From Saprospira grandis (lineage in GTDB: Bacteria; Bacteroidota; Bacteroidia; Chitinophagales; Saprospiraceae), in contig NZ_CP110854.1 of assembly GCF_027594745.1 (NCBI RefSeq), positions 1,244,241 to 1,308,240 on the forward strand: 64,000 nucleotides of DNA. Reading direction: 5' to 3'. Below the pieces are notes generated by a model. That model searched no databases and was not told the origin of the DNA. It was given only the letters and a program-made list of their open reading frames with translations. A program made the position numbers and the translations under genes. Of this stretch, positions 1 to 64,000 are shown in pieces. How positions within the stretch are numbered: position 1 is the stretch's first letter; each line of letters opens with the position of its first letter.

Positions 1-408
1 CCAGAGCTCAAAAACGGCGGCGGCTGTGGCCGTGCCCACCGCAATATTTTCGGCCATAGGGAAAAGCTCCGTTTGGCAAAAGGGCTTAATTTTTTCAAAG
101 GTATCGGCCACTTTTTTTAGTTTTCGGCCTTTGCGGTCATAGAGCCCATGTTCAAAATATCCGTCTATTATCATATCTTTGGCATGATATCTTGCTGCCC
201 AACTGAGTTCCTTAGACCAGCTGAGGGCTGCCAGCCCCCTAGTTTGTCGAAGTTCATTAACGAGTTCTAGCAACTTTTGCTCCTCACTCTTATTAGAAGA
301 TGCGATGCGTTCATTGCCCTGCGGCAAGCCCTTAAAACTCTGCGCCTCTAGGCGAAGGGCCGCCATAGAGAGCAAAGTCAATAGGATAAAGAAGATTTGA
401 AATTGCAT
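1..408 (-). CDS. CAP/SCP (PR-1-like) domain secreted protein, 5' part only; the gene continues beyond the left window edge
   Basis: Minus-strand frame is open from the ATG at 408..406 down to position 1 (136 codons, no stop). Signal-like N-terminus MQFQIFFILLTLLSMAA. CAP-family motifs HAKDMIIDGYFEH and GENIAVG. Absent from the ORF track because it is truncated by the window edge. Confidence 0.5.
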   Translation of the reverse strand, partial: MQFQIFFILLTLLSMAALRLEAQSFKGLPQGNERIASSNKSEEQKLLELVNELRQTRGLAALSWSKELSWAARYHAKDMIIDGYFEHGLYDRKGRKLKKVADTFEKIKPFCQTELFPMAENIAVGTATAAAVFELW

Positions 409-433
409 TGCGCTAAAAGTTAAAATTGAAATA

Positions 434-1903
434 ATGAAACAGCTATTTTGTCTGCTCGTTTTTTTGGGAGCCAGTCTTTTTGCTGAAAGTTGGGCCCAGA
501 CAAACTCTTGTCAAACGGTAGAACTCTATCTTTATGCCAAAGATAACAGCGGCTTGATTGCAGATGCAAATATTCGCTTTTGGCGGCCTGCCGATAGCCT
601 GAGCTACCGCCTAAAAACGGATTCTCTGGGCCGTTGTCGGGCTTGTTTGCCCTTGGCCCAAAAGGAGTATCAGGTCCAAATTCAACACAAAATTTTTTCT
701 AGCCAAACTTTTTCGCTCCAACTCGATGGTAGCGATAGTACGATCTATAAAAAAGTAGGCCTAGACCGTCTGCCTGGCTATTTGCTCGAGCTTAGTATTA
801 CCGAGTTTTTGCAGGGACGAGGCGATAGCCTAGCCGCTGGCGAATATAGCCTAGAGGGTGTCACAATCGAAATCTATAATAAAACGCAGTATAAGCAGGA
901 GCTCCGCCTAGTAGAACACCCCCATCACGAAATTTCTTTTTTGATGGAGCAGGGCAATGAGTACATTTTTATGCTCCGCAAACAGGGCTATTATAGCAAG
1001 CGCATGCGGGCCAATGTGAATGTTAATGATTGCATTTTGTGCATGGAGGGCTTTGGAGAGCTTACGCCTGGGGTGGCCGAATCGCTCACGCAGGACAACA
1101 GCATGGGCACTTTGGTCAGCAATGTGAATTTGAGGCCCTTGGCTGTGGGCGAAAAAATGAAGTTGGACAATATTTACTATGATTATGGGAGCTCGCAAAT
1201 TCGGCCCGAGAGCTATGCCACCCTCGACCAATTGGCCGAGATGATGCGCGACAACCCCAATGTTTATATGGAACTTTCGGCCCATACCGATTGCCGAGGG
1301 AGCAAGGCCTTTAATTTGGAGCTTTCGCAGAATCGAGCCAATAATGTGGTCCAATATATTCAAGAACGCCTCCCCAATGGGGCCGATCGGGTTAAGGCGC
1401 AGGGCTATGGCGAGTCTAAACCCCTCAATTCTTGTGTCGATGGCATTAGCTGTAGCGAGGAGTTGCACCAACAAAATAGACGAACCGAGCTGTTGGTCCT
1501 CGATGTGGTCGATGATGAGGATTATATCAACCGCCCGCTGGCCTCCATCATGCAAGAAGAGCTGGAGTCCGAGATTTTGGCCGCCAATAATAGCTCTTAC
1601 TTTAAAGAAAAGGACCCCAGCCAGCAAAAAGCGCAACAAAAGCCCACGATTCCCGGCCCAATTCCCCCCAATTATAGTGGCTACAAAATTGAGCTGAGTC
1701 GCAGCCAAGAGAGTCCGGCCCTAGACCACCCTATTTTCATGGCCTTTTCAACTGTTTTTCTAGACATTGACGAGCAGGGATTTATCAGTTTTATGGTGGG
1801 CGACTACTCTTCTGAGGAGGAGGTCAATAAGGCCCTAGATAAGTTTCGTTCACGTTTTTCTAAGGCCAAGGCAGTTTATTATAAACTGGGAATTCGACAA
1901 TAA
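434..1903 (+). CDS. OmpA-family peptidoglycan-associated protein with a C-terminal SPOR-like domain
   Basis: Signal peptide MKQLFCLLVFLGASLFAESWAQ. OmpA C-terminal-like block (LDNIYYDYGSSQIRPESYATLDQLAEMM...LSAHTDCRGS...NLELSQNRANNVVQYI...NRRTELLVLD). The last ~80 aa resemble a SPOR septal-PG-binding repeat. Confidence 0.75.
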   Translation: MKQLFCLLVFLGASLFAESWAQTNSCQTVELYLYAKDNSGLIADANIRFWRPADSLSYRLKTDSLGRCRACLPLAQKEYQVQIQHKIFSSQTFSLQLDGSDSTIYKKVGLDRLPGYLLELSITEFLQGRGDSLAAGEYSLEGVTIEIYNKTQYKQELRLVEHPHHEISFLMEQGNEYIFMLRKQGYYSKRMRANVNVNDCILCMEGFGELTPGVAESLTQDNSMGTLVSNVNLRPLAVGEKMKLDNIYYDYGSSQIRPESYATLDQLAEMMRDNPNVYMELSAHTDCRGSKAFNLELSQNRANNVVQYIQERLPNGADRVKAQGYGESKPLNSCVDGISCSEELHQQNRRTELLVLDVVDDEDYINRPLASIMQEELESEILAANNSSYFKEKDPSQQKAQQKPTIPGPIPPNYSGYKIELSRSQESPALDHPIFMAFSTVFLDIDEQGFISFMVGDYSSEEEVNKALDKFRSRFSKAKAVYYKLGIRQ

Positions 1904-1904
1904 T

Positions 1905-2090
1905 TTTTTGGGGCTGCCCCTCGCTTCGCTCGGGTCGGGCTATGTCGCAGCTCGCTGCTCGCTCGGCCCTGCGCTTTTTTCGCTACGCTCAAAAGCTGGG
2001 TCTGGCCTGCGGCCACTGCTATCTATCCCTCAGCCTGCGGCGGCTCTGCCGCCTGTCCACCGCAATTGGGCCAAAAAAAGCCGAGCCTGC
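1905..2090. repeat. GC-rich intergenic repeat family copy (type 1, forward)
   Basis: Begins TTTTGGGGCTGCCCC directly after the stop of the upstream gene. Shares the core GCAGCTCGC..GCTCGGCCCTGCG and GGTCTGGCC..CGGCCAC with other copies. GC-rich island in an AT-richer genome. Confidence 0.8.
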
Positions 2091-2177
2091 TCAAAGCAGA
2101 CTCGACTTCACTTAATAACCCTAAAACCTTAACCTTTGGCTTAAATTGACTTAAGCCTCTGGAAAACCAAAAAACTC

Positions 2178-2624
2178 TTACTGAACCTGAATACTGATTT
2201 TCTCTTTTTTAGGCTCCTGCTTTTTAGGAACCTCTAGTTGGAGAATGCCATTTTCATAGCTAGCAGTAATACTTTCTAAGTCGTATTTATTAGATAAACG
2301 GAGCTTGCGCTCAAAGGTTGTAAAGGCAAACTCTCTTCGTCTAACTTTAACATTTTCAGGCAGTTCCTTAACATTTCTATTGGCTGAGATATGCAGAAGG
2401 TCCTTCTCTAGCTCCAATTTAAAATCTTCTTTTTGGAAGCCTGGAGCCGCTAGTTCTAGCAAAAGGCCAGCTTCTGTCTCAAAAACATTGAGCATAGGTT
2501 GCTGATGGGCTTGGTCTTGACCAAAAAACTGTTGTAGGGGTTCTTGCTTGAGCAGTTGCTCTAGCTCTTTACCAAATTCATTGAAGGGGAAACCAAAGAA
2601 GTGATTTGCTTTTGCGTTTTTCAT
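2178..2624 (-). CDS. Hsp20/alpha-crystallin family small heat-shock protein
   Basis: 148 aa. Alpha-crystallin domain pattern (NVFETEAGLLLELAAPGFQKEDFKLELE...GILQLEVPK). Confidence 0.85.
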   Translation of the reverse strand: MKNAKANHFFGFPFNEFGKELEQLLKQEPLQQFFGQDQAHQQPMLNVFETEAGLLLELAAPGFQKEDFKLELEKDLLHISANRNVKELPENVKVRRREFAFTTFERKLRLSNKYDLESITASYENGILQLEVPKKQEPKKEKISIQVQ

Positions 2625-2834
2625 AGCTCTATTATTTTTCTTACTCTTTTACTATTTAAGCTGGCCTTGGGCCAGTATGTCTATCGAAGCTTCATCCTTG
2701 ATTAGACAAGTTTGGGACCAAGGGCCAAAAGAAGAAAAATAACTGTCAAAATGGCAAAAATACAAAGGGAATACTGACAAAATGTCAAAAACGGTAGTTT
2801 TGAGCTGTCATTTTGGTCCAATTGCGGTTTTACA

Positions 2835-2974
2835 GGGCGCGCAGCGCCCGCAGGCCTAGCGATGTGCAGCAGTGGCCGTCAGGCCAGACCAAGGCGCTCT
2901 AAGCGCCGCAGGGCCGAGCGAATAGCGAGCTGCGGAACGTAGCGCCCGCCGAAGGCGGGAGGCCCCAAAAAAAA
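2835..2974. repeat. GC-rich intergenic repeat family copy (reverse orientation)
   Basis: Reverse complement of the family core (..GGCCAGACC.., ..CAGGGCCGAGCGAATAGCGAGCTGCG..), ending GAGGCCCCAAAAAAAA. Confidence 0.8.
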
Positions 2975-3004
2975 TCCCCTCTCTAAACGAAAGGGGATCT
3001 AGTT

Positions 3005-5116
3005 TTACTTTTTCAGTTTCATATAATCCTTAAGGATAAAGGCGACCTCTTCGAGGTAAGCGTCTTTTTCTAAGCCAGCATGCCATTTCTCAAAGCTTTT
3101 GGCCTTCACGCTATCGAGAGCGATTTGTTCCTTATCGGCCTTGAGGTTATAGATAGAAAAGTCCTCAATTTTGGGCATCATATCCTTATACTGCTCGGCC
3201 TCCTTATCGGTTTTGGCCTGATGGGCCTCGTAATCTTCTAGCTGAAGCGGATAAACGGTTTCGCTTTGTTGTTTTTCCAGCCATTTTCCGTGCTCTTCTA
3301 GCAACTGGAAAGTTTTGCTTTTTGCTTGGCGTTTTGCGCTTTTGCTTTGCAATTTGGGCAAAGCCTTCATTTTCTTTTTATGATAATTGGCCGGATCAAT
3401 TTCGGACCAAGCCATGGGATAATCCTCGTCTTTTTCGCCTACTTTGAGGTAGCTATAGCTACCGGGCAGCACGATATCGGGTTCTACCCCTTTGAGCTGG
3501 GTAGAGCCGCCATTGATGCGATAGAACTTTTGAATTGTAATTTTGAGGCTACCGAGTGCGCCCAAATCTTTGTAGCGAGGCGGCACCACCGCATCTAGAT
3601 CCATAAAGCGCTGCACAGTTCCCTTACCAAAAGTAGAGGGGCTCGTGCCGACAATAATGGCGCGGCCATAGTCCTGCAAAGCGGCCGCCATAATCTCGGA
3701 AGCCGAGGCAGAATAGGCATTTACGAGAATAATGAGGGGCCCTTTATAGAGGGCGCCGGCCTCTTTATCTTCTAGCACATAGGGGCGATTATCGCGGCTT
3801 TTGACCTGTACCACGGGGCCACGGTCAATAAATAGGCCGGTCATTTTGACCACATCAGAGAGCGATCCGCCGCCATTAAAGCGCAGGTCGATAACGATAC
3901 CATCAATATTTTCTTGGAGTAATTTGCGTACCTCCGCTTCTACATCTGTGGCGCAACGGCGGCCATTAGGATCTTGGAAATCTGCATAAAAGCTACGCAG
4001 ATCAATAAGGCCCATTTTCACGCCGGCCTTTTTGTGTTCTACGATAGCCGATTTGGCGTAACTTTCTTCTAGGACCACCACATCACGGATGATTGGAATC
4101 ACCTTAGTTTCGCCACTTGTTTTCTTGACCGTTAGGCGCACCTCGGTGCCTTTTTTGCCTCGGATCATGGGCAAAACGTCATCAATGCGCATATCGACTA
4201 CATTGACGGCCTCTTCATTGCCTTGGGCCACCTTAATAATTTTGTCATTCACCTCTAGCTCGCCCTGTTTCCAAGAGGCTGAGCCGGGCACAATATTCAC
4301 CACCTTAATGTAGCCATCTTCTTGGCGAAGTTGGGCACCGATTCCCTCTAATTTGCCCGACATACGGATATTAAAGTTCTCTTTTTCGAGTGGGGGAAAA
4401 TAGCCAGAGTGTGGTTCGTGGGCATTGGCAAAGGCATTGACATAATTGGCAATACGGTCGTCACGGCTATCTTTCTTGATATTTTCTGACCATTCTCGGT
4501 AGCTTTTGAGCAGCTTTTCGCGCTCCTCTTTTTCTATTTCCTCAAAGGTTTTGATGCTATCGACTTCCTCGCCTTTTTCTTGAGCTTTTTCTTGTCGCTC
4601 GAGGCGGTCATGCACACGGCCAAGGACCTGTAATTTGAGGTAATCGTACCAGCGGGCTTTTAGTTCTTCGGGATCCTTAAGGAACTCTAATTTTTCGCCA
4701 TCCATAAAGCGAAAGGGTTGGGCCAAAATGTCTTCATAATAGCCTTCTACCTGCTTAATTCTTTCGTCAAAGGTATTATTGACCAGATTAAAAAAGCTAA
4801 AATCGCCAGCTTGGGCGGCATCATCGAGTTTAAATTTAAAGTCTTCAAACTTTTTGACATCATCGGCCAAGAAAAAGCGCTTATTGAGATCCATCCGCTT
4901 GAGGTAAAGGGTATAGACCTTTTCAGAAAACTCATCATTGATGGCTTCTGGCGCATAATGGTTGTAGCGCATACTTTGGAGCACCACTTCGAGCAGCAAT
5001 TCTTCTCGGTTAGAGAGGTCGCCACTAATTTGGGGTTGATTATCTTGCCCTTGCTGCCAGCGGAAGGCAATAAGTAGGCTACAAGCGGCAGTAATTAAGA
5101 GGAGTTTACGGATCAT
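3005..5116 (-). CDS. S41 family C-terminal processing (tail-specific) peptidase
   Basis: 703 aa with signal peptide. S41 catalytic block ILVNAYSASASEIMAAALQDYGRAIIVGTSPSTFGKGTVQ. PDZ-like region upstream. Confidence 0.85.
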   Translation of the reverse strand: MIRKLLLITAACSLLIAFRWQQGQDNQPQISGDLSNREELLLEVVLQSMRYNHYAPEAINDEFSEKVYTLYLKRMDLNKRFFLADDVKKFEDFKFKLDDAAQAGDFSFFNLVNNTFDERIKQVEGYYEDILAQPFRFMDGEKLEFLKDPEELKARWYDYLKLQVLGRVHDRLERQEKAQEKGEEVDSIKTFEEIEKEEREKLLKSYREWSENIKKDSRDDRIANYVNAFANAHEPHSGYFPPLEKENFNIRMSGKLEGIGAQLRQEDGYIKVVNIVPGSASWKQGELEVNDKIIKVAQGNEEAVNVVDMRIDDVLPMIRGKKGTEVRLTVKKTSGETKVIPIIRDVVVLEESYAKSAIVEHKKAGVKMGLIDLRSFYADFQDPNGRRCATDVEAEVRKLLQENIDGIVIDLRFNGGGSLSDVVKMTGLFIDRGPVVQVKSRDNRPYVLEDKEAGALYKGPLIILVNAYSASASEIMAAALQDYGRAIIVGTSPSTFGKGTVQRFMDLDAVVPPRYKDLGALGSLKITIQKFYRINGGSTQLKGVEPDIVLPGSYSYLKVGEKDEDYPMAWSEIDPANYHKKKMKALPKLQSKSAKRQAKSKTFQLLEEHGKWLEKQQSETVYPLQLEDYEAHQAKTDKEAEQYKDMMPKIEDFSIYNLKADKEQIALDSVKAKSFEKWHAGLEKDAYLEEVAFILKDYMKLKK

Positions 5117-5334
5117 AACTATAGTTCTGTTGATTAAGCGGAGGGCAAAAAAGAAGATAGCGTATTTTTGTTAAAATTTGCAGTTTCTAGATTTGATTGG
5201 GCCGTAAAATAGGGCCATTCATTTTGCTTTAACAAATTTTAATACGCTAGAACGATATTTTTAGTTGATTTCTTAGAAAAATTTGGGCCAAATCAATTTT
5301 GCCTTAGGCAAAAGCCTTTTTATTTCTTTGTGAG

Positions 5335-5470
5335 TTTTTTTTGGGGCTGCCCCGCCCTGCGGGCGGGTCGGGCTATGTCGCAGCTCGCAGGTCTGCTCGG
5401 CCCTGCGCTTTTTTCGCTTCGCTCAAAAAGCTGGGTCTGGCCTTCGGCCACTGCTATCTATCCCTCAGCC
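5335..5470. repeat. GC-rich intergenic repeat family copy (type 1, forward)
   Basis: TTTTGGGGCTGCCCCGCCCTGCGGGCGGGTCGGGCTATGTCGCAGCTCGCAGGTCTGCTCGGCCCTGCG...GGGTCTGGCCTTCGGCCACTGCTATC. Confidence 0.8.
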
Positions 5471-5711
5471 AGATTTAATTGCACTGCTTTGGCTATAGTT
5501 TGCTATGAATTTTTGGCTAGACCAGCTATTTTTTAAGGGCATAGCCTTCGCTATGGCCGAGAAAAATAGGGCCGACTAGCGGAAAATTGCTGCAAACTAT
5601 AAAAGTGAGTGCATTTAAATTTGGCTATGGCCTGCGGCCCTTTGGGCCTGCTAAACGCAAAAGCCCCAATTTGCTAAAGCAAATTGGGGCTTGGGCCAGG
5701 GGGGCTCGGTC

Positions 5712-6329
5712 TTACTGTATGGCTTCATTAAGGACTTGAAGGCGTTGAGACACTTCTTGTCCGGCCTCATTATAGAGGCGGAAAATATAGTAGCCATCTT
5801 CAAAAGTTTTGAGATTGATGGCCTTATAATTATTACCTGGAGTCAGTTGCATTTTATTTTGGGCCACTAATTCTAGGCTTTGGGCCTCATAAATTTCAAA
5901 GTCGAGCTCTTGAGCTTCTTGGGCTTTCACGCCAAAGAGGAAATAGCCTTCTTGCACGGGTTCTGGCGACATACTAAGCGTCACGGGCAATTCCTTTTGT
6001 TTATTTTCGGCCCCCATCAGGCTAGCGAGCAGCCGTTGGCTAAAGGCGGCATCGCCTGCGCTTCGGTCGGCGGGAGCTAAGGCCTCGATAGGTTCTTTAA
6101 AGAGCTCGGCGGGAACTTGGTCTTCTACTTTACTAATGGGCAGGCTTTCAAATTTTTCTACAACCAATGTCTTTACGTCAAGTTTACCTCTTTGGGCAGA
6201 CTCGGTAATAATCGTTTCGGTTTTAATGGCAGTAGCAGCACTATCTTCTGCATTTTCGCAGTCACATTGGCAGCCATAGGCCAAAAAAGCCATTGTGGCA
6301 GAAAGGTAAATTGCTTTTTTAAACATCAT
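5712..6329 (-). CDS. Secreted protein with a T9SS C-terminal sorting domain (paralog 1 of a tandem array)
   Basis: Signal peptide. C-terminal ~80 aa (FEIYEAQSLELVAQNKMQLTPGNNYKAINLKTFEDGYYIFRLYNEAGQEVSQRLQV) match a Por_Secre_tail-like CTD and are conserved with the next three genes. Confidence 0.65.
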   Translation of the reverse strand: MMFKKAIYLSATMAFLAYGCQCDCENAEDSAATAIKTETIITESAQRGKLDVKTLVVEKFESLPISKVEDQVPAELFKEPIEALAPADRSAGDAAFSQRLLASLMGAENKQKELPVTLSMSPEPVQEGYFLFGVKAQEAQELDFEIYEAQSLELVAQNKMQLTPGNNYKAINLKTFEDGYYIFRLYNEAGQEVSQRLQVLNEAIQ

Positions 6330-6427
6330 TTTAATTTTAGGGCCAATAATCGGTTAAAAAAAAGAGCGTACTGTATGTACAGCCGCTCTTTTCAAATATT
6401 TTGTTTAGGCAAAAAACGGCCTAAAAA

Positions 6428-6970
6428 TTAGTCACGTTTGATCACGACTGTATTAGTCATTTCTTTACCAGCCTCGTCTTTTAGCTTGAAGAAATACTTA
6501 CCTTCTTCTAGGCTAGTTACATTGAGGGCTTTGTAATTGTGACCTTGGTTGAGGCTAAACTTGTTGTTGGCGGCTAGTTCGAAACCTTCTTCATCGTACA
6601 TCTCGAACATAACATCTTTAGCTTCTTCTGCTTTGAGGCCAAAAACGAACATATCGTCTACGGCTTTATCTTCCATAGTGAGTTCGATACCAGCAAGTTG
6701 GTCTTCTTTTTCGGCAGACATCAAAGAGCTGTGGATATCGTTTACTGCATCTTCGCTTTGCTTAGCGTTTGCTTTTTTGGCTTCTACAACGAAAACGTCT
6801 TCAGCAGTGATCGCTACATCTGCACCTTGGAACTGAACAGTTTGTACACCACGAGTGCTATTTACGTTCTTGATATTTACGGCAGTAGCAGCTTGTTGGC
6901 TATCAGAGCCACAAGAGCCCATAGTGAATAGTACGGCGGCAGCGAGGAGGAAGCTTGACAACTTTTTCAT
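6428..6970 (-). CDS. T9SS C-terminal sorting domain protein (paralog 2)
   Basis: 180 aa. Lipoprotein-type signal. CTD FEMYDEEGFELAANNKFSLNQGHNYKALNVTSLEEGKYFFKLKDEAGKEMTNTVVI. Confidence 0.65.
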   Translation of the reverse strand: MKKLSSFLLAAAVLFTMGSCGSDSQQAATAVNIKNVNSTRGVQTVQFQGADVAITAEDVFVVEAKKANAKQSEDAVNDIHSSLMSAEKEDQLAGIELTMEDKAVDDMFVFGLKAEEAKDVMFEMYDEEGFELAANNKFSLNQGHNYKALNVTSLEEGKYFFKLKDEAGKEMTNTVVIKRD

Positions 6971-7135
6971 AAGAGGTGGTTTTAATGTGATAGTAAATAA
7001 TAGGTTTTGGCTTTTAGGGCCAGTTGTTTTGGGGTGTATGGCGGTTAAAACAATGGGGTTTAATCCGCTCTATGTATGTTTATGGCAAAAGTACTGACTT
7101 TGTTACCTTTAAATCGGTTTTTTTTTCATTTTTTT

Positions 7136-7678
7136 TCAGACTTCCACTAAACCTAAATAGATTATTTCTATAGAATTGGCCACAAGTAAGATATAGGGGC
7201 CAGACTCTAGGCTAGCTGTAGGAATGAGCAGATTTGTTTTTCCTTTGGGCAGTGCGGTAGTTTCTTTAGCTAGGCGATTAAAGCCGTCTTGGTCAAAAAA
7301 CTGAAACTCTAGGTCCATGTCTTCGGTGGTTGCTAGCTCTAGGTAGAGGTAATCATTACCTTCTTTTTTGTAGGCTAGTTGAATAGGGCTTTCATTGAGT
7401 TGGTCGGCCTTAGCGAGTAGTTCTCTAAACTGTGCTTGGCTTTTGCTCGATAGGCTTCCCTTGCCTCTTAAAAAGAGTTTAACTTCCTTGAGTTCCCGAT
7501 CAACGGTTGTTAAGTGTTGAAGCTCTGGGAAATCAGAAAAGTAGACCTGTTGCCCTCTGACACTACTATCTGCCTGCAAGCCTTCAATATTGACTTCTGG
7601 CCTAGGGGCGGCCCCTGGTCCACAAGCGCTGACCAAAAGAAGCAGGACAAAATAAATAATGCGATGTTTTAGACACAT
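7136..7678 (-). CDS. T9SS C-terminal sorting domain protein (paralog 3, more divergent)
   Basis: 180 aa. Lipobox LLVSAC. C-terminal FQFFDQDGF...SGPYILLVANSIEIIYLGLVEV is related to the neighbours. Confidence 0.5.
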   Translation of the reverse strand: MCLKHRIIYFVLLLLVSACGPGAAPRPEVNIEGLQADSSVRGQQVYFSDFPELQHLTTVDRELKEVKLFLRGKGSLSSKSQAQFRELLAKADQLNESPIQLAYKKEGNDYLYLELATTEDMDLEFQFFDQDGFNRLAKETTALPKGKTNLLIPTASLESGPYILLVANSIEIIYLGLVEV

Positions 7679-7921
7679 TGGGAGTGATATTTATAGACAA
7701 ATTGTCTGTCGGTGAGAAGTATAATTCAGTTGTTAGACAGTTGCTTAGCTTCTGTAGCTGATTTAGAGAGGAGATTTTCTTTTTCAGGTCACCGAATAAC
7801 ACTTCTTAGGGAGATCAATATAAGCATATTTAACGAGCCTTTAAGGTATTTTATCACAAAAAAGGACAGCTTTTCAAGAGGCTGTCCTTTTAGTGGTTCA
7901 TAGGCTTATATTCTAGCTAAA

Positions 7922-8464
7922 CTACTCTCTTTCAATAGAAAACATTTGGTTTAGCTCGGCGCCGGCTTGGTTTTTCAGTTTGAAGTAATAAGTTCCTTCT
8001 TTGAGGCTACTTACTTTGATGGCTTTATAGTTTTTGCCTTCAGTTACTTCAATGCTATTATTGGCGGCCAATTCAAATCCTTCCTCATCATACATTTCAA
8101 AGGTTAGATTTTCTTCGGTAGTTGATTCTAGGGAGAAGGCAAAAATATCATTTACGGGACCTTCGGCCATAGTCATTTTAACGTCTAGTTTCTGTGCTTC
8201 ATTTTCGGCTTTGGCCAAAGAGCGCATAATGCCCGTAACGGCTTCTTCATTTTACTTATCCTTAGCTTTTAGGATAATCATATCCTCGGCGGGGATGCTC
8301 ACGGCATCGCCGGCAATGCTAAACTTTTGTGCGCCGCGGGTTTCTTCTAGATTGATGGTTCCCGTCATGCTACTTCCTGCTTTTTTGGCTAGGTCGTCGC
8401 CACAGCTACTGAGGCTAAAAAGAATCATGGCGCTAAAGAGGAAAAGTAAATTGAGTTTCTTCAT
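7922..8464 (-). pseudogene. T9SS C-terminal sorting domain paralog 4, interrupted by an in-frame TAA
   Basis: ORFs 8252..8464 and 7922..8227 are in the same frame, separated by a single TAA (plus-strand tta at 8252..8254). The joined product is ~180 aa, collinear with paralog 2 (...KAKDK*NEEAVTGIMRSLAKAENE...FEMYDEEGFELAANNSIEVTEGKNYKAIKVSSLKEGTYYFKLKNQAGAEL). Confidence 0.6.
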
Positions 8465-8587
8465 GGTTGGTGCGATTTAAAAGTTGCTTTTTATAATTTT
8501 TCTATTGATTTTGCTATCTTATTTGGGTTGGCCTTTGGGCTCAACCGTTTAATATTTTACTATTTTCTGGTCCTAATATCAAAAATA

Positions 8588-8902
8588 ATGCAAAACCAAG
8601 ATAAACAAGAACTTAATATTCAGATTTCTGAAGAAGTAGCCGATGGCATTTATTCTAACTTGGCCATCATCAGTCATTCTCCGGATGAGGTGGTTTTAGA
8701 TTTTGTTCGTTTGGTCCCTAACATTGATCATGCTCGGGTAAAGTCTAGAGTATTAATGAGTCCACATCATGCCAAGCGTTTATTGGCGGCTTTATCGGAT
8801 AATTTGCAGCGTTATGAGCAAGAGTTTGGTCCGATTCAAGACCCTAGAAACAGCAGCCGCAATAGCAGTTTGTCTTATTCTGGACCTAAGGGGCAAGCTT
8901 AA
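8588..8902 (+). CDS. DUF3467-like conserved hypothetical protein
   Basis: Likely start MQNQDKQELN. Motif DGIYSNLAIISHSPDEVVLDFV...VKSRVLMSPHHAKRLLAAL resembles the DUF3467 family. The upstream extension in the ORF track is probably untranslated. Confidence 0.5.
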   Translation: MQNQDKQELNIQISEEVADGIYSNLAIISHSPDEVVLDFVRLVPNIDHARVKSRVLMSPHHAKRLLAALSDNLQRYEQEFGPIQDPRNSSRNSSLSYSGPKGQA

Positions 8903-8979
8903 ATTAATGCCGCCCAAAATCAAGCCAAAAGCCCTTTTAAGGGCTTTTTTTTATGGCCCTAAGGATATTTTTTAGATAA

Positions 8980-9147
8980 GGCGGCCAAGCCGCCGCAGAG
9001 GAGCGCAGCGACTTGGCTGAGGGGCTGTAGCAGGGCCGCCGAAGGCGGCAGACCGAACAGGCGCAGCCTGTGAAGGGCCGAGCAGACCTGCGAGCTGCGC
9101 AATGGCCCGACCCAAGGCCGAAGGCCGCAGGGGCAGCCCCAAAAAAA
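8980..9147. repeat. GC-rich intergenic repeat family copy (reverse)
   Basis: ..GCTGAGGGGCTGTAGCAGGGCCGCCGAAGGCGGCAGACC...CAGGGCCGAGCAGACCTGCGAGCTGCGCAATGGCCCGACCC..GGGGCAGCCCCAAAAAAA. Ends 6 bp before the stop of gene 9153..10988. Confidence 0.8.
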
Positions 9148-9152
9148 GCGCA

Positions 9153-10988
9153 TTAATCAAATAATCTCCAAAGAACTGAGAGTCGGAGCCAGTTATTGGC
9201 CTCGGCATATTGGTAGCTACTAAAGTAGTTTTGGTTTTCCCAGAAGTAGCTAATATTTTGATAATTGAGGCCAATTCGGAAGCGGTAGACCTTGAGGACG
9301 GCAAAGGCGTCTAGTTGGGGATAGAACTGCAAAAGTTGTTGATCTTGCAGATAAAATTGGTTCCAAGTTGGGGCATAGGCTTGGGCGTAGAAGGCCGTTT
9401 GGTAGCGCAGGCGGAAGCCCAATTGCCAGCTTGCGTTTCGGAAATATTTGCCTTTAAAGTAGAGTTTTTGTTGAACTTGGCCTTGGGGTAATGGCCAGTA
9501 TTTTTCCTCTCCGACTTGTAGCTGCCCAACTAGGCGAGTGTCGGAGTAAAAGCCTTTGTAGTGGAAGCTTTGTTGGAGCTCGGCTTGCAGCAAGCTTAGG
9601 CTACTATTGAGTTGTTCGCTTTGGCCATTGAAGTTGTAGATAATAGGATTTTGGCGGAGGAAATACTGGGCTTTGAGGCTTCCCTCCTGCCCTTTCCAGC
9701 TTAGGCCAAGGCCGAGATTGGCTTCTTGGCTTTGGCCAAAGTCATTGTTCCAGATTTCTTGGCCAGAGAGATAGGCTTTTTGTTCTAAAAAGCTGGGGCG
9801 AAACTGCTGTATTTGTCCCCAAACTGCTGCCGCTAGCCTTTTAGACAAAGGACGTTCATAGCGCAGTTTGAGCTGATAATCTAGGGCTTGCTCTCCAAAT
9901 AAAACTTGGCCTGAGGCGCTTAGATTTTGACCTTGATAATTGGCTCCTGCAAAAAGGCTATTGAGCTGTTCTAGGGGCAGGGGTTCTTGTGTAACGGCCT
10001 GAAACCGATGGCCCAAAAAGAGCTTTATATCGGCGAGTTGATAGCTCAATTGATTTTGAATCAGCTGTTGTTGCATGGCCATTCTCAGGCCTCGGTTATT
10101 GACCTGAAGTGGGCCGTAGAAGCTACTATCTGCGGCTAGATTATTATCAAAAAACTTAAATCGTTCTTGTTGGTAATGCAGTTGGTGCTCCCAGTTTTTC
10201 CAGTTTTGGCGATAAAGCAGTTCCAAAAAGCGATTTTCCTGTCGGGGCGAATCATTGTCGCCTTCATTGAGGCTAGTTTCGGCAGTTTCTAAAAAATCAT
10301 TGCTCAGGCCTTGCAAAACACTATCTTGCAGGCCTCCATTTTCGCTTTGATTTTGGCTAGAAGAGACCACAAACAGGCTCCCCTTATAGTTGGCTTTTTG
10401 GTAGTGAAGCTGCAGGCCGAGGTCTCGATGTTGGCTAGCGAGGCTATTAAAATAGCCTCTTTGGCTCAGCACGCTATACTGGATGCCGTAATAGAGTTGT
10501 TTATTGTATTGCTGGGCCAATTCGGCTTTGAGGGCCAGATTTTTCAGATTAATTTGGCTGTAATAAAGGTTGGTCAGGGCCTTCCCACCTTCTACCTCAT
10601 AGATGCGGAGTTGGTTGGGGCGCAGGCGGTAGCGGTCCAGATGTTCTGCAGCGCCTAGGCGGGGGCCTAATTCTTTTTCTTCATACTGCCAAGTTTTGGC
10701 AAAAACGGGCGTTCCCCAATGGCCCAGATTCCCGTAGTTTTGGGTCCAACTTTCTTGCGCCCAGCCCCAGGCAAAATCATGCATATAATGGAGGCTAGTA
10801 TCCAGTTTGGCCCATTTGTTTTCGCTTAGGGCATAGCGCCATTTTATTTTCAGGCTATCGCCTAATTTCTGAAAGCGTTCGGCTTCTGTGGTGGCGGGCA
10901 GGCTATCTCGTTGTAGGCTATCTACAGGCGTTTGGGCCCAGCTACTGTTTGCCCAAAGGAGCAAAACAGCCAAAAGAACAATTCGCAT
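9153..10988 (-). CDS. Putative outer-membrane beta-barrel protein
   Basis: 611 aa with signal peptide MRIVLLAVLLLWANSSWAQ. Q/N/Y/G-rich with alternating hydrophobic pattern typical of OM barrels. No specific family recognisable by eye. Confidence 0.5.
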   Translation of the reverse strand: MRIVLLAVLLLWANSSWAQTPVDSLQRDSLPATTEAERFQKLGDSLKIKWRYALSENKWAKLDTSLHYMHDFAWGWAQESWTQNYGNLGHWGTPVFAKTWQYEEKELGPRLGAAEHLDRYRLRPNQLRIYEVEGGKALTNLYYSQINLKNLALKAELAQQYNKQLYYGIQYSVLSQRGYFNSLASQHRDLGLQLHYQKANYKGSLFVVSSSQNQSENGGLQDSVLQGLSNDFLETAETSLNEGDNDSPRQENRFLELLYRQNWKNWEHQLHYQQERFKFFDNNLAADSSFYGPLQVNNRGLRMAMQQQLIQNQLSYQLADIKLFLGHRFQAVTQEPLPLEQLNSLFAGANYQGQNLSASGQVLFGEQALDYQLKLRYERPLSKRLAAAVWGQIQQFRPSFLEQKAYLSGQEIWNNDFGQSQEANLGLGLSWKGQEGSLKAQYFLRQNPIIYNFNGQSEQLNSSLSLLQAELQQSFHYKGFYSDTRLVGQLQVGEEKYWPLPQGQVQQKLYFKGKYFRNASWQLGFRLRYQTAFYAQAYAPTWNQFYLQDQQLLQFYPQLDAFAVLKVYRFRIGLNYQNISYFWENQNYFSSYQYAEANNWLRLSVLWRLFD

Positions 10989-11005
10989 AGAGCTTTAATT
11001 TTTGC

Positions 11006-11045
11006 GCAAAAAAAAGCCATGGACCCAAAGAGTCGATGGCTTTTT
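11006..11045 (-). terminator. Rho-independent terminator downstream of the HU gene
   Basis: Hairpin GCCATGGACCCAAAGAGTCGATGGC (11016..11040), flanked by an A-run on the plus strand (U-run on the minus-strand transcript). Confidence 0.55.
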
Positions 11046-11071
11046 ATCAGAACTTAGAAAGAAAAAGCAAC

Positions 11072-11398
11072 TTACTTCTTCTTCTTCTTGTCAGCAGCAG
11101 CTTTAAGGCTAGTGCGTAGATCTTTGTTATCTACAGTACCAGCAAGCTCTTTACCTGCTTTAAACTTTACAGTTACCTTGTCGCTGATTTGGATTTCCTT
11201 CTGCGTAGAGGGGTTGATTCCTTTACGGGCAGCACGGTAATTCACATCAAAAGTACCAAAACCAACCAAAGTGATTTTTTGGCCTGCTTTCAAAGTGTCA
11301 GCAATAGTTTCTAGGGTAGCGTTCAAGGCTGCAGCAGCATCAGCTTTTTTCAAGCCAGCAGCTTCTGCAATTTTGTCGATCAAATCTCCTTTGTTCAT
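11072..11398 (-). CDS. hup: HU family DNA-binding protein with a lysine-rich C-terminal tail
   Basis: MNKGDLIDKIAEAAGLKKADAAAALNATLETIADTLKAGQKITLVGFGTF...RKGINPSTQKEIQI; ends KKKKK. Confidence 0.9.
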   Translation of the reverse strand: MNKGDLIDKIAEAAGLKKADAAAALNATLETIADTLKAGQKITLVGFGTFDVNYRAARKGINPSTQKEIQISDKVTVKFKAGKELAGTVDNKDLRTSLKAAADKKKKK

Positions 11399-11631
11399 AG
11401 TTAAATTCTAGATTATCCAAATGATACAGTAATTCTTGCGCCCTAAAAAGCTAGCTTGGGGTAGTTTGAATAGGCAGGGGGGCTCTGTATCTAGGGCTTC
11501 TTACTGTTCTTCAAACCAATGGTCGAAGGTCTAGCTTTCGGCGCTTACAAATTTATGTCCTTTTGTAGCATTTCCAAACATTTACCCAAAAAAAGCAAAT
11601 AAAGGCCCTAAAAAAGGCCATTTTAATACTG

Positions 11632-11795
11632 TTTTGGGGCCTCCGCAGCAAAGCTGCGGCGCTGCGCTTCGGAGCTCGCAGGTCTGCTCGGCCGTTCGGC
11701 GGCTTTGCCGCCTCCGTCTGGCCCTGCGGGCCACCCCTCCACATCGCTAGGCCAAAAAAGGCCTGCGGCCCAAAGCGGCTCCGCCGCCAAAAGGA
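11632..11795. repeat. GC-rich intergenic repeat family copy (type 2, forward)
   Basis: TTTTGGGGCCTCCGCAGCAAAGCTGCGGCGCTGCG...GAGCTCGCAGGTCTGCTCGGCC...GTCTGGCCCTGCGGGCCACCCCTCCACATCGCTAGGCC. Confidence 0.8.
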
Positions 11796-11841
11796 CCCGC
11801 CTAAAATAGCAACAGCCAGTCAGAAATCTGACTGGCTGTTG

Positions 11842-11913
11842 TTGGCCTACTAGGACTCGAACCTAGAATGACAGAACCAAAATCTGCTGTGTTACCAATT
11901 ACACCATAGGCCA
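11842..11913 (-). tRNA. tRNA-Gln (anticodon TTG), copy 1
   Basis: Folds into a cloverleaf by hand: acceptor TGGCCTA/TAGGCCA, U8, D-stem GTGT/ACAC, anticodon stem GCAGA/TCTGT with loop TTTTGGT (anticodon UUG), T-arm CTAGG-TTCGAGT-CCTAG, discriminator A. Confidence 0.85.
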
Positions 11914-11961
11914 ATAAAATCTTTGCTACTTATAGGAGCCAAACTCTCCTTTGAGAAGTTG

Positions 11962-12033
11962 TTGGCCCACTAGGACTCGAACCTAGAATGACAGAACCAA
12001 AATCTGCTGTGTTACCAATTACACCATGGGCCA
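11962..12033 (-). tRNA. tRNA-Gln (anticodon TTG), copy 2
   Basis: Identical to copy 1 except for a compensatory T-A to C-G change at acceptor pair 6:67 (TGGCCCA/TGGGCCA), which supports the helix. Confidence 0.85.
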
Positions 12034-12083
12034 ATTCCGTAGCGGCACAAATATAAGAAGGAAAATTAAACCGCCAAAACTTT

Positions 12084-12515
12084 TTACATTTTTTCTAAAA
12101 AAATTTGTCGTTTTCCTTCTTCTTGGACCAAGATCCGCAAATGCAGCGCATTTTCGGCTAGCAAAGGTAGCAAAATTTCTGGCCATTCTACAAAAAAGTA
12201 GTGTTCATCTTCCAAGTAGTCTTCTATACCAATTTCTAGGGCTTCTTCTAGGCTATCTAGGCGGTAGAGATCTGCATGGCGGACGAGCAAAGGGCTGCCT
12301 TGCAAGCCATATTCATTAATGAGGCTATAGCTAGGGCTGCTCCCCTCTTCTTGGCCCCCTAAGGCTTGCAGTAAATAATGGACCAGAGTGGTTTTTCCGG
12401 CTCCCATAGGCGCATCTAAAAAAACTTTGCGGTAAGTTTGCAGCGGTCCAGCTACTAATTCTTGGGCCACAGCTGCCAATTCGGCCAAATTGTTTACCGT
12501 ATAATCTGCTTGCAT
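12084..12515 (-). CDS. tsaE: tRNA threonylcarbamoyladenosine biosynthesis protein TsaE (YjeE-type P-loop ATPase)
   Basis: P-loop PMGAGKTTLVHYLL, SPSYSLINEY motif, ~140 aa. The most likely start is the ATG at 12515 (MQADYTVNN). The ORF track extends it to 12563. Confidence 0.8.
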   Translation of the reverse strand: MQADYTVNNLAELAAVAQELVAGPLQTYRKVFLDAPMGAGKTTLVHYLLQALGGQEEGSSPSYSLINEYGLQGSPLLVRHADLYRLDSLEEALEIGIEDYLEDEHYFFVEWPEILLPLLAENALHLRILVQEEGKRQIFLEKM

Positions 12516-12566
12516 AATGAATTTAATTTCTGCAAAATTAGTCCAGTTTTTTGGGCTTCCCAAAAA

Positions 12567-13355
12567 ATGGGCGCTGCCCTGCTTCTTTTTGGCCTTTTTT
12601 TTACGGCCTGCAAAAGCAGCAGTCCCCTAGCCTACCTACAAGCCCCGCCCCAAGCAAAAATGCAAATTGATGGACAAAGCGAGGATTGGCCCGAAGGCCT
12701 ACAGCGGCTAAGAGAAAAAATCAATATTCAGTATGCGGCCAAAGAAGACGAAGAGTTTCTCTACCTATATATACGTATAGATGAGGCCAGCTACCAACAC
12801 TATGTTTTGGCCAATGGGGCTCAAATCTGGATAGACAGCCTAGGCAAAGACAAAAAAAGCTTAGGCCTCAATTATCCCTTGCCCTTGGCCACTAGCCGCC
12901 TAGAAGAATTGGCCCAAAAAGCTGGCGCAGATGAGGCCAAATTTCTGGCCCTCTACGCCCAAGAACTACAAGAGTTTGAACTCCTCAACTTTGTCTCTAA
13001 AGATATTCGCGTAAGCAATTTGGCCTCTAAGGATTTTAAAACTGCCGCCCATTTTGATGCCGGCAAACGCCTTTGTCTAGAGTTTCAACTGCCCAAAAAT
13101 CGCCTAGGTCTAGCTCCTAAACAAAAAACGCCTTTTTCCCTAGGCTTTTTTGTCCGAGCGGCCAAAGCCTCTCCCTTTGAGCAGGCAGAACAGGCCGGCA
13201 GCCTCTTCGATGAACAAGATCCTCAGAATGGAGTGACTAGCAGTAACCCCATGCTAGGCGGTAGAAGTCAACAAATGAATAGAAATAATAGCTTGTCTAT
13301 TTCCCCTAAAAGCAACTTACCAAAAATTTGGACCCGACTTAGCCCCAAAGAATAA
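12567..13355 (+). CDS. Hypothetical lipoprotein
   Basis: Signal/lipobox MGAALLLFGLFFTAC from the ATG at 12567. No recognisable domain. The ORF track starts it earlier at 12462, overlapping tsaE. Confidence 0.45.
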   Translation: MGAALLLFGLFFTACKSSSPLAYLQAPPQAKMQIDGQSEDWPEGLQRLREKINIQYAAKEDEEFLYLYIRIDEASYQHYVLANGAQIWIDSLGKDKKSLGLNYPLPLATSRLEELAQKAGADEAKFLALYAQELQEFELLNFVSKDIRVSNLASKDFKTAAHFDAGKRLCLEFQLPKNRLGLAPKQKTPFSLGFFVRAAKASPFEQAEQAGSLFDEQDPQNGVTSSNPMLGGRSQQMNRNNSLSISPKSNLPKIWTRLSPKE

Positions 13356-13761
13356 GATGTTGTAACAATTAAACAGTTATTCAACTTTTGTGACAGGAAA
13401 TTTATTCAGCGTATTTTAACAGTGAATAGCCTTAAATTGGCTTTTTGGCCTACTTTTTTTCTTCCCCATCTCTATTGATTTTTAATAACCCAAGGCAGAA
13501 AAACAAATATAAAAACCTAATAACTAATTAGTTAAAAGGTAACCTAATTAAAAATCAGAGACATAGGTAAAATGCCTAAAAAAGAGCAATAGGCCTTTTT
13601 CTGAGTCGCAAACAAACAAAAAAATTCATATTTGTAACACACAAACAGCTACTAGCTTAGCTTGCTAACTAGGAAACTGTTTGGGGTAAATAATGGGGAT
13701 TTTTATAAGCATCAAACTTGGGGGAGTTTGATGCTTTTTTTTGGTCCATTTTGCGGTGGAC

Positions 13762-13925
13762 AGGCGGCGAAGCCGCCGCAAGCGAGCGAAGCGAAGCGGC
13801 TGAGGGGCTGTAGCAGGGCCGCCGAAGGCGGCAGACCAAAGCCCGCAGGGCTGCAGGGCCGAGCAAGCCTGCGAGCTGCGCAATGGCCCGACCCAAGGCC
13901 GAAGGCCGCAGGGGCAGCCCCAAAA
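13762..13925. repeat. GC-rich intergenic repeat family copy (reverse)
   Basis: GGCGGCGAAGCCGCCGCAAGCGAGCGAAGCG..GCTGAGGGGCTGTAGCAGGGCCGCC...GCGAGCTGCGCAATGGCCCGACCC..GGGGCAGCCCCAAAA, ending 5 bp from the stop of the TetR gene. Confidence 0.8.
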
Positions 13926-13929
13926 CCTT

Positions 13930-14616
13930 CTATTCTGGAATAGGATGATCCAGCATTTTAAAGGTAAAGAATTCGAGCATATTGACCACTGCGTCTAGGC
14001 GGCCTTGCTCTACAGAAACATCGGTAATAGAGGGAAAATGCTCGGCAAAATAGATGTGGTCGCTAGCCATTTCGATCAGGCTAGAGGCCAGGGTATTGGG
14101 GTAGGGAAAATCTGGCTTAACCGCCTGAATGGCGTCTGCGATCACCTTAGACAGGGTTTTATAATTGAGGAAAAGGCCTTCTTTATTTTCATCATCGACC
14201 TCCTTGGTATGATAAGCCTTAATGCCCTCGGCCACCACAATGCGGTGCAGGCGGTTTTCGTCTACATATTCTACCGCTGGATTGGTTTGGGAAGAAGTGA
14301 CCAGAGTAGACAAAATAATTTTGAGTCGCTTGGCGGGGCAATCGATATTCATGCTATTATAATCAATCTGGAACATGGTCCATTCCCAGTACCAGCAGAC
14401 CAAATAGAGCAGCAATTTGTGCTTATTTTCAAAGTAGCGATAGACCGAAGCCTCCGTTGACTGTATTTTGCAAGCCAGCTTTTTAAAGGTAAATTTCTCG
14501 AAACCCAGTTCCTCGATCAGGATAATGGCATACTCGATAATTTTTCGGCCCAGTTTAGTTTGCTGCGGGTCGCGCAGATAGAGGTTTTCGTTGAGTTGAA
14601 TATGAATAGCAATCAT
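13930..14616 (-). CDS. TetR/AcrR family transcriptional regulator
   Basis: N-terminal HTH region GRKIIEYAIILIEELGFEKFTFKKLACKIQSTEASVYRYFENKHKLLLYL. ~228 aa. Confidence 0.7.
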   Translation of the reverse strand: MIAIHIQLNENLYLRDPQQTKLGRKIIEYAIILIEELGFEKFTFKKLACKIQSTEASVYRYFENKHKLLLYLVCWYWEWTMFQIDYNSMNIDCPAKRLKIILSTLVTSSQTNPAVEYVDENRLHRIVVAEGIKAYHTKEVDDENKEGLFLNYKTLSKVIADAIQAVKPDFPYPNTLASSLIEMASDHIYFAEHFPSITDVSVEQGRLDAVVNMLEFFTFKMLDHPIPE

Positions 14617-14732
14617 ATGCGATTGTTGAGCAGTGGTTCTAGAGCAGTATAAGGGGCAAAGATAGGCTTAAAAAAAGAAAAAACCCTTTTGCAGCTACGC
14701 AAAAGGGCCTTATCCAAATAGCTAAGGGAAAA

Positions 14733-16352
14733 TTAGCTGGTCGTTTCTTGCGGTTGTATCCGCTTGAGTTCGGCCAAGGTTTCCCCTTCCCTATCCAGCC
14801 CCAGCCATTTCCATTTGATTTCTTTGAATTTGGCATAATCCTTAAAACTTTCAAAGATATCTAAGATGTCGGGGTCAATATATTCGGTTCGGCTAGCATC
14901 AATAATCAAATTGGTTTGATTGGGGAGGCTAGATAAATATTCTTTTAGCGCACTTTTATTGAGGAAAGAGAGATCTTCTGAGAGCGTCAGCTGAATCCTA
15001 TTTCCCTCCTTAGTTTCGACAAAAGGCAGGCGATAGTTATTGCGCAAGATATAGAAAATGGCCACCGCCATCCCAATCATAATTCCAATGAGCAAATCGC
15101 TGAGCAAGATGGCTATAATAGTAACTAAAAAGGGAACAAACTGTTTGTAGCCTTGCTGCCAGATCTGCTTAAATACCGTTGGGTTGGCCAATTTATAGCC
15201 CACCATCACCAAAATAGCGGCTAAGCTAGCCAGCGGAATCAGGTTGAGCAGAAAGGGAATAGTCAACACCGCCAAAAGCAGAAAAACCCCATGTAAAAAT
15301 GCCGCCGTTTTTGAGCGTCCGCCCGACTGAATATTGGCCGAAGAGCGCACAATAACCTGCGTGACGGGCAACCCACCTAGCAAACCGGCAGCAATATTCC
15401 CCATGCCCTGCGCCTTGAGCTCCTGATTGAGGTTGGTGGTCCGTTTATGTGGATCCAACTTATCGGTTGCTTCGGCACAAAGCAAAGACTCCATACTGCC
15501 CACAATGGCCAAGGTGATGGCCGTAGTATAAACGGCTGGATTAAAGAGCTCGGCAAAATTGGGAAACTTCATTTCAGCAGAAAAGGCCGCCCAAGAATCA
15601 AAAATGGGCAGACTAACCAGATGCTCTGAGGCAATTTCTAATTGTGGAATCCCTTTAAAGCTCAAATTCAGTACAATGCCTGAAAAAACCGCCACCAAAG
15701 GTCCTTGAATCCACAAGGCCCAAGGCTGCTTTTTAACGATATCTTGTTGCCAAATAATGAGAATGATAAAGGCGACCAAAGCCGCTACGGCAGGTCCCCA
15801 GTTTACATTCAGCCCCTCAAAAACATCGGTAAATGCCTTAAAAATCTCGCTAAAAGTGGTCTCTCCATCGGGCTGCAGATAGGCCATCTCGCCCTCGGGG
15901 TCCTTATCGTCTCCTAAGGCATGTGGAATTTGCTTGAGGATAATGATGAGCCCAATGCCCGACAACATCCCTTTTATGACCGAAGAAGGAAAAAAGTAAC
16001 CGATACTTCCCGCCTTCAAAAAGCCCAAAAGAAGCTGTAAAAGGCCAGAAATAACCACCGCCAGCAAAAAGGTCTCAAAACTTCCCAACTGCTCAATTGC
16101 GCTGATGACAATAGCCACCAATCCCGCAGCCGGACCGCTAACGCCTAGAGATGAATTGGAAAAAAGCGTGACCACAATACCGCCCACAATGCCAGCAATA
16201 ACGCCAGACAAAAGAGAGGTACCAGAGGCCAAGGCAATACCTAGGCATAGAGGAACGGCTACCAAAAAAACGACAATGGCCGCAGGTAGATCGTTCTTCA
16301 AGTGCTTGAAAGTAAGCGGGGCTTTCATAGACTCAAATAGAATGTAGAACAC
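14733..16352 (-). CDS. SulP family anion transporter with C-terminal STAS domain
   Basis: Multiple TM segments. SulP signature region SLGVSGPAAGLVAIV. C-terminal STAS-like domain (NLIIDASRTEYIDPDILDIFESF). An alternative start ATG at 16328 (MKAPLTF) is plausible. Confidence 0.85.
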   Translation of the reverse strand: MFYILFESMKAPLTFKHLKNDLPAAIVVFLVAVPLCLGIALASGTSLLSGVIAGIVGGIVVTLFSNSSLGVSGPAAGLVAIVISAIEQLGSFETFLLAVVISGLLQLLLGFLKAGSIGYFFPSSVIKGMLSGIGLIIILKQIPHALGDDKDPEGEMAYLQPDGETTFSEIFKAFTDVFEGLNVNWGPAVAALVAFIILIIWQQDIVKKQPWALWIQGPLVAVFSGIVLNLSFKGIPQLEIASEHLVSLPIFDSWAAFSAEMKFPNFAELFNPAVYTTAITLAIVGSMESLLCAEATDKLDPHKRTTNLNQELKAQGMGNIAAGLLGGLPVTQVIVRSSANIQSGGRSKTAAFLHGVFLLLAVLTIPFLLNLIPLASLAAILVMVGYKLANPTVFKQIWQQGYKQFVPFLVTIIAILLSDLLIGIMIGMAVAIFYILRNNYRLPFVETKEGNRIQLTLSEDLSFLNKSALKEYLSSLPNQTNLIIDASRTEYIDPDILDIFESFKDYAKFKEIKWKWLGLDREGETLAELKRIQPQETTS

Positions 16353-16477
16353 ATTTAGGCGCTAAGCTAACTGCATCCAAGGGTAAATAAGTTGGTTCAA
16401 TGATAGCAATACTATCAAGCACAAAGGTAATCAACTTAAATTAGTTAGTTTTCCTTTTTTTTTATTTTTTTAATGAT

Positions 16478-16665
16478 TTTTTGGGGCTGCCCCTCCCTGC
16501 GGTCGGGTCGGGCTGTGTCGCAGCTCGCTATTCGCTCGGCCCTGCGCCGCCTAAGGCGGCTGGGTCTGGCCTTCGGCCACTGCTATCCATCCCTCAGCCT
16601 GCGGCCCTTTGGGCCTGCTAGACCTAAAAAAGGCCCAAAACCTTAAGGTTTTGGGCCTTTTGGGC
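16478..16665. repeat. GC-rich intergenic repeat family copy (type 1, forward) with a 3' perfect hairpin
   Basis: TTTTGGGGCTGCCCCTCCCTGCGGTCGGGTCGGGCTGTGTCGCAGCTCGC...GGGTCTGGCCTTCGGCCACTGCTATCC, then the palindrome GGCCCAAAACCTTAAGGTTTTGGGCC at 16632..16658. Confidence 0.8.
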
Positions 16666-16680
16666 CAGAAAGCATTCTCT

Positions 16681-17160
16681 TTATTCTTCTTTTAGGCTAA
16701 AGCTCCCCATAAAAGCCTCTATTTCTTTTGGGCCAACTTCTTGGGGTTGTTTGTTCACAATCAGCAATTGATAGACCTTATCCTCTTTACGATAGAGCTC
16801 ATAAACGGCGGCGGCATCAAAGCCGAGCAGGGTATATCGTTTAGACTTTTGGGGCCAGGGCCCTTCTTCTCTTTGGATACTTAGGGGTTTTAGGCGGAGA
16901 GCGGCGCCTAGAAGCAGGGCTTCAAAAAGGCTATCGCTGCTTAGGGCTTGTTGTTCTTTGCTTAACTGCATGCAAGCCGCCTGATACTCCCAGATAGAGT
17001 CGGGACTTTTATAGAAATAGGCTTCTACATCCTTTTGCAGGACACTATCGGCGGGAGCGGGAAACTGCAGGCTATATTGGCCCAATTTGGCGTGGACCTT
17101 CTGGCCCTTTTGGCAGGCAAAAAGGCTAAGCAGCAGGACCAAAAAGATAAAAATTCTCAT
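16681..17160 (-). CDS. Hypothetical lipoprotein
   Basis: Likely start ATG at 17160 (MRIFIFLVLLLSLFACQKG, lipobox). The upstream part of the track ORF (to 17274) lies inside a repeat copy and is probably not translated. Confidence 0.45.
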   Translation of the reverse strand: MRIFIFLVLLLSLFACQKGQKVHAKLGQYSLQFPAPADSVLQKDVEAYFYKSPDSIWEYQAACMQLSKEQQALSSDSLFEALLLGAALRLKPLSIQREEGPWPQKSKRYTLLGFDAAAVYELYRKEDKVYQLLIVNKQPQEVGPKEIEAFMGSFSLKEE

Positions 17161-17202
17161 GATTGATTTTGGGCCAAAAGTAAGCTTTTTTTTGGAGATT
17201 GG

Positions 17203-17366
17203 GGGCGGCGAAGCCGCCCCGGCCGCAGGCCGAATGGCCCAGCGCTGCGGAGGGGTGGCCGTAGGCCAGACCAAAGGCAGGCTTTGCCTGCCTGCAGGGC
17301 CGAACAGGCCTGTGAGCCCCGCAGCATAGCGGCGGCCGCCCCAAAATAAAGGGCGGCCGCGGGCCC
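17203..17366. repeat. GC-rich intergenic repeat family copy (reverse)
   Basis: GGCGGCGAAGCCGCC...CAGCGCTGCGGAGGGGTGGCCGTAGGCCAGACC...CAGGGCCGAACAGGCCTGTGAGCCCCGCAGCATAGCGGCGGCCGCCCCAAAATAAAGGGCGGCCGC. Confidence 0.8.
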
Positions 17367-18239
17367 CTAAAAAATACTTTGATTCGTGAGTCGAAGGGCT
17401 GCACGGAGGGCATTCAGCATATTTCCATGCGTTTGAATTTCTTGAATATCTAGGCCAATATCGACAATCGTTTGGGCCACATTGCCAGAAATGCCAGAGA
17501 GCATCGCTTGGCAGCCCATGAGTTTGGCCGCCTTGCTCATCTTAATCAGGGCGTTGGCCACCTCGCTATCCATAACGGCGATACCGCGAATATCGAGAAT
17601 AAACACCTTGGCGCTTTTTTCCGCAATTTCCTCGAGCATAGCGTGCATAACCTGTTGGGCGCGTTCGCTATCCAGAAAGCCCACCAAAGGCAGCAGCAGG
17701 ATGCCCTCCCAAAGCGGGGTAATCGGCGTAGACATAGAAGAAAGCGTTTCCTCCTTTTCTCGGAGCAACTCATCTTTGGCCGAGCTATAGCCATCGGTGA
17801 GCGTAGAGATGGCGATGCCCGTAAACTTTCGGTAAGTTTTGAGCAGATTCAGGCTGAGCAGGCCATGTTCTTCTAATAGATCTTGGACCTCTTGATGATA
17901 ATAATTGAGGAAAGCCAGATAGGCATCGAAGGGGATGCCCACGCTGGCGAAGACCTGTCCAAAAAAGCGTTGGCGTTCGATATACTCATCATCGGCTTGG
18001 CCAGAGAGCAAATCATCCCAAAAAATGTCCTCACTATCTCGGATTGCCTGCAAGACATCTTCGGTATAATAAGTTAGAAAGAAAGGGTGATTTTGCAGCC
18101 AATCATAGAAGCGTTGATAGAGTTCATCTTTTTGATCATAAATTTTTTGGCCTGCTTGGGCAAGTTCCTCTAGCTCTTCATCTTGGAGGAAAAAGAGCGC
18201 TTGATAGTAGGGCCAATTTTTTTCGTTAGGATCAATCAT
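17367..18239 (-). CDS. RsbR-like sensor protein: N-terminal sensor domain (possibly protoglobin-like) plus C-terminal STAS domain
   Basis: C-terminal ~110 aa (PLWEGILLLPLVGFLDSERAQQVMHAMLEEIAEKSAKVFILDIRGIAVMDSEVANALIKMSKAAKLMGCQAMLSGISGNVAQTIVDIGLD) is a clear STAS / anti-sigma-antagonist fold of the RsbR/RsbS type. The N-terminal ~170 aa are helical and not assigned by eye. Confidence 0.65.
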   Translation of the reverse strand: MIDPNEKNWPYYQALFFLQDEELEELAQAGQKIYDQKDELYQRFYDWLQNHPFFLTYYTEDVLQAIRDSEDIFWDDLLSGQADDEYIERQRFFGQVFASVGIPFDAYLAFLNYYHQEVQDLLEEHGLLSLNLLKTYRKFTGIAISTLTDGYSSAKDELLREKEETLSSMSTPITPLWEGILLLPLVGFLDSERAQQVMHAMLEEIAEKSAKVFILDIRGIAVMDSEVANALIKMSKAAKLMGCQAMLSGISGNVAQTIVDIGLDIQEIQTHGNMLNALRAALRLTNQSIF

Positions 18240-18245
18240 CTGTAC

Positions 18246-19229
18246 TTAATAGTTTTGGATATGCAAGAGGACCAGCGTTTGGTTGAGCAGCATATAGCCG
18301 ACCTCTCCAAAGGTAAAGGGTCCTTCATAATTGCCTAGCTGTTCGCCATCTAATTTAAAGTTCAGATAATTCACGATACAGTTGCAGGCTGTAATTGCGG
18401 GGGAGTTAGGCATTTCTTTGCGGAAAGCCTGGGGGCTATAATCTACTGCTTGGGCCAAATGGTAGACCTGATCTACAGAAACGGGGGCATAAAAATAGAC
18501 CCTATCTTCCTCTATTCGTTGAATAGTGGTGTTAATCAGGGCTCCAGAATAGTCTGAAATCAGGGGCAGGCTTCCGTCTATGCCCTTTGCCTTACAATAG
18601 TGGGCAAAATTTTGTTTTTCGCCATTGATCAGGGCTTCAGTAGCTTGAAAATCGGTTGATAAGAACTGAATATCATCGCCTTTGCCTTCTTCGTAGGGGT
18701 TATAAATTTCAATTTCGGCATATTGGCTTTCGGGCAATTCGACATGCATGAGGACCGCCCGATTCTTCATTTTTTCTGCTTTTGGGCCATAATAGGCGGC
18801 GGGCAGATGGCTGGGGTCGGCCTCTAGTTGTCGGCCAGTGATCCAGCCTAGAATAGGTTGGTCGTAGAGCGTATCGTATTGGCCAATTTCTAGGGCATAA
18901 GCCTTATGCACCTCTGAAAAAGCGGGCAGTGCGATATAGCTAAAGCCATTTTCGGGCCGATCGGCCAGTAATTGTTCCAGCTCTTGGGCCGAGTAACTTT
19001 TAATTTCGGCTTTTAGGGCCAGATCGCTCAGATTAGAGACAAAAAGGCGGTTAAGATCTTTTTGCGCCCCTTCATTGCTCATAAAGTAGGGGGTGGTTCC
19101 GCCCAGCCATTGGCCGGCGGGCAATTGGTCCAGTAAGCTTTGGCTGCCTGCGATTAGCAGCAATTGGCCGGATTCAATAAGCGCTTGGGTTTCTTTTAGG
19201 GAGAGCAGTTGGTTTTGAAGCTTAGCCAT
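18246..19229 (-). CDS. Conserved hypothetical protein, tandem paralog A (327 aa)
   Basis: ~70% identical to paralog B (LLDQLPAGQWLGGT.PYFMS...AEIKSYSAQE.EQ.LADRP.NGFSYIA.P.FSEVHKAYA.EIGQY.TLYD.PILGW.TG...PESQYAEIEIYNPYE.G.GD.IQFL...INGEKQNFAHYC...GPFTFGE..Y.LLNQTLVLL.IQ). Stop is 7 bp upstream of the STAS gene start. Confidence 0.6.
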   Translation of the reverse strand: MAKLQNQLLSLKETQALIESGQLLLIAGSQSLLDQLPAGQWLGGTTPYFMSNEGAQKDLNRLFVSNLSDLALKAEIKSYSAQELEQLLADRPENGFSYIALPAFSEVHKAYALEIGQYDTLYDQPILGWITGRQLEADPSHLPAAYYGPKAEKMKNRAVLMHVELPESQYAEIEIYNPYEEGKGDDIQFLSTDFQATEALINGEKQNFAHYCKAKGIDGSLPLISDYSGALINTTIQRIEEDRVYFYAPVSVDQVYHLAQAVDYSPQAFRKEMPNSPAITACNCIVNYLNFKLDGEQLGNYEGPFTFGEVGYMLLNQTLVLLHIQNY

Positions 19230-19333
19230 ATCGTTCTGTTATTAAGTTAGGAAATGGCCCGTTGTGTTTATTGTTTGGGATAAAGGTAAAGAGCTAAGTT
19301 CTTCAAAAAAATAGTGGGTTAGTGTAATCTTCT

Positions 19334-20311
19334 TTACTTATCCTGAATATAGAGAAGGACCAGCGTTTGGTTGAGTAAGAGGTAGGCAATTTCGCCAAAG
19401 GTAAATGGCCCCCCATAATTAGCCAGTCGCACGCCATTCAATTGGAAATTGAAATAGATAGAAATGCAATTAAAGGCTGTTTGGGCCTTTTCTTTAGGCA
19501 TTTTATCTAAGAACGCATCGGGGCTATAAGTAATTTCCTTGGCCCAATAATAAACTTGGTCGGTAGAGACTGGGCCATAAAAATAGACTCGATCTTCTTC
19601 CATCCGTTCAAGGTCAATATTGACCAAGGCACCAGAGTAATTAGCGACCAGAGGGAGTTGGCCTTTAATCTCATTGGCTCGGCAATAGTGGGCAAAATTT
19701 TGTTTTTCGCCATTGATCAGGACCTCTGCGGCGGAGAAGTCATTTTCTAAGAACTGAATGCGGTCGCCTTGGCCTTGTTCGTAAGGGTTATAAATTTCGA
19801 TTTCGGCATATTGGCTTTCGGGCAATTCAATATGCATCATGACGGCCTTATTGCTTAGGCAGCTAGCTGTTGGGCCATGATAAACGGCTGGAAACTGTTC
19901 ATCTTCGGCCTCTAGGTCTTTTCCGGTGACCCAACCTAAAATTGGAGAATCATAGAGGGTTTCATATTGTCCAATTTCTACGGCATAGGCTTTATGCACC
20001 TCAGAAAAAACGGGCATAGCGATATAGCTAAAGCCATTTTTGGGCCGATCGGCCAGCATTTGTTCAAATTCTTGGGCCGAATAGCTTTTAATTTCGGCAA
20101 ATTGGGCCAAATTGCTCAATCGGCTGACAAAAAGATGCTGCAGATTTTTTTCTGCACCAGCTTCGCTCATAAAGTACGGAATCGTTCCCCCTAGCCATTG
20201 GCCAGCAGGCAACTGATCGAGTAATTCTTGGCTAGCTGCAATCAGCAGGAGTTCTCCTGCTTCAATGAGGCGGCGGGTTTCTTCTAAAGTTAATATTTGG
20301 TTGTTCGGCAT
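19334..20311 (-). CDS. Conserved hypothetical protein, tandem paralog B (325 aa)
   Basis: See paralog A. Collinear over the full length. Confidence 0.6.
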   Translation of the reverse strand: MPNNQILTLEETRRLIEAGELLLIAASQELLDQLPAGQWLGGTIPYFMSEAGAEKNLQHLFVSRLSNLAQFAEIKSYSAQEFEQMLADRPKNGFSYIAMPVFSEVHKAYAVEIGQYETLYDSPILGWVTGKDLEAEDEQFPAVYHGPTASCLSNKAVMMHIELPESQYAEIEIYNPYEQGQGDRIQFLENDFSAAEVLINGEKQNFAHYCRANEIKGQLPLVANYSGALVNIDLERMEEDRVYFYGPVSTDQVYYWAKEITYSPDAFLDKMPKEKAQTAFNCISIYFNFQLNGVRLANYGGPFTFGEIAYLLLNQTLVLLYIQDK

Positions 20312-20351
20312 GAGCCATTTTGTTAGCGGTTAAGATATGCATGGCCAACTA

Positions 20352-21332
20352 CTATTTTTTGATATCTAGAATGACCATCGTTTGGTTCAGGACCAGATAG
20401 GCGATTTCGCCAAAAGTGAAGGGGTAATGGTAGCCTTGAGTATAGTTTTCTTCTCCGCCCAATTGCATAAAGTTAGCTACACAATTGTAGGCGACTAAGG
20501 TCGTTTCGTTTTTTGGGGGCAGTTTGGCCTTAAAAGCCGCTTGTCGGTTTTCTATGGTTTTGGCAAAGCGGTAAGTTTGGCTTTGAAAAACGGGAGCAGC
20601 AAAACTGACGGCCGTGGCGGCTTCTTCTGCCTGATAGATAGAGGTATTGAGTTGGGCACCACCAAAATCTCCGACCAAGGGGTACTCCATATTAATTTGA
20701 TGCTCTTGGAGATAGCTCAAAAAGTTTTGTTTTTCGCCATCAATTAAACAATCCTCTACCTGATAGCCATCTTCTAGGAATTGGATTTGGGGTCCCTCGT
20801 TTTGTTCATAGATATTCACAATAGAGAGCTCCGCATATTGGTCTGCAGCAAGTTGGGCGTGCAGGGCCAAAAGTTGGTCCGTATAGACCGCTCCATTTTG
20901 GCCATTCACCACTAGTGGTTGAGCGGCCTCGCCCCAAACAATACCCGTTACCCAACCTAGGGTAGGCACATCAAATAGCTTTGGGTTTTGGCTAATTTGC
21001 AAGGCATAATTGGCCTGTACTTCCTGAAAAGCGGGCATCAGCAAATAGCTAAAGCCATTTTCTGGACGATCATCTAGCATTTGTTCCAATTCTTGAGCGC
21101 CATAGGCCTTAATGCTAAAATCTTGAATTTCAGTCGTCAGATCTGTCACAAAAACCTGCTCTCGGTTCAAGGTACCGCCCTCTTCGGTCATAAAGTAGGG
21201 AATGCTGCCACCGATCCAGTTACCTTTGGGCAGGGTGTTCAAAATTGGTCCATCTGCGGCAACAATTAAGGTTCGGCCTTCTGTAATCCATTGGGCACAA
21301 ATTTCGGGGGAAACCAGTTGGTTGTTTTTCAT
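20352..21332 (-). CDS. Conserved hypothetical protein, tandem paralog C (326 aa, more divergent)
   Basis: Shares DDRPENGFSYLLMPAFQEV...TLGWVTG...DGEKQNF...YPFTFGEIAYLVLNQTMVILDI with A and B. Confidence 0.55.
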   Translation of the reverse strand: MKNNQLVSPEICAQWITEGRTLIVAADGPILNTLPKGNWIGGSIPYFMTEEGGTLNREQVFVTDLTTEIQDFSIKAYGAQELEQMLDDRPENGFSYLLMPAFQEVQANYALQISQNPKLFDVPTLGWVTGIVWGEAAQPLVVNGQNGAVYTDQLLALHAQLAADQYAELSIVNIYEQNEGPQIQFLEDGYQVEDCLIDGEKQNFLSYLQEHQINMEYPLVGDFGGAQLNTSIYQAEEAATAVSFAAPVFQSQTYRFAKTIENRQAAFKAKLPPKNETTLVAYNCVANFMQLGGEENYTQGYHYPFTFGEIAYLVLNQTMVILDIKK

Positions 21333-21347
21333 GGGGAAGGGGGGGGC

Positions 21348-21569
21348 TTAATGTCTAAAAATAGCTTTAAGGTCGGCAGCATACATTTTTTCATTTTTGG
21401 CACAATAGGCCCAAAGCTGCTGTCTCGCTTCATTTAAGCTTAATTTTCCTTTGCGGAGCTGTACCTTGAGGCTATTCAGTTTTAGCTGTAGCGACAGGCT
21501 TTTTAACTTGGGCTTAATCCGCTCTTCTAAGAGGGCTGCCCATTCTTCTTCTTGAGGGTCTGCTAGCAT
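21348..21569 (-). CDS. Small hypothetical protein (73 aa), first gene of the paralog/STAS operon
   Basis: Ends 16 bp before paralog C. Helical, charged. No family recognised. Confidence 0.3.
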   Translation of the reverse strand: MLADPQEEEWAALLEERIKPKLKSLSLQLKLNSLKVQLRKGKLSLNEARQQLWAYCAKNEKMYAADLKAIFRH

Positions 21570-21641
21570 AAAATTTCTGATTTAGTGGTTTCTCTCTCAA
21601 TTTAATAAAAAAAGGCTTCTCAAGGAAGCCTTTTTTTATTC

Positions 21642-22358
21642 TTATTCTAGGGGCTCGCACTGCGGCCGCATTTTGTCAATTGTACTTTTTGCCAAATCAT
21701 TGATGCCTTTTAGCTGGCCTTCTTCGGCTTTCCAAAAGGTGGCGCAGGTCTTTAATGGACTGTCACAAAGCATTTTAGACTGTAGTTTTCCTGTACTATC
21801 TTGGGCATATAACCAGAGCTCACAATGCTCATAATTTCCCAGATAAGTCCCTTTGGCTTTGGGCTGTCCATTCTGATAAAATTCTGCAAAGGGCCCATTT
21901 GCTTCATTGTTGCGCATAATCACCCATTCTTTGAGTTGCCCATTGGGGTAGTAGGTTTTCAGGCTATCATCCAAAACGCCCTCCTTATAATAGCCGGCCT
22001 GTTTCAGTTGGCCATCGGGGTAATAATAGCTTAGGGGCCCATCTTCCTGCCCTTTTTCATTATACTGAAAACGGGCGGCCAGTTTCCCATTCGGATGATA
22101 TTGTTTTTCTTCGCCAACACTTAGGCCCGCCTTCATTTTGCGCTCCAAAAGCAAGACTTTTTTGCCCTCTTGTAGGCTATATTCTTTATAAACCCCTTCT
22201 TTTTGCTGCTTGATGGTATCAAATTGGTATTCCATCAATAAATCGGCCTGCTGTTCTGTTTTCCAGATTTTTGGCCCTTCATTTTTTTGAGTCTGCTCCT
22301 CGCCTTGGCAAGCCATAAAAAGCAGGATACTAGCTGCGGCTACAATTTTCTTCATCAT
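21642..22358 (-). CDS. MORN-repeat (YwqK-like) lipoprotein
   Basis: Lipobox LLFMACQ. Repeated motif Y(Y/H)PNGQLK..G.Y..G (YHPNGKLAARFQY, YYPDGQLKQAGYYKEG, YYPNGQLKEW, YQNGQPKAKGTY). Confidence 0.65.
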   Translation of the reverse strand: MMKKIVAAASILLFMACQGEEQTQKNEGPKIWKTEQQADLLMEYQFDTIKQQKEGVYKEYSLQEGKKVLLLERKMKAGLSVGEEKQYHPNGKLAARFQYNEKGQEDGPLSYYYPDGQLKQAGYYKEGVLDDSLKTYYPNGQLKEWVIMRNNEANGPFAEFYQNGQPKAKGTYLGNYEHCELWLYAQDSTGKLQSKMLCDSPLKTCATFWKAEEGQLKGINDLAKSTIDKMRPQCEPLE

Positions 22359-22375
22359 ATGCTTTAAGATTTTTA

Positions 22376-22495
22376 TTTTTTGGGGCCTGCCGCCTTCGGC
22401 GGCCGGGCTGTGTCGTGGCTCGCAGGTCTGCTCGGCCCTGCGGCGCTTGCAGCGCCTGGGTCTGGCCTTCGGCCACCACTATCCATCCCTAGGCC
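22376..22495. repeat. GC-rich intergenic repeat family copy (type 2-like, forward)
   Basis: TTTTGGGGCCTGCCGCCTTCGGCGGCCGGGCTGTGTCGTGGCTCGCAGGTCTGCTCGGCCCTGCG...GGGTCTGGCCTTCGGCCACCACTATCC. Confidence 0.8.
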
Positions 22496-22677
22496 AATTG
22501 ACGCTTAGTTTATTGGGCTAAATTAAGCAAGCTGCTTTTTCTAGAAAAGGACATTTCTGCAAAAAGTTACGTTCTTTAAAAATCGGGGGCTTGACAAAAT
22601 AGTTGTATCTTTATAAAAACCCCATTTTTAGTACTCATTCAATTCACAAATTAGCTATTCCCCAACCCTTTTGTCCT

Positions 22678-23184
22678 ATGAAAATTTACAGTTTTTTTTT
22701 GGGCCTTTTGGCCCTTAGTCTTGTTTCTTGCCAATCTACCCCCAAATCATCTACAAATGATGAGCTGGCTAGTTTTCCTGAAAAAGAATTTGCCAAAGTA
22801 GTAGCCTATGATTATGAAAGCATGCAAGGCGACTACATTTTGAATAAAAATGGGGAGCTCCACCCTTCTGTTAAGGCAGAAAAAGAACTCACGGAGGAGC
22901 AGCAAAAGCTTTTGCTCAGTACTTTGAATAGTAAAAACAGTTATGGGGGCTCGGTCACTCGTTGTTTTTATCCTCGTTTGGGCTTTGTTTTCTACAATGC
23001 AGCCGATGAGCCTGTGGGCCAAGTGAGTATTTGTTTTCAGTGTAATCAGCAGGTGGCTGGGCCGCAGATTCCGGTACAAGAGGCCTTATTGGCCGAGGGC
23101 CAACCGATTGGTTATAGTGCATTGGGCCGAGAGAAGTTGTTGGAGCTTTGCCAAAGTTTAGGCTTTAGCAATTGTAATGAATAA
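22678..23184 (+). CDS. Hypothetical lipoprotein
   Basis: Start ATG at 22678 (MKIYSFFLGLLALSLVSCQ). No recognisable domain. Confidence 0.45.
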   Translation: MKIYSFFLGLLALSLVSCQSTPKSSTNDELASFPEKEFAKVVAYDYESMQGDYILNKNGELHPSVKAEKELTEEQQKLLLSTLNSKNSYGGSVTRCFYPRLGFVFYNAADEPVGQVSICFQCNQQVAGPQIPVQEALLAEGQPIGYSALGREKLLELCQSLGFSNCNE

Positions 23185-23261
23185 CGGAATTAAGAAAATA
23201 GAAAGGCCGTTTTCCTGAGTGGAAAACGGCCTTTTTTTGGTCCAATTTTCTGCGTTTTACA

Positions 23262-23424
23262 GGCGGCGAAGCCGCCGCAAAGGAGCGCAGCGACGCGGCT
23301 GAGGGGCTGTAGCAGGGCCGCCGCAGGCGGCAGACCAAAGCGCTGAAAGCGCTGCAGGGCCGAGCAGACTTGCGAGCTGCGCAATGGCCCGACCCGTAGC
23401 GAAGCGAAGGGGCAGCCCCAAAAT
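23262..23424. repeat. GC-rich intergenic repeat family copy (reverse)
   Basis: AGGCGGCGAAGCCGCCGCAAAGGAGCGCAGCGACGCGGCTGAGGGGCTGTAGCAGGGCCGCC...GCGAGCTGCGCAATGGCCCGACCC...GGGGCAGCCCCAAAA, ending 4 bp from the stop of 23428..24879. Confidence 0.8.
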
Positions 23425-23427
23425 AGC

Positions 23428-24879
23428 CTAATCTACTGGCGTAAGCAGTCCTTCATTATTGGTTTTGATGAGGCAAACCATGGCGTTGGTGGCCACATTC
23501 ATGGTACCCGTCATGAGATAGCCCTTGAGTTCTCGGCGGGTGGTACCGGGCACCAACTCGCGGATAGGCATGACCGTTCCGGCTTGGTTACCGGCTAGGG
23601 CCTGGCTACCATTATTGACAGAAGCGCGGCCAAATTGGCGAATTTCGCCATCCCATTCTGGGGTAAGATTGGGGCCCACCTTAGCCATAACGAGTTCATC
23701 GCCAAAATTGGCATCATCGTATTGGTAGACAGCACTGATGACAAAGCTCGGTTCACTTCCAGAGACATCGGAGGGAACCAAAGCGATACTTCCGGCCAGG
23801 AGATCCTCGCTAGTATTGCTAAAGCCGCCATTTGTTTTACCTAGATATCGGCGTTGAATTTCTCCTACGCCCTCATCGACTTGAAGGAGGAGGAGATCGC
23901 CTTCATTCACTTCATTTCTAGTGGGGTCTCTATTTTCGACATGGCTCAGAATCGTAATTCTGGCGTTTAGCGAATCGTAGCAAGAGCCGCCGGCCACCAA
24001 AAACATATCTTGGCCGCCAAAACTTTGTTGAGAGACCTCGCTACCCGAAGAGGCGCGGAATCGGATCACGAGAATATCGGTAGTAAAATTGGGGTTGGTG
24101 GGTGTCCCGTTTTCCTCATCTCGTTTTTCGGCGGTAGCGGTGACTACATAAGCGCCATTGAGAACCTCTACAGAGGCGGCGCGATCTTCACCGACAAATC
24201 CACGGACAGAGCGCCAGATGATATTGCCATCTAGGTCTAGGCGCATAAGGAGCACATCTGTTTTATCTAGGGCCTGATAATCTTGGTATTCGGGTTTACC
24301 GATATAGACATCGGTCGTTTCTCCGGCCAAGACAAAGCCCCCATCGGGAAGTTCCTTAATATCATAGACAAAGTCCTTATAAATTTCTGAAGAGCCTAGG
24401 GTAGCGCCATTGAGCAAGACTTTTTCCCAGACCACATTTCCTTCTAGGTCTAATTTATAGAGCACGATATAAGTGGCATCTAGGGTAGATTGGCCGCCCA
24501 CCGTCACCACGGTAGTTCGGTTACCGGCTACGAGGTAGCCAGACTCATCGGAGAGGACCAGCACGCGGTGGCCGGTTTCTTCATAGCCATTACTTTCGTC
24601 GCCAAAAGTTTTGCTCCATTCCTCATTGCCCAGAGAATCTGTTTTAATGAGGTAGAAGTCATTGTAGCTAGCGGAATTGACAAAAGCGTTAGAAGAGCCA
24701 AGGATAATAAAGCCTTTATCGGCTGTTTCCTTAACGTCTTTTCCGATTTGGTCATTTACATGTCCGTAGTACTTAACGAAAGCATCTTCTTGATTGGCGG
24801 GAGAGATATTCTCTTTTTTGCAAGCGCTAAGGCCCAGTAGCAGGAGCATACAGCTAGCGAAGAAATACTTATTGATCAT
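23428..24879 (-). CDS. Hypothetical secreted lipoprotein (beta-rich, possibly a beta-propeller)
   Basis: Lipobox LLGLSAC. 483 aa with repeated G-x-D/G-x-Y beta-strand-like segments. No family assigned. Confidence 0.5.
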   Translation of the reverse strand: MINKYFFASCMLLLLGLSACKKENISPANQEDAFVKYYGHVNDQIGKDVKETADKGFIILGSSNAFVNSASYNDFYLIKTDSLGNEEWSKTFGDESNGYEETGHRVLVLSDESGYLVAGNRTTVVTVGGQSTLDATYIVLYKLDLEGNVVWEKVLLNGATLGSSEIYKDFVYDIKELPDGGFVLAGETTDVYIGKPEYQDYQALDKTDVLLMRLDLDGNIIWRSVRGFVGEDRAASVEVLNGAYVVTATAEKRDEENGTPTNPNFTTDILVIRFRASSGSEVSQQSFGGQDMFLVAGGSCYDSLNARITILSHVENRDPTRNEVNEGDLLLLQVDEGVGEIQRRYLGKTNGGFSNTSEDLLAGSIALVPSDVSGSEPSFVISAVYQYDDANFGDELVMAKVGPNLTPEWDGEIRQFGRASVNNGSQALAGNQAGTVMPIRELVPGTTRRELKGYLMTGTMNVATNAMVCLIKTNNEGLLTPVD

Positions 24880-24902
24880 AGTTTTCTAATTTAGGTGAAA
24901 AG

Positions 24903-26297
24903 TTAATTCCCTTTAATATCTGAGGCTTTATCTTTGATTTCGTCAATCACCTTAGAGCTAGCGCGACCACGGCGAACATCTTCGATGATACCGGGTTGAT
25001 CTCTTTCGAGTTCGCGAACGAAGCTATTGAGTTCTCGTTTTAGTTCGGAGTCTGTAGTTCGTTTAGCATTTCGTTTTTCCTTCTTGATAATTTTATTGAG
25101 TCGGCGATTGATATAAACTTCGTTGTACTGTCGTTTTTTTCTGGGTTTGTAGAAAGACTTTTCGAAGCCGATAGTTAGTGAATAATTATCCATACGGAAG
25201 TCATTATCTACATGTCCATATTCGTAGAGCAATTCTGGATTGCTATAGCGATTTTCTCTATTGACGGAATTCATCAAAAAGCGGTTGTATCGGGCTTCGA
25301 TAATAACGAAATCGTGTCCTAGGCGAATTTTTGCGCCAGCGCCAGCGAGTAGAGAGACATTAAAGCCTTCTCTTAGGGAGAGGCGGTCGGCTTCTCCGGC
25401 TTGAGTTTCGGCAGAGAGGCCAGATCCGGCAATAACGAAGCTACGTTCGCCACCGACTACGGCTCCACCACCATCAGATTCTCGGGTTGTATTTCTTTGG
25501 ATATTGACCACACTAGCAGAGAGCAAGAAATTGGGTGCTCCACCGATATAAGCGTAAGGGATGACCTTTTTGTAGCGTTTGAAATAGTGCTCATAGCGTA
25601 GCATTAGGGGAATATCGATCCAGTACTGTCGTTCATCAAACTGCAGGCTAGAGTATTGCAGTGTATTTTGGGCGGGGTTTTGCAAACCTGCCGAGAGGAA
25701 CATACTATCGATAGCGCGATAACTTCTGAGGGCAAAATTACCTTCTAGAGCGAGCGTAAAGTCTCTCCAGATAGGCATTTCTACACCGATAGCGCCAGAA
25801 AAGCCCAGTACAAATTGGTTATAATTTTCTGCTCGATAATTATTGTTATCTACATTATAGGTTTCTAGCGTTTGCAGGCGAGTATTATTGGCGCCAATAT
25901 TTCCATAAATAGAGACCAGCGGTTTATGTCTATACGTTCTAGAGAGATAAATCAGGTCATAAGAATTATTGGGATTCAGCGAATCTGCCTCATAGAGGGG
26001 GTTAATTTTGAGGAGTTCTTCAAAGGATCGGGTAGCATCATCTAGGTCATTACGGAAGAGGTAGCTTTCGGTCAGTAACTTATACCCTTCTTCTCTTTTT
26101 GCTTTAACGGGAAAAGCTTTCTTATTCGCTAGGCAATCTCGGATCAGGTCGCCCACCTCTTCTAGCTGCCCTTCTTCATAGGCTCTTTTAGCCTCATCTA
26201 AATGGTCATTACAGAGGTCCTCGTCTAGTGATTGTGCAGATAAGACTTGAGGGCTGAGGGCTAGGGCGACAGCGGCCCAAAGCAATTTTAGTTTCAT
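24903..26297 (-). CDS. Putative outer-membrane protein (helical N-terminal region, beta-barrel-like middle region, basic C-terminal tail)
   Basis: Probable start ATG at 26297 (MKLKLLWAAVALALSPQVLSAQ signal). Middle segment has OM beta-barrel-domain-like alternation (GFSGAIGVEMPIWRDFTLALEGNFALRSY...YAYIGGAPNFLL). The K/R-rich C-terminus is unusual. Confidence 0.45.
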   Translation of the reverse strand: MKLKLLWAAVALALSPQVLSAQSLDEDLCNDHLDEAKRAYEEGQLEEVGDLIRDCLANKKAFPVKAKREEGYKLLTESYLFRNDLDDATRSFEELLKINPLYEADSLNPNNSYDLIYLSRTYRHKPLVSIYGNIGANNTRLQTLETYNVDNNNYRAENYNQFVLGFSGAIGVEMPIWRDFTLALEGNFALRSYRAIDSMFLSAGLQNPAQNTLQYSSLQFDERQYWIDIPLMLRYEHYFKRYKKVIPYAYIGGAPNFLLSASVVNIQRNTTRESDGGGAVVGGERSFVIAGSGLSAETQAGEADRLSLREGFNVSLLAGAGAKIRLGHDFVIIEARYNRFLMNSVNRENRYSNPELLYEYGHVDNDFRMDNYSLTIGFEKSFYKPRKKRQYNEVYINRRLNKIIKKEKRNAKRTTDSELKRELNSFVRELERDQPGIIEDVRRGRASSKVIDEIKDKASDIKGN

Positions 26298-26382
26298 AAT
26301 AAAAAGCGAATTAGTAATTATTAAACTCGAACTCATTTTGGAGACGGCAAGCCTCTGGGCTTGGCAAAGGAGTGGATAAAGC

Positions 26383-26421
26383 CTAAAAAAAGGGGAAAGC
26401 TAGCCCGGCTAGCCCTCCCCT
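26383..26421 (-). terminator. Rho-independent terminator downstream of the STAND NTPase gene
   Basis: GC hairpin GGGGAAAGCTAGCCCGGCTAGCCCTCCCC (26392..26420), followed on the minus strand by a U-run (plus-strand AAAAAAA at 26385..26391). Confidence 0.5.
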
Positions 26422-26450
26422 GGCTCTATCTTTAGAGGTATATTATTGTA

Positions 26451-29400
26451 TTAGTCCCCTTGTTGATATTCATTACCACAGGTAGAAAGGGGAACGCGTT
26501 CGCCTTCTGCAGTAATAATATACAGGCGTTGGTTACGTGGATCTCTTTCGGGATCATCTGTACCGATATATTTCTTCCATTCTTTATTAGAAAGGTTGCG
26601 GCGCACCATAGCGCAGAGTTGGCTAGCATAGCGGAACATATCCACCTCATAGATTTTCACTTCTCCATTAGCGCAGCCGGTAAGGACTTTTTGTCCATCA
26701 TGTGTAAAGGCCACAGAAAGGACCCAATCTTCATGATCTTCTAGGCGAACGGGCTGGAACTTAGGATCTTTGAAGGGGAACTCCTCTTCATTATCATAAT
26801 TCTCATAAGCTTGATTCCAGATTTGCCAAAGTGTAGCTCTTTTATCGAGGCTACCCACCACGAGCATAGTTCCATCATCAGAGAAGCTGAGGTCACTAAT
26901 TTTGGCGCTATGATAAACGAGGCGTTCGGGAATATAGCGGTTACCGTCTTGGTCTAGACCATTTTTGTAGTGATAGATATCAAAGATGAGCAAAGAGCCA
27001 TCTTGGTAGCCTACAGCAACAAATCGGCCAGTGGGGCTAATGGCTACAGCGGTAGCATTGCGTTTGTTGTAGGGATTTTCTAGTTTAAAATCCTCTTGGC
27101 CTGACTTAATGTTCCAGATAGAAACATCAGGAGATCCTCCAGCGCCAGCCACATGTTGTCCATCGGCAGAAACGGCAATAGAAGTCACTCGGTAAGGCGT
27201 ACGTTCTACAATAGGAGTTACTTCTCCTTTCATATTGGTATACTTGATACTGCGGTCATCTCCGGCAGAGATCACGGCATTACCCGTAGGCAAGAAAGCG
27301 AGGTCCCAAACGCGGCGGCCACGGTGAACGTCTACCTTAAGCATGCGTTCTTCTTTGGCCACATCCCAAATTTCCATATAATCTTCATCGCCAGCACGGA
27401 CCAAGAACTTTCCTTCGGCATTCATATCCATACAACGATAAACTCGGTTGTTGCGGTTGCGGGTAAGCACCTGCGGAGCGCCTGCTGTTCTTTGTTCCTC
27501 TTTGCTATCAAAAACCTGTAGAGGCCATTTAAACAGCCAGCCATCAGAACCAGTAGTATAAACTTTTTGGTCAAATTCTCCTTCTGCGGTAGAGACCACA
27601 ATAGAGCGCATGGCACCAAGGTGAGAGAGGCCATCAGGCGCTACATTCAAACTATTAAAGTCTGGGTTATCTCCTACCCCTTGCATTTTATCTATAGCCT
27701 TATAAAGGGCTTCATAGATATAGGCATCATGTTCTTTTCCACCATTTACCCGATTCAGCTCAAAGGCTTCTTTCGCCAAAAGTGCTTCTAGGTCGGGTTC
27801 TTCTACTTTCCAAGACTTTACCGCTACAGACTGGGCCAAAGAAAGGCCTTTTGTCATAATCGCCTTAAGGCGTTCTTCTTGGGCTCTGCGTTCTGACTTC
27901 ATGGCATCTCGGCGAGCTTGTTCGGCCTTGAGCTTAGCAATTTCTGCTCTTTGGCGTTCCAATTCTGCCGTATCCAGAGCGATTAGAGCCTTTGAGCGAG
28001 CTTGGTTGGCGGCTCTAGACTTCAACTCAGCAATATCTGAAGAGCGAATCGCTTTTTCGGTAGCCTGACGGGCCAAGAAACTTTCTCTTTGGGCACGATT
28101 GGCATTTACCTTGGCCATATAGCGACTCTCATTGGCTCTTTGCTTGGCTATTTCTGCCTGATAAGCAGCTAGGCGAGCCTCTTTTTCTTTGCGGCCAGCC
28201 ACCTGAGCCGATCGGCGGGCACTATCTAGGGCCACACCGGCCAAAAGCAAAAGAATAAGACAGATGGCGCCAAAGCCCAAAGAAAGATAAGTAATCAGCA
28301 TACGGGTTTTCCGTTTGCGGTCATCATCTTCCTTCTTATCTCTAAGTTTTTTATCTGAAGCTTCATGACTTTTCAGTAAAAAGTCAATCGTTTCATCATA
28401 AGTAGTATTGTATCGAGAAGCCCAAGCCTTGGTAGGCGCTAGGCGATCGGGGTGCTCCTCATCATAGGTATGGGGTTCATACCATTTGAGGCCCAAACTC
28501 AATTCGGGTTCTACCCAAAGGGCGCCTTTTCCTTCAAAGTAAAGAGCGGCCGCAGTAGATAGGCGAGTATAGGTTTCGGCTGCCTCATGCTCTTCTTCGG
28601 CCCAATGCGCCAAACGGTCCCAATAAGAAATTAAGCTTTCATGCGTAATACTAATTACGGTGTCTAGCTCCAAATCATCCCGATTTGGGGGCGCCTGCAA
28701 AAAGCGGCGGTCCGAACGAGAGAAAGCCACAATAACCGGAGCCAAACTCTCTATACTTTGATCCGTCAACTTGCAAAGTTCGCCTACAGTAGCTACCCTA
28801 CGGCTAGCCGAACCATCGGCATTGCGCTCAGAAAGCGCCCGAAACATTCGTTGACAAGTAACTTTTTGCTCTTCTGTTTTAAGCTTATTATAGGCCTCCT
28901 CGGCATGCACAGAAAGCGCCTCCTTGATGGTCCCTACATTCTCATAATGCTTAATCCCCAAAGGAAGGCTAGGGTCAGAATCGACCTCCACCCAATTGTC
29001 CCAAACGCGCATCATCAAATGCTGCAAACGAGGCAAATCGTCAAAGTCTTCTCCAATATCAGCAATCATCCGGCTCACTAGGTCTGGAGCAATGCTTGCC
29101 CCCACAGCCTTAACCGGCATAATCATCACCTTCTTGAGCTCTTCTACCTTCATTTTTGGAATCAGAAACTGCCCATCGTTAATCGCCTCGGGCAAGCCTC
29201 TAAAATCCGTACAACGCCCAATATAATCCGAGCGCATAGTCAATACAATATAAATAGGCGCTTCGCGCTGCCTAGATGCATTGAGCAGTAAATTGACAAA
29301 GGTAGCCGCATCTTCCTGAGCGGCTGAAGAAGTCTTTGCAAAGGCAAAAATCTCTTCAAATTGGTCAATGACCACCATCAAATTGGCTCGCTCTACATCC

Positions 29401-29810
29401 GCATCTTTATAAGCATCGACTAAACCCAAACTTCCTCGGCGCAGACTTTTCTCTACAATAGCCGGGTAGTTAGGGTCCATTTTACTGTCAGGGTGCAAGA
29501 CCCCTCTAGAAGCCAACTGACGACTCAAGTTTCCAATCGGATTGTTGCCAGGCTGACAAACCGCAATTCGCCAGTTTTGCCCCGCCTGCCCCGCAAAACC
29601 ATCTTTTAGTTTTGGGACCAAGGCCGCACGAACTAGCGAGGACTTACCTCCGCCTGCTCCTCCTACCAATGCCAAAAAACGATTGCCGCGAATCTTACGC
29701 AACAATTCATCGAGCTGCTTATTCCTTCCGAAAAAAAGCTCTCTTTCTTTGGCCTCATAAGGGCGCAGTCCAGGATAAGGTTCCTTAGTTAAAATTTCAA
29801 AGGATGCCAT
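26451..29810 (-). CDS. STAND-type P-loop NTPase with central coiled-coil, a TM helix and C-terminal WD40 beta-propeller (1119 aa)
   Basis: N-terminal PYPGLRPYEAKERELFFGR, Walker A GGAGGGKSS, Walker B-like LMVVIDQFEE. Hydrophobic helix LITYLSLGFGAICLILLLLAGVAL around residue 520, then a long Ala/Arg/Glu-rich coiled-coil (AKLKAEQARRDAMKSERRAQEER). WD40-like repeats follow (e.g. VTSIAVSADGQHVAGAGGSPDVSIWNIKSGQ, VLSVAFTHDGQKVLTGCANGEVKIYEV). Confidence 0.65.
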   Translation of the reverse strand: MASFEILTKEPYPGLRPYEAKERELFFGRNKQLDELLRKIRGNRFLALVGGAGGGKSSLVRAALVPKLKDGFAGQAGQNWRIAVCQPGNNPIGNLSRQLASRGVLHPDSKMDPNYPAIVEKSLRRGSLGLVDAYKDADVERANLMVVIDQFEEIFAFAKTSSAAQEDAATFVNLLLNASRQREAPIYIVLTMRSDYIGRCTDFRGLPEAINDGQFLIPKMKVEELKKVMIMPVKAVGASIAPDLVSRMIADIGEDFDDLPRLQHLMMRVWDNWVEVDSDPSLPLGIKHYENVGTIKEALSVHAEEAYNKLKTEEQKVTCQRMFRALSERNADGSASRRVATVGELCKLTDQSIESLAPVIVAFSRSDRRFLQAPPNRDDLELDTVISITHESLISYWDRLAHWAEEEHEAAETYTRLSTAAALYFEGKGALWVEPELSLGLKWYEPHTYDEEHPDRLAPTKAWASRYNTTYDETIDFLLKSHEASDKKLRDKKEDDDRKRKTRMLITYLSLGFGAICLILLLLAGVALDSARRSAQVAGRKEKEARLAAYQAEIAKQRANESRYMAKVNANRAQRESFLARQATEKAIRSSDIAELKSRAANQARSKALIALDTAELERQRAEIAKLKAEQARRDAMKSERRAQEERLKAIMTKGLSLAQSVAVKSWKVEEPDLEALLAKEAFELNRVNGGKEHDAYIYEALYKAIDKMQGVGDNPDFNSLNVAPDGLSHLGAMRSIVVSTAEGEFDQKVYTTGSDGWLFKWPLQVFDSKEEQRTAGAPQVLTRNRNNRVYRCMDMNAEGKFLVRAGDEDYMEIWDVAKEERMLKVDVHRGRRVWDLAFLPTGNAVISAGDDRSIKYTNMKGEVTPIVERTPYRVTSIAVSADGQHVAGAGGSPDVSIWNIKSGQEDFKLENPYNKRNATAVAISPTGRFVAVGYQDGSLLIFDIYHYKNGLDQDGNRYIPERLVYHSAKISDLSFSDDGTMLVVGSLDKRATLWQIWNQAYENYDNEEEFPFKDPKFQPVRLEDHEDWVLSVAFTHDGQKVLTGCANGEVKIYEVDMFRYASQLCAMVRRNLSNKEWKKYIGTDDPERDPRNQRLYIITAEGERVPLSTCGNEYQQGD

Positions 29811-30346
29811 ACTTTATATATAGTGTTAGTCTTGGGGAAGTTTTGGCAAAATAATGTTGCCTAGATGATTCTTCTCAGTGTAGTATGTTATTCAGCTTTA
29901 AGATAAGCGAATTATCCAGAATAATAAAACCCCTCCTTAATTATTCCTTAAAATCCAAAGGGCCTTTTTTCTTTCTAACTTTACTTTTGTCGCCTCTCCT
30001 CCTCCCCTTTTTTAAGGCCTAAACCTAGCTTTTTGCCGCCCAAGCCTAGGCTAAAAATAAGTCGCTTGGCCCTTTAGAGCTCCTCAACTAAAAACTAAAG
30101 CCCCCAACTCCTCTCCCAGCCAAAAATCAAAAGCCCAAACAGCAAGAACAAATAAACGGTACCAAAAGTCTACCCTAGGCAACTAAACACTAAACTATTC
30201 CCTCAAAAAAAATCTATCCTTTTGCGCAAAATTTAATTTTGACCTCCTACTTTAATTAGTATCTTAGCCCTGGAAAGCAGCATTTTCAGCCTCTCAACCG
30301 CTCAAAATACTGCAAACCAATTCTTTAAGATAAAAACTTCAGGAAT

Positions 30347-31354
30347 ATGGCTAAGCGCAAAAAAAAGCCTGCATTTTCAAAAGAACAGTACCTCTCTTGG
30401 TACGAATTGATGTATCTCACACGCAAATTTGAAGAGCAGTGTAATATTGTATACTATCAGAAAAAAATCCGTGGATTCCTCCACCTCTGTATTGGCCAAG
30501 AAGCCATCTACGCCGCTATGCAGTCTGCCTGCCGCAAAGAAGACTCTTGGATTACCGCCTACCGCGTACACGGTATGGCCCTAGCCGCTGGCATCTCCGC
30601 CAACGAAACTATGGCCGAACTCTACGGTAAAGCTACCGGCAATGTGAAAGGTAAAGGAGGCTCTATGCACTTCTTTAATGCCGAACGCAATTTTTATGGC
30701 GGCCACGGTATCGTCGGTGGCCAAATTGGCCTCGGTGCCGGACTCGCCTTTGCCGATAAGTATAAAGGCAATGATAATGTGACCCTCGCCCTCTTCGGCG
30801 ATGGCGCCTCTCGCCAAGGTATCCTGCACGAGAGCTTTAATATGGCCATGACCTGGAAACTTCCCGTGCTCTTTATTTGCGAAAATAACAAGTACGCTAT
30901 GGGTACCTCTGTAGAACGTACCTCTAATGTGACCAATCTCCACCTCTTGGGCGAAAGCTACAAAATGCCCAATAAAGCCATTAACGGCATGGATGTGGAA
31001 GTGCTCCACAACGAATTGAGCGAGGCCATCGACTATATCCGCCAAGGTAACGGCCCTATGCTGCTCGAAATCGAAACTTACCGCTACAAAGGCCACTCTA
31101 TGTCTGATCCCGCTAAATACCGGACCAAAGACGAAGAGAAAGAATATAAGGAGAAAGACCCCATCGGCCGCGTAGAACATACACTCCTAGAAAATAAAAT
31201 GATTACAGAGGAAGAATTGAAGGAAATTCAAAATCGCCTCAAGGAGGAAGTCAAGGCCGCTGTTCAGTTTGCAGAGGAGTCTCCCCTCCCCCAGCCCGAA
31301 CAGTTGTACGAGGATATGTACATCCAAGAAGATTACCCTTTTATTAAGGACTAA
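30347..31354 (+). CDS. pdhA: Pyruvate dehydrogenase (or related 2-oxoacid dehydrogenase) E1 component alpha subunit, TPP-dependent
   Basis: FLHLCIGQEA, GGSMHFF, GGHGIVGGQIGLGAGLAFA, ALFGDGA..QG..HES.NMA, YRYKGHSMSDP are all hallmark E1-alpha motifs. No adjacent beta-subunit gene. Confidence 0.85.
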   Translation: MAKRKKKPAFSKEQYLSWYELMYLTRKFEEQCNIVYYQKKIRGFLHLCIGQEAIYAAMQSACRKEDSWITAYRVHGMALAAGISANETMAELYGKATGNVKGKGGSMHFFNAERNFYGGHGIVGGQIGLGAGLAFADKYKGNDNVTLALFGDGASRQGILHESFNMAMTWKLPVLFICENNKYAMGTSVERTSNVTNLHLLGESYKMPNKAINGMDVEVLHNELSEAIDYIRQGNGPMLLEIETYRYKGHSMSDPAKYRTKDEEKEYKEKDPIGRVEHTLLENKMITEEELKEIQNRLKEEVKAAVQFAEESPLPQPEQLYEDMYIQEDYPFIKD

Positions 31355-31375
31355 AAGGTTTGCCTTCAAACGCTA

Positions 31376-31412
31376 AAGAGCAATAGAAACTATTTCTGTT
31401 GCTCTTTTTTTA
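31376..31412 (+). terminator. Rho-independent terminator after pdhA
   Basis: Hairpin AGAGCAATAGAAA-C-TATTTCTGTTGCTCT followed by TTTTTTT. Confidence 0.6.
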
Positions 31413-31414
31413 TC

Positions 31415-31555
31415 TTTTTGGGGCCTCCTGCCTTCGGCAGGCGCTACGTTTCGCAGCTCGCAAGTCTGCTCGGCCCTGCGCGGGCTTCGCCCGCTAGGTC
31501 TGGCCTACGGCCACTGCTGCACATCGCTAGGCCTGCGGCCCTTCGGGCCTGTAGA
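31415..31555. repeat. GC-rich intergenic repeat family copy (type 2, forward)
   Basis: TTTTGGGGCCTCCTGCCTTCGGCAGGCGCTACGTTTCGCAGCTCGCAAGTCTGCTCGGCCCTGCG...GGTCTGGCCTACGGCCACTGCTGCACATCGCTAGGCC. Confidence 0.8.
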
Positions 31556-31634
31556 AGACAGCGCCCAAGCTAGGGCCAAAAAAAGAGCCACTGAATATAT
31601 ATTCAGTGGCTCTTTTCTATAGGACAACAAAGCC

Positions 31635-32427
31635 TTATTCATCGGCATCATCGTCTAAATTCATGGCTGTAGATTGGCCCTTAGGCATCATACTCGTATC
31701 ATCCCAGAGCTTAGATACCCAAAAGCGAAGCACCGCCTGTTTCTTTTCTTCTTTATCCAGATAACCATAATTTCCAGCTGTTTTTGCTTCTAGTCGGAAA
31801 TTAGTCTCTGAGCCCGTCCAACGGAAGCTGATTTTCCGCCAAAGCAAACCATAACTCGCCTTTACATGCTTGACCACTCCTTGGCCATAAGTAGCCGTGG
31901 CAATTGCATAAGTAAGGGCATATTTAGCTCTTTTCTTTCGGCCAGCAGCATGGGCAATAATTTCAAAAGCCTGAACGCCCTCCAAATCTGAAACGATAGG
32001 GTGCCAGCGGCCATCGGCGGGGATTTCTCCTTGAATAAAAGTGCCGACTCGACCATTTGCTCCAAGCATGCCATTCACCTCTAGCTTAAAGTTGGGCAAG
32101 CTGGTCCCAATACCTACATTCCCCCCCCTTTCGCAAGAAAAGAAGGGTTTCATTTTCGCTATCATTAAAGCTGAGCCCTTCACTATGTGGAGTGGGATTC
32201 ATCGAGATGCTAAAAGAGGCCTGAGGGTCTCGGATGCTTTCATAGAAGCTCATCAAGCGCTTATTTGGGCCTTGAGTGGCCAACATAAGGCCCTCAGTCG
32301 AACTTTGAGAGAAACCGTCATCTACCTTATTGACGGTAGAGTCGATAAGGTCGGCAAAGTTCACTTCTGTGGGGACCATGCCCCTTTTGAACAGATTTTT
32401 GAGTGTGCTACGCGTGAGTAAAGCCAT
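31635..32427 (-). pseudogene. Tail-fibre-like protein of the eCIS cluster, split by a frameshift in a G8 (plus-strand C8) homopolymer
   Basis: ORFs 32086..32427 (N-terminal part) and 31635..32183 (C-terminal part) overlap in different frames around the C8 run at 32121..32128. The downstream frame carries the phage tail-fibre repeat-like motif GNVGIGTSLPNFKLEVNG. Joined length is ~260 aa. Confidence 0.5.
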
Positions 32428-32564
32428 TGAGTTGGATACTTTAACTTAAATGGAAAGGCGGGTGAATGCCATCAAATTTAAAAAATTGTTTGGAAAAGGC
32501 GCAGTCAAAACGATTTTATAATTTAGATTTTCTTAATAACGCCTTTATTTATTGTTTTTTAGGG

Positions 32565-32740
32565 CTTGGCGAGGCGGCGCAGCCGCCTGCGAGCGCAGCG
32601 AGCCATGGCCCAGCGCTGCGGAGTGGGTGGCCGAAGGCCAGACCGAAGCGCTGCAAGCGCTGAAGGGCCGAGCGAATAGCGAGCCCCGCAGCATAGCGGC
32701 GGCCGCCCCGCTATAAAGGGCGGCCGCGGGCCCCAAAAAA
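32565..32740. repeat. GC-rich intergenic repeat family copy (reverse) inside the eCIS operon
   Basis: GAGGCGGCGCAGCCGCC...CAGCGCTGCGGAGTGGGTGGCCGAAGGCCAGACC...GGGCCGAGCGAATAGCGAGCCCCGCAGCATAGCGGCGGCCGCCCCGCTATAAAGGGCGGCCGCGGGCCCCAAAAAA. Confidence 0.8.
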
Positions 32741-32816
32741 TGGACCTTGTAGCACTAAAAAAGGCCCAAAAGTGCGTGGACTTCTGGGCCTGATCAGTTA
32801 TGTTTTACACGATTGT

Positions 32817-35800
32817 TTAATCGTCTAGTTCACGCTCTTCGGTCATTACAAAGTCGCCATCGAGCATCATATTGTCTAGGCCAGCTTTGGCAGGAGACTG
32901 GAAAGCCACCTCGTCGAGGAGATAAAGTGGGTTTTTCTCGAAAGGAATGAGGACCGACCAAGGCGTGGTAGCCTTGAGCAAGGGCGAAGAAGAGGTATCG
33001 ATAGCCGTATCGCCTACATCGAAGCCTTCGCCACTGGGGAAGACCTGAACGGCAGAAAACTTAGTGACAAAATCGACATACTCTCTTTTTTCGATAAAGC
33101 TAAGGAGAACATCCTTGGCGATAGTACCGCCCAGTTCGAGTTCTCTTTGGCCGCCATACATCCAGGGGCAGACAAAGTCCATAATATCCTTATTCAACTT
33201 TTTGAGGAAGGTACCGTTGTTCATGCCTTTTTGGAAGCGCAAACCGCCGGCCACTTTTACTCTTTCGTAGATAGGATTACGGAGTTTGATCTCGACAAAA
33301 GGCGAAGCTAGGGGGATGAGATAATCTCGGATAGCCTCTAGGGTAGCGTTATTCACCATGGGGAGGCGGCCTTGGTGAGAGGCCTTAATTCTGGGTACGA
33401 CCACGAGGACCACCTGTCCTTTTTCGACAAACTCTTCATTGCCGATATGCGTTACGCATTTCACTTGGAAAATATCGGGAAACTGGTCGAGGACCAGGCG
33501 TTCATAATCCCAAGCAGAGACGGCTCTACCTTTATGGCGGAGGCGTTCGCTACTGCGGGTATAGAATTCCTTTTTATTTTCGCCGGGTCGGCCTTCAAAA
33601 GAGCCAAAAGGTTGTTGGACCGATCGGATTTGGACCAATGGGCTGGCCAAATTTTTAATTTTATTGGCGGGCAGTTTTTCTTCCAAGTGTTTCACCTCCT
33701 CTTCGGGGTTTCCGGCCCAGGTAGCCGAAATGGCTTGGGTAGAGAGGTGTAAAACGGTAGGCATACGGCTAGCGTCGCCACGGAGAGAGGCGCGCAGCCA
33801 GAACTTTCCTTTATCGAAGATGGTATTATTATCTGAAATATCTCTGGGGATATCGAAGGTGATAATACCGGAGTTATTAAAGAAATTGGTGGTATCGTTT
33901 AGGATTTGGGTTTGAGAAAACTCCTTCCATTCGTCATTAACGAGGAAGCTCCAAACGATTTCGGCCTGTTTGGCTTCGCTACTACGGCCCTTCATCATAG
34001 AGAAATAGTCTTGATTCTCTTTGAGTTCGAAGTAGATAGAGAGCGTAGCGGGTGGGTTAAAATCCTTGATTCCGAGGAAGAGGTAAGCATCTTCATCGTA
34101 GGCGGGCAACAAAGTGGGTTTAATTGGGCGGCCTTGAGAGAAATTGCGCATCACACCGAAGGGGTGGATATGGAACAGCTCTTCGACCACACCGCCAGAG
34201 CTATTTACGGTACCGATAGACATGATATTGACTTGGGCCGTAGCGGTATAGTCAATGCTCATATTTCGGATAACGGGAGTAAAAGGTTGGTTGGGGAGTT
34301 TCTTTTTCTCCTTAGTTTTGGGGTCTGCATTATGGGCAGCCACATCGGCGTAAAGATTTGGAAACTCATCGTGGGCGAAAGCAGAGGGCGGGTTAGTCAA
34401 TTCCATGCGGAAATAGCCGGTTTGCGTTTCGCTGGTATAAGTATCAATCTGTTTGAGATTGGCCTGTGGTTCTAGGTCAAAGAGTTTGAGATCGATATTA
34501 TCTAGGCAAGTAGCATTACTAATGCCATGCACATTATCTTCATCTTGTTCGAAGAGGAAATACTCCTTGACATTATTCTTATTTTCGGGGAAGAACTCTC
34601 CTTCTCGGAGGGCCGACAATTTGATTCGGTAATCTTCATTGCGGATACCGAGGCCATACTCTCGATAATAGCCACGGAGGCCTTTTGTATTATCGGGTAG
34701 ATTATGCCAATTGATATTGATTTTGAGGTTGGTCAATTCCTTTTTGAAAAGCTCGGTTTTTCCGATAAGGAGATAAGAGCCTAGCTTAGGCGTGGGGCCA
34801 AAAGCTTGGAAAGGGATACTGCCTTCTAGTTGGCCGTATTCATTACTTAGGTTTAGGCGTTTGATTCCTTTGACCTCAACATCAATGTTAATGCGTTCTA
34901 GGCTTAGCTCTTTAAGGAAAGAGTAAGAATAGGTTACATTTTCATTTTGGTGAAGGACCTTCATCACGGGAAGGCTAGTATCGAAATCGGGGCCTAAGAC
35001 ATCGGCATTATAGCCCACGATAGCGGGGGCATTGGCGGATACGGTAGCGAGCAGGCTAAACTCGGGAATATTCCAGTTTTCTGGGGGAAGGAGTTCGCAG
35101 CTTTTAGCTTCGATCCAACCTTCTTCTCCAGAGAGGACTAATTTTAGGCTATTTTTAAAGACCTTAGAGAAGGCATCTTCTTTAGATAGGCCTTGATTTC
35201 GGCTAATATCCTTAATCAGAAGATTTAGGGTATACATAGAAGACTTATCGAATCGCATGCGCAACTTGATACTACGGTGGCCTTCTTCCATTTCGAGAAT
35301 AGGGGCGGCCATAGCCCAGCCTACTTCGGCATAGACCATTTGGCGTTCATCGGAAGCTTTTTCGAGTAATTCTTCTCCGAAGGCGGGCCATTCCTCTTCA
35401 TTATTGATAAAGCGTTTGCCTAGGCCATCTCTAGAGTTGGCTACAGGGGCGGCATACATATTTGTGATAAGGCGATAAGAGCTCCCGATACCGATTTTGG
35501 GGTTTTTGCTCACAAAAAGCGTCTTCACTGCATCCACTTTAGCTTGGTTCAGTTCGATGCCATAATCGGTTTTATAGCGGATGGGTTTACCATCTTCATC
35601 GACGCCAGCATCTAGAAGGGTGCCTGCGGGGAGGAAAAAGCTATCAATATGTTTGGCCAGGTTAAAATAGACATTTACCTGATCGGGTTGCAAGCCTCTT
35701 TCCTGCATTTTAAGCACATCGTAATAATAGAAATCGAGATGCTTTTCGGTGAGAGTATTGAGGTGGTCCTGATTATGTTTAAAGAGTTTCACGAAAGCGA

Positions 35801-36587
35801 TAAAGAGCGCCAAATCGGGGCGGTGATCATCTTTTTCTTTGAGTGATTTCTCTAGATATTTTGGTGCTTCTTGTACGATATAAGAGAGCACGCTATAGAA
35901 GGTCCGGAACTGTAGTCGGATCTTCTTGGTATAATCTTGAATTTTGAAGTTAGCTCGAGGGTCTTCTACTTCGATAGCGCGAGCAGAGAGCAACTTTTTG
36001 GAGGGGAACCAGATGCTATGAAAATGCTCTTCGATTTCGTTGGGGCTATAGATGCCTGTTTGGTGAAACTCGAGGAAGCGATCTTGTTCTAGGAGTTCGA
36101 TTAAGTTAGAAGAGAGTTGCTGTTTGATTGCGTTCTCTAATTCGTTCTCTAGTTCATCGGTATCGCCGGGTTGCAGCGTATTCATTTTGAGGGCATGCAC
36201 ATACCAGTCGTTAAACTGTTTGGCCATATCGAACACCTGCGTATAGAGGGCCTTAAGCGCATCTAGGCGGCCTGCGGTACGGGCGGCATTTTCTAGCTCG
36301 GTAATATATTTGGCGTGTTCCTGCTCAATTTTTTTAAGATCGGTAGCGATAATAGAGGCCAAGAAAACCGAGAGGTCATTGCGCAAAAAGCGCGACCAAT
36401 CTCCTGCGGGGGAGTTTGTTTGGTCATAAAACTGGACCATTTCGGCATATTTGGCAGAAAAGGCGAGGAGGTCACTAGTAGAGCGTTCATCTACCTTAAT
36501 ATATTCTGGGATGAGAGCTTTGAGCAATCGTTGGCTCTGCGTTACGCCATTCCAGGACAGGCTAGATTTATTCTTTTTGGTACTCAT
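32817..36587 (-). CDS. Large baseplate wedge protein (gp6/Baseplate_J-like; Afp11/Afp12-like, possibly fused)
   Basis: 1256 aa, directly downstream of the gp25-like gene. Size and position match the gp6/gp7-like baseplate proteins of phage-tail-like systems. No catalytic motifs. Assignment is by synteny and size only. Confidence 0.5.
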   Translation of the reverse strand: MSTKKNKSSLSWNGVTQSQRLLKALIPEYIKVDERSTSDLLAFSAKYAEMVQFYDQTNSPAGDWSRFLRNDLSVFLASIIATDLKKIEQEHAKYITELENAARTAGRLDALKALYTQVFDMAKQFNDWYVHALKMNTLQPGDTDELENELENAIKQQLSSNLIELLEQDRFLEFHQTGIYSPNEIEEHFHSIWFPSKKLLSARAIEVEDPRANFKIQDYTKKIRLQFRTFYSVLSYIVQEAPKYLEKSLKEKDDHRPDLALFIAFVKLFKHNQDHLNTLTEKHLDFYYYDVLKMQERGLQPDQVNVYFNLAKHIDSFFLPAGTLLDAGVDEDGKPIRYKTDYGIELNQAKVDAVKTLFVSKNPKIGIGSSYRLITNMYAAPVANSRDGLGKRFINNEEEWPAFGEELLEKASDERQMVYAEVGWAMAAPILEMEEGHRSIKLRMRFDKSSMYTLNLLIKDISRNQGLSKEDAFSKVFKNSLKLVLSGEEGWIEAKSCELLPPENWNIPEFSLLATVSANAPAIVGYNADVLGPDFDTSLPVMKVLHQNENVTYSYSFLKELSLERINIDVEVKGIKRLNLSNEYGQLEGSIPFQAFGPTPKLGSYLLIGKTELFKKELTNLKININWHNLPDNTKGLRGYYREYGLGIRNEDYRIKLSALREGEFFPENKNNVKEYFLFEQDEDNVHGISNATCLDNIDLKLFDLEPQANLKQIDTYTSETQTGYFRMELTNPPSAFAHDEFPNLYADVAAHNADPKTKEKKKLPNQPFTPVIRNMSIDYTATAQVNIMSIGTVNSSGGVVEELFHIHPFGVMRNFSQGRPIKPTLLPAYDEDAYLFLGIKDFNPPATLSIYFELKENQDYFSMMKGRSSEAKQAEIVWSFLVNDEWKEFSQTQILNDTTNFFNNSGIITFDIPRDISDNNTIFDKGKFWLRASLRGDASRMPTVLHLSTQAISATWAGNPEEEVKHLEEKLPANKIKNLASPLVQIRSVQQPFGSFEGRPGENKKEFYTRSSERLRHKGRAVSAWDYERLVLDQFPDIFQVKCVTHIGNEEFVEKGQVVLVVVPRIKASHQGRLPMVNNATLEAIRDYLIPLASPFVEIKLRNPIYERVKVAGGLRFQKGMNNGTFLKKLNKDIMDFVCPWMYGGQRELELGGTIAKDVLLSFIEKREYVDFVTKFSAVQVFPSGEGFDVGDTAIDTSSSPLLKATTPWSVLIPFEKNPLYLLDEVAFQSPAKAGLDNMMLDGDFVMTEERELDD

Positions 36588-36654
36588 GCTAAGGTGCGCT
36601 TAAGAGATGGTTATTGTTGTTCTGATAGTGATAGTAGTGGGGGTCTAAAGGAAA

Positions 36655-37071
36655 CTAGAGTTCGGTACCTTCTGCGAGATAGAAGGGATAGACCATATTA
36701 TTACGAGCATTCACGCCCTTAATTTCATAGACCACATTAACATTAACTCGGCCACGGAGCTGCTCGCTTTCGTCTACATCTACAGAGATGAGGCGGATAC
36801 GGGGTTCGTGGTAGAGAATAGCGGTAGTGATGAGATCTTGAATTCGAATTCGGGTAGCGTTATTGATACTTTGAAAAGCTTGGCTATGGATATCGCAACC
36901 ATAGCTAGGGTTCATGATTCGTTCGCCGGGGAGAGTAGAGAGAAGAATATTAAGGGATTCCTTAATATCTTCTTCATCTTGAGACATCACAATTCCGCGG
37001 GTAGAGTCGCTAAAGCGGGGCGGGAAGCTCCAGCCTGAGCCTAAAAATGATTTTTGGATATCGTCTGACAT
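36655..37071 (-). CDS. gp25-like baseplate wedge protein (GPW/gp25 family)
   Basis: 138 aa. N-terminal FLGSGWSFPPRF and overall size and composition typical of gp25/GPW lysozyme-fold baseplate proteins (Afp9/TssE-like). Confidence 0.7.
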   Translation of the reverse strand: MSDDIQKSFLGSGWSFPPRFSDSTRGIVMSQDEEDIKESLNILLSTLPGERIMNPSYGCDIHSQAFQSINNATRIRIQDLITTAILYHEPRIRLISVDVDESEQLRGRVNVNVVYEIKGVNARNNMVYPFYLAEGTEL

Positions 37072-37124
37072 GCTTAAAAATTTCTTATCGTCTAAAAATT
37101 GGGATCAACTATTTATCTTAAGTG

Positions 37125-37264
37125 CGGAGCGGGCAGTTGTATTGGCCTAGCGCTGCGGAAGGGGGGGCCGAAGGGCCAGACCGAAGCCCGCAGGGCTAAA
37201 GGGCCGAGCAGGCTTGCGAGCCCTGTAGCATAGCGCCGCAGCTTTGCTGCGGAGGCCCCAAAAA
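37125..37264. repeat. GC-rich intergenic repeat family copy (reverse) between the PAAR and gp25-like genes
   Basis: ..CTAGCGCTGCGGAAGGGGGGGCCGAAGGGCCAGACCGAAGCCCGCAGGGCTAAAGGGCCGAGCAGGCTTGCGAGCCCTGTAGCATAGCGCCGCAGCTTTGCTGCGGAGGCCCCAAAAA. Abuts the PAAR stop codon. Confidence 0.8.
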
Positions 37265-37555
37265 CTACCCAATCAATACAGTAGGAGCACCAGCAACTAC
37301 AGCACCGCCATGGCCACAAGAGTCGCCAATACGGGCAGCGGGTTTCCCCTCAATCATGACCGTTCCAGAGCCAGAGGCAATCGAATCGCCTGCGCAAGCA
37401 CAGACGGCAGAATCGCCAAGGCGGGCAGCAGGAATTCCGGTAACCATGACGGTACCGGCACCGCTAACAATGGGTCCACCCACATGAGGTGAAGGACCGG
37501 GGCAAACGGCGGGGCAAACGTGCATATCGCCAATTCGAGCAGAGGGCATTCCCAT
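37265..37555 (-). CDS. PAAR-repeat spike-tip protein
   Basis: 96 aa with three PAAR-like repeats (PSARIGDMHVCP, PAARLGDSAVCA, PAARIGDSCGHGG). Gly/Val-rich. Confidence 0.85.
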   Translation of the reverse strand: MGMPSARIGDMHVCPAVCPGPSPHVGGPIVSGAGTVMVTGIPAARLGDSAVCACAGDSIASGSGTVMIEGKPAARIGDSCGHGGAVVAGAPTVLIG

Positions 37556-37576
37556 AACTTATTGATTTTAATACTT

Positions 37577-39421
37577 TTAATTAATCTTTACTACACCACC
37601 TTTGACTTCGCAAAGTCCGCCCCCTTCCAATTTGGCCGAGGCAGAACCCTTGAGTTCCATAGTGGTAGAGCCTTCCCCTTTAACGGCTAGGGCCTTAATA
37701 GAGAAGTTGGCGACCGCCTCCATTTTGGTATCGGACTTTGATTTAGTCTCGATGTTAATGTCGGCCTCCATTTTAATATTTTTCTTGGCTTTAACGACAA
37801 AGTCGCCATCGGTCTCGAAGAGAATCCCGTTCTTATCCATCAACATTTTGTTGACGTTTACGGGGTCTTCAATCAGGATCGTATCTTCATCATCATTGAG
37901 CTCGATAATCATCTTATCTTCCGTAATGATCTTGACAATATTTTTGCCTGGATCATCCTGAAGTTCAATCCGGGTTTTCCCCTTATTGATAGAAATCGCC
38001 TTAAAGATGTTGGGGTCTGCGGGAATATGCGTTTCCTCGGTCGTGATTCCTCTGCCGCTACTATACATAGAGCCCAGAATGACCGGATAGGTGGGGTCTG
38101 AGTTGAAAAAGCCAACCACCACCTCATCCCCTACTTCGGGATAGAAAACAAAACCGCAATCTTCGGTAGCATAATAATGCGCCATACGGGCCCAAACGCC
38201 CTCTCCAGCTTGGTCATCAATAATAGGGATATTGATGAGGACGCGGAATTCGCCATCGGGATCCGAGTCAATTTGCTTGACCACCCCATGCTGAAGCCCA
38301 TGAATAGCGGGCAACATTCCGCCTGCGGGCCGAGAGCTAGCCGTAATATTAGCTTCCATATAAGGTTGGGGATCCATGCCCAAGCCCACCTCGGTCAACC
38401 ATTGGCCTTTCATGACCGTATGGCGAATTCGGCTAACATAAGCATCGCCAACAAAGCGAGTTCCAAAGCCAAATAGCTCAATCGTTTTACCCAATTCCGC
38501 CTTAGCAGAACCATAAAATTTGAGGCTCCCTCGGATGCGAGAAAGATGTCCTCTTTGGTAAACCGAATCGGCCCAAGACTGGATCACATCCTTAGTGACC
38601 GGCGGAGTTGTTTTGACCGTATTCTTCGGTTCAATCACTGCGCCCAGCTTTCCAGGATCCAAATCGCCCTGAGCATTTACAGAAGGTTTGGCCCCATCGG
38701 CCGTAACAATGGCCAAATCGGTATGGCTCCAACAAGTAGCGCCCACCTCCGTATATTGGTAAGTCGAATCGATATTCATATCCATCTCCACCAAATCATT
38801 TCCATAAGAAATGACCAGTTCAGACTTTTCGCTCACCGTAGGTTTCTTAATCGTAATTTCGCCATCATTGATAATGGTCACCAAGCTATTCACATCGGCC
38901 CGAGACTGAATAAAATCCCAGTCCGTACTCCAATACTGAATCAGTTTTTTGTGTGTGCCCGAAGTCCCTTCCACATCTGCAGAAAGTCCAGCTTCACTCA
39001 CCACAGCCGAAATAATATCCGAGTCGGCCTGATCATAAAACACCTTGTTTTTACGGCCAACCGTTAGCTTGAGCGCCTCATCCTTACACTTGAGTACCAA
39101 AGCGGCACCACTATAATTAGACTGCTTAATACCGTGCTCCACCAAGATCCCCTTATAAAGAGTTTCCTCCTTACCTGGGCCATATCCCGCTTTCACTTCT
39201 ACCTCCTTGCCCGGCTCAAACATGGCATCTTCAGAGGTAGGAAACTTTTGCTCCCGAGTATCTCCGTCCTTGAGTGTAATACGAGCATAAGGAATTTTAT
39301 TCAGCTCCTTAACAATATCTACACTCTCCACGACCATTGTTTTAGGCACCTCAGTTCCATCAATCAGTACAAGTACCGACAGATAGCCTTCGCCCATGCC
39401 TTTTACTGGAGAATCTGCCAT
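37577..39421 (-). CDS. VgrG / gp27-gp5-like central spike (baseplate hub) protein
   Basis: 614 aa. Central block GFGTRFVGDAYVSRIRHTVMKGQWLTEVGLGMD and YYATEDCGFVFYPEVGDEVVVGFFNSDPTYPVILGSMYS resemble phage late-control D / gp5 OB regions. C-terminal beta-helix-like repeats follow (KMEADINIETKSKSDTKMEAVANFSIKALAVKGEGSTTMELKGSASAKLEGGGLCEVKGGVVKIN). Immediately upstream of PAAR. Confidence 0.7.
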   Translation of the reverse strand: MADSPVKGMGEGYLSVLVLIDGTEVPKTMVVESVDIVKELNKIPYARITLKDGDTREQKFPTSEDAMFEPGKEVEVKAGYGPGKEETLYKGILVEHGIKQSNYSGAALVLKCKDEALKLTVGRKNKVFYDQADSDIISAVVSEAGLSADVEGTSGTHKKLIQYWSTDWDFIQSRADVNSLVTIINDGEITIKKPTVSEKSELVISYGNDLVEMDMNIDSTYQYTEVGATCWSHTDLAIVTADGAKPSVNAQGDLDPGKLGAVIEPKNTVKTTPPVTKDVIQSWADSVYQRGHLSRIRGSLKFYGSAKAELGKTIELFGFGTRFVGDAYVSRIRHTVMKGQWLTEVGLGMDPQPYMEANITASSRPAGGMLPAIHGLQHGVVKQIDSDPDGEFRVLINIPIIDDQAGEGVWARMAHYYATEDCGFVFYPEVGDEVVVGFFNSDPTYPVILGSMYSSGRGITTEETHIPADPNIFKAISINKGKTRIELQDDPGKNIVKIITEDKMIIELNDDEDTILIEDPVNVNKMLMDKNGILFETDGDFVVKAKKNIKMEADINIETKSKSDTKMEAVANFSIKALAVKGEGSTTMELKGSASAKLEGGGLCEVKGGVVKIN

Positions 39422-39457
39422 TTTTCTTTATTTATCTTCTAGTTAATTGAGTCAATT

Positions 39458-39646
39458 CTATCGATTCATTTTGTACTCCCAAGCTTCCATTGCTCGGCGC
39501 ACCGCTTCCTGAATCAAGATTTCTTTATCTTTTTCGGTCATGCCTTTCCCCTGTTCCTTTCCATCTCCTTTTCCCTGACCTTTGCCCCCACCATTTTCTG
39601 CATTCACATTAGTGTTGACATTCATTTCTTTTACTGTTACTGCCAT
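39458..39646 (-). CDS. Small Gly/Lys-rich hypothetical protein (62 aa) inside the eCIS operon
   Basis: MAVTVKEMNVNTNVNAENGGGKGQGKGDGKEQGKGMTEKDKEILIQEAVRRAMEAWEYKMNR. Sits 36 bp upstream of the spike gene. Coding status uncertain. Confidence 0.3.
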   Translation of the reverse strand: MAVTVKEMNVNTNVNAENGGGKGQGKGDGKEQGKGMTEKDKEILIQEAVRRAMEAWEYKMNR

Positions 39647-39681
39647 AAGCTCTATATTTTTTTGCTGTTTTTAAGCCAGTT

Positions 39682-39815
39682 TTTTGGGGGCCTGCGGGCT
39701 TCGCCCGCCGCTATGTTGCAGGGCTCGCAAGCCTGCTCGGCCCTTCGCAAAAGCTTCGCTTTTGCTCGGTCTGGCCCTGCGGGCCACCCTTCCACAGCGC
39801 TAGGCCAAAAACGGC
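39682..39815. repeat. GC-rich intergenic repeat family copy (type 2, forward) inside the eCIS operon
   Basis: TTTTGGGGGCCTGCGGGCTTCGCCCGCCGCTATGTTGCAGGGCTCGCAAGCCTGCTCGGCCCTTCGC...GGTCTGGCCCTGCGGGCCACCCTTCCACAGCGCTAGGCC. Ends 5 bp before the stop of gene 39821..40510. Confidence 0.8.
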
Positions 39816-39820
39816 TTCGC

Positions 39821-40510
39821 TTAATGGGCCACCACCTTAGAGAAAGCGTAAGAAAGTTCAATTTCTTGGACCAGCAAATCCTCTGAAGTAGAGTTGAGCG
39901 AGCTCAAGCTCATTTTAGAGGGATAAGCAAAATTAAACTCCATAGAAATCAAAATTTGCGGCTTTCCAGATTTTGTCAAGTTTGGGTGCATTACATTTAC
40001 CTGTACCCCCTTGAGCTTAATCTGCTCATTCCAAGAAGCCATGGCCTCAAAACTTTCTTCACACCATTTGGTCCAAGGATCCGAGCTTTTAATGACATCT
40101 GGGCGCACCAAGCGCTTTAGCGTAATGGCCGAGTTTTTCATTTTATCGGGTAAGTCAATTGGATAATTATATCCCCCCTCATTATACGTCTTCTTTCCCT
40201 CCAAACCAATCTCCAAACCACTCACCTCAATAAAGGAGTTATGAATATTGGTATCGCCAGGAGTAGGTAAGCCATTGGCTCCGCCACCGTCTATCTTATT
40301 GATTGCCTTTTTCATCATTCCTCCAATCATTCCTCCTACAAAGGTATCTACAGCCCCTTTAGCAACTCCCGCCAAAAAGCTATTCCCTTCATGCTTCTGA
40401 TCATACATCTGCACATCAAAATAAAAGGCAGGAATGGGCGAGGTCGTTTTTTCGTCCTCTTTCATGACTTCATCTAAGAAGCGCTCAAATGGGCTAATGG
40501 TATTATTCAT
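39821..40510 (-). CDS. Tube-fold protein with C-terminal extension (tube initiator / Afp7- or Afp5-like)
   Basis: 229 aa. N-terminal PIPAFYFDVQMYD and internal NSAITLKRL echo the tube-protein motifs (KFYFSIEID / SNITLKKGTF) of the two downstream tube genes, with ~80 extra C-terminal residues. Confidence 0.45.
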   Translation of the reverse strand: MNNTISPFERFLDEVMKEDEKTTSPIPAFYFDVQMYDQKHEGNSFLAGVAKGAVDTFVGGMIGGMMKKAINKIDGGGANGLPTPGDTNIHNSFIEVSGLEIGLEGKKTYNEGGYNYPIDLPDKMKNSAITLKRLVRPDVIKSSDPWTKWCEESFEAMASWNEQIKLKGVQVNVMHPNLTKSGKPQILISMEFNFAYPSKMSLSSLNSTSEDLLVQEIELSYAFSKVVAH

Positions 40511-40570
40511 ATCTTATTGGGATTATCTACAGCGATTGGTCTAAAAGTTAATGTGCTAAGCGGTTTTATC

Positions 40571-41029
40571 CTAACCGCCCACCTCCGTTTCAAAATGACG
40601 GAAGGCAAACTCCATTTCTTCTACTGCCACCTCATTTTCAGATTCGGCATCAAAGTTAGAGGGAATATATTTTGTGATAAAGGCCTTTTCGAGTCGCCAG
40701 ATAAACTGCGTCTCCATATTGTGGTCCAAAAGGTGGATTTCAATAGTTCGGCGAGAAGTATACTCTCGACTCACCGCCACCTGGTCAAACAATCGGCTCA
40801 TTTGATCATCTTGAGAAAACGATCCTTTTTTAAGGGTAATGCGGCTGTATTGTAACATACCAGGCATGCGCTCCTTTCCAAAAAAGGGAGAATTACCATC
40901 TCGGTACTCAATCACCCCAATTTCTGCCTCCAAGCCATCTACAGTTTGAAAAGACATTTCAATTGGACCAATAAACACCCGAAAGCTAAAGCGCGTTAGG
41001 GGCCAAGTCATTGTGGAATCTGAACTCAT
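40571..41029 (-). CDS. Tail tube protein (T4 gp19-like / Afp1-like), copy 2
   Basis: 152 aa. MSSDSTMTWPLTRFSFRVFIGP...MLQYSRITLKKGSF...IEIHLLDHNMETQFIWRLEKAFITKYIPSNFDAESENEVAVEEMEF is collinear with copy 1. Confidence 0.75.
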   Translation of the reverse strand: MSSDSTMTWPLTRFSFRVFIGPIEMSFQTVDGLEAEIGVIEYRDGNSPFFGKERMPGMLQYSRITLKKGSFSQDDQMSRLFDQVAVSREYTSRRTIEIHLLDHNMETQFIWRLEKAFITKYIPSNFDAESENEVAVEEMEFAFRHFETEVGG

Positions 41030-41277
41030 AACATCTATTTTTAAGAAAGCGGCTACCCAAGTTAACTAGCTAAATACTAGGGCCAAGGCAAAGTTTTTTT
41101 GGGCCTATGCCCTGAAAATAGCGCTTAGCGATACTGCCTTTCATTATCAAGCAGTTAAGACCTGCTATAAGTTAAGCGCTTTAGGCTACTAAATTAAAGA
41201 AAAAATCTTAATAGCACAAAAAAAACCTAGCAGGTTTTTACCTGCCAGGTTTATTTTATTGCTAAGCTAAATTAAGC

Positions 41278-41733
41278 TTATGCAGTTTCCATAGTCCACT
41301 CTTCGCAGCAGAACTCAAGTTCTTCGATAGCGACTTCAGAGTCAGCTTCTGCGTCAAAAGGAGTAGGAGTAAACTTAGTAACGAAAGCGTTGAGTAGCGT
41401 CCAAGTGAAAACGATCTCATCAGCTTCATTCATCAAGTGAATGATTACAGTGCGGCGCTCAGTGTGTTGGTGGTCAACTGAAAGCTCTTTGTACCACTGA
41501 TAGAGGTAGTCATCGCTCTGGAAAGTACCCTTCTTCAAGGTGATGTTGCTATAAGACATCAAACCGGGACGCTTAGTCTTGTAGAAGTTGGTAGAGTTAC
41601 CTGCGCGGTACTCCATTACAGAAATCTCAGTCTCAAGACCTTCGATTGTCTGGAAGCCCAAAGTGTTGGGGATATTGTCAATCTCGATAGAGAAATAAAA
41701 CTTAGGCAGTGGCCATTCTGTTGTTGCAGACAT
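41278..41733 (-). CDS. Tail tube protein (T4 gp19-like / Afp1/Hcp-like), copy 1
   Basis: 151 aa. MSATTEWPLPKFYFSIEIDN...GLMSYSNITLKKGTF...VIIHLMNEADEIVFTWTLLNAFVTKFTPTPFDAEADSEVAIEELEF is characteristic of eCIS/T4 tube proteins. Confidence 0.8.
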   Translation of the reverse strand: MSATTEWPLPKFYFSIEIDNIPNTLGFQTIEGLETEISVMEYRAGNSTNFYKTKRPGLMSYSNITLKKGTFQSDDYLYQWYKELSVDHQHTERRTVIIHLMNEADEIVFTWTLLNAFVTKFTPTPFDAEADSEVAIEELEFCCEEWTMETA

Positions 41734-41845
41734 GATATATGGCGTTTAAAAGTATGATCTAAATTTAAAATGTTGATGCTCTCTCGTTTGAGCCCAAGAG
41801 AAAGGCTAAATGCTTTAGATGTCATCTCTAAGTTAAGCGCAAAGC

Positions 41846-43339
41846 TTACTCAGCACCACCGGGCATTTTTTGCTGGAAGGTGATAACGATGAATTCAGCA
41901 GGACGAGAGATAGCTACTTTCACAGAAACTTTCATGTAACCATCTAGGATATCCTGAGGAGTCATAGTTGTACCCAAACCAACCTCAACTTGGAAAGCCT
42001 GATCTTCAGTAGCACCTACCAAAGCACCTGCTTGCCACTGGCTACGCAAGAAAGAACCAATCATTGATTTAACTGCGATCCAAGTGTTAGCGTCATTGGG
42101 ACGGAATACGAAGGGCTCACAAGCGAACTTCACAGACTGCTCCAACATGATCATAGTACGACGTACGTTGATGTAGCGCCAGTCTTGGCTGTTACCGTCT
42201 AGCGTACGAGCACCCCATACCAAAGTACCTTTTCCAACGAAAGGACGGATAGCGTTGATTGCTTTACCGCTCAAAGGCAAGTTCAAGTCTTCTTGCTCAG
42301 TAGCAGAAATGTTCACAGTAGGTCCAGTTACAGAAGAAACTGATACGTTAGCAGGAGCTTTGAATACACCTACAGTGCTATCTACCAAAGAGTATAGACC
42401 AGCTACAGCGCCAGAAGGAGGCAATACGTTCAACATATCACGCATTTGACCCAATACATCATTGTATACAGGGCTTACAGCCTTCATGATGTTGTGTACA
42501 GCAGTTACGTTAGCATCAGCGTCAGCCATCTTAGCGATTTCAGCTTTGATCAACTCACCTTTTTCAGCTTTAACGAAACCAGCAGCTACGTTGTCATCTA
42601 CTTCTTTGTTAAGCAGTTCAACGAAACCTTCTAGGTTAGCAACGTTAGTGTAGTCAAACTCATCAGCTTGAACAACAGTAGCTTTCAACCAAGGGTAGTA
42701 AGCTGCACCGAAGTCTAGGAAGTTGTTGCCATAAGCCTCACGAGCGCGAGTTACAACATCATCATCTAGCATGCTGCGAGATTCGTTACCGTTCCATACG
42801 TCAAGGATAGCGAAGCGGCTGCGAGTATCAGCACCACAGTGCTTCAACATAGCTTGCTGTACAGTAGCACAGTCACCTTCTTCCAAAGAGATAGCATCGG
42901 GAACTACAAGCAAAGTAGGCTCTTGCTCCTTCAACAAAGCAGTGATACCACCGCCGTTCTCAGCACCCACTAGGGTCTTGGGAGAAACGTCGTCGTTGTA
43001 TCCACCAACAGAAACGATGTAGCAAGTTCCACCGCCGTTAGCGTAGAACATTTGAAGGCTACGGAACAACATGTAGTTACCGCCATCAACAGAAACGGTG
43101 TAGTTGTCGCCTTCAGCATCAACGTTGAAAGTAGTTTTGGGAGCACCACCGAAATAAGATAGGTACTCAACCAAAGAAGTAATGCGCATTGGCGTGTTGG
43201 TCAAGTCGCGCTTACCAGCAGCGGCTTTCTCAGTGTGGCCAATGAAAGCAGGGATAGCAGTTCCTACTGCTACAACAGAATTCGAAAAGGCGCTTTTTTC
43301 TTCGATATAAACGCCTGGTGTTGCATACTGTTTTGCCAT
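41846..43339 (-). CDS. Contractile tail sheath protein
   Basis: 497 aa. N-terminus MAKQYATPGVYIEEKSAF...VGTAIPAFIGHTEKA is the canonical sheath start (PGVYIEE, AIPAFIG). Sits immediately upstream of the tube genes. Confidence 0.85.
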   Translation of the reverse strand: MAKQYATPGVYIEEKSAFSNSVVAVGTAIPAFIGHTEKAAAGKRDLTNTPMRITSLVEYLSYFGGAPKTTFNVDAEGDNYTVSVDGGNYMLFRSLQMFYANGGGTCYIVSVGGYNDDVSPKTLVGAENGGGITALLKEQEPTLLVVPDAISLEEGDCATVQQAMLKHCGADTRSRFAILDVWNGNESRSMLDDDVVTRAREAYGNNFLDFGAAYYPWLKATVVQADEFDYTNVANLEGFVELLNKEVDDNVAAGFVKAEKGELIKAEIAKMADADANVTAVHNIMKAVSPVYNDVLGQMRDMLNVLPPSGAVAGLYSLVDSTVGVFKAPANVSVSSVTGPTVNISATEQEDLNLPLSGKAINAIRPFVGKGTLVWGARTLDGNSQDWRYINVRRTMIMLEQSVKFACEPFVFRPNDANTWIAVKSMIGSFLRSQWQAGALVGATEDQAFQVEVGLGTTMTPQDILDGYMKVSVKVAISRPAEFIVITFQQKMPGGAE

Positions 43340-43394
43340 GATTTAATTTATTTTGAAAAGTTTAATTGATTTACAAATTTATTTTGTCATCTGA

Positions 43395-44522
43395 TTACAA
43401 ATATACAATTATTTCGGAAAATACACCATCCTCAACGTTAAAATCTGTTTTTAATATTGATTTTGCTGAATGATTGGGTAAATCTGTAATCCATTCGATT
43501 CCATTTTTGCCTCTTTTGGTCCGTAACTTAAAGCGACTCAGCTGTTTTTCCTTAAAAGGAACAGGCTCTGAAGTTTTGACCAAAACGGCCAGTTCGCCAG
43601 AAGGCATAAGTACCTCCTCGGCCTCTTCAAAGTCTACTGTCTCGCCAGCTCGACCATTATCGTAGGCCTCATGTCCTTTGTGCTGCTTATCCTCAGTCAT
43701 TTCTACTATATAGTAATGCCAAGGTAAAGCCCTAGCTGGAAAATGGATATTATACTCTCTTTTGGGCAACAACTTTCCCTGCTCATCAAAAAAGCGGTAA
43801 GGGCTGTCATCCTCCTTATCTATATAAATATCCACCACTCCCCAAATTCCGGCAGTTCCCTCAGGAGCCAAATAAAAAGTATATTCTTCCAAACCATCTA
43901 GCTGCAAAATATACTTTCCCGCTGGGGCATCAGGCATGACCACATCTACATGGGCATTTTCACCTTCCTGCTCCAAAAAGAAATAAGACTGGCCCAACTC
44001 ATCTACTACCTCGATTTCCGCATCCTCCTCTTCATCATCAAATTCGTAGCGGAAAACAGGCCCTTCAAGCGGTAAGCGATCCATCTCAGAAACCAACTCA
44101 TCATTAGACAAATTGCCCTCCTCATCTTCAATCTTATCTTCGGCCCGATTCGTAAAGTGATAAATATAGTCACCAAACTCATAAGGGAGGCCCGTATAGT
44201 TAAGGAAGAAAGCATCTTCTACCTTCATCCAAAAACTCAACTTTAAAGGTTTTTCCAAACTTTCTAAAGCAGGCCCTCCAGAAACTGTCTCGCCATAACC
44301 AATCAGCAAATTATTGCCCTCAAAGGCCGTTTTAAGCTGTGTTTGCTTTAGGCGAAAAACCGTATCGGAAGTAGGACTAAGAACTACATCTTTACAGATC
44401 TGCTCATCAAAGTAATCGTGCAGTATCGCTATGTTTAATAGCTGATTGTAGCGAGTTTGAATGTTCAGCAGCATATGATGCTCCATCGGATTCCGTCGCC
44501 TGCTAAATTTACGTCTCTTCAT
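43395..44522 (-). CDS. Acidic hypothetical protein (375 aa) of the eCIS cluster
   Basis: Basic N-terminus MKRRKFSRRRNP, then D/E-rich segments (YEFDDEEEDAEIEVVDELGQSYFFLEQEGENAHVD). No recognisable family. Lies between the cap-like and sheath genes. Confidence 0.5.
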   Translation of the reverse strand: MKRRKFSRRRNPMEHHMLLNIQTRYNQLLNIAILHDYFDEQICKDVVLSPTSDTVFRLKQTQLKTAFEGNNLLIGYGETVSGGPALESLEKPLKLSFWMKVEDAFFLNYTGLPYEFGDYIYHFTNRAEDKIEDEEGNLSNDELVSEMDRLPLEGPVFRYEFDDEEEDAEIEVVDELGQSYFFLEQEGENAHVDVVMPDAPAGKYILQLDGLEEYTFYLAPEGTAGIWGVVDIYIDKEDDSPYRFFDEQGKLLPKREYNIHFPARALPWHYYIVEMTEDKQHKGHEAYDNGRAGETVDFEEAEEVLMPSGELAVLVKTSEPVPFKEKQLSRFKLRTKRGKNGIEWITDLPNHSAKSILKTDFNVEDGVFSEIIVYL

Positions 44523-44689
44523 TAAGCTCTTCTGCTTTAAGTCCCTTAAAATTAGAGAATTTAATTTTGGTCTGCAAAGTTTATTCGCAGTTTTTTTTCA
44601 TTTTTTTTAATAAAAGCTAAAATTTACGTTGACTTAACATTTTTCGTAGATTCAGCTAATATTATTTTGCCATTAGTTAAGCGACAAAG

Positions 44690-44948
44690 CCCAACTACAG
44701 CCGCCCCCATTTGGCCTAGCGATCTGTAGGGGTGGCCAAAGGCCAGACCGAAGCGCGCAGCGCTGACAACAAGGCTGAAAGCCGCAGTTCGATGACCGAA
44801 GGGAATAACGGCCGAGCAACCCGACCAACGGGAGCCGACGCAGCGAAGCAAGTAACAACGAGCCCCGACAACCAGCCTCGAAGAGGCGCCAGTTCGACGA
44901 CCGAGGGGAGTAAACGTAGCGCCTGCCGAAGGCAGGAGGCCCCAAACC
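44690..44948. repeat. Long, divergent copy of the GC-rich repeat family (reverse) with an internal direct repeat, inside the eCIS operon
   Basis: CCTAGCGATCTGTAGGGGTGGCCAAAGGCCAGACCGAAGCGCGCAGCGCTG..., then a ~130-bp insert carrying two similar segments (GCAGTTCGATGACCGAAGGGAATAACG / GCCAGTTCGACGACCGAGGGGAGTAAACG), and ending GCGCCTGCCGAAGGCAGGAGGCCCCAAA. Confidence 0.7.
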
Positions 44949-44951
44949 TTC

Positions 44952-45512
44952 CTAAATCTTGCGAATAGACGGAATTTCTGGCTCGGGCTTCTTATGCTCA
45001 ATCGGAATTGTTTTGAATCGATAGAGCACCGAAGGCAAATACTTGGCCCCTACCCCATTCCAAACATTAGAAATATCGCGAAAATCTGGCGATACCATTT
45101 CGGCAACCAAACGCGTAAGAGTGCCCGAAAGTGCCGGCGTATTTTGCTCATTAAAAACGCCTTGGCGGCTTTGAAAAAAAGCAATGACCGAGCTGACAAA
45201 CTTAAGGCCCTCCAGATAATTTTCATTGGTAAAATAGGCCGAAAACAACATATATATATTGACTTCAACCGGGGGCGTCACCTTGGTAAAATTCCCTCGC
45301 TTATTCGGTTGGTAAGTCGCCGTGCTGCTCTTATTCCGCTCAGCCTCAATGTTAATGATCGTCATCACGATCTTATCGGCCTCTTGCACCGCCATCGAGC
45401 CATCGGCATTTACCAAATGCGAAATGATAACCTTATCCTCTAAAATATTGTGTTTAGACTGCAAAAAGCGGTTGAGCTCGCCCACCACAGCCGTGACAAC
45501 TTTATCAATCAT
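44952..45512 (-). CDS. DUF4255 (Pvc16/Afp16 N-terminal domain)-like protein, putative tail terminator/cap
   Basis: 186 aa. MIDKVVTAVVGELNRFLQSK...ISHLVNADGSMAVQEADKIVMTIINIEAE..., with size, composition and operon position matching the DUF4255 component of eCIS loci. Assignment from memory of the family, not a search. Confidence 0.5.
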   Translation of the reverse strand: MIDKVVTAVVGELNRFLQSKHNILEDKVIISHLVNADGSMAVQEADKIVMTIINIEAERNKSSTATYQPNKRGNFTKVTPPVEVNIYMLFSAYFTNENYLEGLKFVSSVIAFFQSRQGVFNEQNTPALSGTLTRLVAEMVSPDFRDISNVWNGVGAKYLPSVLYRFKTIPIEHKKPEPEIPSIRKI

Positions 45513-45517
45513 AATCC

Positions 45518-45775
45518 TTATTCTTCTTCCTCCTCAGGTTCTGGCTGAGTCAGTGTTTTGATAGAAAGCGCAATAAAACGCATAATATAGATGCCCAAAA
45601 AGGAGGTAAAATAACCAATCAAGTACATCCAGAATACCCAGTTGCGCTCTATTTCACTCATATTCACCACCTCTCTGGTATAACCAAAGAACCAAAGGAA
45701 CACCACCGCCATGGGTAGCGAGACGATCAGGGCCACAATTAGCCAAATGAACTCTCTTGCGATTATTTTAAACAT
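45518..45775 (-). CDS. Small membrane protein (85 aa, 2 TM), first gene of the eCIS operon
   Basis: Two hydrophobic helices (FIWLIVALIVSLPMAVVFLWFFGY / WVFWMYLIGYFTSFLGIYIMRFIAL) and an acidic tail EPEEEEE. 5-bp gap to the DUF4255-like gene. Confidence 0.4.
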   Translation of the reverse strand: MFKIIAREFIWLIVALIVSLPMAVVFLWFFGYTREVVNMSEIERNWVFWMYLIGYFTSFLGIYIMRFIALSIKTLTQPEPEEEEE

Positions 45776-45826
45776 GCTCTATTTTTGTTAGCCTCGATAT
45801 CGTACAAGGTTGTTTTTGATTTTGAT

Positions 45827-45990
45827 TTTTTGGGGCTGCCCCTCCTTTCAGTCGGGTCGGGCTGTGCCGCAGCTCGCAGGTCTGCTCGGCCCTGCGCTTT
45901 TTTCGCTTCGCTCAAAAAGCTGGGTCTGGCCTTCGGCCACTGCTATCCATCCCTCAGCCTGCGGCGGCTTCGCCGCCTGCTTGCCGCAAA
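45827..45990. repeat. GC-rich intergenic repeat family copy (type 1, forward)
   Basis: TTTTGGGGCTGCCCCTCCTTTCAGTCGGGTCGGGCTGTGCCGCAGCTCGCAGGTCTGCTCGGCCCTGCG...GGGTCTGGCCTTCGGCCACTGCTATCC...GCGGCGGCTTCGCCGCC. Confidence 0.8.
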
Positions 45991-45995
45991 AGGAC

Positions 45996-46184
45996 CTAAG
46001 GCAATCGTTTTTGTTGGCGCTTGAGTAGCATGCTCGCCACCCAAGTTAAGAGACCGCCCAAAATGGTTCCGACCAAGAAAGTGGCCACCCAATTATTGAA
46101 CAAGCCCAAATTATTGCCGATAAACAAAACAATTGTGGCAAAAAGGACCAAATAGAAAATCCGGAATGCGCCACTGTAAAACAT
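45996..46184 (-). CDS. Small membrane protein (62 aa, 2 TM)
   Basis: FRIFYLVLFATIVLFIGNNLGLF / LVGTILGGLLTWVASMLL. Stop of the upstream GH18-like gene is 6 bp away, suggesting co-transcription. Confidence 0.35.
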   Translation of the reverse strand: MFYSGAFRIFYLVLFATIVLFIGNNLGLFNNWVATFLVGTILGGLLTWVASMLLKRQQKRLP

Positions 46185-46190
46185 TACATC

Positions 46191-48173
46191 TCACACCTTC
46201 CAATCTAGTAAAGAGAAGGCAAAACCCACAGCCATAAAAAACAGCATGGCCAAAAGGGTCGAGAAGACTACGCCATTGGCTTTCTTAATTTGGTAGGCAA
46301 TCGTATAATGGATTTTATTGCTCTTAGCCACCTTATAGCGTTCAATTCGCTCCAATTTAGTATTCCAGATCTCTCTAGCGGCAAATTTTTCTTCTAAAGT
46401 TCGCCAAAGCTCGGTATAACCATGATCATAGCTGAGAGCCCAAACGGCCACCCCGCCCATTTTCTTTTCTAGCGCAAGGTCCATTTTTAGGCCCAAACTC
46501 GTAGAATTATCAAAGTAAATTTCTTTCAAGGGGTTGCCCAGAGTATCTACCAAAACGCCAATCATACTATTGTGCATTTTATCATAGCGCACCTTAAGGC
46601 GGTTGGCCCGGGCCAGATTCCGGATTTCAGAATAGGCCATATAGCCTTCAAAGCTCACGCCCTTATCGCCTTCTAGTGCCCAAACTGCACCATGATAAGG
46701 CAAGCCAAGGACCAAGCTCGTACTGTGCTTGGCTCCAATTTCCTGAACATAGCGGTCAATGGTTTCCTCCAGACTCTCTTCCAGACTATCCGATTCGGAG
46801 ATAATACCCTCTAGGCCAGAAAAAAGGTCAAATTCATGAATTTGAATGGTGTCCTGCTCCGGCTCAAACAAAAACATATTGATCGGATTGCGGGCCGCAT
46901 AATATTTGGCCAGCTCTGCCCGGCAGGCCGTTGCTTTTAGGGCTCGGCGCAAATAAGGATTGTCTCTTAAATCTTGAGTCGCTCGGATAATGCCCAAAAC
47001 GGTCCCCAAATCATAGGTATTATACTCCAGATTGGTAATTCCAGCTCTGAGGATATACATATTTAAGGTGTCGAGCAACTGCTTCTTATAGCTATCGGTA
47101 TGTAGTAGGTCAATGCTTTTAATTGCAGAAGAAGTGCGGAGCACCGAATCGAGGCTAATATTTTCTGAGTAGCTCATATAGCTACGCTTCCATTTGGCCT
47201 CTGGCTTGAGCAAGGGCGTTAGGGGCACCTTACTTACCCCTGTGGGGCGCAGATGAAAATTATAGGCAGAGACGATAAAAACGTCTACCCAATTTTGCAA
47301 AAAGCCTAGGTCATAGACCTTTTCGGGATCGCGTAGCGGCAAGCTCATCGCAATAGTAAAATTGGGGTTCTCTTCTCTTAGGGCAAAAGAAAGCTCTCGG
47401 ACAAAGTCCTGAAAATCGTCTTTATACTCAATAGGGAGTTCTTCAAAGTTAATTTCTACACCATCGCCACCTGCATAGTTGAGCACCGAAATAAGGCTAT
47501 CAATTAGGTTGCGTTGGACCACCTTGGCCGAGGTAAAAAAGATTTCGCTACGTTCTCCTCTATGGCAAGAAAGCGTCAGCATAGCTTTACAGCTATCTTT
47601 ATGAGCTGTTTTTACAAAGTCGCCATTTTTAAACTGATCAATAGCTTCAAAATCTTCATAACCGCCAGTAAAGGGGTTGAGCTTATAGGCGTAAAAAGCG
47701 GCATGAGTAAGCAGGCCAAAATTATAGTTATGAAACTTATCGCCAGCCCAGGCGGGATGCCAACCCCAAACCACTAAATTTTGTTTACTGTTAATCTGAG
47801 TAGACTGCACATAGACGGCAGGTTCTTGCTCATACATTTCGTCAGCGCCCAAAGGTTTTTCGTATCGAGAGTAGCGGCCCTTAGCCATTACCTTCCGATC
47901 AGTTTCCGTAGGCATTCCCCACCAATGGCGGGCTAGCGTTCTGAAACGGGTTTGGCTCAGCTCCAAGACCACCTTATTTTCAATAATGGTATCTTTCTCG
48001 CGCAGCTTTTCGAGTCGTTGCAAGCGCAACTCTGAAGAGTCCTCGGCTGTAGGTCTTAGGATTTGGGTGCCGTTTAGCTCACTACCATCTAGCTGTGCCA
48101 AGAGCGCAGTAGTTGCCCAGGCAGAACAGAAAAGGAGGAGAAAAACGGTCCGTATATGAGTCCAGATCAACAT
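46191..48173 (-). CDS. Glycoside hydrolase family 18-like domain protein with a C-terminal membrane anchor (paralog A)
   Basis: Signal peptide. GH18-like motifs VVWGWHPAWAGD, GGDGVEINFEE (variant of the DGxDxDxE catalytic motif with the middle Asp changed to Glu), GGVAVWALSYDHGY. C-terminal TM helix LLAMLFFMAVGFAFSLL. Confidence 0.55.
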   Translation of the reverse strand: MLIWTHIRTVFLLLFCSAWATTALLAQLDGSELNGTQILRPTAEDSSELRLQRLEKLREKDTIIENKVVLELSQTRFRTLARHWWGMPTETDRKVMAKGRYSRYEKPLGADEMYEQEPAVYVQSTQINSKQNLVVWGWHPAWAGDKFHNYNFGLLTHAAFYAYKLNPFTGGYEDFEAIDQFKNGDFVKTAHKDSCKAMLTLSCHRGERSEIFFTSAKVVQRNLIDSLISVLNYAGGDGVEINFEELPIEYKDDFQDFVRELSFALREENPNFTIAMSLPLRDPEKVYDLGFLQNWVDVFIVSAYNFHLRPTGVSKVPLTPLLKPEAKWKRSYMSYSENISLDSVLRTSSAIKSIDLLHTDSYKKQLLDTLNMYILRAGITNLEYNTYDLGTVLGIIRATQDLRDNPYLRRALKATACRAELAKYYAARNPINMFLFEPEQDTIQIHEFDLFSGLEGIISESDSLEESLEETIDRYVQEIGAKHSTSLVLGLPYHGAVWALEGDKGVSFEGYMAYSEIRNLARANRLKVRYDKMHNSMIGVLVDTLGNPLKEIYFDNSTSLGLKMDLALEKKMGGVAVWALSYDHGYTELWRTLEEKFAAREIWNTKLERIERYKVAKSNKIHYTIAYQIKKANGVVFSTLLAMLFFMAVGFAFSLLDWKV

Positions 48174-48218
48174 AAGTCTTAGGAATAAAATCGTCTGAAT
48201 AAGAAATTGGGGTCTACA

Positions 48219-50105
48219 TTAAGGGGCTTTAGCTTGCTGCTTATCCACCAGATAGATCACGCCATAAGTAAAGAAGCCGCCAATCACAAGGCCGAGCAAC
48301 AAAATAGAAGCGCCACCACGGAATAGGCCATAATAAGAGCCCACCATAAGCAATAGTGCCGAGAACCAGCCCAAGTAGATCATTCTAAAACGACCATTGG
48401 CAAATAGGGCTCTACGCACCTGCTTATTAAAGAGGGCCATGCAAAAGCCTGCAGAGGCAAAAATGGCCCAAAAGAGCAAAACCGCTAAAAGGGTAGCCCC
48501 CCAGCTTCTGGCTGCTTTACTGGCTGCGCCTAGCTTTTCATAAGATTCTAGTTTGGGCATTTCTATGGTCGTAAACTCTGAAGAGAGGGTATTCCATACA
48601 TTATAATAGCCCAAATCGTAGCCCAATGGCCAAACTCCTACGCCAGCCAAGCCCATATCATTGATAAATTGATATTTGAGGCGAAGCGTACGCACATCAT
48701 CATAGTAGAGTTCGGTACGTTCTATATCGTCAATTTGTAGGGCGCCCCCTACTTTCTTAAAGATCGTATCTTCTTTGGCCCAAACATAAGAGTAGTAGTT
48801 AGAGTCAATGCCCACGGCCGTACTATCTCGCATCACAAAATCATTTTGGATTTTGCTATAGGGCACATAGCCTTCTAGATCAAAGCCACGGTTACTACTT
48901 TTCCAGAGTGTTCCATAGTTAGGGAGGGCCAAAATGAGTCGGTTGGCCGCATCTCGACCAATAGAGGCAATATAATGCTCTACCGATGAGCGAATATCTT
49001 CTTCGCCAGAAGCGGCAGTAAAGTTAAGCGGTGCCCCAGGTTTCTTAATAATTTCGCCCGTTTTGGGGTCATTGTGGTAATCTACGGCCTTAATGATAAA
49101 GAAATCGACATGTTCCTTCATTTTGCCCAGATTAAATACCCCTTCAATATCTACAGCTGGAACGCTCATACAAACCGCTAGATCTGGCGAAACGGCCCTT
49201 AGCGTAAAAGAGAGTTGTCGAACAAACTTCATGAACTCTATCTGGGCTAAGGCGGGCACATTCTCAAAGTTAATCTCTACCCCATCGGCCTTAGAGGTGT
49301 CCATCAGGTAGACAATATTATCAATGAGATTTTGCCTTTGCTTGGCATTTTCGGGAGCCAAAAAGAAGGCATTGTTATCATAGCTATGGCTCGTAATACT
49401 AAGCAGCACCTTACAGTCTTTGGCATGAGCGGTGGGCACAATGCCATTATCGGGATCATCGCCCCCCAAAAAGTCATGAATAACGGTAGAGTCTAGCGCT
49501 TCTCCAGTATAGGGGTCAATATCGTAGCCATAATAGGCAATGGCCGAAAGCAGGCCATAGTCATAAGTTTTATAGGCGTTGCCATTAAAGTGTGCATGCC
49601 AGCCAAAAACAGTGACAAACTGGCTAGCTGTTCCTTTAACTAATTTGGGCACTCGAAACTCAGAGCTATCGATAGCACTAATAGAATCTCTTTGGCGCTC
49701 AAACTTGAGTTTAGCGGCTAGGTCGGCATCGCTAGGGGTCATCCACCATTGGGTCAAAAGGTCGATAAAACGCTCTTTGTTGTTGGGGTTTTCAATCTCC
49801 CGTTTTGCGTTTTCATCCTCAATCAGTTCTTCTAAGGTAGGGTCATATTCCCGCTCAAAATCTTCTTTTTTGAAAGAGGGCAACTTTTTATACTCATCTG
49901 ATTTGGTCCGATAAGCATTTTTGACCGTTGTTTTTCGGCTTTCAAACTCATCGCGCAGGGCCCGAGTGGCTTTTTTCTCTAGGGCGTTGCCTCCGCCTTT
50001 TTTGGCGGTTTGGATGGCAATACGGCTTTGGCCCCAGCTATTGCTTGCCAAAAACAAGCAACTAATCAGGAGCATTTTAGCCGTTATATGAATGAAAATT
50101 CGCAT
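48219..50105 (-). CDS. Glycoside hydrolase family 18-like domain protein with C-terminal membrane anchors (paralog B)
   Basis: VTVFGWHAHFNGN, KADGVEINFEN, GLAGVGVWPLGYDLGY. 3-4 C-terminal hydrophobic helices. Collinear with paralog A. Confidence 0.55.
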   Translation of the reverse strand: MRIFIHITAKMLLISCLFLASNSWGQSRIAIQTAKKGGGNALEKKATRALRDEFESRKTTVKNAYRTKSDEYKKLPSFKKEDFEREYDPTLEELIEDENAKREIENPNNKERFIDLLTQWWMTPSDADLAAKLKFERQRDSISAIDSSEFRVPKLVKGTASQFVTVFGWHAHFNGNAYKTYDYGLLSAIAYYGYDIDPYTGEALDSTVIHDFLGGDDPDNGIVPTAHAKDCKVLLSITSHSYDNNAFFLAPENAKQRQNLIDNIVYLMDTSKADGVEINFENVPALAQIEFMKFVRQLSFTLRAVSPDLAVCMSVPAVDIEGVFNLGKMKEHVDFFIIKAVDYHNDPKTGEIIKKPGAPLNFTAASGEEDIRSSVEHYIASIGRDAANRLILALPNYGTLWKSSNRGFDLEGYVPYSKIQNDFVMRDSTAVGIDSNYYSYVWAKEDTIFKKVGGALQIDDIERTELYYDDVRTLRLKYQFINDMGLAGVGVWPLGYDLGYYNVWNTLSSEFTTIEMPKLESYEKLGAASKAARSWGATLLAVLLFWAIFASAGFCMALFNKQVRRALFANGRFRMIYLGWFSALLLMVGSYYGLFRGGASILLLGLVIGGFFTYGVIYLVDKQQAKAP

Positions 50106-50142
50106 TTGATTCTGCTTTTCAAATTCTCAATGGGGTGTATAG

Positions 50143-51183
50143 CTAGCCTTCTTCGGCCTTGAATACGGGAATCTTTTTCTGCAAAAAGATTTCTTGTACC
50201 CGTTCTCGCTTGATAATCTCCAAGATTTCGGCTCGTTTGAGTTGAAACTTGGCCACCTTGATATAGACCCGGACTCCCGTTACCGTATTGAGGTTTCTGA
50301 AGCACATTTTGAGCTGCTTATAGGTACCCGCTTTATAGGCGGGAATCACGCCAAAAGGAGGCGGATTGAGGCCCTGCGTTCCTACATAATTATCATTAGC
50401 TCGGGGGTCTTTAAAGTCGTATCGGAGGTTTCGGGCCAAAGAGTTGTTGGCCATAGGGAGGGTTTCGGTTAGGCCTAGGCCGTAGGCCATTAGGGGCTCA
50501 GACACCTCGGCGGAAATCCAGCTAAGCTTAGGGTTGGCCTTTAGGTTTTGGTATTCTTGATGGGTCTTATCGCCAATGCCGATCCAGTAGACGGCATATT
50601 GATAATCGCCATCGAGTAAGGCTTCGGTGATACAGCTGTCGGCTAGCGATTGATAATCGAGGGCGGGCTGTAGGTCCAGCTGAATTTCAGTAATATCTGG
50701 ATAGGGAATAGTATCGGGATAGGCGGTGCGCATGGTATCAATAGAGGTCGTGACCATGACATCATCTAGGACCAGAGAGTCTTGGAAAGACATGGCTGGA
50801 AATTTATAGATTTGCATCCGAAAGGTCCGGCCCAATAGTCCTCTATTTTTCATCACGAAGTTATGGGTTCCGTCTTTAGAGGCCATAAAAGACTCTCGTT
50901 CTAGGCTGCGCACTTTTTTCATACGCATTTTAAATTGGGTACCGGGCAGTTCTACGATGAGGCGGCCCAATTTACGGGCCCCAATAGTCTGCATATCGAT
51001 AACTATTTGCTCTCCTTGTTTGAGGTCGTAGGAAAGCACCTTTTTTTTCCAGGCGCCCAATTCTACGAGTTCATCAAAGAGGACAATTCGTTCGTCGTAG
51101 GAGTTTTGGGCCTGTAGGGGGCTATATAGCAGGCATAATAATAGGGCAAACCACTGCCAATGCAGCTTTTTGGGTATTCTCAT
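50143..51183 (-). CDS. Hypothetical secreted protein
   Basis: Probable start ATG at 51183 (MRIPKKLHWQWFALLLCLLYSPLQAQ). No domain recognised. Confidence 0.45.
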   Translation of the reverse strand: MRIPKKLHWQWFALLLCLLYSPLQAQNSYDERIVLFDELVELGAWKKKVLSYDLKQGEQIVIDMQTIGARKLGRLIVELPGTQFKMRMKKVRSLERESFMASKDGTHNFVMKNRGLLGRTFRMQIYKFPAMSFQDSLVLDDVMVTTSIDTMRTAYPDTIPYPDITEIQLDLQPALDYQSLADSCITEALLDGDYQYAVYWIGIGDKTHQEYQNLKANPKLSWISAEVSEPLMAYGLGLTETLPMANNSLARNLRYDFKDPRANDNYVGTQGLNPPPFGVIPAYKAGTYKQLKMCFRNLNTVTGVRVYIKVAKFQLKRAEILEIIKRERVQEIFLQKKIPVFKAEEG

Positions 51184-51384
51184 ATATCCGTAGCATCTAA
51201 GGTTCTGAAGCAAATTTGGCAATTAAAAGTATAGTGTGTGGGCCAAAATCTGCTAGTACAAGCCCAAATTAAAGCTTTTTTCAAAATTAACCTTAAAATT
51301 CTAGGGCCTTTTCTAAACAAAACCTTAAAGGTCCATCAATCGTCTACCTTTCAAAGTTTTAGGGCCAAATGTTTTCTGGATTTT

Positions 51385-51914
51385 CTTTTGGGGCTGCCCC
51401 AGCCTTTGGCTGGGTCGGGCTGTGTCGCAGCTCGCAGGTCTGCTCGGCCCTGCGGCGGCTTTGCCGCCTGGGTCTGGCCTAAGGGCCACTGCTTTCCATC
51501 CCTCAGCCGAGGCGCTGCGCGCCTTGGCAGGCGGCTTTGCCGCCTGCTATATGGAGGGCTGAGGCCCGGAGGGCCGAAGGCTATGCAACTAGTGTTGGCC
51601 CCCAAGGCCAACGCTAGCTGCCCCCAGGCGGAGGCGGCTTTGGAGGGCCTTTTGCCTAAAATGGAATATATTGAGGGCCAAATTTAAATTCAAGCAGAGA
51701 AGAAAATGGCCAGCCGCCTACCGCCGGCCGGGTCAAATCAGCCCGCAGGGCTGTCTGAACAAAATGCCATTTTGCAGCGGCAAAGCCGCTGCAAGGGCCT
51801 AGCGCTGTGGAGGGGTGGCCGCAGGCCAGACCAAGGAGCGAAGCGACGCAGGGCCGAGCAGACCTGCGAGCCCCGAAACATAGCGCCGCAGCAAAGCTGC
51901 GGAGGCCCCAAAAG
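51385..51914. repeat. Composite repeat block (left arm of a ~530-bp inverted repeat pair)
   Basis: Type-1 copy (TTTTGGGGCTGCCCCAGCCTTTGGCTGGGTCGGGCTGTGTCGCAGCTCGCAGGTCTGCTCGGCCCTGCG...), then a unique ~130-bp segment (..GAGGGCTGAGGCCCGGAGGGCCGAAGGCTATGCAACTAGTGTTGGCCCCCAAGGCCAACGCTAGCTGCCCCCAGGCGGAGGCGGCTTTGGAGGGCC...), then a reverse type-2 copy. The reverse complement matches 56811..57320 at ~90-95% identity. Confidence 0.75.
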
Positions 51915-51980
51915 AAAAAAGTCTAGCCCTTAAAAGAGCTAGACCATTTTTAGCGCATCAAACGCAATGGGGATAATAAA

Positions 51981-54668
51981 TTAGTGCTGGATGACCAGTT
52001 TTTGGCTCTTAATGAGCTCTCCAGCCTTATTGCGGAGCAAAACCACATAATGGCCATTGGTCCAAGACTGAATATTAAGCTCTAGGCTTCCTTCTGTAGG
52101 CAATCCTTGACGCTGGAACAAAGGCTTACCTTCCAAATTGAGCACCTCCACTTGTAGGTCGCTCTCAGAGGCCGCAGCAAAACGCATTTGAAGCATAGTT
52201 GCAGCAGGATTGGGGTTCACCAAAAGATAATTGCCCGTAGTAAAGGTAAATCCACCACGGTCGGGCAAGGTAGTAGAACCACCAGCATCACAATCCTGAA
52301 TCAATTGGATATTGCCCAAGCACTCCTGCTGACAGCCATTGGCATCAATCAGTTGGTAGGTGTACTGACCAGCTGCCAAGCCCGTAAACTGGCCGCTATT
52401 GTTATTCACTACAGTTTGCGTAGTCAAATTAGCCAAGCTAATTTGGAAAGGAGCCGTTCCGCCACTGAGGCCCAACTGCAAGCTTCCGTCATTATTATCG
52501 CAGCCAGGCTCTTGGCTACTTACAATAGACAAGCTGATAGGATCGGGCTCTACTACGGTTACTTGTGTTTGTTCGGTACAACCATTTTGGTCCACCACCT
52601 CTACGGTATAAGTACCTGCACAAAGCTGATCGATTTGATCTGTTGTGGCGCCATTGCTCCAACTATAGCTATAGCCAGCACTACCCGTAGCCACTACGGT
52701 AGCAGTTCCGTCGCAATCGCCAGCACAGCTTACCGTTGTTGCGGTAGAAGTAAGGCTAAAGCCAGGCGTGCCCATCAAGACAAAAGTGGTGTCATAAGAG
52801 CAACCATTGGCATCTGTAAGAGAAAGCTGGTACGTTCCTGCGGCCAATCCAGTAAGTGGGGCATTAACGGCAACCATTTGACCATTTGACGTTAGGGTAT
52901 AAGGGGCCGTTCCACCATCTACATTTAGACTGATGCTTCCGTTATTTTGGCCACAGCTAGGCGCTCTAAGCCCTGTAAAGTAAAGGTCTAGAGGTTCTGG
53001 GCTCATAACTTCTACAGGTTCCACATAAGAACAGCCGTTGGCATCTAGCACCACCACTTGGTAATTGCCCGCTGCCAATTGGTCAAACTGTGGACTTGTA
53101 GAGAAATTGCCTCCAATAGAATAGATATAGGGAGCTGTTCCACCACTAGCCATGATATGGATACTTCCGCCATTTCCGGCAGTCGCACAAAGTTGATTTT
53201 CTACATCAACTTGAGCATTTAGGGGTTGAACTTGGCCATCAATTTCAAAAGAGAGGCTAGAGCAATTGGGTTCACAACCATTTACATCTTCTACCCAAAT
53301 GCCATATTGGCCAGCAGTAAGATTGACAAAAACGCCAGAATTATTTTGGAAAAGCTCTCCAGTGGTCCAGTTAATCACAGAATACTGATAAGGAGCGCTG
53401 CCGCCTGTTGCGTTAATAATCGCTTGGCCATCGTTGGTTGTACAGGCCAAATCTTGAGTAGCGTCTAGGCTCACATTTATGCCAGCACAGTTGCCGCCAC
53501 CGCCAGTAGTTCCGCCTACTACATTAATAGAATAGGTATAGGTGTTTTGGCCCACCAAAGGACAGGCATCATCATGAACATTGAGGGTAAAGCTATGAAA
53601 ACCTACATCAGCTGCTGTAGGCGTCCAGCAAAACAAGCCATTTTGGAAAGGAAAGCCAGAAGTGGTAAAGACCGCTGCGGGAATTGCTCCATTATAGCTA
53701 ACAAAGGTATGTTGTCCAGAATCGGGGTCATTAGAGAAGACCTCAAAGCAAAGTTGCTGACCAACGATGATTGTCGTATCAAAAACTTGGCTACCGTTCA
53801 TTCCAGTCAATGTGGGCGCCTGATTTTGGCATTGCACCACCGTAAACTGAATATCACGGACAATCTCTCCGATTTTTTGGCCATTTCTAAACTCTTCGAC
53901 CAAAACACAGAGTACGCCCACCTGCACCGTAGAAGGCACAAAGCTAATCGCTCCAGTCGCAGGGTCAATGTTTACTCCATTTTGGGTAAGCAAAGGAGAG
54001 CTTGCTGAAATACCCTGAGCCGCATCATAAGTGACGGGGACATTAGCGGCATCATAGCAATCCGTTAGTGAATAGCGCAAAGAATCGCCATCTACATCCA
54101 TTGCTCCATGATTATAAAAAACCGACTGTCCTACACAGGCAAAAGGCGTAGGATTATTTAAAAAGGTAGGCGAGTTATTACAATTGCTCAAGGCAGTATT
54201 CAACTCCGTTTCAATATACATCATATTGGAGCCAGGCATAGTGAGCGTTGTAATTGCATTATTGCGACAACAAAGGCTCCAGCTAGCGGTCCAGTCGGTA
54301 CAAGTTGTGGGTAGCGTAACTACTGTTTCATAAGTATATTTTTCAATTCCATAAATACCGCCGCCGCCATTACAGGCCGTTCCCACAATACCCGGACAAG
54401 AGGGCGTAATTTCTACTACTCCTGCCTGCATCAAGGTACTACTGATTGTTCCACAATTGGGCGAGCTCAGCTCTAAGGTGTAGCTATTGGCGGCATTGAT
54501 TCCATTACAATCTCTATAAAATTGTAGGCTAAACTTATATTGTCCATTACCTAAACAGACATAAGTCAAATCTGCCCCCATAGCATGCGTGGCCTTAGCT
54601 TCTTGAGAGGAAAAACCCAACAACAGAAGCAGAAAGAACAGGCCCGTTCTTAGCATAGATGTTTGCAT
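51981..54668 (-). CDS. SprB-repeat cell-surface protein with a T9SS C-terminal sorting domain
   Basis: 895 aa with signal peptide. At least five SprB-type repeats (GGSAPYQYS...GQYGIWVEDVNGCE, GGTAPYIYS..GNYQVVVLDANGCS, GGTAPYTLTS..GTYQLSLTDANGCS, YSYSWSNGATTDQI..CAGTYTVEVVDQNGCT, GGTAPFQIS..GQYTYQLIDANGCQ). C-terminal CTD ..LELNIQSWTNGHYVVLLRNKAGELIKSQKLVIQH. Confidence 0.75.
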   Translation of the reverse strand: MQTSMLRTGLFFLLLLLGFSSQEAKATHAMGADLTYVCLGNGQYKFSLQFYRDCNGINAANSYTLELSSPNCGTISSTLMQAGVVEITPSCPGIVGTACNGGGGIYGIEKYTYETVVTLPTTCTDWTASWSLCCRNNAITTLTMPGSNMMYIETELNTALSNCNNSPTFLNNPTPFACVGQSVFYNHGAMDVDGDSLRYSLTDCYDAANVPVTYDAAQGISASSPLLTQNGVNIDPATGAISFVPSTVQVGVLCVLVEEFRNGQKIGEIVRDIQFTVVQCQNQAPTLTGMNGSQVFDTTIIVGQQLCFEVFSNDPDSGQHTFVSYNGAIPAAVFTTSGFPFQNGLFCWTPTAADVGFHSFTLNVHDDACPLVGQNTYTYSINVVGGTTGGGGNCAGINVSLDATQDLACTTNDGQAIINATGGSAPYQYSVINWTTGELFQNNSGVFVNLTAGQYGIWVEDVNGCEPNCSSLSFEIDGQVQPLNAQVDVENQLCATAGNGGSIHIMASGGTAPYIYSIGGNFSTSPQFDQLAAGNYQVVVLDANGCSYVEPVEVMSPEPLDLYFTGLRAPSCGQNNGSISLNVDGGTAPYTLTSNGQMVAVNAPLTGLAAGTYQLSLTDANGCSYDTTFVLMGTPGFSLTSTATTVSCAGDCDGTATVVATGSAGYSYSWSNGATTDQIDQLCAGTYTVEVVDQNGCTEQTQVTVVEPDPISLSIVSSQEPGCDNNDGSLQLGLSGGTAPFQISLANLTTQTVVNNNSGQFTGLAAGQYTYQLIDANGCQQECLGNIQLIQDCDAGGSTTLPDRGGFTFTTGNYLLVNPNPAATMLQMRFAAASESDLQVEVLNLEGKPLFQRQGLPTEGSLELNIQSWTNGHYVVLLRNKAGELIKSQKLVIQH

Positions 54669-55448
54669 AATAATTTGGTTTTAATGCGTTTGATGATCTG
54701 TTAAGATAACGGTTTGTTAAGATATTTGGCTGCTTTAGTAAAATATAATTCCTTATTTAGGAGAGTAGTTGTTCAATAAATTAACATTCGTTAAAGTCAG
54801 TAATTTCCTGGGAGATATTTTTAGAAGCCTCTACATTGTGTTCCTAATCACAGTACCCCCTCCACTGATGAAAAACGTAAATAACATACAGCCCAAAAAG
54901 TCTGCATTCTCCTGCCTAGGACGAATGCTTTTGCTGTTGTTATTTCTCTTTAATGCTGGACTGGGCTTTGCTGCGCAGCCTATTCAACAAGAAGACCATC
55001 AGTTGAGCTTTCATAAGAAGTTTAGCAGTGACTGGCAGCAACATTTATATGATTTCGATGGCGAGGAAAAAGACGCCAATGAAGAAGAAGTAGACAGCCA
55101 AGAAGCTGAAGAATTAAAACAGCTCTTGCTTTGGTCTAAAGACTTTCTTCCCTCCTTTTCTAGATGGTCTCCTCCCCTCCCCTCTTTCCACTGTTTTTTC
55201 ATTTCCAAGCCGCATCCTTCTGCTTGCCGCTTTCGGCCCAATACCGAGGCCCAAAAGCAGCAAAAGCTCTATTTGCTCTTGCACTCCCTTAAATTAGATT
55301 TGGCTTAAGTCCATCTGCGCTATTGCACAGATGAGCAGTTCTATTGATGTACAGTTAGCTGTACATCCAATAACCTATTTCCTTTCTTTATTGCTAAAGA
55401 TTGGGCAGCCCCCTCCTTGTCCAATACTTAGACTTAAGCCTCCTAGTC

Positions 55449-56432
55449 ATGAATTTTCTTTTCGATATGTCTATGGTGACAGGTAATATCCTCTCGCCTC
55501 CCGTTCTTTTCTTCTTTTTGGGCCTTATTGCTGTAGCCCTCAAATCTGATCTCGAAATTCCGCAACCGCTACCCAAGCTCTTTTCCCTCTATCTTTTGAT
55601 GGATATTGGTCTACATGGTGGGCACGAGCTTTATCATAGTGGTTTTTCTTGGGAATTGGTCACGGTCCTTGGCGCCTGCTTTCTGATGGCCTCTATTGTC
55701 CCTATTTATAGCTTTTTTATTCTTAAAGCTCGCTTTGGAGCCGCCGATGCAGCCGCTGTTGCCGCTACCTTTGGTTCTATTAGTGCCGTGACCTTTATTA
55801 CCGGAATTTCTTTTCTAGAAAGCCAAGAAGTAGCCTATAAGGGATATATGGTAGCGGGTATGGCCCTAATGGAATCACCCGCCATTATTATTGGAGTCTT
55901 GCTCTATAATATTTATGGCAAAAAAGAGCAGAAGACAAAAAAGAAGACCAATTGGGGACATATTCTCCGCGATGCCTTTTTTAATGGCTCTATTATGCTA
56001 TTAGTCGGGGCCCTACTCATCGGTATCCTTTCTGGAGATAAGGGCTGGCACGACTTCCAACCCTTTGATAGCATCTTTAAAGGGATGCTCTGTTTCTACT
56101 TGCTCGATAATGGTATTGTGGCCGCCAGACGCCTAAAAGCTTTGCGCGGAAACCTAGGGTTTTTGCTTTCTTTCAGTATCCTGATGCCTTTGTTTAACGC
56201 CGCTTTGGGCATAGGTATCGCCTACCTCATTGGCCTAAGCAAAGGAAATGCGCTGCTTTTCTGTCTTCTCACTGCTAGTGCTTCTTATATCGCCGTTCCT
56301 GCGGCTATGCGCTTGGCTATCCCCAAATCTAATCCTGCCTTTACGGTTCCTGTGGCCCTAGGTATTGTTTTCCCTTTCAACGTAATTGTAGGCATTCCGC
56401 TCTACTATTATATCATCCAACAAATTCTCTAA
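55449..56432 (+). CDS. sbtA: SbtA-family (DUF897) sodium-dependent bicarbonate transporter-like permease
   Basis: ~10 TM protein starting MNFLFDMSMVTGNILSPPVLFFFLGLIAVALKSDLEIPQP..LSLYLLMDIGLHGG, typical of the SbtA family. Followed 2 bp later by a PII-like gene, the conserved sbtA-sbtB pairing. Start taken at the ATG at 55449; the track uses TTG at 55401. Confidence 0.65.
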   Translation: MNFLFDMSMVTGNILSPPVLFFFLGLIAVALKSDLEIPQPLPKLFSLYLLMDIGLHGGHELYHSGFSWELVTVLGACFLMASIVPIYSFFILKARFGAADAAAVAATFGSISAVTFITGISFLESQEVAYKGYMVAGMALMESPAIIIGVLLYNIYGKKEQKTKKKTNWGHILRDAFFNGSIMLLVGALLIGILSGDKGWHDFQPFDSIFKGMLCFYLLDNGIVAARRLKALRGNLGFLLSFSILMPLFNAALGIGIAYLIGLSKGNALLFCLLTASASYIAVPAAMRLAIPKSNPAFTVPVALGIVFPFNVIVGIPLYYYIIQQIL

Positions 56433-56434
56433 TT

Positions 56435-64000: not shown

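Follow-up and report, generated by a model that had tools for sequence, protein, structure and literature searches.

A clade Ib contractile injection gene cluster of Saprospira grandis, probably its T6SSiv

A 64-kb stretch of the Saprospira grandis chromosome, here called the window, carries what is very probably the principal cluster of structural genes for the type VI secretion system subtype iv (T6SSiv) of this predatory organism, a phage-tail-like contractile injection system (CIS) of clade Ib that would be anchored in the membrane, kill prey and give rise to rhapidosomes. The sheath encoded in it is 99% identical to that of strain DSM 2844. Neither the T6SSiv of S. grandis nor the link to rhapidosomes is new, both having been published: S. 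grandis was reported to carry such a cluster, with a Cis2 that groups with Aureispira Cis2, and it was stated that 'Rhapidosomes are likely T6SSiv structures' (Lien et al., 2024). A preliminary description of the DNA had proposed a rhapidosome candidate on condition that the source belonged to the Saprospiraceae; the source is S. grandis, and published work identifies rhapidosomes with T6SSiv.

The identities of the genes, their orthology and synteny with those of Aureispira, and the absence of phage genes were demonstrated here (Table 1). The twelve ORFs listed in the preliminary description are all present on the minus strand where it had placed them, except that 31635-32427 holds two ORFs, not one. 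Its family calls (sheath, two tubes, VgrG-like spike, PAAR, gp25, cap and the Cis11 baseplate protein) are backed by matches in Pfam, NCBIfam or solved CIS structures.

Table 1. Features of the S. grandis cluster in order of transcription (positions in the window)
Feature	Position	Strand	Evidence
sec359, secreted 346-aa protein, first gene of syntenic block	50143..51183	-	signal-peptide-like N-terminus; synteny
GH18b, Cis20-like membrane protein	48219..50105	-	signal peptide, GH18 (YdhD/SleL-like) domain, C-terminal TM helices
GH18a, Cis20-like paralogue	45996..48173	-	Pfam GH18 E 1e-24; 725-aa ORF in relatives
tm85, 85-aa small membrane protein	45518..45775	-	two hydrophobic segments (two TM helices), acidic tail
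Cis16a cap/tail terminator	44952..45512	-	Pvc16_N (DUF4255) E 7.4e-32, full length
Cis16b cap adaptor, 375 aa	43395..44522	-	35-orthologue profile vs solved CIS structures; pI 4.6
Cis2 contractile sheath, single sheath gene	41846..43339	-	Phage_sheath_1C E 7e-14 (Pfam); PDB matches
Cis1a inner tube protein (tube1)	41278..41733	-	Phage_T4_gp19 E 3.5e-34 (Pfam)
Terminator-like hairpin between tube1 and tube2	41223..41252	-	13-bp stem and T run
Cis1b, second tube paralogue	40571..41029	-	Phage_T4_gp19 E 1.8e-27 (Pfam)
Cis5 inner-tube adaptor, 229 aa	39821..40510	-	gp19 fold, residues 90-221, E 8e-13 (Pfam); N-terminal extension
Putative Cis6-like 62-aa DUF5908 protein	39458..39646	-	DUF5908 E 5.8e-6, 27.5 bits vs 27.7-bit cut-off
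Cis8 VgrG-like spike (gp27/gp5)	37577..39421	-	Phage_base_V E 6e-20 (Pfam)
Cis10 PAAR spike tip	37265..37555	-	PAAR_motif E 7e-25 (Pfam)
Cis9 gp25-like baseplate wedge	36655..37071	-	GPW_gp25 E 8e-26 (Pfam)
Cis11 extended baseplate protein (gp6/Baseplate_J-like)	32817..36587	-	PDB matches to Cis11 chains
Terminator-like hairpin just past Cis11 stop, putative function	32762..32791	-	12-bp stem and T run
Cis13 fibre-like baseplate anchor, 263 aa when intact	31635..32427	-	profile matches; frameshifted in this strain
Hairpin directly past Cis13 stop	31578..31612	-	perfect 14-bp palindrome, then T7; read directly

Among solved structures the sheath matched those of SalCIS (9r9h, E 1.6e-155), AlgoCIS (2e-107) and the Anabaena tCIS (All3325, 2e-95). 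The acidic 375-aa product, earlier left as an unassigned effector candidate, proved to be the cap adaptor Cis16b, its profile matching All3326 of the tCIS cap (7b5i, 3e-34), the AlgoCIS cap adaptor (7adz_1A, 1.5e-20) and the SalCis16b cap (9r9n_C, 1.7e-20). The two-protein cap formed by Cis16a and Cis16b is a mark of clade Ib, in which the cluster falls together with SalCIS, the Anabaena tCIS and AlgoCIS. Its gene order is likewise the Bacteroidota/clade Ib arrangement rather than that of Afp/PVC; its nearness to Bacteroidota arrangements had been noted.

The 229-aa protein has the tube fold attributed to it; the proposed initiator role gave way to that of the Cis5 adaptor on matches to SalCIS 9rce_I (1e-11), AlgoCIS 7aeb_Y and All3323, and to NCBIfam CIS5_fam at an E of 3e-7, which is under the family cut-off. 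In other Saprospira loci the Cis1b paralogue bears an additional N-terminal repeat extension of 380-660 aa. The Cis8 spike scored 154.9 bits against TIGR01646 VgrG (NCBIfam), over the 121.8-bit cut-off. By position and family the DUF5908 protein, called in all S. grandis strains, may correspond to Cis6, which in SalCIS plugs the lumen of the spike. Cis11, for which the Pfam scan gave no family, matched All3317 (Anabaena tCIS, 5e-122), Alg11 (AlgoCIS, 5e-120) and SalCis11 (1e-109), as well as Pvc11 and Afp11; it is 52-55% identical to Cis11 of Aureispira and other Saprospiraceae, and its relatives form a cage.

The cluster had been taken for a self-contained 14-kb operon, a view that did not hold: five conserved genes continue upstream to ~51183, and tube1 and Cis11 are each followed by a strong terminator-like hairpin. 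The order sec359, GH18b, GH18a, tm85, cap, Cis16b, sheath, tube, tube, Cis5, spike, PAAR, gp25, Cis11, Cis13 is kept in Saprospira, Aureispira and other Saprospiraceae, with sheath identities of 74-85% across these loci; the locus is orthologous to the T6SSiv cluster of Aureispira. The hairpin between the tube genes is possibly an attenuator after the sheath and tube genes, whose products are needed abundantly. That after cis13, beyond which lies pdhA on the opposite strand, is likely the terminator closing the cluster.

The upstream extension adds the secreted 346-aa protein and two proteins with a signal peptide, a GH18 domain and C-terminal TM helices, an architecture like that published for SalCis20. 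GH18b, conserved in synteny, matched Glyco_hydro_18 (Pfam, E 9e-27) and, by profile, YdhD (3cz8, 2e-27), SleL (4s3j) and YaaH (4s3k); its TM segments come from a hydropathy scan. The catalytic motif of the GH18 domain reads DGVEINFE and is degenerate, Asn standing in place of the Asp that usually precedes the catalytic Glu, so that cutting of the cell wall by the Cis20-like proteins is doubtful. In this strain a TGA at 46191-46193 divides GH18a into 660 aa and an in-frame 62-aa piece (45996-46184) with two TM helices; read with Arg for the stop, the protein has three at its C-terminus. The change, CGA>TGA, is unique, the codon being Arg (CGN/AGA) in 20/20 relatives compared and also in strains Lewin, DSM 2844 and CCB-QB6 and in metagenome contigs. 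The small membrane protein tm85, adjoining the cap gene upstream, is conserved at this place in Saprospiraceae loci and in some that are more distant (30-82% identity), and no family was found for it in Pfam or NCBIfam. The sec359 product, a candidate periplasmic accessory component, has counterparts 33-48% identical to it at the same place in loci of Saprospira, Aureispira and other Saprospiraceae; nothing matched it in Pfam, NCBIfam, PHROGs or the PDB, and a single-sequence AF2 model (pLDDT 34) was unusable.

At the other end, the tail-fibre-like gene of the preliminary description retains its fibre-like matches, is reassigned as the baseplate anchor Cis13, and consists of two overlapping ORFs on the minus strand (32086-32427 and 31635-32183), split by a +1 frameshift at a run of eight G (32121-32128, DNA read directly). 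All other strains carry AAGGGAGGTAAT there and an intact 263-aa ORF. The site differs by two substitutions and one insertion inside 7 nt, so the frameshift is possibly a sequencing artefact. In profile searches the tCIS Cis13 (All3316, 18 copies per baseplate) was matched by the N-terminal 40 residues at 8.6e-6 and bd2133, a trimeric fibre of Bdellovibrio, by the GNVGIGT region at 7.5e-9; matches to AfpX13 and tail-fibre N-termini were weak. The gene follows cis11 in ~40 loci. A hydropathy scan gave no TM helix in S. grandis Cis13, in contrast to that of Anabaena.

A defective prophage tail module, to which phage-tail homologues of all the core proteins might point, is hardly conceivable here. 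Practically all ORFs of >=120 aa in the 64 kb were scanned against Pfam or PHROGs without a hit to any capsid, portal, terminase, integrase, repressor or lysis family, in agreement with what had been reported of both flanks. The cluster lies among housekeeping genes (pdhA, FtsH, UvrC), has the G+C of its surroundings and keeps an identical order across genera; its best structural matches are to CIS, with the R-pyocin sheath at 1.7e-4 against 1.6e-155 for SalCIS. The earlier reading was right at its core: this is a contractile injection system of phage-tail type, not a prophage. Its suggestion that the particles are released, as eCIS or tailocins, fared less well than its T6SSiv alternative. 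Release would mean that lysis frees particles whose fibre-like protein binds targets, with injection from outside as by Afp, PVC and AlgoCIS. AlgoCIS is a clade Ib system sharing the cap adaptor, Cis11 and sheath homology and is nonetheless released, so clade alone does not settle the mode of action; rhapidosomes were historically observed in lysates, and the N-terminus of Cis13 weakly resembles those of Afp13-type fibres. Against this, the nearest characterised orthologue, the T6SSiv of Aureispira (sheath 74-79% identical), is almost always anchored in the inner membrane and is needed to kill Vibrio by contact in ixotrophy (Lien et al., 2024). No release was seen for SalCIS, which has the Cis16b adaptor, the SalCis20 architecture and a SalCis13 anchor model. 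In Anabaena the tCIS baseplate is bound by the Cis13 trimer, truncation of which yields free-floating particles. The window lacks a lysis cassette, the cluster includes conserved membrane proteins (tm85 and the Cis20-like pair, the latter making up with Cis13 a conserved putative anchor module), and the short Cis13 has no recognisable receptor-binding domain. Release is therefore improbable, and an envelope-anchored T6SSiv is better supported.

A locus decaying or switched off in this strain, yielding inert cytoplasmic rods or nothing, is somewhat less remote than release, though still unlikely. On this view the structural genes would be intact, but broken GH18a and cis13 and the lack of several essential genes (Cis7, Cis14, Cis15) would leave the system non-functional. 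Four components of the machine that had been called almost complete have no gene in the 64-kb window: Cis7 (the LysM tube initiator), Cis12, Cis14 (the tape measure) and Cis15 (the AAA+ ATPase). A profile HMM found Cis7 in no Saprospira locus, database searches of limited sensitivity gave no S. grandis protein for it, and neither it nor the tape measure nor the ATPase was located for S. grandis. Both the GH18a stop and the G8 frameshift are unique to this strain, and the truncated products are on record nowhere else. Strain Lewin has an IS3-type element in GH18a, DSM 2844 has an IS between cis11 and cis13, and Aureispira turns its T6SSiv off in rich medium by IS insertion. On the other hand, the core structural ORFs are all full length and 95-100% identical to those of other strains, evidence of purifying selection, and the cis13 lesion may be artefactual. 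The missing genes may also sit elsewhere: in DSM 2844, Cis12 is an orphan gene (P0037) away from the main cluster, as in Aureispira. P0037 matches Alg12 (4.5e-87), All3315 (1e-73) and SalCis12 (4e-41), and by DSM 2844 synteny Cis12 would lie ~4 kb past the end of the window.

Homology to the characterised systems suggests how an anchored T6SSiv would operate in S. grandis. The Cis8 spike, Cis10 PAAR, Cis9, the Cis11 cage and Cis12 would build a baseplate on which a Cis5/Cis1 tube is nucleated and wrapped in Cis2 sheath, the whole being closed by the two cap proteins. Six Cis13 trimers would dock by their N-termini to the baseplate and, with the Cis20-like proteins, tether it to the cytoplasmic membrane and the cell wall. 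When prey is touched, contraction of the sheath would drive tube and spike from the cell into the neighbouring bacterium, as in ixotrophic killing, and the historical rhapidosomes of lysates would be contracted sheaths with expelled tubes. The apparent lesions of this strain, the GH18a nonsense codon and the cis13 frameshift, both affect the anchor module; if they are real, particles may assemble yet be unanchored or non-functional.

The minus-strand ORFs that the preliminary description had listed between 31635 and 45775 are all present, and Pfam places the sheath, both tube proteins, the spike, the PAAR tip, gp25 and the cap in the expected families. The parts of the cluster and their orthology can be read directly from these matches and from those to solved contractile injection systems (CIS). 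The features of clade Ib are present: a Cis2 sheath, a tube of gp19/Hcp fold with Cis5, a VgrG-like spike, PAAR, gp25, Cis11 and a two-protein cap. Among solved structures the sheath is best matched by SalCIS of Salmonella salamae (1.6e-155), followed by AlgoCIS (2e-107) and the Anabaena tCIS (2e-95), all three of clade Ib. The last gene of the list, tail-fibre-like, has the coding region described, but it is not a single ORF; it consists of two overlapping ORFs offset by a +1 frameshift.

Features of the window, with the match or property by which each is known
Feature	Position	Strand	Match or property
SprB-repeat protein	51981-54668		895 aa, T9SS C-terminal sorting domain
GC-rich repeat copies	51785-51913, 51386-51487, 45828-45996, 44729-44946	both orientations
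GC-rich repeat copies	39680-39810, 37130-37263, 32560-32740, 31415-31530	both orientations
sec359	50143-51183	minus	secreted protein, 346 aa
GH18b	48219-50105	minus	Cis20-like
GH18a	45996-48173	minus	Cis20-like paralogue
GH18a stop	46191-46193	minus	TGA at codon 661
62-aa ORF	45996-46184	minus	in frame with GH18a, two TM helices
tm85	45518-45775	minus	85 aa, two TM helices
Cap Cis16a	44952-45512	minus	Pvc16_N/DUF4255, E 7e-32 (Pfam)
Rejected ORF	44624-45001		125 aa
Cap Cis16b		minus	375 aa
Sheath Cis2	41846-43339	minus	Pfam sheath families; 497 aa
Tube 1	41278-41733	minus	Phage_T4_gp19, E 3.5e-34
Hairpin after tube 1	41223-41252		terminator-like, strong
Tube 2	40571-41029	minus	Phage_T4_gp19, E 1.8e-27; 152-aa short form
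Cis5	39821-40510	minus	tube fold in C-terminal 130 residues, E 8e-13
DUF5908 protein	39458-39646	minus	marginal Pfam match
Spike	37577-39421	minus	Phage_base_V (Pfam); VgrG TIGR01646 above curated cut-off (NCBIfam)
PAAR tip	37265-37555	minus	PAAR (Pfam)
gp25 wedge	36655-37071	minus	GPW_gp25 (Pfam)
Cis11		minus	1256 aa; without Pfam match; Cis11 chains All3317, Alg11 and SalCis11 of three solved CIS at E<=1e-109
Hairpin after Cis11	32762-32791		terminator-like, strong
Cis13	31635-32427	minus	two overlapping ORFs
G8 run in cis13	32121-32128	minus	+1 frameshift
Palindrome after Cis13	31578-31612		perfect, with T7 run
nSTAND1-WD40 NTPase	26451-29810	minus
OMP_b-brl_2 beta-barrel protein	24903-26336	minus
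DUF6976 paralogues	18246-22358	minus	three in tandem, ~325 aa each, E ~1e-115; span includes a MORN-repeat protein, also minus
tRNA genes	11842-12033	minus	two, adjoining

Several of these products differ from what had been proposed. The acidic 375-aa protein, put forward as an effector candidate, is Cis16b, the second cap protein, since a profile of 35 orthologues matches All3326 of Anabaena (3e-34), the AlgoCIS "cap adaptor" (1.5e-20) and "SalCis16b - cap" (1.7e-20). Both proteins of the cap are encoded in the cluster, and Cis16b is a component that sets clade Ib apart from Afp/PVC (PMC13266070; PMC8894136). The 229-aa protein is not an initiator, as had been suggested, but the tube adaptor Cis5; it matches the Cis5 chains 9rce_I, 7aeb_Y and All3323 and, weakly, the NCBIfam CIS5 model. 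By its matches the 1256-aa protein is an extended Cis11 baseplate protein, with a putative cage domain. The second tube paralogue is longer in other lineages of Saprospira, where ~380-660 aa of Gly/His-rich repeats are fused to the N-terminal side of the gp19 domain (related loci L003:12206-14653, L006, L007:9730-11331 and L085:1154-2758).

The cluster does not end at 45775, where its boundary had been drawn. Comparison of the window proteins with 86 related loci by tblastn showed that a conserved block continues upstream, in the order sec359, GH18b, GH18a, tm85, cap, Cis16b, sheath, tube, tube, Cis5, (DUF5908), spike, PAAR, gp25, Cis11, Cis13. This order is constant in Saprospira, Aureispira and other Saprospiraceae, and the GH18-TM, cap, Cis16b and Cis13 genes are also found in distant Bacteroidota relatives with sheaths only ~50% identical. 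A profile of the secreted protein sec359 found no PDB relative, and its single-sequence AlphaFold2 model had a pLDDT of 34. Hairpins resembling terminators follow tube 1 and Cis11, and a palindrome with a run of T follows Cis13; it is therefore not safe to assume a single uninterrupted transcript. A scan for sigma-70 promoters, which do not model those of Bacteroidota, gave no excess of sites, 32 compared to 27.9 +/- 4.9 in shuffled sequence.

Most of the intergenic gaps of the cluster are occupied by GC-rich repeats of ~130-170 nt with the core ...GCAGCTCGCAAGTCTGCTCGGCCC...GGTCTGGCC..., which resemble REP or MITE elements; DSM 2844 has one copy also after cis11. These copies give rise to spurious Ala/Arg/Gly-rich ORFs. 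The 125-aa ORF at 44624-45001 and other ORFs of the intergenic gaps, which sit in the repeats, were rejected as genes, and the corresponding cap/Cis16b gap has no gene call in other strains.

The sheath is 99% identical to that of Saprospira grandis DSM 2844 and 74-85% identical to those of other Saprospira and Aureispira loci. Over the locus, DNA identity is 97.8% with strain Lewin, 98% with a JGI metagenome contig, 95% with DSM 2844 and 85-90% with Saprospira sp. CCB-QB6. The window comes from a fourth S. grandis-like strain. The SprB-repeat protein directly upstream of the cluster is at the same spot in DSM 2844 and CCB-QB6, and not in other genera. Farther away in the window, the DUF6976 paralogues are followed by a MORN-repeat protein, and an Rfam search of the window found the two tRNAs and no other RNA match.

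With one G removed, the fibre-like gene encodes a protein of 263 aa, and such a gene stands directly after cis11 in ~40 related loci. The first 40 residues of the repaired protein match the N-terminus of All3316 (E 8.6e-6), the Anabaena Cis13, which is present as 18 chains (six trimers) per baseplate (PMC8894136). A GNVGIGT segment matches trimeric Bdellovibrio fibres (7.5e-9), and no relatives of the repaired protein were found among viral contigs. A Cis13-type anchor, identified through All3316 and presumably trimeric, adjoins Cis11 in the window, as in SalCIS. In Anabaena Cis13 binds the baseplate through its N-terminus and tethers the particle to a membrane; its truncation yields free-floating particles (PMC8894136). 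The frameshift lies in a run of eight G. The site reads AAGGGGGGGGAAT in the window and AAGGGAGGTAAT in four other S. grandis-like sequences, a difference of two substitutions and one inserted G, the other strains reading GGGAGGT. The run could be a real slippage-prone tract, possibly phase-variable, or an artefact of sequencing or assembly. An exact-sequence look-up of the 113-aa N-terminal fragment of Cis13 returned no record.

In both GH18 proteins a signal peptide at the N-terminus is followed by a GH18 domain and, at the C-terminus, by TM helices. Among solved structures the domain is closest to YdhD, YaaH and SleL, spore-cortex enzymes of Bacillus. In GH18 chemistry an Asp is expected before the catalytic Glu. 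In the Saprospiraceae signature, DG[VI]EINFE (alignment, window 46191-50105), this residue is replaced by Asn, and some Aureispira orthologues are without the catalytic Glu, whereas D-x-E is retained in the homologues of distant Bacteroidota. The Saprospiraceae motifs predict a hydrolase activity that is weak or absent, which makes a structural or peptidoglycan-binding role more likely. The Cis20 architecture, a Sec signal, a SleL-like hydrolase domain and three C-terminal TM helices, occurs in the cluster as two paralogues; the likeness is one of architecture and shared SleL/YdhD homology, SalCis20 not being among the listed PDB matches. SalCis20 and SalCis13 have been proposed to tether SalCIS to the inner membrane (PMC13266070).

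The GH18a gene of the window strain is also altered. Codon 661, a stop here, encodes Arg (CGN/AGA) in 20/20 relatives, and it is CGA in Lewin, DSM 2844, CCB-QB6 and metagenome contigs, in which the gene call is 725 aa. The TGA divides the 725-aa protein into 660 aa and the 62-aa ORF, and it deprives the protein of the last two of its three TM helices unless the small ORF is translated separately. No record was returned by an exact-sequence look-up of the 660-aa product. In strain Lewin (CP002831.1; L092:1-1375) an IS3-type element (rve) interrupts GH18a near residue 626, and in DSM 2844 (L090:15128-15943) a DDE_Tnp_1 IS lies between cis11 and cis13, just upstream of cis13. The three cultured strains show three different events in the anchor module, and metagenome-derived relatives are intact. 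It seems rather improbable that the membrane-anchor module of the type VI secretion system subtype iv (T6SSiv) has been damaged independently in the cultured S. grandis strains. In this small sample, the lesions recall how IS elements inactivate the T6SSiv of Aureispira in rich medium (10.1101/2024.01.29.577165).

The machine had been described as almost complete, but the window holds the main piece only; Cis7, Cis12, Cis14 and Cis15 are missing from it, and the S. grandis machine is encoded in pieces. Some Saprospiraceae (L086) and most distant relatives have a Cis12 homologue after Cis13; the window lacks one. In DSM 2844, Cis12 (SapgrDRAFT_0933; L087:10001-13159) matches Alg12 (4.5e-87), All3315 (1e-73) and SalCis12 (4e-41) and is an orphan gene amid housekeeping genes, with a 60-aa ORF before it. 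Cis12 of Aureispira anguillae (L089:10001-13024) is likewise an orphan amid housekeeping genes, preceded by a 38-aa ORF. The gene order downstream of the DSM 2844 gene (SpoU, UvrC, LplA, RsfS, FtsH) is that of the window at 57-64 kb, and by synteny Cis12 of the window strain would be found ~4.2 kb past the right end of the window, on the same strand.

In Aureispira the gene for Cis7, a LysM tube initiator (PF19266), stands between those for PAAR and gp25; in distant relatives it comes after the tube genes. Neither the window nor any Saprospira locus gave a match to a profile HMM built from 41 Cis7 sequences. Database queries using one Aureispira sequence or a profile of 24 sequences yielded Aureispira-like proteins and a few distant ones, none named S. 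grandis, from a word-index search that saw few candidates; S. grandis Cis7 may be encoded elsewhere in the genome. With regard to the AAA+ ATPase Cis15, FtsH is the only AAA protein in the window, and a FtsH-like AAA gene was found within 10 kb of the sheath in 0/81 related loci (tblastn with the FtsH AAA domain). The window has no candidate for the tape measure, Cis14; Aureispira has a cis14 (10.1101/2024.01.29.577165). Cis14 and Cis15 are probably encoded elsewhere. As had been noted, no effector gene is evident in the operon, and there are no DUF4157 or metalloprotease Pfam matches in the window. For Aureispira, DUF4157 proteins with genes at other sites are the effector candidates, and part of the killing may be mechanical (10.1101/2024.01.29.577165).

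The preliminary description rightly held the gene order to be unlike that of Afp/PVC and nearer to Bacteroidota; it is shared with Saprospiraceae. The canonical eCIS of clade Ia have in common with the cluster a core of sheath, tube, spike, PAAR, gp25, Afp11, Afp12 and Afp16 cap. Afp/PVC encode three sheath paralogues and a single cap protein, which comes last, with tape measure, ATPase and toxins in the operon, whereas the window cluster has one sheath and two cap proteins, begins with the cap, and has no ATPase, tape measure or toxin nearby. In the tCIS of Anabaena PCC 7120 (Weiss et al., 2022; PMC8894136) the gene order, judged from locus tags, is the same: All3326 cap adaptor, All3325 sheath, All3323 Cis5, All3317 Cis11, All3316 Cis13, All3315 Cis12. 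All six are matched by locus products or by S. grandis Cis12. Cis13 has kept the N-terminal peptide that binds the baseplate; in Anabaena the protein ends in a thylakoid-inserting TM helix, whereas that of Saprospira has another C-terminal domain and no TM helix. No homologue of the Cis19 crown was seen in the window, and GH18-TM proteins are absent from the tCIS description.

SalCIS (Ejaz et al., 2026; PMC13266070) shares homology in the Cis16b cap adaptor, Cis5, Cis11 and Cis12. It is a single bidirectional operon of 18 ORFs with Cis7, Cis12, the ATPase Cis15 and the HEXXH effectors SalCgo1/2, none of which is in the window; the window has Cis20 in duplicate with a degenerate catalytic motif. 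Its host is an enterobacterium, Salmonella enterica subsp. salamae, in contrast to S. grandis, a predatory member of the Bacteroidota. The closest known system is that of Aureispira sp. CCB-QB1, of the same family. The whole block from the secreted protein and the two GH18-TM proteins through to Cis11 and Cis13 is shared with its T6SSiv, and identities to Aureispira MAG loci are 74-79% for the sheath, ~54% for Cis11 and ~57% for the spike. It differs in having Cis7 (PF19266 + LysM), absent from all Saprospira loci, and the window strain differs in the GH18a stop and the cis13 frameshift. The grouping of the sheath with those of T6SSiv (Amoebophilus, Aureispira) is based here on identity and full synteny with Aureispira loci; the tree placement is the published one, with S. 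grandis Cis2 next to Aureispira Cis2 and rhapidosomes equated with T6SSiv (10.1101/2024.01.29.577165).

An envelope-anchored T6SSiv is the best-supported reading of the locus. That the baseplate would be fixed to the cytoplasmic membrane, and the machine fire outwards on contact, is supported indirectly by the conserved Cis13 and the Cis20-like TM proteins. A prophage is excluded: as had been claimed, no capsid, portal, terminase, integrase or lysis gene is present in Pfam and PHROGs scans of the window. Phage head, packaging, integration and lysis families were absent from essentially all ORFs of >=120 aa, and PHROGs found nothing phage-like in the ten remaining unknown ORFs. Around the cluster lie housekeeping genes of the chromosome and genes typical of Bacteroidota (pdhA, FtsH, UvrC, lipoate ligase, T9SS substrates, an SprB-repeat protein and a porin), and G+C is even across the window. 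The lysis cassette and regulator of an R-type tailocin were not found adjacent to the tail genes. Pfam families of the TssJLM membrane complex and of ClpV were found in none of the window ORFs. AlgoCIS of Algoriphagus machipongonensis (Xu et al., 2022; PMC8894135) is also of clade Ib and of the phylum Bacteroidota, shares the cap adaptor, sheath, Cis11 (5e-120), Cis5 and Cis12, and is released extracellularly; its sheath is 692 aa long, compared to 497 aa here. Release in the manner of AlgoCIS is possible but less likely than an anchored T6SSiv. By analogy with Aureispira, SalCIS and Anabaena, the S. grandis machine would be anchored, would serve in killing and would be the rhapidosome; contraction of the sheath would push tube and spike out, into prey held on the surface of the cell.

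The genes for the nSTAND1-WD40 NTPase and the OMP beta-barrel protein lie just beyond cis13 and pdhA, and homologues adjoin the same type of CIS in distant Bacteroidota. In Sporocytophaga (L029/L030:1681-5750) the pair and the GH18-cap genes share a strand, the pair lying upstream with one small opposite-strand ORF between, and the identity is 31% over 1082 aa. Other nSTAND homologues are in related loci L027, L032, L033, L050, L051, L060 (86-1934), L076 and L077, and OMP homologues in L036, L046 and L060. The two genes may form a regulatory or outer-membrane accessory module, and they might provide the trigger or the outer-membrane part of a trans-envelope complex.

It had been proposed that the cluster would be a candidate for rhapidosome production if its source was a Saprospiraceae-type bacterium. 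The organism is S. grandis, and the literature equates rhapidosomes with T6SSiv. According to Lien et al., Furusawa et al. (2005) had already linked rhapidosomes to CIS in print; this link, the T6SSiv class and the S. grandis CIS cluster have been published (Lien et al., 2024; 10.1101/2024.01.29.577165). The finding of the cluster is real and was correctly read, but it was already known, and is a confirmation rather than a discovery. What is added is a corrected S. grandis parts list, with the identities of the cap adaptor, Cis5 and Cis13; wider boundaries that take in two Cis20-like GH18 membrane proteins and a secreted protein; the scattered organisation of the genes and the apparent absence of Cis7 from Saprospira clusters; strain-specific lesions concentrated in anchoring genes; and the recurrent nSTAND1-WD40 NTPase and OMP beta-barrel neighbourhood.

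The corrected parts are leads for assigning proteins to the trans-envelope densities seen in Aureispira, and the lesions bear on the choice of Saprospira strain for experiments. If the lesions are real, the classical free "rhapidosomes" seen in laboratory Saprospira would be T6SSiv particles without an anchor, and anchor genes switched by slippage or IS would offer a second way of turning the system on and off, in addition to the IS switch of Aureispira. By analogy with its relatives, the locus would encode the machine with which a classical ixotrophic predator kills, and almost certainly the 60-year-old "rhapidosome".

Follow-up and report, generated by a model that had tools for sequence, protein, structure and literature searches.

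A split gene at the end of a CIS cluster

The DNA analysed here is a stretch of 64,000 nucleotides (hereafter, the window) from the chromosome of the Saprospira grandis type strain WH^T (CP110854.1; 4,250,550 bp). The minus strand of the window carries a CIS cluster which is collinear with the tCIS cluster, and whose last gene is divided into two open reading frames. The features of the cluster, listed in the direction in which the minus strand is read, are the following:

44952-45512, minus strand: cis16A (Pvc16_N), matching All3327 (E 2e-15)
43395-44522, minus strand: putative cis16B, with a weak match to All3326 (E 0.004)
41846-43339, minus strand: sheath gene
41278-41733 and 40571-41029, minus strand: two tube genes
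39821-40510, minus strand: tube-like gene
37577-39421, minus strand: spike gene, VgrG-like
between the spike and gp25 genes, minus strand: PAAR gene (96 aa)
36655-37071, minus strand: gp25 gene
32817..36587, minus strand: cis11, intact, 1256 aa, baseplate protein with cage and C-terminal extension, matching All3317 (7b5h_AH, E 5e-122) and also Alg11, Pvc11 and Afp11
32762..32791, minus strand: terminator-like hairpin in the gap between cis11 and the split gene, a consensus match only
31635..32427, minus strand: full extent of the disrupted cis13-like short-fibre gene; its length is 793 nt in the sequenced allele and would be 792 nt (263 aa) with seven G
32086..32427, minus strand: N-terminal ORF of 113 aa (WBM75598.1), with native residues 1-102, the predicted baseplate-anchor domain, followed out of frame by a further 11 residues (ECRYWDQLAQL) up to the stop
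32121..32128, minus strand: G8 homopolymer (C8 on the plus strand), made up of the third base of K100, the codons of G101 and G102 and one surplus G, which causes the frameshift
31635..32120, minus strand: native C-terminal coding part, no longer in the reading frame of the start codon, holding the fibre motif (residues 103-119) and, after a linker, a predicted beta-sandwich head (~129-240)
31578..31616, minus strand: hairpin with a perfect 18-bp stem and a T run, 3' of the split gene

Upstream of the split gene, the rest of the cluster in the window (36655..45512) is apparently intact in all its genes. Those that L003 also covers (the two tubes, the tube-like gene, the spike, gp25 and cis11) show 98-100% amino-acid identity to DSM 2844. 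Downstream, the hairpin at 31578..31616 likely serves as the intrinsic terminator of the transcript. Two further features of the region were considered and rejected as related phenomena. The inverted repeats at 31415-31544 and 32627-32739 do not represent a DNA-inversion switch: they belong to a GC-rich repeat dispersed through the window in at least 20 copies, and strains whose gene is intact carry them in the same flanking positions. Nor is the overlap of the ORFs 44624-45001 and 44952-45512 a second frameshift; the 125-aa ORF at 44624-45001 covers copies of the repeat, has no counterpart in the other clusters and is probably not a real gene.

The two halves of the last gene meet at a homopolymer. 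Positions 32121..32128 of the plus strand read CCCCCCCC, which on the coding minus strand gives a run of eight G. The ORF 32086..32427 (minus strand) ends in ...LFLRKGGECRYWDQLAQL followed by the stop, and the ORF 31635..32183 (minus strand, 182 aa) contains ...CERGGNVGIGTSLPNFKLEV...; the two are in different frames, and their overlap spans the G8 run. Position 32183 is the mechanical limit of the second ORF, for which the PGAP product is a protein of 172 aa (WBM75597.1). Both WBM75598.1 and WBM75597.1 are labelled hypothetical protein by PGAP, with no pseudogene flag. Removal of a single G (G7) results in one ORF of 263 aa containing ...LFLRKGGNVGIGT..., and addition of two (G10) also restores the frame at the cost of one additional Gly. 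The length of this homopolymer inside the gene hence sets the frame, G8 being out and G7 and G10 in. The initial annotation had reported a gene split by a frameshift in G8/C8 at 32121..32128, and the one-G deletion bears this out; on re-reading, the coordinates that it gave for both ORFs and the two peptide strings that it quoted were all correct.

Runs of eight G or C are not rare in this DNA: two were observed in the 64-kb window, against 3.1 +/- 2.4 expected from dinucleotide shuffles of the window. By itself, the G8 run is unremarkable given the base composition. Its coincidence with the loss of frame in a conserved gene is not chance.

Identity of the split gene

We compared the family of the repaired protein with proteins of known structure. 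Residues 1-40 of the family profile A1 match residues 1-40 of All3316 (7b5h_AE, E 2.2e-7), and residues 68-125 of the family profile match Bdellovibrio fibre proteins (Bd2133, E 7.7e-11). All3316 is Cis13 of the thylakoid-anchored CIS of Anabaena, where it forms trimers, resembles a tail fibre and uses its N-terminal domain to attach to the baseplate, the contact point being the C-terminal extension of Cis11 (PMC8894136). The repaired protein fell into no family of Pfam or NCBIfam, and its PHROGs hits, to tail and tail-fibre proteins, were all weak (E ~0.004). In the AF2 model, the N-terminal domain comprises residues 1 to ~100. It is followed by a single fibre-type motif (GGNVGIGT..P.FKLEVNG) and then by a beta-sandwich domain, the lectin-like head at the C-terminus. 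The 'tail-fibre-type repeats' described initially were thus an overstatement, as there is one fibre-type motif plus the beta-sandwich domain and no repeat array.

Gene order is also informative. In all 80 genome loci considered (80/80; Saprospiraceae, Cyclobacteriaceae, Fulvivirga, Marivirga, Aquimarina), the gene directly upstream of the family member is a cis11 homologue. A cis12 homologue lies immediately downstream of the cis13-type gene in one distant locus, L052 (Cyclobacteriaceae), and ~2-3 kb downstream in L012 and L016. The order in L052 (cis11, cis13-type gene, cis12) is that of Anabaena all3317, all3316 and all3315. The first reading of the gene as tail-fibre-like is supported by the N-terminal match to Cis13, by the match to Bdellovibrio fibres and by the constant adjacency of cis11, and sequence comparison allows us to identify it as a cis13-type short-fibre gene of a CIS. 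By analogy with Anabaena, Cis11 would be the docking partner of the protein; the native 263-aa product would normally be attached to the baseplate and is probably a trimer.

A search with the repaired protein recovered 135 homologues, nearly all of which are single ORFs of ~250-280 aa, uninterrupted at the break point. The ten nearest all carry LFLRKGGNVGIGT. The break interrupts the motif which the family conserves most strongly, and in which G102 shows no variation across the 41 sequences of alignment A1 and at least 90% conservation across the 58 of alignment A2. Two shorter homologues, P0093 and P0071, were considered as recurrent splits and set aside; their break positions differ, which points to unrelated events and provides no evidence of a hotspot. 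One of these two split members is in CP073749.1, with no long homopolymer, and one is on a contig of 0.86x coverage.

The G8 tract in the sequence data of strain WH^T

The WH^T genome was assembled with Unicycler as a hybrid of ONT R9.4 reads (340x, SRR23239776) and NovaSeq reads (310x, SRR23239775), obtained from cells of an old culture-collection strain grown in rich broth (PMC10508125). The Illumina-only Logan contig SRR23239775_1909 (L091, 1015 bp) corresponds to positions 31587..32601 of the window at 100% identity, G8 included, and the adjacent Logan contigs likewise match the window at 100% identity. This contig and the published assembly derive from one Illumina library: their agreement does not depend on Nanopore reads or on the choice of assembler, but both go back to a single DNA preparation. 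The two WH^T sequences compared at the tract, both of them consensus assemblies, have G8. When WH^T was aligned with DSM 2844 over ~20 kb, the G8 indel was the sole uncompensated coding frameshift.

Alleles of related strains and age of the frameshift

The repaired 263-aa protein is exactly that of a natural protein, P0121, which is encoded on two JGI metagenome contigs showing 98.1-98.9% DNA identity to the window. The sequences found at the site of the tract, given as codons, are the following:

two JGI contigs encoding P0121: CGA AAG GGA GGG AAT
strain Lewin and three metagenome contigs: CGG AAG GGA GGT AAT
DSM 2844: CGT AAG GGA GGT AAT
CCB-QB6 and L001/L002: CGC AAA GGA GGT/GGC AAT

The gene is intact in Lewin, DSM 2844 and CCB-QB6, and in at least 90 further loci. 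Among 96 related loci, the longest G run at the site is of 2-3 nucleotides in 92, of 4 in three and of 6 in one (Ascidiimonas, where it is in frame). A run of seven or more was found in none of the 96, alleles of 98-99% identity included, and neither the tract nor a frameshift at its position is present in any of the orthologues checked at these loci. A pattern scan of metagenomes for WH-type flanks with an insert of any length had no hits, and no natural G7 intermediate was recovered; a follow-up protein scan yielded six loci, none of them with the tract. No length variants of the WH allele turned up in the sequence collections, the G10 protein being absent from them and the G7 protein occurring only in distinct strains. 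As judged from these alleles, the G8 tract is unique to WH^T.

The part of the gene which is now out of frame allows the age of the event to be estimated. Between the repaired WH^T gene and the nearest natural allele there are 11 nucleotide differences and no amino-acid difference. In codons 102-263, the comparison with the nearest intact allele (L092) gives 9 synonymous and 0 nonsynonymous changes, and that of the out-of-frame C-terminal part with Lewin 6 and 0; the family-wide pN/pS is ~0.03. Since ~77% of the sites are nonsynonymous, a gene relaxed for long would show mostly nonsynonymous changes. As none is found in the out-of-frame part, the substitution pattern indicates that the frameshift is very recent relative to the divergence of the strains.

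Origin and predicted consequences of the frameshift

The reading that we consider best, and which we regard as probable, is that the cis13-type gene of WH^T has suffered a recent, strain-specific loss-of-function frameshift by slippage, possibly in laboratory culture. A real frameshifted gene is also the best supported of the three explanations that had been given initially. The nearest allele has GGGAGGG where WH^T has GGGGGGGG, and the simplest path from one to the other would have two steps: a silent GGA to GGG change in the WH^T lineage, converting GGGAGGG into G7, and then a replication slippage adding one G (G7 to G8).

In its native form, the protein would dock on the Cis11 extension by its N-terminal anchor, and beyond the anchor it would have a single fibre motif and a lectin-like head. 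The reading frame is lost where the anchor domain gives way to the fibre motif. Translation of the G8 allele would therefore produce residues 1-102 plus 11 unrelated residues, that is, an anchor devoid of the distal head, and the fibre would be non-functional or 'headless' in an otherwise intact machine. A comparable truncation has been engineered in Anabaena: with Cis13 reduced to Met1-His100, the CIS was still assembled, but was free-floating or mis-oriented (PMC8894136). We infer loss of Cis13 function in WH^T. Since cis13 closes the cluster and a strong hairpin, the likely terminator, comes after it, no polar effects are expected.

With respect to the origin of G8, the sister genus offers a precedent. 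In Aureispira, cultures in full medium spontaneously give rise to T6SS-negative derivatives with IS insertions in cis14 and cis11; starvation with prey brings about reversion, and the authors consider the machine costly (bioRxiv 10.1101/2024.01.29.577165). Because such losses are selected in rich medium, and because WH^T has long been kept in culture collections, a mutation of the domestication type would be the likeliest origin of the G8 tract.

Alternative explanations

The initial annotation had also proposed slipped-strand phase variation. According to this explanation, frequent changes in tract length would toggle the fibre, and hence anchoring, triggering or targeting, between ON (G7, G10) and OFF (G8, G9). 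The length of G8 is sufficient for slippage, G7 gives the natural protein exactly and the gene is otherwise undamaged, so that a revertant would be fully functional; moreover, Aureispira switches the same machine reversibly by nutrient-dependent insertion and excision of an IS. However, the site is interrupted by A, T or C in all 96 loci, so that the tract is not a maintained contingency locus, and G8/C8 runs show no enrichment in the window. The Illumina-only contig represents a single G8 path at 310x, and the absence of length variants of the WH allele from the collections likewise speaks against frequent switching. The comparison of tract lengths gives no support to phase variation as an evolved mechanism; regulated phase variation is unsupported, and we consider the explanation as a whole unlikely. 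Reversion from G8 to G7 is possible, and a switch that is reversible de facto in WH^T, with the head ON at G7 and OFF at G8 and with revertants selected by starvation with prey, can be envisaged, its probability being likewise low.

A homopolymer error in sequencing or assembly, the true genome having G7 and an intact gene, was the second alternative. Unicycler starts from the Illumina graph, and the Illumina-only contig which spans the whole gene has G8. This, together with the lack of any other uncompensated coding frameshift in ~20 kb, makes a Nanopore homopolymer artefact very unlikely, even if R9.4 reads, prone to homopolymer miscalls, were used and even if the gene lies between dispersed repeats that break short-read contigs, with long-read bridging needed nearby. 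The identity of the repaired protein to a natural one would fit an error; the difference from the nearest allele, on the other hand, consists of a substitution plus an insertion and is not a pure change in length. We thus disfavour this explanation and assign it a very small probability.

The full-length protein might also be produced from the G8 allele by recoding, through +1 ribosomal frameshifting or transcriptional slippage. The sequence GGG GGG G would be slippery both for tRNA-Gly and for RNA polymerase, and a low level of read-through is plausible. Programmed frameshift sites are, nevertheless, normally conserved, and this one is conserved in no orthologue; neither a stimulatory stop nor a rare codon directly follows the tract, the zero frame continuing for 11 more sense codons. 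Recoding appears highly improbable. Lastly, the view that there are two genuine genes, for an anchor protein and for a head protein, which agrees with the PGAP annotation of two hypothetical proteins and not of a pseudogene, is effectively excluded, as the homologues on complete contigs are essentially all single ORFs, the break falls at G102 inside the most conserved motif and the other two split members break elsewhere.

Nature of the machine and significance

The initial annotation had spoken of an eCIS and of particle targeting. The homologous cluster of Aureispira encodes an inner-membrane-anchored T6SS of subtype iv, which possesses a trans-envelope complex and also extracellular antennae; the sheath of S. 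grandis groups with that of Aureispira, and the rhapidosomes of Saprospira are regarded as T6SS^iv (bioRxiv 10.1101/2024.01.29.577165). By analogy, the system of S. grandis is most likely a cell-anchored T6SS of subtype iv, the classical 'rhapidosome'. The eCIS label is doubtful for it, and so is particle targeting, because the homologous machine of Aureispira is membrane-anchored and the S. grandis sheath is grouped with it. The fibre may instead play a role in anchoring or signalling at the periphery of the baseplate, as Cis13 does in Anabaena.

With the recent loss-of-function frameshift as the preferred reading, several consequences follow for the use of strain WH^T. WBM75598.1 and WBM75597.1 should be annotated as one disrupted cis13-type gene, for which a pseudogene flag is due. 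WH^T probably possesses a prey-killing machine (ixotrophy) with a defective part, and this may bear on its predatory behaviour; in the paper announcing the genome, the predator-prey relationship 'remains unclear' (PMC10508125). Caution is hence advisable when WH^T is used as the wild-type reference in studies of Saprospira T6SS^iv or rhapidosomes.

The strain may also be of use. There are no genetic tools for the Saprospiraceae (bioRxiv 10.1101/2024.01.29.577165). WH^T would represent a natural 'headless-fibre' mutant in which the other genes of the cluster are intact, and G7 revertants could provide near-isogenic pairs. Such pairs could reveal whether the role of Cis13 in T6SS^iv lies in anchoring, in antenna coupling or in triggering. 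If the reversible switch, which we hold to be improbable, were true, it would parallel, by slipped-strand changes, the nutrient-dependent switch that Aureispira operates through an IS, and would offer the first natural pair of cis13 mutant and revertant in a group lacking genetic tools.

Comparison with known systems

The closest known counterpart is Cis13 of Anabaena (All3316; PDB 7B5H; PMC8894136). The N-terminal anchors are homologous, homology being shown for the N-terminus only. In both cases a small, tail-fibre-like protein is encoded directly after cis11, and related clusters show the order cis11-cis13-cis12. The engineered truncation at residue 100 of the Anabaena protein is matched by the natural one at residue 102 in WH^T. 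The distal parts differ: the C-terminus of the Anabaena protein (154 aa) is a triple helix that includes a transmembrane segment, whereas that of Saprospira (263 aa) is devoid of such a helix and has a fibre motif of the Bdellovibrio type and a predicted beta-sandwich head.

With respect to the state of the genes, the T6SS^iv of Aureispira sp. CCB-QB1 is comparable. This organism belongs as well to the Saprospiraceae and has the same type of cluster; homologues of the split gene follow cis11 in loci of Aureispira MAGs, and in CCB-QB1 structural genes are spontaneously inactivated during culture in full medium. The lesions are nevertheless of a different kind, since in Aureispira IS insertions in cis14 or cis11 abolish assembly, whereas WH^T has a one-nucleotide homopolymer insertion in the last gene, cis13. 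The latter gene is outside the discussion of the Aureispira paper (bioRxiv 10.1101/2024.01.29.577165).

In Campylobacter, Neisseria and Haemophilus, for instance, surface genes that vary in phase contain poly-G/C contingency loci, which are conserved across strains, vary in length and are over-represented in the genome. The WH^T gene resembles them in that an intragenic G/C homopolymer sets the frame of a protein of the surface or of target interaction. It differs from them in that the tract occurs in one strain and is absent from 96 relatives, with no enrichment of G8 in the window. As to its kind, the event is an ordinary one, a recent frameshift by homopolymer slippage in one strain.

The likeness to the fibres Afp13 and Pvc13 and to eBAP anchors (PMC12923769) is one of concept: a short, conserved N-terminal anchor is combined with variable distal binding domains. 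At the N-terminus, AfpX13 and a tail fibre are matched weakly and without significance (E 0.5-0.75), and no sequence match to Afp13 or Pvc13 reaches significance; moreover, the Saprospira protein lacks a long beta-spiral shaft, and its host machine is probably not extracellular. The fibres of Bdellovibrio bacteriovorus (Bd2133, Bd2439, Bd1334 and Bd3182; PDB 8OND and others) are long, multi-repeat and trimeric, whereas the Saprospira protein has a single copy of the motif. In the comparison with these fibres and with the T4 gp9-type protein of the phage baseplate, TM-scores were low (0.2-0.3).

Repeats and strain differences around cis13

The tail-fibre-like gene cis13 is flanked by two inverted copies of a GC-rich repeat (31400-31585 and 32607-32739) which is dispersed over the window, is chiefly intergenic and measures about 130-150 nt per copy. 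The repeat is found at no fewer than 20 further sites of the window (for example, at 2828-2971, 16466-16622, 22370-22495, 39682-39806, 51386-51524, 51796-51920 and 56795-56929), and appears to form a REP- or MITE-like family in S. grandis. Strains Lewin, DSM 2844 and CCB-QB6 have the same repeat copies on both sides of cis13 as WH^T. It is at these repeat elements that Illumina-only contigs break.

The region between the baseplate gene cis11 and cis13 differs from strain to strain. DSM 2844 carries about 0.9 kb of additional DNA between both genes (9051-9981 of its locus, L003), which is absent from WH^T at window positions 32445-32447; the WH^T intergenic region includes a terminator-like hairpin (32762-32791).

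Other G8/C8 run and other split of the cis13 family

Besides the cis13 tract, a single G8/C8 run is present in the window (21339-21346). It precedes by 7 nt the start codon (ATG, 21332) of a DUF6976 gene, the first in a tandem array of three paralogues:

20352-21332, minus strand, DUF6976 protein
19334-20311, minus strand, DUF6976 protein
18246-19229, minus strand, DUF6976 protein

An independent split of a cis13-family gene was found in the complete genome of bacterium SCSIO 12741 (CP073749.1; positions 2501-3300 of locus L099), where the frame shifts near residue 165 at ...CCAAGAAGGGGAAGTAC... and no long homopolymer occurs. Either a genuine mutation or a mistake in sequencing could explain this split.

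Genes neighbouring the CIS cluster

The following genes lie close to the contractile injection system (CIS) cluster:

26451-29810, minus strand, nSTAND1 NTPase with WD40 repeats (1119 aa)
46191-48173 and 48219-50105, minus strand, two large GH18 (chitinase-like) proteins, directly adjoining cis16A
51981-54668, minus strand, SprB-repeat protein (895 aa) with a T9SS C-terminal sorting domain

In Saprospira, only one gene, encoding pyruvate-dehydrogenase E1 on the opposite strand, separates the nSTAND1 NTPase from cis13. An NTPase of this type with WD40 repeats is close to the CIS cluster in 21 of the 80 loci compared (among L034-L074), and in the Cyclobacteriaceae locus L052, the sole one examined for adjacency, it is directly 3′ of cis12; the protein may act in this CIS lineage as a conserved accessory component or as a regulator. 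GH18 homologues are also close to the CIS cluster in three other loci (L042, L050 and L066), and those beside cis16A may be cargo or accessory enzymes.

A 125-aa ORF (44624-45001, minus strand), which shares 50 nt with the end of cis16A, probably does not represent a true gene: other CIS clusters lack a homologue of it, and it also overlaps two dispersed-repeat copies (44713-44749 and 44912-44946).

Comparison with related systems

The SprB-repeat protein is encoded a few kb away from the CIS cluster. In Aureispira, the grappling hooks that catch prey are built by a T9SS substrate.

When a cis12 from Cyclobacteriaceae was used as tblastn query, neither the 64-kb window nor the DSM 2844 locus yielded a homologue; cis14 (tape measure) and cis15 (ATPase) were likewise not recognised across the window. 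The three genes presumably sit at other sites of the genome. In Anabaena and the distant relatives, by contrast, cis12 comes after cis13 in the gene order cis11-cis13-cis12.
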